Assembly: GCA_017934955.1 (NCBI GenBank)
Contig: JAGBIO010000004.1
Span: 1-32,000, forward strand
Length of the DNA stretch: 32,000 bases
Direction of reading: 5' to 3'
DNA from: Clostridia bacterium
Lineage (GTDB): Bacteria; Bacillota; Clostridia; TANB77; RGIG9151
Of this stretch, positions 1 to 32,000 are shown one piece after another. The notes under the pieces were generated by a model that was given only the letters and a program-made list of their open reading frames with translations, was not told the origin of the DNA and did not search any database. Numbering within the stretch: position 1 is the first letter of the stretch; every line of letters starts with the position of its first letter. Made by a program: the position numbers and the translations under genes.

Positions 1-260
1 CAGCATTTATGCTGTCCTGCTTTCTGCCTTTCCTGTGGACAGCATAGTAGTCAAAACTTCCCAATCACTTCGTTCTTGGAGTTTTTTTACACAGGACGTA
101 CAAGCCATTCACTTCGTTCATGGTGTTACGTCCGCGAATGCTGTCCCTACAGTGTTCGTGCCTTTTCTATAAATTTAAGTCTGAGCAGTAACAAAACAAT
201 GATTACAAGTCAGAATATATATCGGGACGTCGAGGACGCCGTCCCCTACGATGATTGTAC
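1..260. repeat. REP-like cluster: partial hairpin 1-17, split hairpin 37-45/136-146, GC-rich variant 225-244, plus TIR-like modules
   Basis: Contains cagcatttatgctgtcc, then ggacagcat[90 nt]gaatgctgtccctaca, then ttttctataaatttaagtctgagcagtaac, then ttacaagtcagaatatat, then cgggacgtcgaggacgccgtcccctac. Confidence 0.9.
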
Positions 261-273
261 CATTTTGGCACTT

Positions 274-678
274 TTATCCTATTTCAATCATAACTTGTCC
301 CGGATTTACCGAATCGCCTTCTTTTACCAAAACATTGGTAACCACACCTGCTTCCGGTGCCACAATTTCATTTTCCATCTTCATTGCTTCCAAAATCAGC
401 AAAACATCATGCTTTCCAACGCTGTCTCCCACTTTTGTTTTGAGTTTCCAAATATTTCCCGGCATCGGTGCCGTTACTTTTATTGCACCGGCTGTTGGCT
501 TCGGTGTCTCTGCTACCGTAACTTTCTCCGCTTGTTTCGGAGGTTGCGGCTGTGCAACTTCTTGTTTTACTGCCGAAGTCACTACAGATGCTTCCTGCAC
601 TGAAAACTCTTTAACCTCTCTTACCGCCACATCGTACTCCGTTCCGTTTACCTTCACCTTAAAGAACTTTTCCATCAT
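274..678 (-). CDS. Biotin carboxyl carrier (biotinyl/lipoyl-domain) subunit of a biotin-dependent acyl-CoA decarboxylase/carboxylase
   Basis: Track ORF 274..690. Has the C-terminal EAMKMENEI biotinyl-lysine motif and a Pro/Ala-rich linker (QPQPPKQAEK...PKPTAG). The ATG at 678 has GGAGG 5 nt upstream, so it is preferred over 690. Follows a carboxyltransferase gene, as in mmdA-(D/E)-C type operons. Confidence 0.8.
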   Translation of the reverse strand: MMEKFFKVKVNGTEYDVAVREVKEFSVQEASVVTSAVKQEVAQPQPPKQAEKVTVAETPKPTAGAIKVTAPMPGNIWKLKTKVGDSVGKHDVLLILEAMKMENEIVAPEAGVVTNVLVKEGDSVNPGQVMIEIG

Positions 679-690
679 CCCGACCTCCAT

Positions 691-870
691 CTACATCAAG
701 TTATTCTGTCTTGCTTGAAAATTCCAAATTGGAACATTTACTTTATCTCGTAACAATCTCGGTAATTCCGCTGTTTCTCCCGAGGCAGAAAGCATCTCTT
801 GAATCGCCGCAACAATTACCGCAACGACCTCTTCATCATGACATTCCGTCAAAATCTCAATTTCCTTCAT
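691..870 (-). CDS. Small 59-aa protein, possibly an OadG/MmdE-like small subunit of the decarboxylase complex
   Basis: Not in the track (below size cutoff). My translation is MKEIEILTECHDEEVVAVIVAAIQEMLSASGETAELPRLLRDKVNVPIWNFQARQNNLM, from ATG at 870 to TAG at 691-693. It exactly fills the gap between the carboxyltransferase and the biotin carrier. The EEVVAVIVAAI segment resembles the conserved part of OadG-family small subunits, but there is no clear TM helix. Confidence 0.45.
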   Translation of the reverse strand: MKEIEILTECHDEEVVAVIVAAIQEMLSASGETAELPRLLRDKVNVPIWNFQARQNNLM

Positions 871-883
871 TTCACTTCACCCA

Positions 884-2221
884 CTAAATGACATTTCCAT
901 GTTTTTTATTCGGTTTCTCAAACCTCTTACTGCTATATAAATCCAACGCCCGAATCACCTGCGCACGCAACATCGCCTCTTCAACAACTACATCTGCAAA
1001 CAGCTCCCTCGCCGCATTCTCGGTCGTTCCCCACTTTTCACTATACTCTCTTGCATAATTTTCCCGCATTTGAATCGGATTTTCCGCCTCGGTAATTTCT
1101 TTATCGTATAAAACCGTTGCAACCGCTTGCGGATCCATAATTGCAATATTGGCCCCTTTCACCGCAATTGTAATATCCGGCTTTGTGCCTAACACCAATA
1201 ACGCTGAACCATACGCTTTTTTCAAAACCACATTTACCTTCGGAACGCTCGCCATGCAATACGCATAAATCAGCTTCGACGCACTTCGAAGCAATCCGCC
1301 TCGCTCCTCCTCCGCATCTGCCCGGAAACTCTTTCCGTCAATAAAGGTAACTAACGGCAAATTAAAGGAATCACAAATTCTTACAAAACGGCAAATTTTC
1401 TCAATATCCTTCTGCGAAATTCGCTCCTCACGTAAAGAAACAATTCCGCAAGCTCTTCCGCCAACCCGTCCCAAACCGGTAACGCTATCGGCAAAAGCTG
1501 CATTTACCTCAAAAAAAGAATCCTCATCACACAAACACAATAAATCCTGCCGAATCTCTCCAACAGAGACAAACGCTTTTTCTTCTTGACACGCATACAT
1601 CGCAGTATCGCTCAAATGGTTTTCCGGAAGATAACTTAATAGTGTGCGAACCTTTCCGGCACACTCGTTAAAATCCCGACAAACGACATCACAAATCCCG
1701 CTTACATCATGGTGCATTTTTGCACCACCAATCTCGCTTAACTGCACTGTTTTTCCGGTTTCTGCCATAATCACCTGCGGACTATTTAAAAACATACAGC
1801 TTTCTTCCAACATAAACACAAAATCTCCAAACGCTGCCATATAAGCCGCTGCACCGGCACATTCCATTGTCACAATTGAAATCATCGGTACCACGCCGCT
1901 TAATTTTGCAAACCACTCCAACACTTGATGAATCCCTGAAACCGCTTTCATGCCTTCGGAAATCTTGGTTCCTGCCGAATCAAACAATCCAACCACAGGA
2001 ACGCCCGTCTTATACGCATTTTCCAATAACTTACAAAGTTTTCGGCAATTTGCTTCGCTTAATGCGCCGGAACAACAAGAAGAGTCCTGCGAAAAAATAT
2101 ATACCGGTCGAGAAGAAATCGCCGCATAACCGCAAACAATCCCCGATTCCTCCTCCGGATTCGTTTCCGCAAAACTCTTTTCATCCACCAAATTCAAAAT
2201 ATATTCTCTCGCCTTTGTCAT
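884..2221 (-). CDS. Acyl-CoA carboxyltransferase subunit (methylmalonyl-CoA decarboxylase alpha / propionyl-CoA carboxylase beta family)
   Basis: Track ORF 884..2287. Carboxyl-transferase-like sequence throughout (GGARACGIV..., two-domain layout). The first 22 codons of the track ORF run into a REP hairpin at 2264-2283. The ATG at 2221 (MTKAREYILN...) has GGAG upstream. Confidence 0.8.
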   Translation of the reverse strand: MTKAREYILNLVDEKSFAETNPEEESGIVCGYAAISSRPVYIFSQDSSCCSGALSEANCRKLCKLLENAYKTGVPVVGLFDSAGTKISEGMKAVSGIHQVLEWFAKLSGVVPMISIVTMECAGAAAYMAAFGDFVFMLEESCMFLNSPQVIMAETGKTVQLSEIGGAKMHHDVSGICDVVCRDFNECAGKVRTLLSYLPENHLSDTAMYACQEEKAFVSVGEIRQDLLCLCDEDSFFEVNAAFADSVTGLGRVGGRACGIVSLREERISQKDIEKICRFVRICDSFNLPLVTFIDGKSFRADAEEERGGLLRSASKLIYAYCMASVPKVNVVLKKAYGSALLVLGTKPDITIAVKGANIAIMDPQAVATVLYDKEITEAENPIQMRENYAREYSEKWGTTENAARELFADVVVEEAMLRAQVIRALDLYSSKRFEKPNKKHGNVI

Positions 2222-2260
2222 TTGTAAACACTCCTTTACGAGCAAGCGTTTTGCCCATTC

Positions 2261-2371
2261 TGCGGACAGCATGAATGCTGTCCACACAATATTTGTGCCT
2301 CTTTCTTTCTATGCTGTCCACACAATATCTGTGCCTCTATCTTTCTGTACGGACAGCATTTATGCTGTCCA
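2261..2371. repeat. REP-like cluster (hairpins 2264-2283 and 2351-2370, half copy 2311-2319) with a 36-bp tandem duplication
   Basis: ggacagcatgaatgctgtcc and gtacggacagcatttatgctgtcc. Positions 2275-2310 and 2311-2346 are near-identical 36-mers. Confidence 0.9.
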
Positions 2372-2857
2372 CTAATATCCTTCTTTTCCTTCTAAAGATT
2401 CGTCGGATTTTACCCATTCTTCCACTTCAATCTCACGATAATGCTCCTTATCATCCCGAATAATAATATTCTTAATTCCCGCATTAATCACCAATCGCTT
2501 ACACATCGGACAGGAACTCGTTCCCGCCACAAGCTCGCCGGTCTTGGGATCCTTACACACCAAATACAAAGTCGCCCCAATCATATCTCGACGAGACGCC
2601 GAAATAATCGCATTCGCCTCCGCATGCACCGAACGACATAATTCATAACGCGTTCCCCGCGGAATATTCAATTCCTCCCGCACGCAATTTCCAATATCAC
2701 AACAATTCTTTCTGTCACGAGGCGCTCCGTTATACCCTGTCGAAATAATCTCATCATTTTTCACAATAATCGCACCAAAGCATCTTCGTAAGCAAGTGCT
2801 TCTCTCCACCACCGTCTCTGCAATGTCTAAATAATAGTTTGTCTTATTCCGTCTCAT
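2372..2857 (-). CDS. comEB: dCMP deaminase (ComEB family, zinc-dependent CMP/dCMP deaminase)
   Basis: Has HAEANAI and PMCKRLV (C-x2-C) zinc-binding motifs at 161 aa. GGAG-type RBS (aaaggagtatttgtATG). The stop codon lies 1 nt from a REP hairpin. Confidence 0.85.
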   Translation of the reverse strand: MRRNKTNYYLDIAETVVERSTCLRRCFGAIIVKNDEIISTGYNGAPRDRKNCCDIGNCVREELNIPRGTRYELCRSVHAEANAIISASRRDMIGATLYLVCKDPKTGELVAGTSSCPMCKRLVINAGIKNIIIRDDKEHYREIEVEEWVKSDESLEGKEGY

Positions 2858-2880
2858 ACAAATACTCCTTTTTTCAAATT

Positions 2881-3040
2881 CTGCCTATTGGGTGGACACA
2901 ATAAATTGTGTCCCTACACATTGTGCTTTTTTCATTATTTCTGCTTATTTGGCGGACACAATAAATTGTGTCCCTACACATTGTGCTTTTTTCATTATTT
3001 CTGCTTATTTAGTGGACACAATAAATTGTGTCCCTACCAT
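2881..3040. repeat. Tandem array of a 60-bp unit (2.7 copies), each carrying GGACACAATAAATTGTGTCC-CTACA
   Basis: Hairpins at 2894-2913, 2954-2973 and 3014-3033. The sequence between them is also identical (cattgtgcttttttcattatttctgcttattt). Confidence 0.95.
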
Positions 3041-3049
3041 CTCTACGTT

Positions 3050-3637
3050 TTATAGGTTCTGCTCATATATTTTTTTATACATTTCATACGCATTCATAAT
3101 TTTCTGCTCATATTTCTTCGTTTCATCAAACGGAATTTCATCCAACGTCTTCCCATCGCCACTCAAATCTTCCCGTTTCAGCCACCTCGATGCGTTAGTC
3201 GGACCCGCATTATACGCCGCAATTGCTACCTTTAAATCTCCGTCAAAGCGATTTAGTAAATATTTGAAGTACCATACTCCCATCATAATATTTTTTTCCG
3301 GATCAAACAAGTCCTCCTGCGAAAAATCTTTTATTCCCATCTTCTCCGCAATCCAACTTCCGGTATCCGGCGTAATCTGCATCAATCCGCACGCCCCTTT
3401 AGCGGAAACCGCATCTTTATCGTAATAGCTTTCTGCACGAATAATGGAATAGACCAAATATTTATCAATATCATTGCTTAACGCATATTTCTCTACAATT
3501 TCCTCATAGGATAACGGATAACGAATTCGATAAACGTCTCCTGACGCAAATTTCCAATAAACCGCTATCAAAAGTCCTATACAAAAAAGGACGAATAAAC
3601 TCTGTATTCCGTTATACGTTGTTTTTTTCTTTTTCAA
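3050..3637 (-). CDS. Membrane-anchored lytic transglycosylase (SLT domain)
   Basis: SLT motifs ES...AVSAKGACGLMQIT and AYNAGPTN, plus an N-terminal TM helix. The track start at 3703 lies inside REP 3695-3714. A TTG at 3637 is preceded by AGGAGG plus 6 nt and gives MKKKKTTYNG... Confidence 0.8.
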   Translation of the reverse strand: MKKKKTTYNGIQSLFVLFCIGLLIAVYWKFASGDVYRIRYPLSYEEIVEKYALSNDIDKYLVYSIIRAESYYDKDAVSAKGACGLMQITPDTGSWIAEKMGIKDFSQEDLFDPEKNIMMGVWYFKYLLNRFDGDLKVAIAAYNAGPTNASRWLKREDLSGDGKTLDEIPFDETKKYEQKIMNAYEMYKKIYEQNL

Positions 3638-3690
3638 CGCAATCCTCCTAACGTTGCTTTTTACGTGCGTTATTTGTGCCTCTTTTTTCC

Positions 3691-3838
3691 GTACGGACAG
3701 CATTTATGCTGTCCTAATTCTAAGTATCTGCCTATTCTGTGGACACAATAAATTGTGTCCCTACAATGTATCATTATAGAAAGATATAGTTTGAACAATA
3801 CCCTCTCTCTCCGTACGGACACAATTTATTGTGTCCTA
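3691..3838. repeat. REP-like cluster (hairpins 3695-3714, 3741-3760, 3817-3836)
   Basis: gtacGGACAGCATTTATGCTGTCC, then ctgcctattctgtGGACACAATAAATTGTGTCCctaca, then gtacGGACACAATTTATTGTGTCC. Confidence 0.95.
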
Positions 3839-6463
3839 TTTTGCATCATACCAACTTTCGCCTGCCTGAAGTTCTACCTTCAATCTTACCGACAAGTTCG
3901 CGGCACTCTCCATCGAATCTCTCACAATCTTCTTTACTTCTTCGATTTCCTCTTCCGCCGTCTCTACTAAAAGTTCGTCATGCACCTGCAACACCAATCT
4001 CGACTTCATTCCCTTTAACTTCCTATTTACCTCAATCATCGCGATTTTAATAATATCCGCCGCACTCCCCTGAATCGGCATATTCATCGCAATTCTCTCA
4101 CCAAAAGCACGAATATTAAAATTTGACGAATGAATCTCCGGCAAATATCTTCTACGCTGAAAAATGGTATCCACGTACCCTTTTTTCTTCGCCTGTGCTA
4201 TCTTCTCATTCATAAAAGTTTTAATTCCCGAAAAGTGCTCGAAATACGCATCAATATAATCTTTCGCCTCTTTTTTGGAAATTCCCAAATCCTGACTCAG
4301 CGAAAAATCACCTTGCCCATACACAATCCCAAAGTTAACGGTTTTCGCACGCGAACGCAAACGCGAAGTAACTTCCTCTTTCGAAACATGAAAAATCTGC
4401 GTTGCTGTCGTTGTATGAATATCCTCATCATGATTAAACGCATCAATCATCGTCTTATCCTGTGCCATATGTGCCAAAACGCGAAGTTCAATCTGCGAAT
4501 AATCGGCATCAATAAACACATAACCCGATTCCGGAACAAACATCTTTCGAATCTTTCTTCCGAGTTCCATTTTTATCGGAATATTCTGCAAATTCGGTTC
4601 GGTACTGCTTAAACGCCCTGTTGCGGTAATCGTTTGATTAAAATTCGAATGCACCCTTCCATCCTTCGCATCAATCACGTTATCGATTCCTTCAATATAA
4701 GTGGACTTCAATTTCGCATACTGCTTATATTCCAAAATCTTCTCCACAATCGGATGATCGTTTTTTATACGTTCCAACGTCTCCGCATCCGTCACATATC
4801 CTTTTTTATTCTTCTTCCCGGCACTTAATCCCAATCGTTCAAACAAAATCTCCCCGATTTGTTTCGGCGAATTTACATTAAACTCCACACCCGCCATTTC
4901 AATAATTTCTTTTCGTACCTCTTCTAATTTTTCACCAAGCTCATTTCCGTAAGCATGAAGGAATTCTCTATCCACCTTCATCCCCGCAATTTGCATATCT
5001 GCCAACACTTCAATTAACGGCATCTCAATCTCAAAGAAAAGTTGTTCCTGACGGTTTTTCTTAATCTCCTGCAAATATTCCGGCATCAATGTCCAAATTA
5101 CCTTTGCTGCCGTCGAAACATATTTATTGTTATCTACTTTTGTATTTACGCTAAACAAACTGATTTGTGTTTCGGCAGTTCCCTTTAACGAAGTTAAATC
5201 AAAAAATAACTTGTCCTGTGCAATCTTATCCACACTACCATCCACACGTGTCGGATTTACCACGTACTGCGCAATATCCAAATCAAAATACAAATTTTTC
5301 AACTCGACCTTTTTCTTCTTTAACGCAATATACACGTTTTTCGTGTTCATTCCATATTTTTTCTTATCATTCTCAAAAATCACCTTCAAAATTTCCTGCG
5401 AAGAAGCAGAATCCAAATCTACACAAATGACTTTTTTATCGGAATAAATCCCGATTTGTGTAAAATCATCCGACGCATAAAACGCAAACTCTTCGAGATC
5501 CGCCAAACTTTGCTCTAATTGCTTGCTATCCGTAAGTTTCTCTCCCACCGCCGGGTGAAAATCGCTCTTTAATGCGGCTGTCCCTGTCAAATTCAGCTTT
5601 TTAATGAAGGTTGTAAACTCCAACTTGTTAAAAATCTCATACAGAGCCTCCGAATTTACTTCCCGCACCTCATATTCCTTTTCCTCAAAAGAAAGCGGAA
5701 TATTTCTGTCAATCGTCGCAAGCGTACGACTCATATACGCCATATCCTTAAACTCTATCAAAGACTCCCGTGCCTTTGGCTTAATCAAGGAATCATCAAT
5801 ATGCTCATAAACACTCTCAATATTTTTATACGCCTTAATATATCCAAGTGCTGTCTTTTCGCCGATTCCCGGCACACCCGGTATATTATCCGAAGAATCT
5901 CCCATTAAACCTTTTACATCAATCAGTTCCAAAGGAGAAACACCATATTTCTCTTTAATTCCCTCAACGTCATACGTTTCCGTCTCGGTACGTCCATTTT
6001 TCGTCACCGGTAGCTTTACGATAATATTGTCCTCAATCAGCTGGAAGGAATCACGATCTCCGGTAAACAAAATAACCTCTTCCCCCTGTTGCTTCGCTTT
6101 TTTCGAAAGGGTACCCAAGATATCATCCGCCTCATAGCCTTCTAATTCTACTCTCTTAATATTCATTGCATCCAAAATTTCTTTGATAATCGGCATCTGC
6201 TGTGCTAACTCATCCGGCATTTTCTTCCGATTCGCCTTATACCCATCATACATTTTATGACGAAAAGTCGGCGCCTTCAAATCAAACGCCACCGCCAAAT
6301 AATCCGGCTGATCCTCATGCAAAATCTTAAATAAAATCGTTAAAAATCCAAAAACAGCATTGGTATGAATCCCATCCTTCGTCATCAGCATATTCTTACC
6401 CGACAGCCCATAAAACGCACGATTCATAATACTGTTTCCATCGATAATGACTAATTTTTTCAT
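3836..6463 (-). CDS. polA: DNA polymerase I
   Basis: 5'-nuclease N-terminus (LVIIDGNS..., GDSSDNIPGVPGIGEKTA) and polymerase motifs DYSQIELRVLAH and QVHDELL. The ATG at 6463 (MKKLVIIDG) has a GGGAG RBS, and the track N-terminal extension runs into the repeat region. The TAG stop overlaps the last base of REP 3817-3836. Confidence 0.97.
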   Translation of the reverse strand: MKKLVIIDGNSIMNRAFYGLSGKNMLMTKDGIHTNAVFGFLTILFKILHEDQPDYLAVAFDLKAPTFRHKMYDGYKANRKKMPDELAQQMPIIKEILDAMNIKRVELEGYEADDILGTLSKKAKQQGEEVILFTGDRDSFQLIEDNIIVKLPVTKNGRTETETYDVEGIKEKYGVSPLELIDVKGLMGDSSDNIPGVPGIGEKTALGYIKAYKNIESVYEHIDDSLIKPKARESLIEFKDMAYMSRTLATIDRNIPLSFEEKEYEVREVNSEALYEIFNKLEFTTFIKKLNLTGTAALKSDFHPAVGEKLTDSKQLEQSLADLEEFAFYASDDFTQIGIYSDKKVICVDLDSASSQEILKVIFENDKKKYGMNTKNVYIALKKKKVELKNLYFDLDIAQYVVNPTRVDGSVDKIAQDKLFFDLTSLKGTAETQISLFSVNTKVDNNKYVSTAAKVIWTLMPEYLQEIKKNRQEQLFFEIEMPLIEVLADMQIAGMKVDREFLHAYGNELGEKLEEVRKEIIEMAGVEFNVNSPKQIGEILFERLGLSAGKKNKKGYVTDAETLERIKNDHPIVEKILEYKQYAKLKSTYIEGIDNVIDAKDGRVHSNFNQTITATGRLSSTEPNLQNIPIKMELGRKIRKMFVPESGYVFIDADYSQIELRVLAHMAQDKTMIDAFNHDEDIHTTTATQIFHVSKEEVTSRLRSRAKTVNFGIVYGQGDFSLSQDLGISKKEAKDYIDAYFEHFSGIKTFMNEKIAQAKKKGYVDTIFQRRRYLPEIHSSNFNIRAFGERIAMNMPIQGSAADIIKIAMIEVNRKLKGMKSRLVLQVHDELLVETAEEEIEEVKKIVRDSMESAANLSVRLKVELQAGESWYDAK

Positions 6464-6483
6464 ATTGCTACTCCCTTTTTCTT

Positions 6484-6575
6484 TCTGCCTATTCTGTGGA
6501 CACAATGAATTGTGTCCCTACAACTTTTGTACTATCCCCGTACGGACAGCATTCATGCTGTCCGTGAATTGTGTC
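6484..6575. repeat. REP-like inverted doublet (6498-6517, 6544-6563) plus a fragment
   Basis: ctgcctattctgtGGACACAATGAATTGTGTCCctaca ... gtacGGACAGCATTCATGCTGTCC, followed by gtgaattgtgtc. Confidence 0.95.
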
Positions 6576-6581
6576 TTAATG

Positions 6582-7703
6582 TCACTCATTTCTAACATTC
6601 CTCGAAATATTCAATAATATTCCGATACACGCCATAAAAATTAACAGTGAGGAACCTCCGTAACTCATGAATGGAACCGGCATACCGGTTACCGGGAACC
6701 AACTTGTTACAATGGCAAGGTTAAATAAAAATTGTAACGCAATTAACATCGTAATTCCAATTGCCATCAATCCGGAAAATAAATCGGGAGCTTTCATCGC
6801 AATGACTATTCCGCGCCAAACCAAGAGCCCGAAAAGTGTAATTACCAAAAGCATACCCAAAAGACCGAGTTCTTCCCCCAAAATTGCCAAGATAAAATCA
6901 TTATGAGCGTCCGGAAGATAAGAATATTTCTGTTTACTCTGTCCTAAGCCAAGTCCGAAAATTCCACCGCTACCAATTGCATACAGAGACTGAATCACCT
7001 GCCAACCGGTACCTTTTATATCCGACCAGGGATCTAAAAATCCAACAATACGATCCACTCGGTATTTTGAAATAAAAATACCAATCACGCCAATCGGAAC
7101 CACAATGGCGCCAATCGTTGCAAAATGACTGAATTTCGCACCGCCCACAAACAACAAAATCACCGAAATTAATCCAATAATACCAATGGCACTGTAATGC
7201 GGTTCTAAGTACAATAGTCCTGCCACAAGACCAATCACAATAAAGTAGGGAAACAATCCCGTCCAAAATTTCTCCAATTTCTTTTGATTTTCGGAAATAC
7301 TCGCACTTAGGAAAATAATCATCGCTACTTTCGCTACTTCAGAAGGCTGAAAATTCGTAATTCCTAAATCAATCCAACGCTTTGCACCTCTTGTCTCTCC
7401 GCTTCCTACGCCCGGAATCAGCACCAAGCACAATAAAGCAATCGCTACCACAAAAATCAGTTTTGCAAAACGCTTGTAAATCTTATAATCCAAGCGGGAA
7501 AGAAACAACATCACTCCGATTCCCACAATACCAAACAAAAATTGACGCACAAAAAAATGGTAAGGATTTTGATAAGACAGCAATCCCAAATGCGAACTGG
7601 CACTAAGCACCATCAAAAGTCCGATTCCGAACAAAATAATTACCGTCGTAAATAAAGTATAATCAAAAGGTTTTAACTTTGATTTCATTCCAAAATCCCC
7701 CAT
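6582..7703 (-). CDS. ftsW: SEDS-family peptidoglycan polymerase FtsW/SpoVE
   Basis: Polytopic membrane protein with FtsW/RodA/SpoVE signatures (PDAHNDFI, GMPVPFMSYGGSS), directly downstream of mraY. An alternative start at 7688 (MKSKLKP) has a G-rich RBS. Confidence 0.9.
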   Translation of the reverse strand: MGDFGMKSKLKPFDYTLFTTVIILFGIGLLMVLSASSHLGLLSYQNPYHFFVRQFLFGIVGIGVMLFLSRLDYKIYKRFAKLIFVVAIALLCLVLIPGVGSGETRGAKRWIDLGITNFQPSEVAKVAMIIFLSASISENQKKLEKFWTGLFPYFIVIGLVAGLLYLEPHYSAIGIIGLISVILLFVGGAKFSHFATIGAIVVPIGVIGIFISKYRVDRIVGFLDPWSDIKGTGWQVIQSLYAIGSGGIFGLGLGQSKQKYSYLPDAHNDFILAILGEELGLLGMLLVITLFGLLVWRGIVIAMKAPDLFSGLMAIGITMLIALQFLFNLAIVTSWFPVTGMPVPFMSYGGSSLLIFMACIGILLNISRNVRNE

Positions 7704-7710
7704 TCGGTAT

Positions 7711-8679
7711 TTACACTAACAAAAATCCAATCGCACACAACACAATCGTCAATCCCCAAAACGTCCAAACGATTTTCTTCTCACTCCAACCACATAACTC
7801 AAAATGATGATGAAGAGGCGCCATTTTAAAGATTCGCTTTCCACCGGAAGCCTTAAAATAAATCACTTGAATAATATCTGACAACGCTTCAGCCACACAA
7901 ACACCCGCTACCACAATCAACAAAATCGGCATTTGAACCATTAATGAAACCGCTCCAATAGCGCCTCCTAAAGCCAAAGATCCCGTATCTCCCATAAACA
8001 CTTTTGCCGGATTTACATTGTACACCAAAAATCCAAGACAAGAACCCGTCACAATTGAGGAGAAAATAATAATCTCTATACTATCCATAGCTATGCCAAG
8101 CATCGTAAAAAATGCCATAATAATAACAACAATTCCGGTCGCCAATCCATCCAATCCATCTGTAATATTCACTACATTTGTTGTAGACATCATCACTAAA
8201 ATCGCAAACGGGATAAATACATAGTACCCTAAATCAAAAAATTTCTTAACAATCGGTATGTAAGTTTCCGTTCCCAACCCCATAACTTCTACAATGTAAT
8301 ATACAAACAGTCCCGATACCACTAAAAGTAATAACACTTTCTGCCATGCATAAAGTCCGGTAGAACGTTTTTTTACCACTTTAATATAATCATCGATGAA
8401 TCCGATTCCGCCATATAGCAATGTCGTTACAAGCAAAACAATCAATGACTCTCGTGCTGTTGTGTATCTTACTGCTGCTAAGAAAGTCATAAAAGTAATT
8501 GACGCAAGAAAGATAAGACCTCCCATACTTGGCGTTCCCTCTTTCTTTAGATGCGTTTCCGGTCCGTCATCCCTTATATGCTGCTCTACATGAATCTTCT
8601 TCAAAAAATGTAAGATCAGTTTTCCAAAAAACACACTAACCACAAATGATGCCAATAAAAGTCCTACTTGTAATTTCAT
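7711..8679 (-). CDS. mraY: Phospho-N-acetylmuramoyl-pentapeptide transferase
   Basis: MraY motifs (NITDGLDGLA, MGDTGSLALGG, APLHHHFE). The start was moved to ATG 8679 (MKLQVGLL...) with GGAGG upstream. The track extension begins inside REP 8755-8774. Confidence 0.95.
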   Translation of the reverse strand: MKLQVGLLLASFVVSVFFGKLILHFLKKIHVEQHIRDDGPETHLKKEGTPSMGGLIFLASITFMTFLAAVRYTTARESLIVLLVTTLLYGGIGFIDDYIKVVKKRSTGLYAWQKVLLLLVVSGLFVYYIVEVMGLGTETYIPIVKKFFDLGYYVFIPFAILVMMSTTNVVNITDGLDGLATGIVVIIMAFFTMLGIAMDSIEIIIFSSIVTGSCLGFLVYNVNPAKVFMGDTGSLALGGAIGAVSLMVQMPILLIVVAGVCVAEALSDIIQVIYFKASGGKRIFKMAPLHHHFELCGWSEKKIVWTFWGLTIVLCAIGFLLV

Positions 8680-8750
8680 AAAAACTCCTCCGTTTATTCC
8701 GATTATTCTAACCATCAAACTATATCTTCCACAATGTTCGTTCAAACATT

Positions 8751-8853
8751 GTACGGACAGCATTTATGCTGTCCCTACACTAATTTAATTCTGAATAGTA
8801 ACGCGATTAGTTTACTATCCTACCCTTTTGTACGGACACAATTCATTGTGTCC
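8751..8853. repeat. REP-like cluster (8755-8774, 8834-8853) with a TIR-like module at 8779-8801
   Basis: gtacGGACAGCATTTATGCTGTCCctaca, then ctaatttaattctgaatagtaac, then gtacGGACACAATTCATTGTGTCC. Confidence 0.95.
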
Positions 8854-10301
8854 TAATCTTTATCCTTCAGCAATTTCTCAAATTGCAATTTTACCTGTTC
8901 CCGGTCGTCAAAGTGTATTGTTCCGGTATTCAAAATTTGATACGGTTCATGCCCTTTTCCTGCAATCACTACCACATCATCTTTTCGCGCAATTTCCAAT
9001 GCTTTATAAATCGCCTTTGCCCGATCCGGTTCCTTTAGATATTCTTTATCGAGGTTTTTCATCCCTTCTTCAATCTGTAAAATAATTTCCTCCGGATTTT
9101 CGCTTCTTGGATTATCCGAAGTTACAATCGCAATATCTGATAGTTCTGCCGCAATTTTTCCCATAATCGGACGCTTTGTTTTATCTCGATCTCCGCCACA
9201 ACCAAAAACGCAAATCACTCTTCCCTTCGCATATTCCCGTGTCGCCGTTAAGATGTTTTTCAAACTGTCCGGAGAATGCGCATAGTCTACCATTACGGTA
9301 AAATCCGCATTGATTTTTACCAACTCAGATCTTCCCGGCACGGTTAAGGTGTCAAATCCCCGCTGAATCTCCTCTCGAGAGCACCCTGCCTTGATTGCTA
9401 CTGCCATAGCAAGTAGCGCATTATATACCGAAAACTTCCCCGGAATTTTTACTCGAATAGAACCTAATTCTGAGGAAAAATCCACTGCATTTGCCGAAAT
9501 CACAAGATCTTTTGCCATAAGGTTTGCCTCTTTCTCAATCCCATAAGATTCTTTTACGCAAGTAATTTCCTGAAAAAGTCTCTTACCATATTCATCATCG
9601 GTATTTACTATCGCAAAATCACACATCGAAAACAACTTTTTCTTCGCTTGATAATAATTTTCAAAGTTCTTATGATAATCCATGTGGTCTTGACTCAAAT
9701 TGGAAAACGCCGCAATCGCAAAATGGCTGCCATATACTCGTTCTAAGTCCAACGCATGCGAAGAAACCTCCATCACAACCGCATCCACCTTCTCATCTGC
9801 CATTCGACGAAACATACGCTGTAACTCAATTGCTGCAGGAGTAGTATTTTCCGAAGTCTTTAAGATTTTATCTGCGATTCGGCATTCGATGGTTCCAATC
9901 AATCCAACCTTTTGACCCTTCGCTTCCAAAATCGATTTTATCATATAGGATGTTGTCGTTTTTCCTTTTGTTCCGGTAATTCCAATCAGCTGAAACTCTT
10001 TCGATGGATTTCGATAAAAATTACAAGCCATTTGCGCAATTGCCCGACGACCGCCATTTATCTGTACAAACCGAACTTCCGGTTTCATTACTGCTTCCTT
10101 CTGTGTAATTACAATCTTTGCCCCTTGTTTTATTGCCTCATCGATATATTGGTGACCGTCAAATTTCGTACCCTCCAAACAAACAAAAGCACACCCGTTT
10201 GCAATATCCCTCGAATCACTCGTTAGATAAGAAATCTCTTCTGTTAAGTCAGTATTTTTATTCACGATTTCAATTCCATTTAAAAGTTCATTCAGTTGCA
10301 T
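8853..10301 (-). CDS. murE: UDP-MurNAc-L-Ala-D-Glu:meso-diaminopimelate ligase
   Basis: Mur ligase P-loop GITGTKGKTTTS. The DNPR motif (TSDNPRSE) is typical of meso-DAP-adding MurE. AGGAGG RBS. The TAG stop overlaps the last base of REP 8834-8853. Confidence 0.93.
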   Translation of the reverse strand: MQLNELLNGIEIVNKNTDLTEEISYLTSDSRDIANGCAFVCLEGTKFDGHQYIDEAIKQGAKIVITQKEAVMKPEVRFVQINGGRRAIAQMACNFYRNPSKEFQLIGITGTKGKTTTSYMIKSILEAKGQKVGLIGTIECRIADKILKTSENTTPAAIELQRMFRRMADEKVDAVVMEVSSHALDLERVYGSHFAIAAFSNLSQDHMDYHKNFENYYQAKKKLFSMCDFAIVNTDDEYGKRLFQEITCVKESYGIEKEANLMAKDLVISANAVDFSSELGSIRVKIPGKFSVYNALLAMAVAIKAGCSREEIQRGFDTLTVPGRSELVKINADFTVMVDYAHSPDSLKNILTATREYAKGRVICVFGCGGDRDKTKRPIMGKIAAELSDIAIVTSDNPRSENPEEIILQIEEGMKNLDKEYLKEPDRAKAIYKALEIARKDDVVVIAGKGHEPYQILNTGTIHFDDREQVKLQFEKLLKDKD

Positions 10302-10320
10302 GGCTTCCTCCTTATCATCT

Positions 10321-10464
10321 AATTACGGACACGATCTATGTCTCTTTTCCTCTGTACGGACAGCATTTATGCTGTCCTACATTCGTTCCTGCCTATTCTG
10401 TGGACAGCATGAATGCTGTCCCTACACACCTCTACGCCCCGTACGGACACAATTTATTGTGTCC
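10321..10464. repeat. REP-like cluster (degenerate copy 10327-10344; 10358-10377; 10402-10421; 10445-10464)
   Basis: A model inverted doublet: GTAC+palindrome (10354-10377), 24-nt spacer tacattcgttcctgcctattctgt, then palindrome+CTAC (10402-10425). Confidence 0.95.
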
Positions 10465-10466
10465 AT

Positions 10467-12632
10467 CTAATCAACCTCTTTAATCTTAAAGGTTACCTTC
10501 ACTAAGCTTCCCTTTTCTACAGCTGTGCCCGCTGCCGGAATCTGTTCATCGGCGACGCCCAAACCATCCGTATTAACATTCAGTCCCACATTCTTTAACA
10601 GTGCCGTTGCCTCTGAAATTGTCTTTCCGTAAACATTCGGCACTTCCACCATCGTCTTTTCAGCATTTTCTTCAGTATATAAAATAATACTCGAATTTTC
10701 AAGAACCTCAATGTTTGGTTTTGGAATCTGATCTTTTACAATGGAAGTATCCGAATAAGTGCCCTGAAAATTATATTTTAATCCCGCTTCTTTCAGTTTT
10801 GTTCTTGTCTCGGCAACCGTCAATCCTCTTACTTCCGGCACGATTACGCCGGTATTCATCTCATCCGCATTGTTTGGCTGAATCTGCAAATAGCGTAAAG
10901 TCTCTTCAATAATTTGTTTTGTTACAGGTGCTGCAATCGCACCACCGCCGTGGCTTGGTCCTTTTGGATCAAATAAAGCTACCAATACCGCAATTTCCGG
11001 ATTATTCGCCGGCGCAATTCCAACGAAGGAAGCCACATACCATGTAGATGCACCGATTCCCTGTTCTGCCGTTCCGGTCTTTCCCCCAACTTCATATCCT
11101 TTAATATACGCATTTCCACCGGTGCCCTCCGATACTACTTTCTCCATCATGCCTCTTACTTTTTCGGAAGTTTCCTTCGAAATAACCTGACGTACCACTT
11201 TCGGCTCATTGCTATATAACGTATTTCCATCGGAATCTCGCACTTCTTTCACAATTCTCGGAACCATTAATTTTCCATCGTTGGCTACTGCCGAAATTGC
11301 TGCAATTAAACTAATCGGCGTAATATTAAAACGCTGTCCGAATGCTGCTGTCGCAAGCTCGGTATCGTGAACATTCTGAATCGCATGGAATACCCCCGTC
11401 GCCTCGCCCGGCAGTTCAATACCGGTCTTTTCGGTAAAACCAAAGGCATCAATATACTTATAGAACGTTTCTTTTCCCATTTTTACACCAAGTTGTATAA
11501 ACGCAGGGTTACAGGAATTTCCCAATGCCTCGGTAAACGTCTGTACACCATGTGGACGATAATACCGCCAACACTTCATTGTTGCACCGCCAACCGTAAT
11601 TCGGCCAACACAGGTAAAATGATCGTCAAGCGTTGCTGTTCCGGAATCCAGTGCCGCACTTGTGGTAATTACCTTAAAAGTAGAACCCGGTTCATACGTA
11701 TCGGAAATCGCTTTATTTCGCCACGCGGACTCCCTTAACTTCTTCTTTTCCGTCGCATCCAAACTATCCCAAATTGCTGCCTGTTCTTCATCATACGGTC
11801 CGAATGCTTCATTCGGATCATAATCCGGATAAACCGCCATAGCAAGCACATCTCCGGTAGATGGTTTCATTACAATTGCCACGCCACCCTTTACGCAATC
11901 ATTATCGATTACCGCAGGCGCCAATGCCTTTTCGGTAAAATACTGAATGGAAGAATCAATGCTCAGCACCAAATCTCGACCGTTTTGCGGTGCATAATAC
12001 TCTTCGGAACTGAAAGGAATATCATTTCCCTTTCCGTCAGTCTCTGAAATCACACGCCCCGGAATTCCCGTCAAAACATCCTCATACGATTTTTCAATTC
12101 CGTAAAGTCCCTGATTATCCGAACCAACAAAGCCAAGAACATGAGCGGCAAGACGATTGTTCGGATAATATCTCTTATTGGTTTCATCAATCTTAACGCC
12201 CTTTGTCTTTGTCTCATTAATCCATTCTCTCAAAATATCGGTAACATCCTTCTCTACATTCTTCGCAATTGTCACAAGAGCCGCTTTTGAAGTTACTTTT
12301 TCATAAACCTCATTATACTCCAAACCGAGCAAATCCGCCAACTTCTGTGACAATTCCGCCGCATTCGCCACTTGACTCGGCGTTACGCTAATCGTCTCCA
12401 TCGACGCGCTAATTGCCAAGACCTTATTGTCCGACGAATAAATCGTTCCCCTGGAAGAATTAATTGTTCGATCTCTCGTCTGTTGATCATACGCCATTTT
12501 CTGTAATTTTTCAGACTCTACCGTCTGAATCCAAGCGACTCTTCCCGCCAAAACAACCAAAGCAACTAAAAAAAGGCCCATTAAAACCAACATTCTTTTT
12601 TTCGTTTTTATGCGCATTGTATCTTTTTTCAT
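10467..12632 (-). CDS. Class B penicillin-binding protein (FtsI/PBP2B/SpoVD type) with two C-terminal PASTA domains
   Basis: N-terminal TM anchor and transpeptidase motifs STFK, SCN and KTGTA. Two PASTA-like repeats (VPEVRGLTVAE..., VPNVYGKTISEA...). Sits in the dcw position after the ftsL-like gene. Confidence 0.92.
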   Translation of the reverse strand: MKKDTMRIKTKKRMLVLMGLFLVALVVLAGRVAWIQTVESEKLQKMAYDQQTRDRTINSSRGTIYSSDNKVLAISASMETISVTPSQVANAAELSQKLADLLGLEYNEVYEKVTSKAALVTIAKNVEKDVTDILREWINETKTKGVKIDETNKRYYPNNRLAAHVLGFVGSDNQGLYGIEKSYEDVLTGIPGRVISETDGKGNDIPFSSEEYYAPQNGRDLVLSIDSSIQYFTEKALAPAVIDNDCVKGGVAIVMKPSTGDVLAMAVYPDYDPNEAFGPYDEEQAAIWDSLDATEKKKLRESAWRNKAISDTYEPGSTFKVITTSAALDSGTATLDDHFTCVGRITVGGATMKCWRYYRPHGVQTFTEALGNSCNPAFIQLGVKMGKETFYKYIDAFGFTEKTGIELPGEATGVFHAIQNVHDTELATAAFGQRFNITPISLIAAISAVANDGKLMVPRIVKEVRDSDGNTLYSNEPKVVRQVISKETSEKVRGMMEKVVSEGTGGNAYIKGYEVGGKTGTAEQGIGASTWYVASFVGIAPANNPEIAVLVALFDPKGPSHGGGAIAAPVTKQIIEETLRYLQIQPNNADEMNTGVIVPEVRGLTVAETRTKLKEAGLKYNFQGTYSDTSIVKDQIPKPNIEVLENSSIILYTEENAEKTMVEVPNVYGKTISEATALLKNVGLNVNTDGLGVADEQIPAAGTAVEKGSLVKVTFKIKEVD

Positions 12633-12700
12633 AAAACACCTCTTATTCTGCTAAAATAAAGAATTTGCTACCGTTTAGCTTAAAATTATCGTATTTATAA

Positions 12701-12853
12701 CGGTCGGGACGTCGAGGACGCCGTCCCCTACAAATATATCATTTATGCTGCCCTGCAGCTTTTCTACCTCTCTCCTTCTGTACGGACACAATTTATTGTG
12801 TCCCATAGCTTTTTTACCTCTCTCTTTCTGTACGGACAGCATTCATGCTGTCC
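12701..12853. repeat. REP-like cluster (GC-rich variant 12707-12726; half copy 12741-12753; 12784-12803; 12834-12853) with a ~50-bp direct repeat
   Basis: cgggacgtcgaggacgccgtcccctaca. Also agcttttctacctctctccttctgtacggaca and agcttttttacctctctctttctgtacggaca. Confidence 0.93.
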
Positions 12854-12877
12854 TGCCTTTTCCCCATTAAAACAAAA

Positions 12878-12914
12878 ACTGAGGATGCAGAGCTCCAAAA
12901 AGCGCATTCTCAGT
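12878..12914 (-). terminator. Rho-independent terminator just after the ftsL-like gene
   Basis: The minus strand reads ACTGAGAATGC-(15 nt loop)-GCATCCTCAGT followed by TTTTGTTTTAAT. The TGA stop lies in the 5' arm. Confidence 0.6.
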
Positions 12915-13386
12915 TAAAAAACTCTACTATGTTAAATAATATTTTTTCTAAACCGGTTTTATTCTCATTTGTTGCTTTATTATTGATTAAATCTTGTTTA
13001 GCCACCTTTATATATTCGATCTGATAATTTTGCGGCTTTTGCAATCCCAACGTCTCAGATGCGTATTTTTCCACTTCACTTAAATTCAAACTCTTTTCCG
13101 CATTCAATTGCAATTGAGCATTCATATTATTCAGTTCTGTTAATTGCTTCTTTAATCGAATGGTCTCCATATTCATATTATTAATCATCGCATAACGACA
13201 CACAATCGCTAATGCTACCGCAAAAGTAAACGTTCCCCAAAAAACTCTTCTCTTTACTTTTCGCTTTTCCTGTTTCTTTACTGCTGCTTTCGGTTTTTGA
13301 AGCGTTTTCGGAGGTTGTGAGTTTATTTTGGGTTTCTTTATTTCATAATCTTCATAGAAATAATCTTCCTGCCTTAACGGCGCCAT
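12910..13386 (-). CDS. FtsL-like bitopic cell-division protein
   Basis: Lies between rsmH and the PBP gene. Lys-rich N-terminus, a single TM (VFWGTFTFAVALAIVCRYAMI) and a coiled-coil-like segment. ATG 13386 (MAPLRQ...) is preceded by AGGAGGTGA. The call is by position and architecture only. Confidence 0.55.
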   Translation of the reverse strand: MAPLRQEDYFYEDYEIKKPKINSQPPKTLQKPKAAVKKQEKRKVKRRVFWGTFTFAVALAIVCRYAMINNMNMETIRLKKQLTELNNMNAQLQLNAEKSLNLSEVEKYASETLGLQKPQNYQIEYIKVAKQDLINNKATNENKTGLEKILFNIVEFFN

Positions 13387-13435
13387 AAACTCACCTCCTA
13401 AAACCTTATTTTGCAAAATAATAAGCTACTCTGCA

Positions 13436-13462
13436 AAACAGGGGCACAAATGTTGCCCCCGT
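13436..13462 (-). terminator. GC-rich hairpin plus U-rich tail between rsmH and the ftsL-like gene (possible attenuator/terminator)
   Basis: The minus strand reads GGGGCA-acatttg-TGCCCC followed by TGTTTTGCAG, about 50 nt upstream of the ftsL-like start. Confidence 0.4.
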
Positions 13463-13532
13463 CTTCTCATTAGTAAATTGTATTTCATTTGTAATTTAAA
13501 ATTTTTATCTTTTGCAATGTTATTTTTTATCG

Positions 13533-13719
13533 TTTGTAATGAATTGTTACAATAGTGCATACATCCCGGACACAATGAATTGTGTCCCTACAGGATTGTG
13601 CCTTCTATAACCTTTTTCTCTTTTGTAGTTCATTGTTACGGTAGTGCATACATCCCGGACACAATGAATTGTGTCCCTACAGGATTGTGCTTTCTATAAC
13701 CTTTTTCTCTTTTGTGTTT
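13533..13719. repeat. Two tandem copies of an 89-bp unit, each with GGACACAATGAATTGTGTCC-CTACA
   Basis: Hairpins at 13568-13587 and 13657-13676. The flanks (attgttacNNtagtgcatacatccc and aggattgtgcYttctataacctttttctcttttgt) are repeated at an offset of 89. Confidence 0.93.
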
Positions 13720-13761
13720 TATTCTTTTTTCTTTCGTATATATGTAAAAGGGGGATGCCCT

Positions 13762-14709
13762 TTAACATTCGCTCATCTTTTCTGCAATTCGTAACTTAGC
13801 ACTGTGTGCTCTTTGGTTTATCTCAAGTTCTTCCTTTGTAGGTAATATCGGTTTTCTTGTTAAAATATTAACCCTTTTTCTTTTGTTACAAACACATTTC
13901 GGAAAATCCGGCGGACAAATACAATCTTTTGCCGCATCTATAAATACATCCTTCACAATTCTATCTTCCAAAGAATGAAATGTAATAATACAAATTCTTC
14001 CTCCGGTATTCAAACAATCGATTGCATCGCTTACCGCATTTGTCAATAACGAAATTTCTTGATTGACTTCAATTCGAATTGCCTGAAATACTCTCTTTGC
14101 AGGATGTCCGCCGTCTATTCTGGCGCTTTTCGGAATTGCCGCTTTTATAATATCCACTAATTCAAATGTCGTTCTGATTTGGCGTTTTGAGCGTTCATTC
14201 AATATGAACTCCGCAATTCTATCCGCCCATTTTTCTTCTCCGTAGTCCCTAAAAATTCGGACTAATTCCTCTTTTGTGTAACCGTTTACCACATCAAATG
14301 CGGTAAGTTCATCATTTGTATTCATTCGCATATCCAGAAAAGAATCATATCGGTAACTAAAGCCTCTTTCAGGATTATCCAACTGGTAAGAAGAAACACC
14401 CAAATCCAATAAAATTCCATCCACTCCGGATACATTTAACTCTCTTAAAACATCTTTGATATTCCTGTAATTGTCATTCACCAAACGAACTTTCGGAGCA
14501 ACATCCTTTAATCTTTTCGAAGATGCTTCAATCGCCTCCGTGTCGCGATCAATTCCAATTAACATTCCCTGTTTATTTAACAACTTCGCAATTTCTAAAG
14601 AATGACCTGCACCCCCGAGCGTGCCATCCAAATAAACCCCATTAGGTTTAATCAGAAGTCCATCTAAACACTCATTTAACATTACAGGCTTATGTACAAA
14701 ATCCATCAC
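13762..14709 (-). CDS. rsmH: 16S rRNA (cytosine1402-N4)-methyltransferase
   Basis: Canonical RsmH/MraW sequence (HKPVMLNE, DGTLGGAGHS, DLGVSSYQLD, SLEDRIVK). AAGGAG RBS. Follows mraZ. Confidence 0.95.
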   Translation of the reverse strand: MMDFVHKPVMLNECLDGLLIKPNGVYLDGTLGGAGHSLEIAKLLNKQGMLIGIDRDTEAIEASSKRLKDVAPKVRLVNDNYRNIKDVLRELNVSGVDGILLDLGVSSYQLDNPERGFSYRYDSFLDMRMNTNDELTAFDVVNGYTKEELVRIFRDYGEEKWADRIAEFILNERSKRQIRTTFELVDIIKAAIPKSARIDGGHPAKRVFQAIRIEVNQEISLLTNAVSDAIDCLNTGGRICIITFHSLEDRIVKDVFIDAAKDCICPPDFPKCVCNKRKRVNILTRKPILPTKEELEINQRAHSAKLRIAEKMSEC

Positions 14710-14733
14710 TACACTCCTTAGTGGCTATCACTG

Positions 14734-15165
14734 CTATATTCCCAATTCTGCCATTTTTTCAGCCAATACGTCTGCTTCCAAATCCTCCGCCTCACTGTAA
14801 TTGTCCCATTTTTCCTGACTCCAGATTTCAACTCGCGTTGAAACTCCGATAATCACAAGATCACGATTCAATGAAGCATAGTCACGTAACATTGGTGGTA
14901 TCAACGTTCGTCCTTGTTTATCAATTTCACACTCTACGGCTCCCGAAAAGAAAAACCGTACAAACGCTCTTGCATCCTTGTTGGTAAGAGGGAGTTCTTT
15001 AATTTTGTTTTCAAAGTTTGCCCATTCCTCTTTCGAATACGCAAATAAACATCCGTCCAATCCCTTTGTCAAAACAAACTTGTCGCCAAGACCATCACGG
15101 AATTTCGCCGGGACAATAATTCTGCCCTTCGCATCTAAACCATGCCTGTATTCGCCGATAAACAA
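14734..15165 (-). CDS. mraZ: Transcriptional regulator MraZ
   Basis: Two SpoVT/AbrB-like halves with DAKGRIIVP and DKQGRTLIP motifs. I prefer the TTG at 15165, which gives the canonical MFIGEY N-terminus with GAGGTG 5-6 nt upstream. The track uses a GTG at 15174. Confidence 0.93.
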
Positions 15166-15320
15166 ACTTCTCACCTCTTTCGTGGAGTTTTATACCACTT
15201 TACTCCACTTCGAACCACTTGCAAGATAATATTAACCTTTTGCCTCCACTTTTGCAAGATGTAAGTATCAAAATAGGACTTTAGACCTACTTCATCTTTC
15301 TACATTGATTGCGCCATCAT

Positions 15321-15430
15321 TGTACGGACAGCATTCATGCTGTCCTGCTTTTCTGTCCTCACTGCGGACAGCATGAATGCTGTCCCTACAGCTTTTGTGC
15401 CTCCTCTATAAATTTAAGCGTGACAAGCAA
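15321..15430. repeat. REP-like inverted doublet (15326-15345, 15366-15385) plus a degenerate TIR-like tail
   Basis: tcattgtacGGACAGCATTCATGCTGTCC ... gcGGACAGCATGAATGCTGTCCctaca gcttttgtgcc tcctctataaatttaagcgtgac. Confidence 0.93.
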
Positions 15431-15449
15431 TCTGCCATTGAATTACGTC

Positions 15450-15478
15450 TTGAAATTTATGTAAACGTATGTTATACT
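15450..15478 (+). promoter_or_regulatory. Sigma-A-type promoter for the 153-aa gene
   Basis: TTGAAA (15450-15455), a 17-nt spacer ending in TGT (extended -10), then TATACT (15473-15478). Lies ~80 nt upstream of the ATG at 15559. Confidence 0.55.
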
Positions 15479-15558
15479 ATTACCGGTCGTACATTTTACT
15501 TGTATGAAACTCTGTTGTTTCATGGACATGGCACTTCGCCGGAAAGGAAGGTCGTACA

Positions 15559-16020
15559 ATGCTTAGGACAGCAATGGCACACATTATCTATGAAGAGTTT
15601 TTTTCTCATCAATATTCGGAAGAACCGATGGGAAAGGCACTCAGTAAACAAGTGATTCCCGCAATTCAACGTTATCTTCCGTTCTATGTCAGTCCGATTT
15701 ATCTGGAAGACGGTAGGCAGCTGCTTACTTCTCACGAAGCCACCGAACTTTGCCGAGAAGTCGGAGTAGAGGAATTTGCAAAAGCCGTCTATGAAAACTT
15801 TGTCAATATCAATCTCCATCCTACGGTGAGCGAAATCCTCGCCTCCCATCCGCTTCTCGCAATCAATCAGACTGACATCAAGCTTCTGCTTGCCATCGCA
15901 ATTTGCCTCACGAAGGAAGACCTTCTTCGCCAAACGCTGGAGGATCCGATCAATGGCAGAGTCATGAGATCGGAGGATACTTTTCGGTATCTTAAAAAGT
16001 GCTATCTGCTCTTCATGTAA
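15559..16020 (+). CDS. Hypothetical 153-aa protein (no family recognised)
   Basis: GGAAGG RBS 7 nt before the ATG, a near-consensus promoter upstream, and a terminator hairpin immediately downstream. Amino-acid composition looks ordinary. Preferred over the overlapping antisense track ORF 15520..16071. Confidence 0.7.
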   Translation: MLRTAMAHIIYEEFFSHQYSEEPMGKALSKQVIPAIQRYLPFYVSPIYLEDGRQLLTSHEATELCREVGVEEFAKAVYENFVNINLHPTVSEILASHPLLAINQTDIKLLLAIAICLTKEDLLRQTLEDPINGRVMRSEDTFRYLKKCYLLFM

Positions 16021-16024
16021 TACA

Positions 16025-16057
16025 AAACGGCATACCGCTCGGTATGCCGTTTCTTTT
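16025..16057. terminator. Bidirectional rho-independent terminator between convergent murD and the 153-aa gene
   Basis: GGCATACC-gctc-GGTATGCC (16029-16048), flanked by aaaac on one side and gtttctttt on the other. Confidence 0.8.
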
Positions 16058-17312
16058 AACTCTTTATCCATTCTTTGAATCGTTCTCCACGTTCTTCAAA
16101 ATTCTTAAAATAGCCGTAGCTGGCTGCTGCCGGCGACAATAGACAAATTTTATCTTTCTGCGTAACTTTCTTCGCCACGTTTACAGCCTCTTCCAAATCC
16201 TCAACCAAGTAAACTCCGGAACAGTTTAAGCCTTTTGCAATTCGTTTTCCGGTCTCGTATGCCAAAATGATATTCCGTACTCTTCCTTCATTCAAAAAAG
16301 CAATTAAGGAATCATAATGAACGCCGCGATCCATACCGCCCAAAATCAAAGTATCCACTTCTTTTAGGCTTTCTACCGCAGCCATCGTTGCTTCCGGAAC
16401 GGTAGAGATGGAATCGTTATAGTAGCGAATTCCTTCATAAGTTCCTACAAACTCCAAACGATGCGGCAAGCCTTTAAAATCGCCTACTGCTTTTTCCCAT
16501 ACCTCTTTAGGAATTCCCAATAATTTCGCTACCGCTACTGCCGCAGAAATGTTGTTTTGATTATGTTTTCCCAACAAGTGACTCGGTATAGCAATCGGAA
16601 ACGGAAAGGCTATCTTCTTGCCTTTTGCATAGCTTTCCACATACTTTACCGTTAATTCATTCTCGGCATTATATACCACAAAATCTTCCGCAGATTGATG
16701 TCGAAAAATATTTACTTTGGAAAGCTGATATTCTTCATAGGATTCATAATGGTCCAAATGTTCCTCAAACAAGTTCAATAAAACCCCAATATGCGGTGAT
16801 ACCACTATTTTTTCCAATTGATGGGAAGACATCTCGCAGACCAAAACCGTCTCATCTGTTATTTCTTCCAAACACTCGAATATCGGGATTCCGATATTTC
16901 CGACAAGTCTTGTATTCACCTTCGCTTCCTGTAAAATGGCATAAATTAAGGAAGATGTCGTACTTTTCCCTTTTGTGCCGGTAATTCCGATCATATTTTT
17001 TCGATAAAAATTCAAAACCAACTCTGTCTGAGAAGTAACTTTTTCAAAATCGACTTTTCCTTTTAACTCCTTAAAAGAAATTCCGGGACTTTTTATCACG
17101 ACATCAAAATCATTAAGTCCTTCACAATAATCCGTGCCGTAATATACCTTTTCCGGTACTTCTGCCTGTCTTTCATCTGCAATTGCCAATTCTTTATAAT
17201 TCACATACTTTTTCACGAAATGATAAGTCGCTTTTCCTTCACGCCCGAAGCCTAAAATTACAATAGACTTTCCGTCAAGCGCCTTCTTTATTTCCTGTAT
17301 CAGTTTCGTCAT
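16056..17312 (-). CDS. murD: UDP-N-acetylmuramoyl-L-alanine:glutamate ligase (MurD family; possibly an L-Glu-adding MurD2 type)
   Basis: Mur ligase P-loop GITGTKGKSTTSS with MurD-like length and domain order. ATG 17312 (MTKLIQEIKK) has GGAGG upstream, and the track start lies in REP 17349-17368. Located outside the usual mraY-murD-ftsW position. Confidence 0.88.
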   Translation of the reverse strand: MTKLIQEIKKALDGKSIVILGFGREGKATYHFVKKYVNYKELAIADERQAEVPEKVYYGTDYCEGLNDFDVVIKSPGISFKELKGKVDFEKVTSQTELVLNFYRKNMIGITGTKGKSTTSSLIYAILQEAKVNTRLVGNIGIPIFECLEEITDETVLVCEMSSHQLEKIVVSPHIGVLLNLFEEHLDHYESYEEYQLSKVNIFRHQSAEDFVVYNAENELTVKYVESYAKGKKIAFPFPIAIPSHLLGKHNQNNISAAVAVAKLLGIPKEVWEKAVGDFKGLPHRLEFVGTYEGIRYYNDSISTVPEATMAAVESLKEVDTLILGGMDRGVHYDSLIAFLNEGRVRNIILAYETGKRIAKGLNCSGVYLVEDLEEAVNVAKKVTQKDKICLLSPAAASYGYFKNFEERGERFKEWIKS

Positions 17313-17344
17313 TTTAATTCCTCCATGCTTACGATTCTGCCAAT

Positions 17345-17555
17345 CTGCGGACACAAATTATTGTGTCCTAATTCTACCGTCTGCCTATTCTGTGGACAGC
17401 ATAAATGCTGTCCCTACAATGTTTGTGCTATCATTGTAGGGACACAATTTATTGTGTCCTAATTCTATCGTCTGCCTATTCTGTGGACACAATAAATTGT
17501 GTCCCTACAGTGTTTGTGCCTTTTCTATAAATTTGAGTCTGACCTGTAACAATGA
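17345..17555. repeat. Two tandem ~91-bp REP-doublet units (hairpins 17349-17368, 17394-17413, 17440-17459, 17485-17504) plus a TIR-like tail
   Basis: The units at 17349-17439 and 17440-17530 align base for base, except that the second hairpin core is GCAT/ATGC in one and CAAT/ATTG in the other. Confidence 0.95.
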
Positions 17556-17565
17556 TTGTGTTCAT

Positions 17566-18816
17566 TTATTTTTGCCATAATTCAGGATATTTTTCAATCA
17601 AAATTGGTAAATTTTCTTGATATTTTTCGGCAATCATTCGAATTGCTTCCTTCACTTCCGCCCTTGTCCCGACACACTCGAACGGTTTTGTTTTATCGAT
17701 TCCCGCAAGTTCCCGATAATACTTTTCCAACTCCAAATCATTTAATAAATTTCTTCCGAAAATCGTTGTCATTTCTTCTTCCGACAAAAAAGGTGCCAAA
17801 ATAATATACACAAATAAGCACTTTGAACACTTCCCACACCATTCGTTTTTTCCGCCGACGCTTCCGCGATTACAACTTCGAAAAATTTTATGATACTGCT
17901 TATACTCCGCAAACTGTCTCGCTATATCGATTTCCCGCATACCGCGTAGCAAGCTGAAATATTTCATAAAAGGATTAACGTATCGCTCGGTATATTCCAC
18001 AAAATCCAATTCAAATTCCAACGACTTGGAATATTGGTGGTTTGCTCCTGTTTCCTCATCGGTACTCTCATTAGCACTGCTTTCATTGGACAAAACAATA
18101 TACTGTTTTCCTGCTAATAATGCACAAAACATCCCTAAAAATGCCAAAGACGCTGAAAAAGGAGTATGTCCGTTTAAATATCCTTCTTGATTTAACTGCA
18201 ATAACAGAGGATCGATTTTCCGCATTACAATCACGGAATCTTCCGCGTTATATCCCGCAACCGTTACCGTATCCAACGTCGCCCCACGCGGATTTACTAT
18301 AAAGCAAGTATTATGCGCTTTTTCCTTCTTCAATAGCTCCAAGGTAACCGCCGAATCTTTTCCGCCTCCTACCGGAATCAAATTTCCTTCTACGTTTCCG
18401 ATTTTCGATTTCGAATAAATCGTGTCTGTCGCATTTTCAAAGACAACAAAATCCTCATAAGAAATCTCGATATGATTCAAAAAACGAAATTCGCCCAATC
18501 CGTTATAAAAAAGTTTCTTCCAAAAATCCATTTGTTCTTCTCGCAACGCCCCTGCTTTTAATATAACCTTCTTAGGACAAGCCGCTTTATAATAACTGAT
18601 TAATTCACAAAGTCCCAAATGGAACAAAAATACATCTTTATCTTCTAAATTCTCCGGTCGAAAAAAATCTCTCTTTAAGATACTTAACCGATGCACAAAA
18701 TGAAACTCTCCTAAAGAATAGTAATAATTTATATCATAAGAATCGTCTGACTCGGAACATGTAAATTTATCGTAGGAAACAGCGTCAAACTTCTCGCGCA
18801 ATTCAGAAAATGTCAT
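17566..18816 (-). CDS. PP-loop-type ATP pyrophosphatase-like protein with C-terminal Cys cluster; candidate MurL-like epimerase
   Basis: Has GGGKDS (a variant of the SGGxDS PP-loop) and WCGKCSKC plus an upstream CNRG Cys, as in QueC-like PP-loop enzymes. 416 aa, immediately upstream of murD in transcription order. The function is inferred from context only. Confidence 0.8.
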   Translation of the reverse strand: MTFSELREKFDAVSYDKFTCSESDDSYDINYYYSLGEFHFVHRLSILKRDFFRPENLEDKDVFLFHLGLCELISYYKAACPKKVILKAGALREEQMDFWKKLFYNGLGEFRFLNHIEISYEDFVVFENATDTIYSKSKIGNVEGNLIPVGGGKDSAVTLELLKKEKAHNTCFIVNPRGATLDTVTVAGYNAEDSVIVMRKIDPLLLQLNQEGYLNGHTPFSASLAFLGMFCALLAGKQYIVLSNESSANESTDEETGANHQYSKSLEFELDFVEYTERYVNPFMKYFSLLRGMREIDIARQFAEYKQYHKIFRSCNRGSVGGKNEWCGKCSKCLFVYIILAPFLSEEEMTTIFGRNLLNDLELEKYYRELAGIDKTKPFECVGTRAEVKEAIRMIAEKYQENLPILIEKYPELWQK

Positions 18817-18834
18817 GTCAAACTTCCTTTCCTC

Positions 18835-19839
18835 TTATATTCTCTTCTTCGAACGCCGATAGCCGTGTAATAACATTAACAACAAAAAGACTCCAAACAC
18901 GCCCATTAAAGTATAAAGTTTCGCCACTAAAGTCGAAAACCCTACCAAACTCAGTAAATAGGAAATCACGCAAATCACAAAAAAATGCTTCACATTCTGT
19001 CCTACCCGCGTGTAAATCCCATATAGCAAACTAATGGCTGTCGTCAGTACCGCAAAGAAGAAAGAAATAAAATAAAGCCACGTCTGCGAAGGGCCGGTTA
19101 AAGCTGCAATCGGTATCTCAGCTCCTTGTATTTTACCATAATTCATAAAAAGTGCAAAGTATATTATACTTCCAAAAATAAAAATGGTAATCGCCGAAAT
19201 CACAGAACCTTTTTTCATACTGCTTTTGTCTCTTGCATTAGCCCCTAACGCTGCCAATACCGAAATCGACAGCACCAAATTATACGACGCGTATAAAACG
19301 GCGGAAAGGATTACCGGAATCGCAGAAATATTCCTAATCTCCGTAATATGGGTGATTTGCGTAAATTCGGTTCCCGCTAAAGATTTTAAAGATATGTAGG
19401 AAGTTAATAAAATTAAAACCGGTACCGCTACAGAACTTAGCTTCATCACCCCGTTGATTCCAAAAATCACAATTCCGAAACTAATCAGTGCCATCATCAG
19501 ACTGCCGAGAGCAAAAGGAATTTGAAAAAACTGTTCACACAATGCCCCAAATCCGGAAAACATCGTGCTTGCCGTTGCAATAAAAAAGCAACAAATCAAA
19601 TAATCAAAAAACGGTTTCCATTTACAACGAAAGGCATAGCCTAAAATTTTATCATAGGAATCCGCCTTACTGCTATATCCCATATTCATAATCTTTTCTC
19701 CAAGCAACATAAATAAAAAGGCAACCAAGATGAAACCAAGATAGCCGACAATCCCGTAATCCACAAAAAAACGTCTGATTTCTTGACCCGACGCAAATCC
19801 GGCACCGATTATCGCGCCGATAAAGGTAAAAGCAATCAT
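18835..19839 (-). CDS. YkvI-family polytopic membrane protein (putative transporter)
   Basis: N-terminal GAIIGAGFASGQEI motif, as I recall it from YkvI-like proteins, and about 10 hydrophobic helices. GGAGGTGA RBS. Lies 18 nt upstream of the next gene, so probably an operon. Confidence 0.75.
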   Translation of the reverse strand: MIAFTFIGAIIGAGFASGQEIRRFFVDYGIVGYLGFILVAFLFMLLGEKIMNMGYSSKADSYDKILGYAFRCKWKPFFDYLICCFFIATASTMFSGFGALCEQFFQIPFALGSLMMALISFGIVIFGINGVMKLSSVAVPVLILLTSYISLKSLAGTEFTQITHITEIRNISAIPVILSAVLYASYNLVLSISVLAALGANARDKSSMKKGSVISAITIFIFGSIIYFALFMNYGKIQGAEIPIAALTGPSQTWLYFISFFFAVLTTAISLLYGIYTRVGQNVKHFFVICVISYLLSLVGFSTLVAKLYTLMGVFGVFLLLMLLHGYRRSKKRI

Positions 19840-19902
19840 TCTATCACCTCCAATTATCCTTCTATAAAACTATTCTATACCGAAAGAAGAATTTTTAGAC
19901 AT

Positions 19903-20035
19903 AAAAAAGTGTTTTGCGCAGGCAAAACACCTGCGCCGAACGCGAGTTGCGTAGCAACATTCCTTTCGCGCGAATGTGCTTCCCCGCAGAGCGTTTTTTG
20001 TTGTATAGGCAAAATCTTTGATTTTTCCTATACAA
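19903..20035 (-). promoter_or_regulatory. Structured leader element, copy A (upstream of the YkvI-type transporter operon); candidate riboswitch/attenuator
   Basis: About 133 nt, homologous to 30521-30655. Has a 5' hairpin (20001-20009/20027-20035), a P1-like pairing (19941-46/19983-88), a GC hairpin GCGCAGG/CCTGCGC (19916-22/19930-36), and the alternative hairpin GUGUUUU/AAAACAC followed by U6. Confidence 0.5.
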
Positions 20036-20086
20036 TAAAAAAACACCTCTAATACTTAGAAGTTTTATCTAAACTATTAGAGATGT
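20036..20086 (-). terminator. Rho-independent terminator of the 877-aa gene
   Basis: The minus strand reads CATCTCTAATA-(21 nt)-TATTAGAGGTG followed by TTTTTTATTG. Confidence 0.6.
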
Positions 20087-20097
20087 TTTTACTTTTA

Positions 20098-22731
20098 TTA
20101 ATTTGCTCGATCATTTAAATATGTATTATATAGTTCCTGCACAAATTCTTTATTATGACGATAACCCGTAAGGATTGCTCCTGACATAGATTCATTCTGA
20201 GCTACCTGCTTCTTAACAATATATGCAGAAGTTTTGGTGACATTCAGCGGATCTCGTACTGTAGGATCTGTACTATAAACTCCCACTTTTACACCCTGAT
20301 TTACTAAATTCATTACCTCTGGCTCGTTATACGCTGCATCCATAAAAGTTACCTCAAAATTAATCTGTTTCGTATCTCCACTTGAAGTGGTAATTTCTGC
20401 TCCGTGCAAATTTTTCGTCATATAAACTGCAGGAACACCACCGCCACTAAAAGCATCTATATAAATATCCGAACCAATCTTACCACTGGCAATTTGTTCT
20501 TTTAAATATTGGGTAATGGAATCGGTAGCACCTTCCCCCCATCCGTTTAGCCCGTAAGTCTTCTTATTACTAGCAATAGAAACGCAGATTACATTCATAT
20601 TAGCTAAAGCTGGTACATCTTCTATAAATGCCATTGCTTTAGAAAGATCACGTTTTTCTTCATCGCCAGGAAACATAAGAACTGTTTTGGCATTCGGTCC
20701 AATGTAGTGTAGAGCAATATTTGCACCGCCATAATTGAAAGTTTCAAATACTAATTTTTCAAATTCCGACGAAACACCTTGACAATTTGTGCATACCAGA
20801 GCACCACCGGCATCTTCATACATTTTTTTTGTAACAAGTGTTTCGTTGCAAAGAACGCAAAGACTTTCATGAGCCAAGCAGAATAGCGGTGAATGTACAA
20901 TAGATTCACTATCTTCCGTTTGAGTTGTGTTTTGACTTCTCCTAAAAGTTCTGCAATCCACTGCCCTGCACTTATGTTCTGCACAGTAATACGAATATCT
21001 TCCTATATCCTTGGCTCCCGTATCCCTTACATCAGGGGTTGTTGCTGTTACCATAGGTATCGTACTCACTCCTACTATTGCCTCTTCGCACATACTGCAA
21101 GTATGCGGATAACAATATAAATTTGCGCCTTCGCCCTTTTCTCTGCATTTCAGTCCTTCTCTTGTAGGACCACTATTTGTGGGATCCACTTCCCAATTCC
21201 ACACAAAACGACAAGCGTGTTCTGCGCAATATTTTGAGAAATATACTAAAATATCACCGTCATCATCTCCGCAAGCTACCTTGCCACCACATATTTCGCA
21301 TTTAGAACAGCCTTGGCATAAGTAAAAGTTTCCTTCGCTGAATCGATATTGATTCTTATTCGCTTGATCCGGCGAAATTTTGGAATTTATCACATCAAAT
21401 CGTTCTGCATCTATCTCATGTTGTTTAAAAATGTCGTTATATTCATCTGTTTTGATTCCCATTAATTTTCCTTTTTCTTTTTCCGCAAATACTGTATTTT
21501 CCAAATCTCCCAAGAATTCATTTTGTACATAATACTCTTTTGGTTCATAATTTTCTGCCACAACATCTATTTTTCCGTAATTTTCCCGAATTTCCGATAC
21601 AGCATCATCTAATTTTTCCCATGCCTCTTGTCTTGCTGTTATTGTCGCATTGCTATCTTCAATCTCTCTTCCGTACCGATCGGTTGTCGTTATCCGGATA
21701 CGATTTACAATATCATTAAAAATATCTTCTATAAACTTTTTTTTGTTATGTTCTGTTAATACATATAAGGCTTCGTTTTCTTTTTCCTCTGTATCTTGTG
21801 CATAGTACCCTGCCAAATTAAATGTATAAGTGAAATTTACGTTATATCCTATTGTCAATACGACTTTTTTTCCTTCGATTTCTAAATTCATTTGGTCTTG
21901 TGCTTCATGCGGATCTTCTCCCCAACATTTTTCGACTACCTTAAATTCTGCACTTCTTGCATCGTCATAAGCCGGAAATTCCCAATCCGCATATTGATTG
22001 ATATCCTCAGCTTCTGCATAAGTTTCCTCAACAAAATTTTCCGGTACTTTGGGGGCCGTACTTTCTGTCGAATTCGAATCTCCACCGGAAAAGTTTCCAG
22101 CAGAACTTCCACCGGAAGAGTTTCCAGCAGAACTTCCACCGGAAGAGTTTCCAGCAGAACTTCCACCGAAAGTTACCATCGAATCTTGTCCGTTCGCATT
22201 TTCTGATTCTCCGGTATATAAAAGTTTCCATTCATCATTTTCTCCAACACCTAAAATCAGATTTCCGCTTTTTTCATCTAAATTTTGCGTATTTAAAACA
22301 TAATATTCGCCGCTTTGTACTTCGGAATCAGTAATCACTACTTTTCTGTATAATGCTCTTAATTGATTAGTAATCGAAATCAGTTCATTTGCCTTTTTTT
22401 CAGCAGCTTCTTCTGACAGTTCCTCCACTTGCTTTTCAATTATTTTCATAACAGAGTCATCATCAAAATATTCTCCTACGATTTCACTGCTTGAGGCTTC
22501 CACAAACGGGGATAAATCAAATTGCACGCCGGTTTCTCCGGAACGGAAATTTATCGTTTTCTGTTCTTCTATCGTTAAAAGATTCTCTGCATTCACGTTA
22601 TTGATTTCATCTGCCGAATACCATTCGGCAGATACTTCCCCAATCGGATTTAACAATACTGTGCCAACGGCATAAGTAAAATTCGTTAAACAAAAACATG
22701 CCACTAAAAAATAGACAAATATTTTTTTCAT
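20098..22731 (-). CDS. Orphan 877-aa secreted protein: signal peptide, Gly/Ser repeat, Cys/His-rich module, C-terminal alpha/beta-hydrolase-like region
   Basis: Signal peptide MKKIFVYFLVACFCLTNFTYA, followed by (GGSSAGNSS)x3. Four [YF]C-x2-H-x1-3-C motifs plus several CxxC. The C-terminus has AFSGGG (a nucleophile-elbow-like motif), then FMDAAY and GYRHN. Terminator hairpin downstream. Confidence 0.85.
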   Translation of the reverse strand: MKKIFVYFLVACFCLTNFTYAVGTVLLNPIGEVSAEWYSADEINNVNAENLLTIEEQKTINFRSGETGVQFDLSPFVEASSSEIVGEYFDDDSVMKIIEKQVEELSEEAAEKKANELISITNQLRALYRKVVITDSEVQSGEYYVLNTQNLDEKSGNLILGVGENDEWKLLYTGESENANGQDSMVTFGGSSAGNSSGGSSAGNSSGGSSAGNFSGGDSNSTESTAPKVPENFVEETYAEAEDINQYADWEFPAYDDARSAEFKVVEKCWGEDPHEAQDQMNLEIEGKKVVLTIGYNVNFTYTFNLAGYYAQDTEEKENEALYVLTEHNKKKFIEDIFNDIVNRIRITTTDRYGREIEDSNATITARQEAWEKLDDAVSEIRENYGKIDVVAENYEPKEYYVQNEFLGDLENTVFAEKEKGKLMGIKTDEYNDIFKQHEIDAERFDVINSKISPDQANKNQYRFSEGNFYLCQGCSKCEICGGKVACGDDDGDILVYFSKYCAEHACRFVWNWEVDPTNSGPTREGLKCREKGEGANLYCYPHTCSMCEEAIVGVSTIPMVTATTPDVRDTGAKDIGRYSYYCAEHKCRAVDCRTFRRSQNTTQTEDSESIVHSPLFCLAHESLCVLCNETLVTKKMYEDAGGALVCTNCQGVSSEFEKLVFETFNYGGANIALHYIGPNAKTVLMFPGDEEKRDLSKAMAFIEDVPALANMNVICVSIASNKKTYGLNGWGEGATDSITQYLKEQIASGKIGSDIYIDAFSGGGVPAVYMTKNLHGAEITTSSGDTKQINFEVTFMDAAYNEPEVMNLVNQGVKVGVYSTDPTVRDPLNVTKTSAYIVKKQVAQNESMSGAILTGYRHNKEFVQELYNTYLNDRAN
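22082..22172. repeat. In-frame 27-bp tandem repeat (about 3.3 copies) inside the 877-aa gene
   Basis: ccaccggaaRagtttccagcagaactt at 22082, 22109 and 22136, plus a partial copy. Encodes GGSSAGNSS repeats on the minus strand. Confidence 0.9.
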
Positions 22732-22831
22732 AAAAACACCACCCTATAACATAGAATACCTACTTTTATTTTACCACTTTTTCTAAATTATGTAAACGAC
22801 TTTGCTTCATTTTCCAAGAAGAGGGGTTATT

Positions 22832-23001
22832 GTTCAGACTATATTTCTCTACAATGTTTGCACAATCATTGTAGGGACACAATTTATGGTGTCCGGAAAA
22901 TAGGCGGAGTCCACAGAAAAGGCAGAAAAGCAGGACAGCATGAATGCTGTCCCTACAATAATGTCGCAATCATTGCAGGAGACGGCGTCCTCGACGTCCC
23001 G
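22832..23001. repeat. Composite REP-like cluster (22875-22894, 22933-22952, GC-rich variant in reverse orientation ~22975-23001)
   Basis: gttcagactatat..., then caatcattGTAGGGACACAATTTATGGTGTCC, then GGACAGCATGAATGCTGTCCctaca, then gcaggagacggcgtcctcgacgtcccg. Confidence 0.9.
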
Positions 23002-23008
23002 CTTTCTA

Positions 23009-23527
23009 TTATGACTTTCTCACCTTTAGCGCATATAATGCTGCATTGGTTCTATCTGTTACCCCAAGTTTTTTAAATATGTTATTCAAATGATTTTTTA
23101 CTGTTTTTTCACTCAAAAAAAGTCGTTTTGCTATTTCCTTATTTTGAAGTCCTTCCGCAACTAATGCCAACACCTCATTTTCACGATTGGTCAGCAACTC
23201 CGTTTTGCTTGGCATTGACAATAAAACCGCAGAAGACAATAAAGGTTTTACATATTGAATTTTGCCTTTTACAAAAAAGCCGGTATAAGAAATTCCGTTT
23301 TTTTCCGCTATTTGCTCATTGCGGTTATCGACGAACTTCTCGCTAACCTCTAAAATTTCAGTTATTCCGAGTTCTTTTGCTATTTTTAAATTTTGTTCAA
23401 ATAAGTTCGTCGGATTCAAAATAATACATTCCGCACCACTTAGTTTCGCCAATTGATAACCTTCTTTTAACTTTACTTGTTCAAAAACATCGTTTATTTT
23501 CAAATCACAAATAATAGCTAATTTCAT
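23009..23527 (-). CDS. LuxR/GerE-family HTH transcriptional regulator
   Basis: C-terminal [45 protein letters not shown] is a canonical LuxR-type HTH. The N-terminal ~105 aa do not look like a canonical phosphoacceptor receiver (IILNP where DxxP-type Asp would be expected). Confidence 0.85.
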
Positions 23528-23547
23528 TACTTTCTCCCGGCTTCCTT

Positions 23548-24498
23548 TTATAATTGATCATTATGCAATGCGTGATTGATTCCCTGAGATACGACATCTG
23601 AAACGCTTGTAATAATCGCATCAATTTCTTTCGGAGTCACTACCAAGTCTCCCACATATGGGTTTAATACCTCTTTAATCAACGCATACTTATCCTCTTG
23701 ACTCATCTGCTTTATTCTATCATAATCGGTGCCGTTTTGTGAACCTATTTTATCAATATTCTCTAACATTAACTCAATGGTATCGTTCGCCATCGTCGCC
23801 GCATCAACGACCGTCGGTACTCCGATTGCGATAACCGGAACACCAAGTGTTTCCTGCGATATTGCCATTCGTTTGTTCCCGATTCCGGATCCGGGATTAA
23901 TTCCGGTATCTGCAATTTGGATGGTTGTACTGATTCTTTCTAATCTGCGAGAGGCAAGTGCATCAATCGCAATTACCAAATCCGGCTTGATTTTATCGAC
24001 TACCCCTTTAATCACTTCTCCCGTCTCCATACCGGTTGTACCAAGAACTCCCGGCGAAATCGCACTAACCGAGCGAAGCGGGCGATTCACATATTCCGGA
24101 GCATATTCCAAAATATGTCGCGTTACTTCCACATATGAAATTACTTTCGGACCTAATGCGTCCGGCGTTACATTCCAGTTGCCAAGCCCTACTACCAAAA
24201 CCGATTTATCTTTATTCTCCCCGATTAATTTTCTTAATTCTCTCGCCAAAACCATGTAAATTTTCTCATTAATCTCCGGCTCATCTTCTTTAATTTGCGG
24301 AACGTCCAACGTAATATAATTTCCTATCGGCTTTCCGATATTTTCTGCTCCTTCCGGCGTCTCCACTTTTACTCTTGTAATTTTCACATTATCAATCGTT
24401 TCATCCTCCGCCGTAACTCCCGGCATATCCACACTTAGTGCTTTTTTATACGCTTCTTTGGTCTCAATCGCCAAATCCGTTCGAAATGAAAATTGCAT
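23548..24498 (-). CDS. gpr: Germination protease (GPR endopeptidase, degrades SASPs)
   Basis: N-terminal FRTDLAIE and overall GPR-like sequence ([30 protein letters not shown]). GGAG RBS. Confidence 0.9.
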
Positions 24499-24540
24499 AT
24501 TTTTCTCCTTTCTTAAATGCAGGTTTACTGCTTATTCAAC

Positions 24541-24719
24541 GGACAGCATGAATGCTGTCCCTACATTGGTTGTGTTGATTTATCTATCCAGGTGGACAGC
24601 ATGAATGCTGTCCCTACAATGCTTGTGTTGATTTATCTATCCAAGTGGACAGCATGAATGCTGTCCCTACATTGGTTGTATTTATTTCGCCATCCGTACG
24701 GACAGCATTTATGCTGTCC
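24541..24719. repeat. Three tandem 53-bp units (hairpins 24541-24560, 24594-24613, 24647-24666) plus an inverted copy at 24700-24719
   Basis: GGACAGCATGAATGCTGTCCctacaWtgSttgtgttgatttatctatccaRgt repeated three times, then gtacGGACAGCATTTATGCTGTCC. Confidence 0.95.
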
Positions 24720-24722
24720 ATC

Positions 24723-25376
24723 TTATTTTGCAAAATTATGCTTTCCGATCCTCTTTACTATCGGTCGGCTCCAAATCCACTTACTGGTACTCGTCGCCGG
24801 ATTATAAAAATAAATACAACCGCCTGATGGATCCCAGCCGTTTAAAGCATCTTGCGCCGCTTTCACGGCGGTTGTTGTCGGTTCCATATTGATTTGCCCA
24901 TCATACACCGAATCAAACGCACCGTTCTGGTAAATCACGCCGGCAATCGTATTCGGAAACTCGCTATGTCTCACTCGATTTAAAATAACCGCACCCACGG
25001 CAACCTGTCCTTCATACGGCTCTCCTCTCGCCTCTCCGCTAATCGCACGCGCCAATAAATTCAAATTATTGTTGGTAGAATTCGAACCGGTCGGTAAACC
25101 CAAAGCCGCCAATGTCTGTTTTCCTGCAATTCCGTCTACCGTTAGCCCATTTTTCGCTTGAAATCTTCTCACTGCTTGATAGGTTTGATTTCCATAAACT
25201 CCATCAACAGCGCCGTTATAATACCCCCATCTTTTCAAACGCGTCTGAATCTGTATCACTTCATCTCCCCGCGATCCCCAATAAGAAACAACCGCTGTAC
25301 TTCTTCCATAGGTTTTCACTACACCGAAGCAAAGATAAAAAAGCATAATAAAAATTGCAAATACTCTCCTTTTCAT
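24723..25376 (-). CDS. sleB: Spore cortex-lytic enzyme, SleB/CwlJ family, with peptidoglycan-binding domain
   Basis: Signal peptide and a PG_binding_1-like repeat (YNGAVDGVYGNQTYQAVRRFQAKNGLTVDGIAGKQT). SleB hydrolase domain (LLARAISGEARGEPYEGQVAVGAVILNRV...YFYNP). Confidence 0.88.
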   Translation of the reverse strand: MKRRVFAIFIMLFYLCFGVVKTYGRSTAVVSYWGSRGDEVIQIQTRLKRWGYYNGAVDGVYGNQTYQAVRRFQAKNGLTVDGIAGKQTLAALGLPTGSNSTNNNLNLLARAISGEARGEPYEGQVAVGAVILNRVRHSEFPNTIAGVIYQNGAFDSVYDGQINMEPTTTAVKAAQDALNGWDPSGGCIYFYNPATSTSKWIWSRPIVKRIGKHNFAK

Positions 25377-25431
25377 AAAATTCCTCCCAAAAGTATTTGC
25401 AACTATTTTACCCTATATTTCTATTAACATA

Positions 25432-25498
25432 CATCAATCGCAAATGTGCAATAAAAAAAGGCTTAAAAGCCTTTTTTATTGCACATTTGCGATTGATG
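25432..25498 (-). terminator. Very long perfect inverted repeat / terminator between the 368-aa gene and sleB
   Basis: CATCAATCGCAAATGTGCAATAAAAAAAGGCTT-AA-AAGCCTTTTTTTATTGCACATTTGCGATTGATG. The core AAGGCTT/AAGCCTT has flanking A/T runs. Confidence 0.65.
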
Positions 25499-26582
25499 TT
25501 GCCGTTAAAGCTACCGGAACAGAATAGCTTAAGTGTTCGCACATTCTCTTATTTTCTTTTGCCAACAACATTTCCATAATAGTAGATTGGCAATTGAAGT
25601 TTGCGGAATATGTCGGTACAAAACTCATGAAGTAATAGCTGAATGGTACTACGAAATAAGTATCAAACATATTTTGAATATCCATTACATAGATGGATAA
25701 GAATAATTGATCATCTTCCATTGCGCTATCCAAATCTTCAATTTGCGCTGCTTTTTCATTGAAATAATCCACATACTTTTTGCGATTGATTCCGAGTGCG
25801 TTAAATACTTCATCGTAATATTCTTCCAAATTGGTCGTCTTTCCGGAAAGCATTTTAGATAATCTTTCTTCTGAGAAGAAATCCAATTTTACCGAAGATT
25901 TTGTTTCTTCTCCGTTTCTTTCCAATAAAGTTGCAAGCATTTCTGCTTTTGAAGCTAACGCTGATTTTAATTCGTAAGATGCCATACTTACAGCTGCTGT
26001 CTGTAAAACCGCAAATTTATCTGCTTTTGTTAATTTTAAGAATTCTTTTCCTGTTTCGGAAATTTTAATAGAATCATAACGGCTTGTTTTCTTTGTATGA
26101 CGTTCGGTCAAACCGATAGAATTACATAAGTTTGTAATGTAATCCAAATATGCTGCATCTTCAAAGAACATTTCATCTGTTAACGTTGCTTTGGTTTGTC
26201 CTAATAAAGTATTTGTCTTAGAACAAGGAATTTTCTTTGACAACGTTTTTAATAACTTCGTGCAATCGTCAACAATCGGATGATTCTTTTTGGAAATTTC
26301 ATATAAATTGTATTTTGAAGTAAATGTGTTTTGCAATCTGTTTAAGTTAATATGTAATTTCGGAACAACCAAAGATTCTGCATTAATATCTTCATTTAAA
26401 ACAGAAAACGGATTTTTGTTTTTATACGCTTCGGTTGTACCGGAATATAACCATTTTCTAAATGGAATATTAATATTTTTCAACACATATTCTTTTTGCT
26501 GTTTTACAATCTCCAATTCCTGCATATTCTTTAACAAGCTCTTTTCAAATTCCGAAAAAATATTAGCCGTAATTTTAGACAT
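25476..26582 (-). CDS. Hypothetical 368-aa cytoplasmic protein (no family recognised)
   Basis: Long ORF with ordinary composition. ATG 26582 (MSKITANIF) is preceded by AAGGGGGAAG. The last 7 codons lie in one arm of a 33-bp inverted repeat. Confidence 0.75.
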   Translation of the reverse strand: MSKITANIFSEFEKSLLKNMQELEIVKQQKEYVLKNINIPFRKWLYSGTTEAYKNKNPFSVLNEDINAESLVVPKLHINLNRLQNTFTSKYNLYEISKKNHPIVDDCTKLLKTLSKKIPCSKTNTLLGQTKATLTDEMFFEDAAYLDYITNLCNSIGLTERHTKKTSRYDSIKISETGKEFLKLTKADKFAVLQTAAVSMASYELKSALASKAEMLATLLERNGEETKSSVKLDFFSEERLSKMLSGKTTNLEEYYDEVFNALGINRKKYVDYFNEKAAQIEDLDSAMEDDQLFLSIYVMDIQNMFDTYFVVPFSYYFMSFVPTYSANFNCQSTIMEMLLAKENKRMCEHLSYSVPVALTATSIANVQ

Positions 26583-26758
26583 CTTTTTCTTCCCCCTTAT
26601 AAACATCTGTCACTATTCCTAATATCGAATCTAATTTCAAAAAACTTAATAGTTTTTTGAATATTTTTTTTATTTTTGCAAACAATTAAAATGTTAAGAA
26701 ACTCTACATAGTTACTATATCCTACCAAAATCTTATTGTCACTTTTTTAGGAGGAAAA

Positions 26759-28018
26759 ATGGAAAATTTAATCATTAATCACTCAAAACCACTTTACGGC
26801 GAAGTTACGGTCAGCGGCTCAAAGAACGCCGTACTGCCGATTTTAGCTGCTACCGTTTTAACAAGCGGTGAAAATATAATTCATGATGTTCCGGAATTGG
26901 AAGATGTAAAAATTATGGAAGAAATTCTTTCGACGGTTGGTTCCAAAATTTCTTCAGATTCCCCAAATTCTTTAAAAGTAGAAACAACCGCAATCAAAAA
27001 TTTTGAAATTCCTTATGAACTTGTTACAAAAATGCGTGCTTCTATTCTTTTATTGGGACCCTTACTTGCTCGTTGCGGAAAAGCTTCTGTCTCCTTTCCG
27101 GGAGGTTGCGCTATCGGCAGTCGTCCGATTGATTTGCATTTAAAAGGATTATCTGCCATGGGAGCAGACATCGAACAGTCGAACGGACTAATTACCGCAA
27201 GCGCCAAAAAGCTAATCGGGAAAAAAATTTACTTAGACTTTCCAAGTGTCGGAGCTACCGAAAACTTAATAATGGCAGCTGTCTTAGCGGAAGGAGAAAC
27301 CATTTTGGAGAACGCCGCAATTGAACCGGAAATTGTGGATTTATCTACTTATCTTTCCTCTTGCGGTGCCCAAATTCAAGGGGCCGGAACCGATACCGTA
27401 AAAATTACCGGAGTTCCCGAATTAAAAGGAAGTGAACATACCGTTATTTCCGATCGTATCGAAGCAGGTACTTTTATGATTGCTTCTGCAATTACCGGCG
27501 GAAATGTACTGATAAAAAATGTTATTCCTGCACATCTAAAACCGATTACCGCGAAGCTAAAAGAAGCCAATATCGAAGTATCGGAAGAACTAAATGCAAT
27601 TCGCGTAAAAGGCGGAAATCTTATCAAAAATGTCGACATCAAAACATTGCCGTATCCCGGTTTTCCCACTGATATGCAAGCTCAATTTGCTACCTTAATG
27701 ACAACTTCTGCCGGAAACAGCATTATCGTAGAAACCATTTTTGAAAACCGCTTTTTATATGTTCCCGAGCTCATTCGTCTCGGCGCAAATATTAAAATTG
27801 ACGGCAGAGCCGCCGTTATCTCGGGAAATGCTTCCTTAAACGGTGCTAAAGTAAAAGCCACCGATTTAAGAGCCGGTGCCGCCTTAATTTTAGCCGGTTT
27901 AGTCGCCGACGGCGTCACTACTGTCACCGACCTTTACCATATCGACCGTGGCTATGAAAAATTAGATCAAAAATTATCCGCCTTAGGCGCCAATATTTCA
28001 CGAATAGAAACAGAATAA
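26759..28018 (+). CDS. murA: UDP-N-acetylglucosamine 1-carboxyvinyltransferase
   Basis: Canonical MurA (VSGSKNAVLPILAA, active-site loop GGCAIGSRPIDLHL, YPGFPTDMQAQ). AGGAGG RBS. Confidence 0.95.
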   Translation: MENLIINHSKPLYGEVTVSGSKNAVLPILAATVLTSGENIIHDVPELEDVKIMEEILSTVGSKISSDSPNSLKVETTAIKNFEIPYELVTKMRASILLLGPLLARCGKASVSFPGGCAIGSRPIDLHLKGLSAMGADIEQSNGLITASAKKLIGKKIYLDFPSVGATENLIMAAVLAEGETILENAAIEPEIVDLSTYLSSCGAQIQGAGTDTVKITGVPELKGSEHTVISDRIEAGTFMIASAITGGNVLIKNVIPAHLKPITAKLKEANIEVSEELNAIRVKGGNLIKNVDIKTLPYPGFPTDMQAQFATLMTTSAGNSIIVETIFENRFLYVPELIRLGANIKIDGRAAVISGNASLNGAKVKATDLRAGAALILAGLVADGVTTVTDLYHIDRGYEKLDQKLSALGANISRIETE

Positions 28019-28094
28019 TACGAATAAAAATTTATTATCTATTCTTTTTTCACTCTTCTTTATTCTTTAATGTTTTTATATAGGAGGCAATCAT

Positions 28095-29039
28095 ATGAAA
28101 AAAATGTTCTTCTTCACCCTTACTTTACTTCTCATTTACTACATCTTTACCCGGTCTCCCGCAAAAGAAAATCTTATTGCACATGTCAACAATGACAACA
28201 TCATCTATCTTACGCGTGCAAAAACACAAGATATCGTAGAACTCAATTTTGAAGATTATATTGCGGGAGTTGTTTACGCGGAAATGCCGGCAAGTTTTGA
28301 AGTTGAGGCGTTAAAAGCACAAGCCGTTGCGGCTCGTACATATACCATAAAAAAATTAGCTTCGGGAACACATATTTGCGATGATTCCACACATTGTCAA
28401 GCATGGAAGGAAGCGGATGAAAGCGAAGAATATAAAAAAGTAGCCCAAGCCGTCAAAAGCACCGATTCCGAAATTCTTACCTACTTAGGAGAAGCCATCA
28501 GTGCTTTCTTTCATTCAGCCAGCGGTGGGAAAACCGAAAACGTAAAAGACGTTTGGGGCGGAGAAGAAATTCCTTATCTTCTCTCGGTAGACAGTCCGAA
28601 CGAAAATACATTAATGTCTACCTTTTTTAGTGAACAAGAGATTTCTTATGCGGATTTTGCCAACAAAATCAATCATTATACCGGAAAGAAAACAGTTTCT
28701 TATGATTTATCTCAAACGAAAAATATCGCAAAATTCAAAAAAGAAATCAAAATTGTCAGCCGTACCGAAGGGGATCACGTAGAGTCCATAAACGTCTCCG
28801 GCACAACCTTCTCCGGTACGGAATTTCGCAATATTTTTGACTTGCGTTCTACGAATTTCACAATTACTTTAAAAGACAAAACAATTTTGATTCAAGTAAA
28901 AGGCTACGGACATGGCGTCGGCATGAGTCAATGGGGTGCCCAGGTAATGGCAAAGGCAGGAAAAGATTATCGGGAAATTCTCTATCATTATTATCCCAAT
29001 ACGCTATTGGAAAAACAAGCCTATCAAAAGAAAGCCTAA
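28095..29039 (+). CDS. spoIID: Stage II sporulation protein D (lytic transglycosylase)
   Basis: Signal/anchor sequence and SpoIID motifs (ALKAQAVAARTY, FHSASGGKTE, GHGVGMSQWGA). Shows the conserved murA-spoIID adjacency. AGGAGG RBS. Confidence 0.9.
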   Translation: MKKMFFFTLTLLLIYYIFTRSPAKENLIAHVNNDNIIYLTRAKTQDIVELNFEDYIAGVVYAEMPASFEVEALKAQAVAARTYTIKKLASGTHICDDSTHCQAWKEADESEEYKKVAQAVKSTDSEILTYLGEAISAFFHSASGGKTENVKDVWGGEEIPYLLSVDSPNENTLMSTFFSEQEISYADFANKINHYTGKKTVSYDLSQTKNIAKFKKEIKIVSRTEGDHVESINVSGTTFSGTEFRNIFDLRSTNFTITLKDKTILIQVKGYGHGVGMSQWGAQVMAKAGKDYREILYHYYPNTLLEKQAYQKKA

Positions 29040-29143
29040 ATACATAAGGGTCGTAAAAACACCTCAATTAAATTATATTTGTTGTATAAAAAAATTTAAT
29101 ATGGCTATACTCCCAATATACATAAAAAATGGGAGGAATTACT

Positions 29144-29776
29144 ATGAAAAAATTTTATATTTTAACTTTTGTTGGGATTGCTTTATTGCTTTTCGCCGTT
29201 ATGATCGGTGAAAGTGTGATTTCGAAAAATCAACAGACAAAACCGAATTTGCAGGAAATTCATCAAGTAGAACAGCAGCATCAAGTACAAACGGAATTAG
29301 AAATAACACAGGCAAATCAAACGAAAGTAACCGAAATCAAACCGATTCCGGAAGAAACGGAAAAGAAAAAAGAATTGCAATTTATGAAACCGGTTGAAGG
29401 CGAAATCGAAATGAACTACTCACCCGAAACATTAATTTATTCAAAAACACTCGGTGAATGGAAAGTTCACAACGGAATTGACATCAAAGCCGAAAGAGGA
29501 ACTGCCGTAAAAGCCGCTGAAGCCGGTAGAATCACAGATATCTCCGAAACTACCGATAAAGGGATTGAAATTACGATTTCTCACGCCGACGGCTACCAAA
29601 CCGTTTACTCGAACTTATCCACAAAGTCTATGGCAGCCCCAAATCAAGAGGTGGAAAAAGGACAAGTCATCAGTGGCGTCGGGAACACCGCCGCTTTTGA
29701 ATATTACGAGCCGGATCATTTACATTTCGAAGTCTATAAAGACGGAAAATTAGTTGATCCAAACAGTATTTTTTAG
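29144..29776 (+). CDS. Membrane-anchored M23/LytM peptidase, likely SpoIIQ-like
   Basis: TM anchor, Gln/Glu-rich linker and a LytM domain with HNGIDI (HxxxD) and HLHFEV (HxH). Position after spoIID matches clostridial spoIIQ. ATG 29144 (MKKFYIL) has GGGAGG upstream; the track starts at 29129. Confidence 0.8.
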   Translation: MKKFYILTFVGIALLLFAVMIGESVISKNQQTKPNLQEIHQVEQQHQVQTELEITQANQTKVTEIKPIPEETEKKKELQFMKPVEGEIEMNYSPETLIYSKTLGEWKVHNGIDIKAERGTAVKAAEAGRITDISETTDKGIEITISHADGYQTVYSNLSTKSMAAPNQEVEKGQVISGVGNTAAFEYYEPDHLHFEVYKDGKLVDPNSIF

Positions 29777-29785
29777 AAAAAAAGA

Positions 29786-29920
29786 GTTACAATTCAGACT
29801 ATAATCTTTCTATAATAATGGTACAATCATTGTAGGGACAGCATTTATGCTGTCCTGCTTTCTGCCTTTTCTGTGGACAGCATGAATGCTTTTCCTATAA
29901 ATTTAATTCTGAATTATAAC
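29786..29920. mobile_element. 135-bp MITE-like composite: terminal inverted repeats enclosing a REP doublet (29836-29855 and a degenerate copy 29875-29895)
   Basis: The left end is gttacaattcagactataa. The right end ttataaatttaattctgaattataac reverse-complements to gttataattcagaattaaattta. The interior is caatcattGTAGGGACAGCATTTATGCTGTCCtgctttctgccttttctgtGGACAGCATGAATGCTtttcc. Non-coding, between convergent genes. Confidence 0.6.
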
Positions 29921-29927
29921 CTTTTTC

Positions 29928-30506
29928 TTATTTCACTATGTATGCTTTCGTTCCGTCGCCGTTTCCAACATTAACGGCGTTTCCTTCGTCGGTATCGATG
30001 TGCATTGCTAATGCAAACTTATCGCTGACTCTTACCACTACATCTCCGAAGATAAGGCTTCTGTCTTGACTTTCTACTTTTACATTTACGTTTTCTTTAT
30101 CTTGTACACCAAATTTTTCAGCATCTTCAGGTGTCATATGAATATGACGTTTTGCGATAATTAAACCTTTATCTAAGGTTATTGAACCTGTTTCTGATTT
30201 TATTTCTACGCCCGGTGTTCCCTCGATATCGCCCGATTCGCGAATTGCGCCCATAATTCCGAGAGCAAAGCAATCGGATTTTGCAAACTCAATCTGCGAT
30301 GCTTTTCTTTCCGGTCCCAATACAGCCACATTTTCAAATGTTTTCTTCGGTCCGATAACCGTTACTCTCTCTTCTGCCAAGAATTGACCCGGTTGCGACA
30401 AATCTTTTTTCGGCGTCAACTTATGACCCTTTCCAAATAACATTTCTACTGCTTCTTGTGTCAAATGTACATGACGTGCCGAAACTTCCACTTTAATATT
30501 TTCCAT
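29928..30506 (-). CDS. pduL: Phosphate propanoyl/acetyltransferase PduL
   Basis: Two PduL repeats with SARHVHL and AKRHIHM motifs, at a typical ~190 aa. AAGGGGGA RBS. Confidence 0.88.
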   Translation of the reverse strand: MENIKVEVSARHVHLTQEAVEMLFGKGHKLTPKKDLSQPGQFLAEERVTVIGPKKTFENVAVLGPERKASQIEFAKSDCFALGIMGAIRESGDIEGTPGVEIKSETGSITLDKGLIIAKRHIHMTPEDAEKFGVQDKENVNVKVESQDRSLIFGDVVVRVSDKFALAMHIDTDEGNAVNVGNGDGTKAYIVK

Positions 30507-30520
30507 AAATTTTCCCCCTT

Positions 30521-30655
30521 AAAAAAGTGTTTTGCGCAGGCAGAACACCTGCGCCGAACGCGAGTTGCGAAGCAACTTTCCTCACGCGTGAGTGTGCATC
30601 CTCGCGGAGCATTTTTATTGAATAGGCTAAATCTTCGATTTTTCCTATTCAATAA
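30521..30655 (-). promoter_or_regulatory. Structured leader element, copy B (upstream of pduL); candidate riboswitch/attenuator
   Basis: Has a 5' hairpin with 12-nt arms (30615-26/30644-55), a P1-like pairing (30559-64/30601-06), and a GC hairpin (30534-40/30548-54). The U6 tract ends 14 nt before the pduL ATG, next to the RBS. Confidence 0.5.
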
Positions 30656-30682
30656 GAAAACGAGGCGTGTGACCGCCTCGTT
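30652..30682 (-). terminator. Rho-independent terminator of the surface-protein gene
   Basis: The minus strand reads CGAGGCGG-tcaca-CGCCTCG followed by TTTTCTTATT. Confidence 0.7.
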
Positions 30683-30753
30683 AAAAATTTGCTCATAATA
30701 TGTCGATTACGATCGAATATTATTTTAGCACACAACCTAATTTTTTTCAATGA

Positions 30754-31998
30754 TTAGGTTGCATTATTGTAGATGTCCTCAAGTAAGCTTTGATTTTCTG
30801 AATACTTATATACTCTTCCGTTCCATTTCGTATTCTTATAAGTATTCAAGTAAGTTACCATATCAAATTTCTGTTTCGAATTTGTCAAATCAGCTTCCTT
30901 AAAGTCACCCGACATTTCATAAATTTCAACATTGAATTTTACTGTAATCGGTCCGTTTACGCCCTCTAACTTAGCCGGTACGTAATACAACCAACGCCAT
31001 GTAATCTCTTCTGTTGAAATTCCGTTATTGGTAGCATTGGAATTCCACGAACTGCTTGTCTGATAACTTGCCTGATAATAATCATTTAACTTCTTTGCAT
31101 TCGGTTTTCCGGATGTATTGTGAACAACAATTACTTTTGAAAAATCTTTTACTTGATCCATATAAGCCTTATCCATCACACTACCGGTCAAACCATCTTT
31201 AATCTTCTCCCATAAAACCGGATTACCGTTTTTATCAAGAATTTCCGGTCTTACGACTAATACAGCACGTTCATGGTCATACGTCATTGTTACTAATTCG
31301 AATTCCACCGCATATCCCATTTTTAACTCATCCGAACGGTTGCCTTGCGCTTTTAACATCACTTCCGCCTCACTCAATGTAATCGGCGTTGTAAAGACTT
31401 TTCCGGTCAACTTACCATTTTCAACAAAGTAATCTTGCCATCTTAAATCTCTTACCGAAATAATCTTAAAGTCTTCAATAGTACCTTGCGGTATTGTCTT
31501 TTCTGCAGTAAAGCTTACAATAATCGTCAAATCTTGTGTAACTTCCAAGTCGATTATCGATAAGCTTCCGCGAGATTTCCCATTTACAACCCATCCGTTA
31601 AAGAAGGAGCCTGTTTCTTCAATTGCTTTTAGCACAAGTTCTGTGCCCTTTTTGCATGTAATGTTGCTTCTTGTTGAATCTTTAACATATTCACGTCCGT
31701 TAGACACAACGTATCCGTTTCCATCGCCTTCCTTGATAATCGTAACCGTATAAAGATTAGAAATTGTAGGAGAGATGTTGTCAAATTTTGCATATAACGT
31801 TGTATTCTCTCTTACCGTATAATCAAAATTCATTGAATTAGAAACTTTAATTTCCTTACCGTTTATATCTTTACGATACCAATATTTGAATTTATAATCT
31901 TCCGGATCATAATCATCAACACCTACATAACGTTCTGTTCCTTCTTCAACCACACCATCTCCAAACAAGGTTGCTGCACCGGCAGGGTCTGATTTCAA
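30754..31998 (-). CDS. Partial (N-terminus outside window) surface protein with Listeria-Bacteroides / InlB B-repeat-like modules
   Basis: The ORF is open to the window edge. Repeat signatures YKFKYWYRKD...NTTLYAKF and FNGWVVNGKS...DLTIIVSF. Terminator hairpin ~70 nt downstream of the stop. Confidence 0.8.
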   Translation of the reverse strand: MKSDPAGAATLFGDGVVEEGTERYVGVDDYDPEDYKFKYWYRKDINGKEIKVSNSMNFDYTVRENTTLYAKFDNISPTISNLYTVTIIKEGDGNGYVVSNGREYVKDSTRSNITCKKGTELVLKAIEETGSFFNGWVVNGKSRGSLSIIDLEVTQDLTIIVSFTAEKTIPQGTIEDFKIISVRDLRWQDYFVENGKLTGKVFTTPITLSEAEVMLKAQGNRSDELKMGYAVEFELVTMTYDHERAVLVVRPEILDKNGNPVLWEKIKDGLTGSVMDKAYMDQVKDFSKVIVVHNTSGKPNAKKLNDYYQASYQTSSSWNSNATNNGISTEEITWRWLYYVPAKLEGVNGPITVKFNVEIYEMSGDFKEADLTNSKQKFDMVTYLNTYKNTKWNGRVYKYSENQSLLEDIYNNAT

Positions 31999-32000
31999 CG

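Follow-up and report, generated by a model that had tools for sequence, protein, structure and literature searches.

A dense, strictly extragenic family of GTAG-tagged REP elements among the cell-division genes of a Clostridia bacterium

We analyzed a 32,000-nucleotide stretch (the window) from one end of contig JAGBIO010000004.1 of a Clostridia bacterium, which carries the cell-division genes of the dcw operon together with genes for PolA, a soluble lytic transglycosylase (SLT), SleB, a carboxyltransferase, and a dCMP deaminase, nearly all on the minus strand. The window contains 35 palindromes of the form GGAC-N12-GTCC, where 0.02 are expected, and 34 exact matches to GGACR-N10-YGTCC, where 0.02 are expected from shuffled sequence. 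A looser palindrome search likewise returned 35 copies, 30 of which have a perfect 9-bp stem. With the partial or degenerate copies at 1-19, 37-150 (split), 2310-2321, and 22975-23000, the total comes to ≈38-39 copies in exactly 14 clusters, which agrees with the roughly 40 copies of a 20-nt palindrome in 14 intergenic clusters reported in an earlier note on this DNA; its three palindrome forms were also as described. The density of these REP elements in the window is ≈1.1 per kb. About 12 further REPs lie within 9 kb to the left, and the ≈50 kb of this organism that was examined contains ≈47 copies of the main type and four of a GC-rich 26-mer, three of them perfect and one degenerate. No Rfam family matches the repeats. 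Two independent ENA assemblies and a Logan contig contain the same repeats, which are therefore not an assembly artefact.

When aligned in tag orientation, 29 of 29 units conformed to (GTAG|GTAC)-GGACA(GC|CA)AT-T(T/C)-AT(GC|TG)TGTCC, in which a 4-nt tag is followed by a 9-bp stem with a TY loop of 2 nt, 24 nt overall. Paired stem cells amount to 99.6%, with two compensatory pairs, and compensatory changes at two stem positions separate the GCAT and CAAT subfamilies. Among the REP forms, a stem mismatch (G.A) is peculiar to the GC-rich 26-mer. The main copies are tagged with GTAG (18), GTAC (11), or both (1), and GTAG lies one base further out in the two intact GC-rich copies, giving 21 copies with GTAG and 12 with GTAC. 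A proper tag is missing from three copies (2264, 17349, and 29875), so that the proposal of a GTAG or GTAC directly 5' of every copy holds for most copies, but not for these three or the two GC-rich ones. The GTAC-tagged form occurs on the plus strand only (Fisher P = 1e-5 for tag-strand association; 4e-4 after collapsing arrays). GTAC is a separate partner form and not the interchangeable variant of GTAG that it had been taken for. This strand bias is confounded with transcription direction, because nearly all genes are on the minus strand.

At the left edge of the window, a truncated inverted REP (1-19, minus), complete in contigs L129/L001, is the partner of a GTAG-REP split in its loop (37-150, minus), in which a foreign 92-nt insert (46-137) separates the tag and 5' arm (138-150) from the 3' arm (37-45). 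A GC-rich REP at 224-249 (minus), GTAGGGGACGGCGTCCTCGACGTCCC, is identical to the REP pair within genes for REP-associated tyrosine transposases (RAYTs). In the carboxyltransferase/deaminase cluster (2264-2370), an untagged REP (2264) is accompanied by a half-copy and by a GTAC REP (2351) that lies 1 nt from the stop codon of the deaminase gene. Next lies a head-to-tail array (2868-3037, minus) of three 60-bp units, each with a GTAG-REP (2894, 2954, and 3014); L001, otherwise identical, has two units. Three REPs alternate between PolA and SLT (3695-3836; head-head, then tail-tail), and the last base of the one at 3817-3836 is shared with the PolA TAG stop codon. The FtsW/PolA gap holds a tail-tail doublet (6498-6563), whose GTAG unit with a ACAGAATAGGCAGA tail is directly 5' of the PolA ribosome-binding site. 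At 8755-8853, a "double-foot" REP (GTAC...CTAC; 8755) precedes a GTAC REP (8834-8853) whose last base also belongs to the MurE TAG stop codon; in relative L134, the orthologs of these copies are decayed. The PBP/MurE spacer contains three REPs (10358-10464; head-head, then tail-tail), with a spacer RNA fold of -60 kcal/mol (z = -7).

Further along, a GC-rich 26-mer (12706-12731, minus) adjoins head-to-tail 50-bp GTAC-REP units (whole cluster 12706-12853), of which the window has two and L001/L002 four. At 13524-13715 (minus), where L105 has an interrupted orthologous REP, two head-to-tail units of 89 bp carry one GTAG-REP apiece (13568 and 13657). A head-head doublet (15326-15385) lies 5' of mraZ, and a BIME-like cluster of four strictly alternating REPs with conserved linkers and a 91-bp period spans 17349-17504. 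The cluster at 22875-23000 combines a head-head doublet (22875 and 22933) with a degenerate GC-rich copy (22975-23000, plus, two mismatches), and that at 24541-24719 combines three 53-bp head-to-tail GTAG units with a GTAC REP 3 nt from the SleB stop codon. At 29775-29925 (minus), a REPIN-like full composite has outer inverted repeats (AATTCAGA..TATAG) around a head-head pair (29836 and 29875) and folds as a single long hairpin (z = -5.3).

Head-head and tail-tail doublets with conserved linkers, together with the head-to-tail arrays, resemble the BIMEs of E. coli. The inverted doublets with a conserved ≈24-nt spacer in the earlier note are real; the spacer is 19-26 nt with consensus ACAGAAtAGGCAGA (e.g., 10358-10421). 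Head-head doublets are no commoner than singlets, tail-tail pairs, or head-to-tail arrays. Tandem array copy number varies between contigs that otherwise agree over 20 kb, and is the sole difference between near-identical contigs. Such changes need no transposase and could reflect assembly collapse, and they therefore weigh against a RAYT-driven reading.

All 14 clusters lie within the intergenic 15% of the window (P about 3e-12 by cluster). A comparison of intergenic with genic copies in the window placed 35 of 35 REPs between genes, as had been claimed for credible coding sequences. The sole apparent exception, 3695-3714 within the SLT open reading frame (ORF), is void because the SLT start was re-placed at a TTG near 3636, following its orthologue. 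Bases shared with genes are otherwise limited to the G of two TAG stop codons. REPs fill nearly every gap between the cell-division genes, and whole clusters, between a stop codon and the next ribosome-binding site, occupy positions where relatives have intercistronic spacers of 14-41 nt. In five cases a REP follows a stop codon at a distance of 0-3 nt, and other REPs are placed just 5' of ribosome-binding sites. The stretches at 17.5-22.9 kb and 24.7-29.8 kb are REP-free, in keeping with the absence noted before from the junctions at 17.6-22.7 and 25.5-29.7 kb.

Relatives with MurE proteins 66-85% identical keep the gene order and have 14-41-nt spacers or only decayed REP relics. We found no intact REPs in relatives L105, L106, and L107; decayed orthologous relics are present in L134 and, at one junction, in L105/L106. 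The relics in L134 and the junction alignments overturned the simpler view that the relatives are REP-free. These short spacers and relics imply that the intact REP population is lineage-specific. Our results support a GTAG-tagged, strictly extragenic REP family with REPIN/BIME-like doublets that is far denser here than in relatives. At least 101 GTDB genome stretches, from several phyla, contain the same REP core. Clustering of the ORFs around the listed GTDB matches gave no recurrent small transposase family, and among these listed core matches a RAYT was nearby only in L048. REP doublets in JGI metagenomes (17 loci) all belong to other organisms with related cores (GGACACCAT and GGACAGAAT), and the window-specific REP plus tail was not found in viral contigs.

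A tblastn search of the window and its ≈18-kb flanks (≈50 kb of the organism) with 238 RAYT homologues matched only REP-encoded peptides, and no Y1 or RAYT ORF or remnant was detected there, which bears out the earlier statement that the window holds no RAYT or other transposase. An apparent N-terminal extension turned out to be the C-terminus of a biotin carrier read through a stop codon. Candidates for the resident RAYT guessed from amino-acid composition and 26-mer-flanking residues (P0168, P0179, P0251, P0271, and P0262) were on contigs of other organisms, and the RAYT genes of L125-L128 and L133 are likewise all from other organisms.

Two observations tie the repeats to a RAYT, although only indirectly. 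L048, another Clostridia MAG, encodes a RAYT-like ORF (NHLH...YIDSNP) whose sole NCBIfam match is NF047646 (E = 4.8e-19), whose stop codon falls within GTAG, and which has copies of GTAGGGACACCATATATGGTGTCC on both sides, with the same core as the window REPs. In addition, the GC-rich 26-mer of the window matches at 26/26 positions the two inverted in-frame copies that the RAYT genes of L125, L127, L128, and L133 each carry, as well as one copy in that of L126. The RAYT genes of this clade hold the invariant 26-mer at two fixed in-frame positions; among the genes just named, nucleotide identity is 93-100% within the REP blocks compared to 53-80% outside them. The clade has 6467 homologues at E<=1e-15, the named best matches being Oscillospiraceae/Clostridia MAGs, and is marked by the motifs PNHIHL, IWQRSYHDH, and YID(E/T)NP plus the two in-frame REPs. 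Its profile matched only E. coli TnpAREP (4ER8; E = 1.5e-10) in the PDB, where phmmer with a single RAYT gave no match. From its motifs, the clade appears to be subclass-2.4-like. The 26-mer also occurs outside genes, with six copies within 4.3 kb of L143, and in our organism it is perfect and extragenic at three separate sites, with one degenerate copy besides. L127, L128, and L133, which have RAYTs of this clade, show few or no REPs nearby; therefore, possessing such a RAYT alone does not give a dense family. Of the earlier reading of the repeats as REPs or REPINs recognized by a RAYT, the GTAG-REP family, the REPIN/BIME-like doublets, and the strictly extragenic placement stand; the RAYT connection runs only through the L048 core and the 26-mer, and no RAYT lies in the ≈50 kb.

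The repeats are much denser than those of E. coli K-12, whose genome is ≈4.6 Mb: ≈1.1 per kb in the window compared to about 0.13 per kb. The latter value derives from the 584 REPs of K-12 (PMC3333891). Like the E. coli REP/BIME elements with TnpAREP (PMC3333891; 4ER8), the window units are hairpins with a 5' GTAG tag, alternate as two forms in orientation via conserved short linkers, differ in tandem copy number between strains, and are extragenic and probably co-transcribed. By contrast, the REPs of E. coli measure 30-40 nt and must contain a mismatch, whereas the window stems are AT-richer, 9 bp, and mostly perfect, the partner form has GTAC, the host is a Clostridia-like sporeformer, and no RAYT was located in the ≈50 kb examined. 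The Pseudomonas REPIN/RAYT systems (Bertels and Rainey; PMC5581495) share inverted doublets with a short spacer, folding into one long hairpin, and a lineage-specific family whose expected partner is a single-copy domesticated transposase; the window differs in its many singlets and head-to-tail arrays. Pseudomonas RAYTs belong to groups 2 or 3, the only groups with which highly abundant flanking 16-mers are associated (PMC5581495), whereas the clade linked here appears subclass-2.4-like.

Also close is the GTAG superfamily, GTAG-1 to GTAG-24 (Di Nocera et al. 2013, PMC3733652), with a one-sided unpaired GTAG, a 6-13 bp stem, a TY loop, subfamilies whose stems differ in a complementary way, dimers of the head-head, tail-tail, and head-tail types and clusters between unidirectional genes, and typically >100 copies per genome. 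The window REPs are indeed extragenic palindromes that fall within its limits of 20-40 bp overall and 6-13 bp for the stem, and their loop is short; the fourth-position tag change (GTAC) is missing from its listed variants. GTAG REPs have been reported from >80 species in 8 phyla, so that describing REP/RAYT systems as mainly proteobacterial understated their range, and the words "Firmicutes" and "Clostridi" are absent from the main text of that paper (PMC3733652). RAYT subclass 2.4, or Bertels group 4 (Quentin et al. 2018, PMC6006769), shares with the clade described here the motifs NH[IFV]H, WQ, and YIxxNP and in-frame REPs inside the tnpAREP gene, and its "double-foot" REPs (GTAG...CTAC) are like the window copy at 8755 and many GTDB matches. 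That subclass abounds in Cyanobacteria and Bacteroidetes and scattered elsewhere (PMC6006769); the present clade differs in being very large, with named members among Clostridia/Oscillospiraceae MAGs and the invariant 26-mer at two fixed positions. We found no dedicated paper on REP/RAYT in Firmicutes or Clostridia, only a remark on group 1 RAYTs in Clostridia (PMC5581495). As far as could be found, REPs at such density have not been described in Clostridia before.

Small, abundant intergenic repeats are familiar from another Gram-positive (Bacillota) genome, in the BOX, RUP, and SPRITE elements of Streptococcus pneumoniae, but these have an architecture unlike that of the window REPs and much longer units. 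We know of no GTAG tag or RAYT association for them. Stable intergenic hairpins, some followed on the plus strand by T-rich tracts, could be ordinary intrinsic terminators or attenuators. However, none of the REPs has a U-tract after it when read in the sense (minus) orientation, the copies sit inside a conserved operon where relatives have 14-41-nt spacers, one sequence recurs at all sites in both orientations, and Rfam gave no match; we consider this the least probable account. Scarcely more credible are MITEs moved by a classical DDE transposase, with a ≈135-nt composite as the mobile unit. The composite at 29775-29925 does have imperfect outer inverted repeats (AATTCAGA...TATAG) and a long-hairpin fold, but outer repeats are confined to a few composites, most copies being single 24-nt units or doublets without them. 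Moreover, each unit is itself palindromic with a one-sided GTAG tag, the hallmark of REPs, no flanking target-site duplications were seen on reading the clusters, and no transposase is nearby.

A more serious, though still unlikely, alternative is that the family derives from a RAYT but has no active RAYT left, perfect copies being kept and multiplied only by recombination, gene conversion, and slippage and retained as host RNA or DNA structural elements (mRNA stabilizers, modulators of translation termination, or protein-binding sites). The lack of a RAYT within ≈50 kb, the restriction of observed polymorphism to tandem copy number, and the very stable RNA folds favor such orphan REPs, as does the location of REPs just past stop codons or 5' of ribosome-binding sites, which suggests position-dependent effects; REPtron loss is also known in many E. 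coli strains (PMC3733652). Against this, orthologous copies in L134, L105, and L106 have decayed, yet the window copies are near-identical across >14 loci, a uniformity that would be difficult to account for if dissemination or homogenization were not continuing. The perfect extragenic copies of the RAYT-internal 26-mer at three separate sites of this organism, beside the degenerate one, also argue against orphan status.

We therefore favor, as the probable explanation, GTAG-superfamily REPs in REPIN/BIME-like doublets and arrays that are the non-coding partners of a RAYT (TnpAREP) Y1 HUH transposase. A RAYT of the clade described above, presumably encoded elsewhere in the genome, would bind GTAG plus hairpin on single-stranded DNA, probably in the lagging-strand template at the replication fork, and would cut and rejoin there, seeding or renewing REP or REPIN units; slippage or unequal recombination would then expand or contract the clusters. 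Compensatory G:C to A:T changes, in a host that is AT-rich, may have turned the GC-rich RAYT-internal REP into the AT-richer GCAT and CAAT stems. Binding by E. coli TnpAREP requires a stem mismatch and an intact GTAG (PMC3333891). The mismatch, a requirement established for the E. coli enzyme only, is absent from 30 of 35 stems, and a third of the copies have GTAC; therefore, many copies may not be direct RAYT substrates.

A bolder version, which we hold tentatively and at somewhat less than even odds, is that an uncultured Clostridia lineage of the ruminant gut has an active REP/RAYT system. Its family would have been seeded from the nucleotide-invariant internal REP pair of the transposase gene, drifted AT-richer by compensatory changes, and spread into almost all intercistronic junctions of the essential dcw operon, reaching >1 copy per kb. 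Its two forms would each be locked to one strand, GTAG to the leading-strand sequence (lagging-strand template) and GTAC to the opposite one, which would point to a directional single-strand mechanism. If so, Bacillota would gain their first described dense BIME-like system, and with it a natural case for how RAYT genes found REP families after horizontal transfer; a 26-nt REP invariant inside a transposase gene and dispersed outside it suggests a route by which a transferred gene could do so. REP/RAYT biology is based almost wholly on E. coli, Pseudomonas, and Stenotrophomonas, and a dense, homogeneous family in a Gram-positive sporeformer would broaden the range of hosts open to study. The decayed relics in sister lineages provide a time series of invasion and decay.

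REP copies co-transcribed in operons would form stable, non-terminator RNA hairpins that probably influence how the mRNA decays and how translation of the upstream gene terminates. Where hairpin clusters adjoin stop codons and ribosome-binding sites of the dcw operon, they are likely to alter essential-gene expression. Several ORF starts in the window fall inside REPs, so that gene callers are misled.

The 32-kb window contains 34 matches to GGACR-N10-YGTCC, whereas 0.02 are expected from dinucleotide-preserving shuffles. When up to two substitutions were allowed, 35 palindromes were found, and in 30 of them the 9-bp stem is perfect. Two cores predominate, GGACAGCAT-NN-ATGCTGTCC and GGACACAAT-NN-ATTGTGTCC. 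The GC-rich form GGACGGCGTCCTCGACGTCC occurs at positions 225 and 12707, and a degenerate version of it is found near 22980. With gene starts adjusted on the basis of one orthologue comparison and the genes called in two near-identical public contigs, all 35 copies lie in the intergenic 15% of the window, in exactly 14 clusters (P ~3e-12 by cluster). Pattern search and unit alignment bore out the coordinates, counts, forms, and example doublet with which an earlier note had described these REPs. Its REP-free stretches were recovered by scanning the window, and its statement that the window has no transposase also held, as no RAYT (REP-associated Y1 tyrosine transposase) ORF or remnant is present there. 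The same repeats occur in two independent ENA assemblies of the window organism (ERZ28018929 k141_352199, 117 kb; ERZ28655052 XIEF21-1 scaffold_949) and in one Logan contig; therefore, the repeats are not an assembly artefact. The adjoining 9 kb on the left (contig L129, same organism) contain about a dozen further units and a second REP class, which implies that the family is not limited to the dcw cluster in the ~50 kb of this organism that was read. The 8.5 kb to the right are almost wholly coding and contain no REP units. GTAG-tagged palindromes whose stems are unrelated to the main REPs, namely a GTAG-GGGCGAYTA...TCGCCC-CTAC doublet at about 19110-19190 of L129 and GTAG-GGAACGGTC-TT-GACCGTTCC-GTAG at 5304-5331 of L107 (a 66% relative), imply that the clade has more than one REP class.

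Oriented by their tags, 29 of 29 aligned units read tag-GGACA(GC/CA)AT-T(T/C)-AT(GC/TG)TGTCC, with 99.6% of stem cells paired. Two variable stem positions covary (G-C to C-G; C-G to A-U) in 25 cells; since there are only two subfamilies, this covariation represents one or two events that were later amplified. Tag and strand are strongly associated (Fisher P = 1e-5; 4e-4 with arrays collapsed). The GTAG units, 15 of them minus-strand and 3 plus-strand, usually have the 3' tail ACAGAATAGGCAGA and are positioned just upstream of a ribosome-binding site. Every GTAC unit (11 and one double-tagged copy) is on the plus strand. Viewed from the coding (minus) strand, these units read GGAC..GTCC-GTAC followed by a purine-rich tract, and five of them start 0-3 nt after the stop codons of the MurE, PolA, PBP, dCMP deaminase, and SleB genes. 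This GTAC partner form, locked to one strand, is a distinctive detail of the window REPs.

The units are arranged in head-head doublets (spacer 19-26 nt), tail-tail doublets (spacer 23-67 nt), runs of alternating orientation (e.g., 17349-17504), and head-to-tail arrays with periods of 50, 53, 60, and 89 bp, the same organisation as in descriptions of E. coli BIMEs and of REPINs (PMC3333891, PMC3733652). A full composite with outer inverted repeats lies at 29775-29925 and forms one long hairpin on folding (z = -5.3). A 92-nt element (46-137) interrupts a REP of the GCAT stem type (37-150, minus strand) precisely at its 2-nt loop, and an inverted copy, 93% identical, occupies the loop of a REP of the CAAT stem type ~0.8 kb away (L129 12861-12951). 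It looks like a small element targeting REP loops and recalls the insertion of IS elements into REPs (PMC1525189).

Searching GTDB genomes for the tagged core gave at least 101 stretches. Among the matches listed, which include Chloroflexota, Bacteroidota, Clostridia/Oscillospiraceae, Ignavibacteria, and a cyanobacterium, the tag is nearly always GTAG, and 'double-foot' GTAG...CTAC units are often present. One of these stretches, L048 (a Clostridia MAG), encodes a 185-aa ORF with NHLH...YIDSNP. In NCBIfam, this ORF matches the REP-associated tyrosine transposase model and no other (E = 4.8e-19, below the equivalog cut-off); GTAGGGACACCATATATGGTGTCC flanks the ORF, whose stop codon falls inside GTAG. 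A search with the protein led to a large clade, of which one member (P0168) has 6467 homologues at E <= 1e-15, with Oscillospiraceae and Clostridia MAGs as the named top matches. The only PDB match of the clade profile is E. coli TnpAREP (4ER8, E = 1.5e-10), and RAYT subclass 2.4 of Quentin et al. (PMC6006769) fits the motifs and in-frame REPs of the clade.

Clade members contain two peptides, VGDGVLDVP (around residue 40) and GTSRTPSPT (around residue 97), which are encoded by the two strands of one 26-mer, GTAGGGGACGGCGTCCTCGACGTCCC. In four of the five RAYT genes read (gene GC 32%-50%), both 26-mers are perfect, inverted, and in frame (L125, 859-884 and 1029-1054; L127, 10130-10155 and 10304-10329; L128, 2722-2747 and 2890-2915; L133, 526-551 and 708-733); a 26-mer is at 187-212 in L126. 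Nucleotide identity between these genes is 93-100% in the 26-mer blocks compared to 53-80% elsewhere. The invariance of the 26-mer pair at every codon position in otherwise divergent genes implies that selection acts at the nucleotide level, on a pair of hairpins that flank the HUH motif. The GC-rich REP of the window is this same 26-mer, perfect at 224-249 and 12706-12731, with a further perfect copy at L129 17360. It is also dispersed extragenically in other genomes (e.g., 6 copies in 4.3 kb of contig L143). Comparison of the sequences suggests that the 26-mer stem could have yielded the GCAT core once two G:C pairs had become A:T in a compensatory way, the G.A mismatch had been repaired, and one pair had been added. 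Identity with the internal REP of a transposase is a distinctive detail of the window family.

Binding by the E. coli RAYT requires a stem mismatch and an intact GTAG (PMC3333891), whereas most window stems are perfect and one third of the tags are GTAC; possibly, the direct RAYT substrates are limited to the 26-mer and GTAG units. In L127, L128, and L133, the RAYT genes of that large clade have few or no REPs nearby; hence, a RAYT alone does not imply a dense REP family. The five candidate RAYT contigs all come from organisms other than that of the window.

Contigs L107, L105, and L106 of relatives (MurE 66%, 79%, and 82% identical, respectively) have the same gene order as the window, and at the junctions with 118-192 nt in the window their spacers are 14-41 nt. 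A profile search found no intact REP units in these three contigs. In the closest relative (L134, MurE 85%), decayed REPs are at orthologous positions on both sides of murE, and weaker relics are at the PBP-MurE junction of L105 and L106. Since the relatives hold decayed relics or no intact unit, the REP family is old in the clade and is intact, homogeneous, and dense only in the window lineage, which argues for continuing dissemination, homogenisation, or selection there. Two contigs near-identical to the window show tandem copy-number differences at 2894-2953 and 12779 and none of any other kind over 20 kb; these differences need no transposase and might reflect assembly collapse.

No RAYT gene or remnant was found in ~50 kb of the window organism, and it is conceivable, if rather unlikely, that the units are orphan REPs kept without a RAYT. 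We consider it very improbable that they are MITEs of a DDE transposon, and slightly more so that they are ordinary terminators. In sense orientation, none of the window REPs resembles an intrinsic terminator, and no Rfam family matches them. The PBP-MurE spacer folds strongly as RNA (-60 kcal/mol, z = -7). We favour a resident RAYT, which would recognise GTAG plus hairpin on single-stranded DNA and spread or renew units. Window GC is ~40%, and the plus-strand GC skew is negative throughout; therefore, the window lies in one replichore, and most genes are co-oriented with replication. The minus-strand excess of GTAG units would agree with the IS200/IS605-type preference that PMC3333891 cites, since this strand carries leading-strand sequence and is hence the lagging-strand template; the bias is confounded with transcription direction. 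Arrays would grow and shrink by slippage, and tight operons would tolerate insertions only where they fall between a stop codon and the ribosome-binding site that follows. REPs tagged with GTAG have been reported in 8 phyla, and Clostridia are known to contain RAYTs (PMC3733652, PMC5581495). In the literature, we found no description of a REP family for Clostridia or Firmicutes, nor of one at ~1.1 per kb in a dcw operon. The window REPs are an unusually dense member of the known GTAG-REP kind, colonising the dcw operon at that density.

The window MurE and PolA genes stop at TAG, the G of which is the first REP base (8853-8855 and 3836-3838), whereas relatives use TAA, which implies that REP insertion has remodelled gene 3' ends. 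In L134, the MurE ORF ends within a REP (2196-2218), its stop codon being the loop TAA. Transcribed hairpins may modulate mRNA stability and translation termination; Liang, Rudd and Deutscher reportedly found in 2015 that E. coli REPs within 15 nt of a stop codon down-regulate translation. Gene callers put the starts of SLT (3703), MraY (8763), and the MurD-like gene (17354) inside REPs. Moreover, a REP plus (C/G)TACAAT reads (T/A/G)GGACA-N16-TACAAT, a near-consensus sigma-70-type promoter. Such sites are at 8748-8775, 15319-15346, and 17433-17460 on the minus strand and at 3740-3767 and 17393-17420 on the plus strand, and three of them face mraY, mraZ, and the MurD-like gene; overall, promoter-like matches are not above shuffles (55 vs 46 +/- 6).

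The minus strand encodes a carboxyltransferase, dCMP deaminase, SLT transglycosylase, PolA, FtsW, MraY, MurE, a SpoVD-type PBP, an FtsL-like protein, RsmH, MraZ, a MurD2-like ligase with MurL, two unknowns, a GerE-type regulator, Gpr, and SleB, followed on the plus strand by MurA-like, SpoIID, and M23 peptidase genes. The host is spore-forming. Among named MurE homologues, those of Clostridia MAGs come closest (~51% identity), and identity to MurE is at most 67% for any NCBI protein. The source samples are metagenomes, and their naming suggests a ruminant gut origin. The MurD-like ligase and MurL epimerase genes (16056-17312 and 17566-18816; PF26299/PF26298 in the stored annotation) are directly upstream of mraZ. 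Such a pair marks the alternative route of L-Glu ligation and epimerisation described in Xanthomonas, and is found here in a Clostridia-like sporeformer. The rsmH-ftsL spacer contains a non-REP motif, AAAGGGCATCCCCCTTTTACATATATAC, directly after rsmH (about 13440-13475, minus strand) and a non-REP hairpin, GACGGGGGCAACATTTGTGCCCCTGTTTTG, upstream of ftsL (13735-13761, minus strand). Both are kept at the same sites in L105 and L107, i.e., down to the 66% relative, and may act in termination or attenuation, or as a regulatory RNA. A 2642-aa protein preceded by an SLH-domain gene has its C-terminal part encoded by the ORF at 30754-31998, and an 877-aa protein of unknown function contains a 27-nt in-frame tandem repeat (22081-22172; 3.4 copies, 96% matches).

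Follow-up and report, generated by a model that had tools for sequence, protein, structure and literature searches.

The 253-nt gap considered here lies in a cluster of genes for cell division and the cell wall, from an uncultured, spore-forming member of the Clostridia. The window (the whole stretch of DNA analysed, 32,000 nt) includes genes for SpoIID, MurA, GPR, MurL, Mur ligases, MraZ, RsmH, PBP, MraY, FtsW, and PolA; almost all genes are on the - strand, the GC content is about 0.39, and the GC skew is strongly negative. Upstream of the gap is a MurL-type epimerase gene (17566-18816, - strand), whose stop codon stands, on the sense strand, 57 nt before a REP array. Downstream is a Mur ligase gene (16056-17312, - strand), and the gap runs from the MurL stop (17566) to the ligase ATG at 17312. 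A GTG at 17354 was considered as the ligase start, but it was not adopted, as it overlaps a REP, while ATG 17312 has a GGAGG ribosome-binding site.

The first-pass annotation described in this gap two adjacent units of about 91 bp, whose flanks would be identical and whose hairpins would differ by pair-preserving changes at two stem positions. As to the hairpins, the sequence reads as claimed: the A-type core GGACAGCATAAATGCTGTCC (17394-17413) and the B-type core GGACACAATAAATTGTGTCC (17485-17504) are both 20-nt perfect palindromes, and their sole differences are at stem pairs 6 (G:C to C:G) and 7 (C:G to A:T). The units indeed align without gaps (TRF, 17349-17519: period of 91 bp, 1.9 copies, 91% matches, zero indels). 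Their flanks are nearly, though not fully, identical: beyond the core, the first 80 aligned nucleotides differ at three single positions, and the last ~10 nt diverge. Independent assemblies have an identical sequence at this site, and the repeats are therefore no artefact of assembly.

The gap is occupied by REP copies that alternate in orientation, separated by two recurring types of spacer. The leftmost is a decayed B-type copy (GGACACAAATTATTGTGTCC, 17349-17368, + strand), altered next to the loop and with CTGC where the tag would be. It is followed by a tail-to-tail spacer module (TAATTCTACCGTCTGCCTATTCTGT, 17369-17393; ACAGAATAGGCAGAC..TAGAATTA in the sense-strand reading), then by an A-type copy with its tag (GGACAGCATAAATGCTGTCC-CTAC, 17394-17417, - strand), which reads as GTAG-hairpin on the sense strand. 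The head-to-head spacer CTACAATG-N10-CATTGTAG (17414-17439) is an 8-bp inverted repeat that includes both tags, and it leads into a tagged B-type copy (GTAG-GGACACAATTTATTGTGTCC, 17436-17459, + strand). A second copy of the tail-to-tail module (TAATTCTATCGTCTGCCTATTCTGT, 17460-17484) and a tagged B-type copy (GGACACAATAAATTGTGTCC-CTAC, 17485-17508, - strand) complete the array, whose order on the sense strand is thus GTAG-B, spacer, B-CTAC, spacer, GTAG-A, spacer, decayed B. The tail-to-tail module can be written TAATTCTA..GTCTGCCTATTCTGT, and its CTGCCTATTCTGT part precedes five REPs in the window. REP and CTACAAT flank together also make sigma-70-like sites (TGGACA-N16-TACAAT, 10/12 consensus positions) at 17393-17420 and 17484-17511 on the + strand and at 17460-17433 on the - strand, mostly antisense to the genes.

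Alternating REPs with recurring spacers are a trait of BIMEs, and here the order is F-R-F-R, with the tail-to-tail spacer present twice and the head-to-head spacer once; the same modules recur elsewhere in the window. A regular alternation of subtypes, of the Y/Z kind, is absent: AB, BA, AA, and BB neighbours are all seen, and 6/11 neighbour pairs are mixed. The first-pass annotation had proposed to check whether A and B go with distinct flanking modules, and no association was found with spacer module, neighbour, or orientation (Fisher p = 1.0 for the latter).

Compared with shuffled sequences, the 253-nt gap folds strongly, both as RNA (-76.8 kcal/mol, z = -7.8) and as DNA (z = -8.5). The B-B pair at 17436-17508 folds as one 25-bp REPIN-like hairpin, while the A copy and the decayed B copy fold alone; core type therefore decides whether neighbours pair. 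Such a long REPIN-style hairpin is not formed by A-B pairs, which make up most pairs in this genome and in others. A terminator scan of 16800-18000 gave no terminator-like site, the hairpins being followed by CTAC or GTAC and not by T runs, and a scan of the whole window against Rfam 15 gave no family match. An intrinsic terminator was rejected, as there is no T/U run after the hairpins and no site in the scan. A CRISPR array was also rejected, since the repeats are mutually inverted and the spacers are themselves repeated.

With mismatches allowed, the window contains 36 such hairpins (18 of type A, with a GCAT core, 15 of type B, with a CAAT core, and three of a type C), about one per kb, and every copy is intergenic. 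The GGAC-N12-GTCC frame occurs 34 times in the window, versus 0.10 expected (0/100 shuffles). These elements display the traits of the GTAG-tagged REP superfamily as defined by Di Nocera et al. 2013: a palindromic stem-loop within the 20-40 nt range (20 nt, with a stem of 8-9 bp), an unpaired tag, mostly GTAG, at one end of the hairpin, and a multicopy, dispersed, extragenic distribution (36 in 32 kb, all in gene gaps).

The copies are found along the whole window. At its left end, a C-type copy (GGACGTCGAGGACGCCGTCC-CCTAC, 225-249, - strand) precedes clusters in three gene gaps at 2264-3836, with A copies at 2264, 2351, and 3695, B copies at 3741 and 3817, and three B copies in a 60-bp tandem (2894, 2954, and 3014). 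Next come a head-to-head doublet (6498-6563; B at 6498, A at 6544) and a pair at 8755-8853, made of an A copy tagged on both sides (8755) and a B copy (8834) that adjoins the TAG stop of the gene at 8853-10301. Three REPs each are located at 10358-10464 (A at 10358 and 10402, B at 10445) and 12707-12853 (C at 12707, B at 12784, A at 12834); two B-type copies lie within an 89-bp tandem repeat (13568-13680, - strand), and two A copies form a tail-to-tail doublet (15326-15389). On the other side of the MurL gene, there are three REPs at 22875-22999 (a B copy with one arm substitution at 22875, A at 22933, C at 22980), four A-type copies at 24541-24719 (three in a 53-bp tandem and one inverted), and, between convergent genes, an A-type copy with a decayed partner (29836-29894). 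In five genes, a REP starts 0-4 nt past the stop codon (3836, 8853, 10464-10469, 24719-24725, and 2370-2374), and in PolA (3836) and MurE (8853) the hairpin opens with the G of the TAG stop itself. Stop-adjacent REPs of this kind could have an effect on translation termination or on mRNA 3' ends.

Adding 16 kb of flanking contig to the window (48 kb in total) gave 38 A/B copies, whose orientation was read from the loop. Apart from pairs 6-7, essentially all of them keep the stem; their loop always begins with T, followed by T or C. The tag reads G-T-A-(G/C), with GTAG in 23/38 oriented copies and GTAC in 13/38. Unpaired single-arm variants were looked for throughout these 48 kb: 35/38 A/B copies have perfect stems, zero stems join an A arm to a B arm, and the copy at 22875 alone has a single-arm change at the variable pairs. 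The flanks of the 38 copies match their own consensus at just 30-60%, so that identical flanks are a property of the two 91-bp units only, and conservation is confined to the 24 nt of tag and hairpin instead of extending over the 91-bp unit.

The two orientations are equally frequent (19 and 19 per strand, n = 38), but the tags are split by strand: GTAG is found in 18/19 copies on the - strand, versus 13 GTAC and 5 GTAG on the + strand (Fisher p = 7e-6). The + strand ratio of GTAC is 12/15 in the window alone and 13/18 with the left extension. Examples are GTAC at 2347-2350, 3691-3694, and 6540-6543, and CTAC at 17414-17417 and 17505-17508. The - strand is the sense strand and, judging by the GC skew, likely the lagging-strand template. 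At 26001-30000, the skew goes from about -0.25 to about -0.05 where the genes turn to the + strand; it is therefore part coding-strand and part replication-strand effect, which makes the replication-strand assignment less firm.

Type C has the form GTAGG-GGACGGCG-TCCT-CGACGTCC, with the inner sequence GTCG.../GGCG... and a conserved G.A mismatch. With a different loop (TCCT), a one-base displacement of the tag (GTAGG), and this mismatch, it constitutes a separate family. The first reading, in which one frame hosts three inner sequences, is thus right in that three exist (A, B, and C), but the third does not belong with the other two. C-type sites are located at 225-249, 12707-12731, and 22975-22999, in the frame GTAGG-GGACG-NNN-TCCT-NNN-CGTCC. 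An Oscillospiraceae MAG (L024:1652-1937) has the C-type frame with other cores, and those are paired.

A relative with the same gene cluster provides a point of comparison. This sequence, L120 (JGI 3300031555, Ga0318466_10041942), is syntenic with window positions 274-25556 at 74-92% nucleotide identity, with the same GC content, and has zero REP hairpins and much shorter gene gaps. All REP clusters of the window are in segments that do not align to L120, and MurL stop and ligase start are 15 nt apart there versus 253 nt here. The REP-free state of this relative argues, by alignment, that the arrays are lineage-specific additions to an otherwise conserved operon; the opposite scenario, in which L120 lost all of its REPs, is less parsimonious. 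L120 is also without the 877-aa gene of the window (20098-22731). This ORF contains a 27-bp in-frame tandem repeat of 3.4 copies (22081-22172), and its product is 877 aa versus 868 aa between assemblies, with gene coordinates shifted by 27 nt. A difference in the copy number of this repeat between strains is, therefore, likely.

The same frame is also widely distributed in other genomes. A genome collection with one genome per species was scanned with a pattern that let pairs 6-7 pair or not; the matches listed comprise at least 103 loci in at least nine phyla, with a GC content from 0.31 to 0.75. They include Chloroflexota, Bacteroidota (Rhodothermales, Bacteroidales, Ignavibacteria), Clostridia, Cyanobacteria, Latescibacterota, Thermotogota, WOR-3, and others. 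With the relaxed frame GTAG-GGAC-N12-GTCC, at least 196 copies are found in 699 kb of the listed loci. Two dense local arrays from other gut or rumen MAGs are among them, in a Prevotella MAG (L013; 10 copies in 7.5 kb, with the core ATAAT/ACAAT) and in a Muribaculaceae MAG (L085; 6 copies in 0.4 kb). A metagenome scan with a spacer-plus-frame pattern, in a collection without the source organism, gave four unrelated, unpaired chance or coding matches, and a literature search for the literal sequence gave irrelevant primer matches only.

Among the matches listed, 131/132 pattern-matching copies are perfectly paired, with at least 17 distinct perfect cores; of 64 unconstrained neighbour copies, 38 are perfect and 22 have one mismatch. 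The covariation check that had been proposed was run across 70 distinct sequences from about 40 genomes among these matches, many of the copies coming from the same few MAGs. It gave a score of 0.448 versus 0.126 in shuffles (0/500), and at most 0.139 when the partner position was slid. In this set, 97.1% of cells are paired versus 79.8% in shuffles, and 103 cells are changed on both sides versus 31. The idea of a structural constraint on the stem, together with the tag and outer bases, is thereby borne out, as it is by the 35/38 perfect stems of the source genome. As the outer GGAC/GTCC was fixed by the search pattern, its conservation across genomes is not evidence.

The variation sits in pairs 5-7: pair 6 shows all four Watson-Crick types and U-G, and pairs 5 and 7 show three or four. 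The further suggestion that the inner sequence is not under selection does not hold as such, since pairs 6-7 (and 5, as A/G) vary, but pairs 8-9 (AT) are conserved and the first loop T is invariant. Across the genomes listed, pairs 8-9 are mostly A:T and T:A. Among the same matches, internal mismatches read on the tag-bearing strand are T.G wobbles in seven cases (three distinct sequences) versus two of C.A/A.C, an excess that points to folding of that strand. Head-to-head doublets have two different cores in 32/35 cases, from about 12 genomes among the matches listed; the presence of two cores per genome is, therefore, normal for the superfamily.

The first-pass annotation had also guessed at a structure-specific protein, possibly a RAYT, and this is supported in relatives by RAYT genes that have REPs of the same frame. 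An approximate E. coli RayT sequence, used as a BLAST seed, gave a weak match (E = 0.13) that led to L047. The gene found there (L047:6416-7003, - strand) matches NCBIfam REP_Tyr_transpos (NF047646; 68.5 bits, E 5.7e-19), has a weak match to Pfam Y1_Tnp and a local alignment to the TnpA-REP structure 4ER8, and displays the HUH (NHLH), WQ, and YIDSNP motifs. It is flanked by REPs of the same frame at 6287, 6393, and 7098. It has 976 homologues, some of which are named RayT by JGI. GTAG-hairpins in frame inside RAYT genes are found in P0002, P0004, P0016, P0036, and P0008. In P0036 (L110), an in-frame GTAG-GGAACGGATTTATCCGTTCC is translated as PVGNGFIRS, and another hairpin, different from the first and with CTAC after it, as GRMNPAPT. 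L122 and L123 each have one RAYT with two different cores beside or inside the gene, so that REPs of the same frame flank or lie within the RAYT gene in L047, L122, L123, and L110. At L110:10127-10302 and L123:4018-4041, and in P0002, P0004, and P0016, the in-frame REP doublets lie around the HUH motif, with two cores per gene.

The homologues have PNH(L/I/V)H, WQ, and YI(D/E)xNP motifs and in-frame REPs, which are traits of subclass 2.4 of Quentin et al. 2018 (PMC6006769), equivalent to Group 4 of Bertels et al. 2017 (PMC5581495). This subclass has in-frame and 'double-foot' REPs, NH[IFV]H/WQ/YIxNNP motifs, and a variable insert between HUH and Tyr, and it occurs in Cyanobacteria, Bacteroidetes, and various other phyla (PMC6006769). 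The linked RAYTs would thus belong to subclass 2.4/Group 4, a placement made by motifs, in-frame REPs, and REP similarity, not by phylogeny. Searches directed at the source genome itself gave no RAYT by profile in its 48 kb, none tied to it among the 120 listed of the 976 homologues, no peptide encoded by A/B REPs in those 120, and no accession from the source MAG in homologue cluster look-ups. P0036, P0005, and P0008 were rejected as its RAYT because they belong to other organisms. Among the loci listed, all-against-all clustering of ORFs near REPs gave no protein family recurring across genomes, and a profile search of the 103 loci gave a RAYT in one (L047).

Taken together, the gap is probably one segment of a BIME/REPIN-like array of GTAG-REPs spread by a RAYT, in which A and B variants have been replaced rather than mutated. 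The unit is the 24 nt formed by the tag GTA(G/C), the 8-9 bp stem GGACA-NN-A(T), and the loop T-T/C. A RAYT (TnpA-REP; HUH-Y1, subclass 2.4 = Group 4), presumably present and active in the source genome, would read this unit as a hairpin of single-stranded DNA. It would recognise the tag and the loop as well as a stem without interruptions, and cut and rejoin beside the hairpin, which would allow copies to spread into gene gaps. Two stem variants coexist in the genome, A (G:C, C:G) and B (C:G, A:T), and a single RAYT probably serves both. Pairs 6-7, the sole A/B difference, are the pairs that are free to covary across the superfamily. In inverted neighbours, unlike cores block mutual pairing, so that each folds alone, while like cores form one long hairpin.

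The pattern of conservation matches the cleavage requirements described by Corneloup et al. 2021 (PMC8266576). In REPs that are perfect palindromes, cleavage requires the tag, and the first base of the loop is indispensable; complement swaps in the stem are tolerated with modest effect, and a mid-stem mismatch abolishes cleavage (PMC8266576). GTAC also abolishes cleavage in the S. maltophilia assay (PMC8266576), and up to a third of the copies may, therefore, be non-substrates. The swap between the two 91-bp units had been read as compensatory mutation in place; it is instead an exact switch between two discrete subfamily consensuses. As divergence elsewhere is about 4%, four substitutions that give exactly the other consensus are not independent mutations, and the hairpin was replaced whole. 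The replacement could reflect separate insertions, or else conversion or recombination among the copies.

Other explanations have to be weighed against this one. The hairpins may be kept mainly for RNA roles in the cell-wall operon, as a 3' stabiliser, a processing site, or a translation brake, with stem pairing then selected in the RNA rather than by a DNA enzyme. E. coli REPs are reported to stabilise upstream mRNA, and those within about 15 nt of a stop codon to stall ribosomes; here, the copies lie between co-directional genes, the RNA of the gap folds far better than shuffles, and five genes have a REP 0-4 nt past the stop, two of them sharing the G of TAG. An RNA hairpin, however, requires neither a GTAG tag nor a strand-specific loop; the two orientations are equally frequent (19 and 19), and the same element is linked to RAYT genes in many phyla. 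There is no U-tract, terminator-like site, or Rfam family, and L120 has the same cluster without any REP. A main role in RNA is thus unlikely, and it can be seen as a secondary, added function rather than a true alternative. Perfect stems would also arise, without selection, if intra-strand template switching copied changes from arm to arm, perfect palindromes being the classic substrate of such correction. The stems are indeed perfect even where tag or flanks have decayed (17349, 2264). Persisting wobble mismatches imply that this correction is not automatic, and template switching leaves unexplained the exact jump between consensus cores common to about 18 and 15 copies, the constancy of the loop base and of the tag, and the occurrence of the same few cores at 31-75% GC, which makes it improbable. 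Finally, 20-nt perfect dyads with fixed outer half-sites GGAC/GTCC resemble duplex targets of a dimeric protein, for instance a regulator or part of a restriction-modification system. The operator reading was rejected on anatomy: the centre covaries instead of being fixed, and loop and tag are asymmetric. With about 36 sites in 32 kb, tandem arrays, and none in L120, a dimer site is extremely improbable.

The first-pass annotation had left room for separate cognate enzymes. In that case, A and B would be independent REP families with their own RAYT paralogues, and pairs 6-7 would act as a specificity code. As a rule, a given tnpA-REP goes with one REP family of its own, and a genome can have several (PMC6006769); moreover, A and B are discrete, without intermediates, and C, whose loop and tag spacing differ, clearly forms a family apart. 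Nevertheless, A and B share tag, loop, spacers, and orientation classes, and all four neighbour combinations occur. Single RAYTs elsewhere have two cores (L122, L123, L110, P0002, P0004), most of the listed head-to-head doublets are mixed, one enzyme serves the Y/Z subtypes of E. coli (PMC6006769), and stem complement swaps had modest effects in vitro (PMC8266576). The independence of A and B from tag, loop, spacer, and neighbour, together with single RAYTs that have two cores, therefore makes separate enzymes quite unlikely, and a single RAYT acting on both variants more probable.

A bolder extension, offered as a tentative and rather doubtful reading, is that of a recent massive invasion by Group-4-type REPs (about one per kb, with an empty sister lineage), with A/B shuffling and strand-split tags. 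If so, free A/B shuffling between composite units would imply RAYT-driven hairpin exchange at the hairpin foot, and unlike cores would be favoured, as they prevent long unstable palindromes between inverted copies. GTAG copies, on the inferred lagging-strand template, would then be active, and GTAC copies, on the other strand, would be passive partners. The REP class itself is already known, and the picture of what REPs are is unchanged. Nearly all work on REPs and RAYTs concerns Proteobacteria, and the RAYT/REP literature cited here includes no Firmicutes family of GTAG REPs and describes Group 4 with low-copy flanking repeats only. The window offers an extreme REP amplification in a gut/rumen-type Clostridia MAG, and one tag-and-hairpin frame, with few covarying cores, across at least nine phyla. 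With L120, it constitutes a natural before/after pair for REP invasion of an essential operon, and A and B, differing at two stem pairs, are a clean test case for what RAYTs read.

Among known systems, the REPINs of Pseudomonas fluorescens (Bertels and Rainey 2011, PMC3116915) similarly have an inverted REP pair with a short spacer as their unit, to which the long B-B hairpin at 17436-17508 corresponds. Unlike REPINs (PMC3116915), most doublets have mixed cores (32/35 head-to-head doublets among the matches listed) and fold as separate small hairpins. E. coli BIMEs (Y, Z1, Z2; REPtron) share alternating REPs, two recurring spacer types, several stem subtypes per family, the GTAG tag, and copies between cistrons, with one TnpA-REP in E. 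coli. Their REPs (RAYT Group 2), however, are longer, imperfect palindromes with an essential bulge, and their Y and Z subtypes follow a regular alternation, in contrast to the random assortment of A and B. The Group 3 REPs of Stenotrophomonas maltophilia and Marinomonas (PMC8266576) have a perfect stem of about 8 bp with a small loop, as here, and likewise a critical first loop base, a need for GTAG, and a stem read mainly as structure; they differ in RAYT group, stem sequence, and host phylum, and GTAC, inactive there, is common here.

The closest resemblance is to subclass 2.4/Group 4 (PMC6006769, PMC5581495). That group is described mainly from Cyanobacteria and Bacteroidetes, its flanking 16-mers number about 14 per replicon (PMC5581495) versus about one copy per kb here, and its REPs are called 'long', versus stems of 8-9 bp in this genome, where the profile search of 48 kb gave no RAYT. 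The likeness lies in a GT[AG]G foot placed directly at the base of a G/C-rich stem, in 'double-foot' copies tagged on both sides (8755 in the window and many in other loci), in REPs that lie in frame within the homologues' RAYT gene alongside the NHxH, WQ, and YIxxNP motifs, and in an occurrence scattered over Cyanobacteria, Bacteroidota, Chloroflexota, and other phyla.

Follow-up and report, generated by a model that had tools for sequence, protein, structure and literature searches.

The window, i.e. the whole stretch of 32,000 nucleotides analysed here, corresponds to contig 25 of the genome of an uncultured member of the Clostridia (assembly of 35 contigs, 1.57 Mb, 99.7% complete, 38.8% G+C). 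In this window a Peptidase_M23 gene and a gene for a PTAC/PduL phosphotransacylase converge on a 151-bp spacer that is wholly filled by a short element with inverted-repeat ends (TIRs) and an interior made of REP hairpins. The features of the locus are the following.

29129–29776, + strand: Peptidase_M23 (SpoIIQ-like) gene, convergent, upstream, with its stop 9 bp before the element
29786–29920, no strand: whole MITE copy, 135 bp, of the 153-bp type, with a 20-bp internal deletion and without target-site duplication
29786–29800, + strand: left TIR GTTACAATTCAGACT, an IS66/ISBst12-type end
29801–29835, + strand: left arm (subterminal module, 35 nt), terminating in the GTAG tag of REP 1 (29832–29835)
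29836–29855, no strand: REP hairpin 1, GGACAGCATTTATGCTGTCC, 9-bp stem and 2-nt loop, intact, a perfect palindrome
29856–29874, no strand: 19-nt spacer TGCTTTCTGCCTTTTCTGT between the REPs, the commonest spacer of the family
29875–29894, no strand: REP hairpin 2, GGACAGCATGAATGCTTTTC, of which the 3' half of the stem and the CTACAnTGTTTGTGCC module are gone (20-bp deletion)
29906–29920, − strand: right TIR ATTCTGAATTATAAC (AATTCTGAATTATAAC), reverse complement GTTATAATTCAGAAT
29928–30506, − strand: PTAC/PduL phosphotransacylase gene, convergent, downstream, with its stop 7 bp after the element

The sequence-only reading from which this work started had described a discrete 135-bp element between convergent spoIIQ-like and pduL genes, with inverted repeats at its ends. 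The sequence at 29786–29920 is as described, and the ends are complementary at 12 of the 13 positions of the 13-mer given there, or at 13 of 15 positions over 15 nt. The interior had been called a REP doublet, which is correct for the first hairpin (GTAG and GGACAGCATTTATGCTGTCC together span 29832–29855) but not for the second, which is truncated: as the 3' half of its stem is lost, the 'doublet' of the window copy is really 1.5 REPs. There is no ORF in the 135 bp. Alignment to the nearest relatives of this copy (e.g. C13:8171–8323) identifies it as a 153-bp-type element with two kinds of lesion, the 20-bp deletion and two single-base insertions in the left arm. No target duplication was found at this copy, the flanks being AAAAAAGA on one side and CTTTTTCT on the other. 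An inversion between two copies was considered as the source of these unmatched flanks and rejected: the search revealed no reciprocal partner, and both flanks have a low complexity. The copy would have shed its 20 bp and its flanking duplication after insertion, and recombination between neighbouring copies is a possible route for the loss of the duplication. We infer the arrival of the window copy by transposition solely from its membership of the family described below.

Other members of this family lie in the window. The GGACAGCATTTATGCTGTCC-type hairpin palindrome is present in 19 copies (0.00 expected). End modules had been claimed to recur at several further sites, and five of these were located, at 180–192, 202–214, 8790–8802, 17538–17550 and 22826–22838; the remaining site, 15408–15430, holds only a degenerate end copy (GCGTGA...GCAAT). 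These ends belong to the following partial elements.

1–192, no strand: right part of a further member, running off the contig start and terminating in TCTGAGCAGTAAC (180–192)
202–260, + strand: further, truncated element comprising left end ATTACAAGTCAGA, arm and a GGGACGTCGAGGACGCCGTCCC hairpin, 9 bp past the preceding right end
8716–8802, no strand: decayed single-REP copy with right TIR TCTGAATAGTAAC (8790–8802), left end degenerate
17349–17550, no strand: four-REP cluster with right TIR TCTGACCTGTAAC (17538–17550), left TIR absent
22826–22952, + strand: left TIR GTTATTGTTCAGA, arm and REP doublet, right TIR absent

The right and left ends that had been noticed to abut within 163–222 were found at 180–214, with 9 bp between them. 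The window also contains two tandem REP arrays without IS66-type ends, at 24541–24719 and 2894–3033; in one the period is 53 nt and there are four copies, in the other it is 60 nt, with three copies. Hairpin pairs in the same, tandem orientation were seen only outside MITE shells.

A MITE family with 8-bp target duplications

Genome-wide, the end motif GTTACnnnTCAGA / TCTGAnnnGTAAC occurs in 201 exact copies (3.6 expected), and conservation of the ends breaks off sharply past GTAAC. The TIR pattern read backwards, used as a control, had no match in this genome and close to none across 301 genomes. When one mismatch is allowed there are 196 left and 203 right ends, which form 102 left–right pairs less than 600 bp apart, with a size peak at 153–154 bp; 195 of the 399 ends are solo. 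Exactly two hairpins are found inside 72 of the 102 paired elements. The 8 bp outside each end are identical on both sides in 35 of the pairs, differ by one mismatch in 15 and by two in 9, and control flanks offset by 20 bp gave no pair with two mismatches or fewer. Perfect matches are nearly confined to length 8, other lengths giving almost none. Exact direct duplications of 8 bp are the mark of a DDE transposase and not of an HUH/Y1 enzyme. An insertion in the style of IS200/IS605 beside a TTAC target was considered and rejected, as the duplications are direct 8-mers that lie outside GTTAC. The genome-wide search for an element consensus and target-site duplications, which had been proposed as a check, yielded 102 pairs, 59 of which carry an 8-bp duplication with at most two mismatches.

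The 39 copies of 149–157 bp have a median pairwise identity of 0.82. Two copies, at C26:46344 and C23:52118, are 99.4% identical and are each flanked by a perfect duplication, AATTTTCT for one and GTTTCATA for the other, so the whole composite was copied as one unit, recently. C13:86275 is another locus with a perfect duplication. The view that the mobile unit is larger than a bare REP is borne out by discrete boundaries, the 153–154-bp peak, the 8-bp duplications and near-identical copies at different sites: the composite is copied whole to new sites as one unit. Within the shell, the arms (from tip to hairpin) belong to several unrelated sequence types that are freely combined, and positions 6–8 are equal between the two ends of one element in only 18 of the 102 pairs. 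These two observations suggest that arms have been reassorted among copies, and simple descent from one master copy fails to account for the unequal positions 6–8.

Abutting ends like those at 180–214 are a recurrent arrangement. Right–left junctions of 40 bp or less number 11 in the genome, for about 1 expected, and their spacing is exactly 8 bp in 5 cases and 9 bp in 4, the window case being one of 9 bp. At C27:95714 and C27:95883 one 8-mer, TCCGAAAA, flanks both elements and also separates them. The 8–9-bp junctions and this common 8-mer indicate that new insertions often use the 8 bp adjoining a resident end.

Two larger or unrelated repeat units were met in the course of the survey. At C13:13049–15494 (locus L003, 550–2995) a 2446-bp unit has MITE-type inverted ends and a perfect 8-bp duplication, AAGAGGTA; it contains two paralogous ORFs (219 and 224 aa) without Pfam match, plus several REPs, and is apparently a gene-carrying cassette moved by the same transposase as the MITEs. 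A 132-bp intergenic repeat family (GTTGTATAGGAAAAATC...GCAAAACACTTTT) is represented by C8:17510–17641 and 21 other full copies, and one copy of this repeat is inserted into the spacer of a MITE (C34:6827–7115).

The partner insertion sequence

The MITE termini of 13–15 nt, GTTACnnnTCAGAct, are the ends of a single-ORF insertion sequence (IS) of the IS66 family, ISBst12-like. The pattern GTTACNNNTCAGACT was found in 44 of the 301 genomes of the order, the window's own included. In three related genomes, pairs of ends 1.7–1.8 kb apart enclose a single gene, the third copy being broken. Two ISs from related genomes (1676–1782 bp) encode a protein of 496–500 aa that matches DDE_Tnp_IS66 (PF03050) with 95.9 and 83.1 bits as well as DUF6444; one ORF of at least 100 aa is present on the coding strand within these 1.7-kb elements, and their 8-bp duplications are GAATTATT and CCTTATTC. 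Seven further full-length copies, from MAGs labelled 'uncultured Clostridia bacterium', carry the TIR GTTACTGTTCAGACT or differ from it by one base; six of the seven are flanked by perfect 8-bp duplications. Copies of the partner IS in related uncultured Clostridia are 1.5–1.8-kb, single-ORF, ISBst12-like elements. ISDge4, which belongs to the ISBst12 group (IS66 family) and whose transposition has been seen, has TIRs GTGACTACTCAGCA / GTAACTGCTCAGCA and an 8-bp direct repeat (PMC12898284). The single DDE_Tnp_IS66 ORF, the 8-bp direct repeat and the TIR form GTnACnnnTCAG (GTnAC...TCAG-type ends, as described for ISDge4) are common to this group and to the IS studied here, the ORF being seen whole in the relatives. 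The window element differs from the group as a non-autonomous derivative, and the IS of its own genome differs by an 84-nt TIR that includes a subterminal hairpin, its interior being unassembled.

The partner IS occurs in the window's organism, where the evidence consists of both ends and the last 28 transposase codons only. A Pfam search of this genome gave no match to DDE_Tnp_IS66, and domain searches of the same genome gave none to DDE_Tnp_1, ISL3, IS66 or IS1595. A tblastn search of it with the transposases of the relatives recovered the 28 final codons at two contig boundaries, the start of contig 27 and the end of contig 24 (60% identical, E 0.011), where the order is transposase C-terminus, hairpin, then GGGGGTATCTGACCTGTAAC. 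The matching left end stands at the end of contig 8: an inverted repeat of 84 nt, identical to the right end at 83 of 84 positions, past which a 5' leader continues to the contig limit. The same bases, ATTTTTTA, are found outside this left end and outside the right end on contig 27, so a single IS insertion accounts for both, with one junction at the end of contig 8 and the other at the start of contig 27. The interior of this insertion is absent from the assembly; contig 24 represents a second IS copy, and three contig ends of the genome bear the IS. The outer 13 nt of this resident IS, GTTACAGGTCAGA, are the commonest MITE terminus, and they are the only sequence that IS and MITEs have in common. 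A full-length autonomous element with the same termini, which it had been proposed to look for, exists in relatives, but the window's genome offers only its ends and last codons. We suggest that the DDE transposase of the partner IS moves the MITEs in trans, by cut- or copy-and-paste.

Searches further afield for the whole resident IS gave little. The IS end, compared by blastn with 300 genomes of the order, matched only 54 nt (85% identity) in one genome (G007), and a protein search with the transposase of another genome (G242) gave 3,258 homologues, with the C-terminus encoded in the window's genome in none of the best 120. None of the contigs of 1.5–4.4 kb examined as possible IS copies is one. 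Two other transposase hits were rejected as partners. The IS256-family hit is a C-terminal fragment only (C22:33364–33798, locus L018 1408–2196; NF033543, 147 bits), with different ends, to which no MITE ends correspond; about 500 bp from it there is a MITE of 189 bp. The rve hit belongs to an ISNCY-family IS with a 422-aa transposase (C21:~3322–4852, locus L020 ~1823–3353; NF033594, 407 bits), whose ends also differ and whose direct repeats are of about 19 bp; the flanking 19-nt repeat, GTCCTTTCTTAATACCTAT, has no relation to the MITE ends.

REP hairpins in the genome and in the shell

The interior of the MITE is not derived from the IS; it is an inverted GTAG-tagged REP pair of a separate REP system. 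The genome contains 1,073 hairpins of three types (GGACAGCAT..ATGCTGTCC, 699 copies; GGACACAAT..ATTGTGTCC, 318; GGGACGnCGnGGACGnCGTCCC, 56). Among the 1,017 hairpins that belong to one of the two main types (GGACAGCAT and GGACACAAT), about 95% are tagged with GTAG or GTAC, 949 on one side only and 23 on both, and a one-sided GTAG/GTAC tag is the signature of the GTAG-tagged REP superfamily (PMC3733652). Hairpins cluster most frequently by two (248 clusters), and the commonest arrangement is an inverted doublet with outward tags and a spacer of 19, 20 or 25 nt (n=220). A single-copy gene at C22:48449–48943, called here RAYT-1, has a hairpin of the first type on both sides and encodes a 164-aa Y1 transposase, which matches PF01797 (Y1_Tnp) with 30.9 bits for a cut-off of 23 and NF047646 (REP_Tyr_transpos) with 64 bits, below the model cut-off of 80; its best PDB hit is 4er8, E. 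coli TnpArep. These sequence features identify the MITE core as a REPIN-like doublet, and the same genome contains a RAYT-like gene. A second RAYT-like gene, encoding 206 aa, is present at C32:423–1043 (locus L002 423–1043; NF047646, 63 bits), with a GGGACGTCGAGGACGCCGTCCCCTAC hairpin downstream and with copies or fragments of the repeat in frame at three places inside the coding sequence.

Hairpins are not restricted to MITEs: 190 lie inside clean end pairs (about 18%), 211 at 200 bp or less from a solo end and 672 (63%) elsewhere, far from any end, so REPs also spread without the shell. Both ends are present on 88 of the 220 close outward-tagged doublets and a single end on 71, so that 72% have at least one IS66-type end; on the other 61 none is recognisable. 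The hairpin has 605 exact copies in its own genome and none in the 300 others from the order, among them seven congeneric ones. A search of the eight other genomes of the family for a RAYT-1 homologue gave none. The TIR pattern is present in 43 other genomes of the order. In related genomes, 22 paired MITEs that were read have the same ends and 8-bp duplications around unrelated, REP-free interiors, and the end modules are not specific to REP cores. The proposal that MITE termini are combined with REPIN-like cores is supported, with the qualifications that the same ends bound REP-free MITEs elsewhere and that most hairpins lie away from ends.

The hairpin and RAYT-1, seen in one species only among the genomes compared, together with the REP-free MITEs of other genomes, suggest that the shell is older and the REP core later. 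On the simplest reading, the MITE shell would have been widespread in the order before the REP/RAYT system entered this species only, recently; a REP doublet would then have come to sit at the centre of a pre-existing shell, and the IS66 transposase may have amplified the composite while arms were reassorted among copies. As for empty sites, a blastn search with the 153-bp element against 30 relatives gave nothing. Same-genus genomes are about 75% identical and the window locus is not syntenic in them; exact-protein look-ups for the locus elsewhere returned the same sample only, or nothing, to which start-codon choice may contribute. One same-genus genome (G006) provided two further observations. 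A 1609-bp unit with MITE-type ends and the duplication ACAATTTT (C163:41–1649, locus L045) seems to contain two coding regions, without a transposase. A solo IS66-type end of a different MITE (C89:5208–5222, locus L013) lies about 130 nt downstream of the pduL orthologue, and is either an independent insertion or an old shared one.

Nested elements and alternative readings

Taken together, these observations make it very probable that the 135-bp element is a worn, small non-coding transposon with IS66-family ends, in the interior of which two REP hairpins derive from another mobile system, unrelated to the first. The composite is two known kinds of selfish DNA nested in one another; it is not a new kind of element, and nothing in it points to a new mechanism. 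One could propose instead that the outer repeats are part of the REP system and not transposon ends, the unit being a REPIN- or BIME-type repeat with long inverted 'leader' arms, mobilised by the RAYT. In its favour, the core is a typical inverted GTAG-tagged doublet with a single long hairpin as its fold, the genome has a RAYT gene with REPs of the same kind on both sides, and 61 doublets are without recognisable TIR, while 63% of hairpins are away from ends. However, HUH/Y1 transposases of the IS200/IS605-RAYT type are not known to duplicate their target, whereas the duplications here are of exactly 8 bp, and genomes that lack both the REP and a close RAYT contain IS66-family ISs and REP-free MITEs with these same ends. 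The 8-bp duplications and the shared IS66 ends largely refute this proposal, which we consider extremely unlikely. The composite could also be fortuitous, if two half-MITEs or solo IS ends had landed independently beside a pre-existing REP doublet because the transposase favours hairpin-rich targets. Solo ends are frequent (almost half of all ends, 195 of 399), ends cluster, with abutting elements exactly 8–9 bp apart, and the window copy has no duplication. Independent landings do not explain why the outer 8 bp match at two mismatches or fewer in 59 of 102 pairs, why 72 of the 102 hold exactly two hairpins at a fixed length of 153–154 bp, or why full-length copies 99.4% identical stand at unrelated sites. 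As a general account this scenario is already refuted by the matching outer duplications of the family, and we judge it very unlikely.

A different question is whether the element is kept at this locus for a function, as a bidirectional terminator or an mRNA-stabilising hairpin for the M23-peptidase and pduL genes, its mobile origin being secondary. It fills the whole 151-bp spacer, and in folding predictions each strand forms a single long hairpin, with −50.3 kcal/mol (z −8.0) for one strand and −48.8 kcal/mol (z −7.0) for the other, between an A-run and a T-run. Yet a scan for consensus terminators found none at the element, Rfam gave no meaningful match for it or for the 89-bp loop insert described below, the copy is decaying (20-bp deletion, mismatched TIR), and a structure of this kind is a by-product of any palindromic MITE. 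Retention for such a role is therefore unlikely; in the main reading, the decayed MITE copy with its REP core would now be no more than a strong hairpin lodged in the spacer of the two convergent genes, where some incidental termination of transcription may occur.

Both components, the MITE shell and the REP doublet, are well known. IS-derived MITEs include Correia/NEMIS, RUP, bcr1, Nezha and Chunjie (PMC3733652, PMC3184786), and the family described here resembles them by its size (86–290 bp), its non-coding nature, 13–15-nt TIRs identical to those of a resident IS, a target duplication of fixed length, many intergenic copies and strong hairpin folding. It differs from them in that the interior is a RAYT-linked REP doublet instead of a deleted IS or random AT-rich filler, and in that several unrelated arm modules are freely combined. 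With REPINs and RAYTs (Bertels and Rainey, 2011, PMC3116915; Di Nocera et al., 2013, PMC3733652) it shares 20-nt hairpins tagged with GTAG or GTAC, inverted doublets as the commonest form, a very high copy number and a Y1 transposase gene between repeats. REPINs as described have neither IS TIRs nor target duplications, whereas the composite has both; the whole element is thus not classed as a REPIN, and its core alone is one. The host here belongs to the uncultured Clostridia, and the text of the Di Nocera survey contains neither 'Clostridi' nor 'Firmicutes'. Mobile insertion cassettes and composite MITE transposons, as far as they are outlined for a MITE-flanked bla PER-1 (PMC3934969) and for TIME-COMPs (bioRxiv 10.1101/2025.11.05.686661), have in common with the present family that the same ends bound gene-carrying units with perfect 8-bp duplications (C13:13049–15494 and G006 C163:41–1649), and the window element differs by carrying no gene. 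Our literature search found no paper on REP doublets inside a MITE shell.

The capture of a REP doublet within the ends of a DDE IS, and its copying as part of that unit, shows that mobile systems without relation to each other can combine in a single non-coding element. REPINs are presented, in the abstracts of two accounts, as replicators tied to one RAYT gene and vertically inherited (PMC3337134; bioRxiv 10.1101/2021.07.10.451892), and the composite provides a concrete case for asking whether REPs spread without a RAYT. It also illustrates how MITE interiors are replaced, with constant ends, across an order of bacteria. For annotation it calls for caution, as about 1,070 REP hairpins and 200–400 IS66-type ends saturate the intergenic space of this 1.57-Mb genome and break its assembly.

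The REP hairpins lie 46–49 nt from the tip of the element in three unrelated arm types, and the subterminal hairpin of the parent IS lies at nt 43. The hairpins might be more than passengers and replace the subterminal hairpin of the IS in transposase recognition or strand handling, in a dual-system element that would require the IS66 enzyme in order to spread, with the RAYT shaping or also processing it. We regard this idea as distinctly unlikely; if it were true, REPINs would gain a RAYT-independent route of amplification. Hairpins also serve as sites for another repeat. A non-coding element of 89 bp (GCGGACGTAAC...TTTYGACTGC) is present at 49–135 of the window (− strand) and in 30 copies in the genome (e.g. 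C35:18423–18511). At least 24 of the 30 copies lie inside the 2-nt loop of a REP hairpin, of either main type, and most of the others are inside the separate 132-bp repeat; the 89-bp element seems to form a third tier of nesting, targeting hairpin loops.
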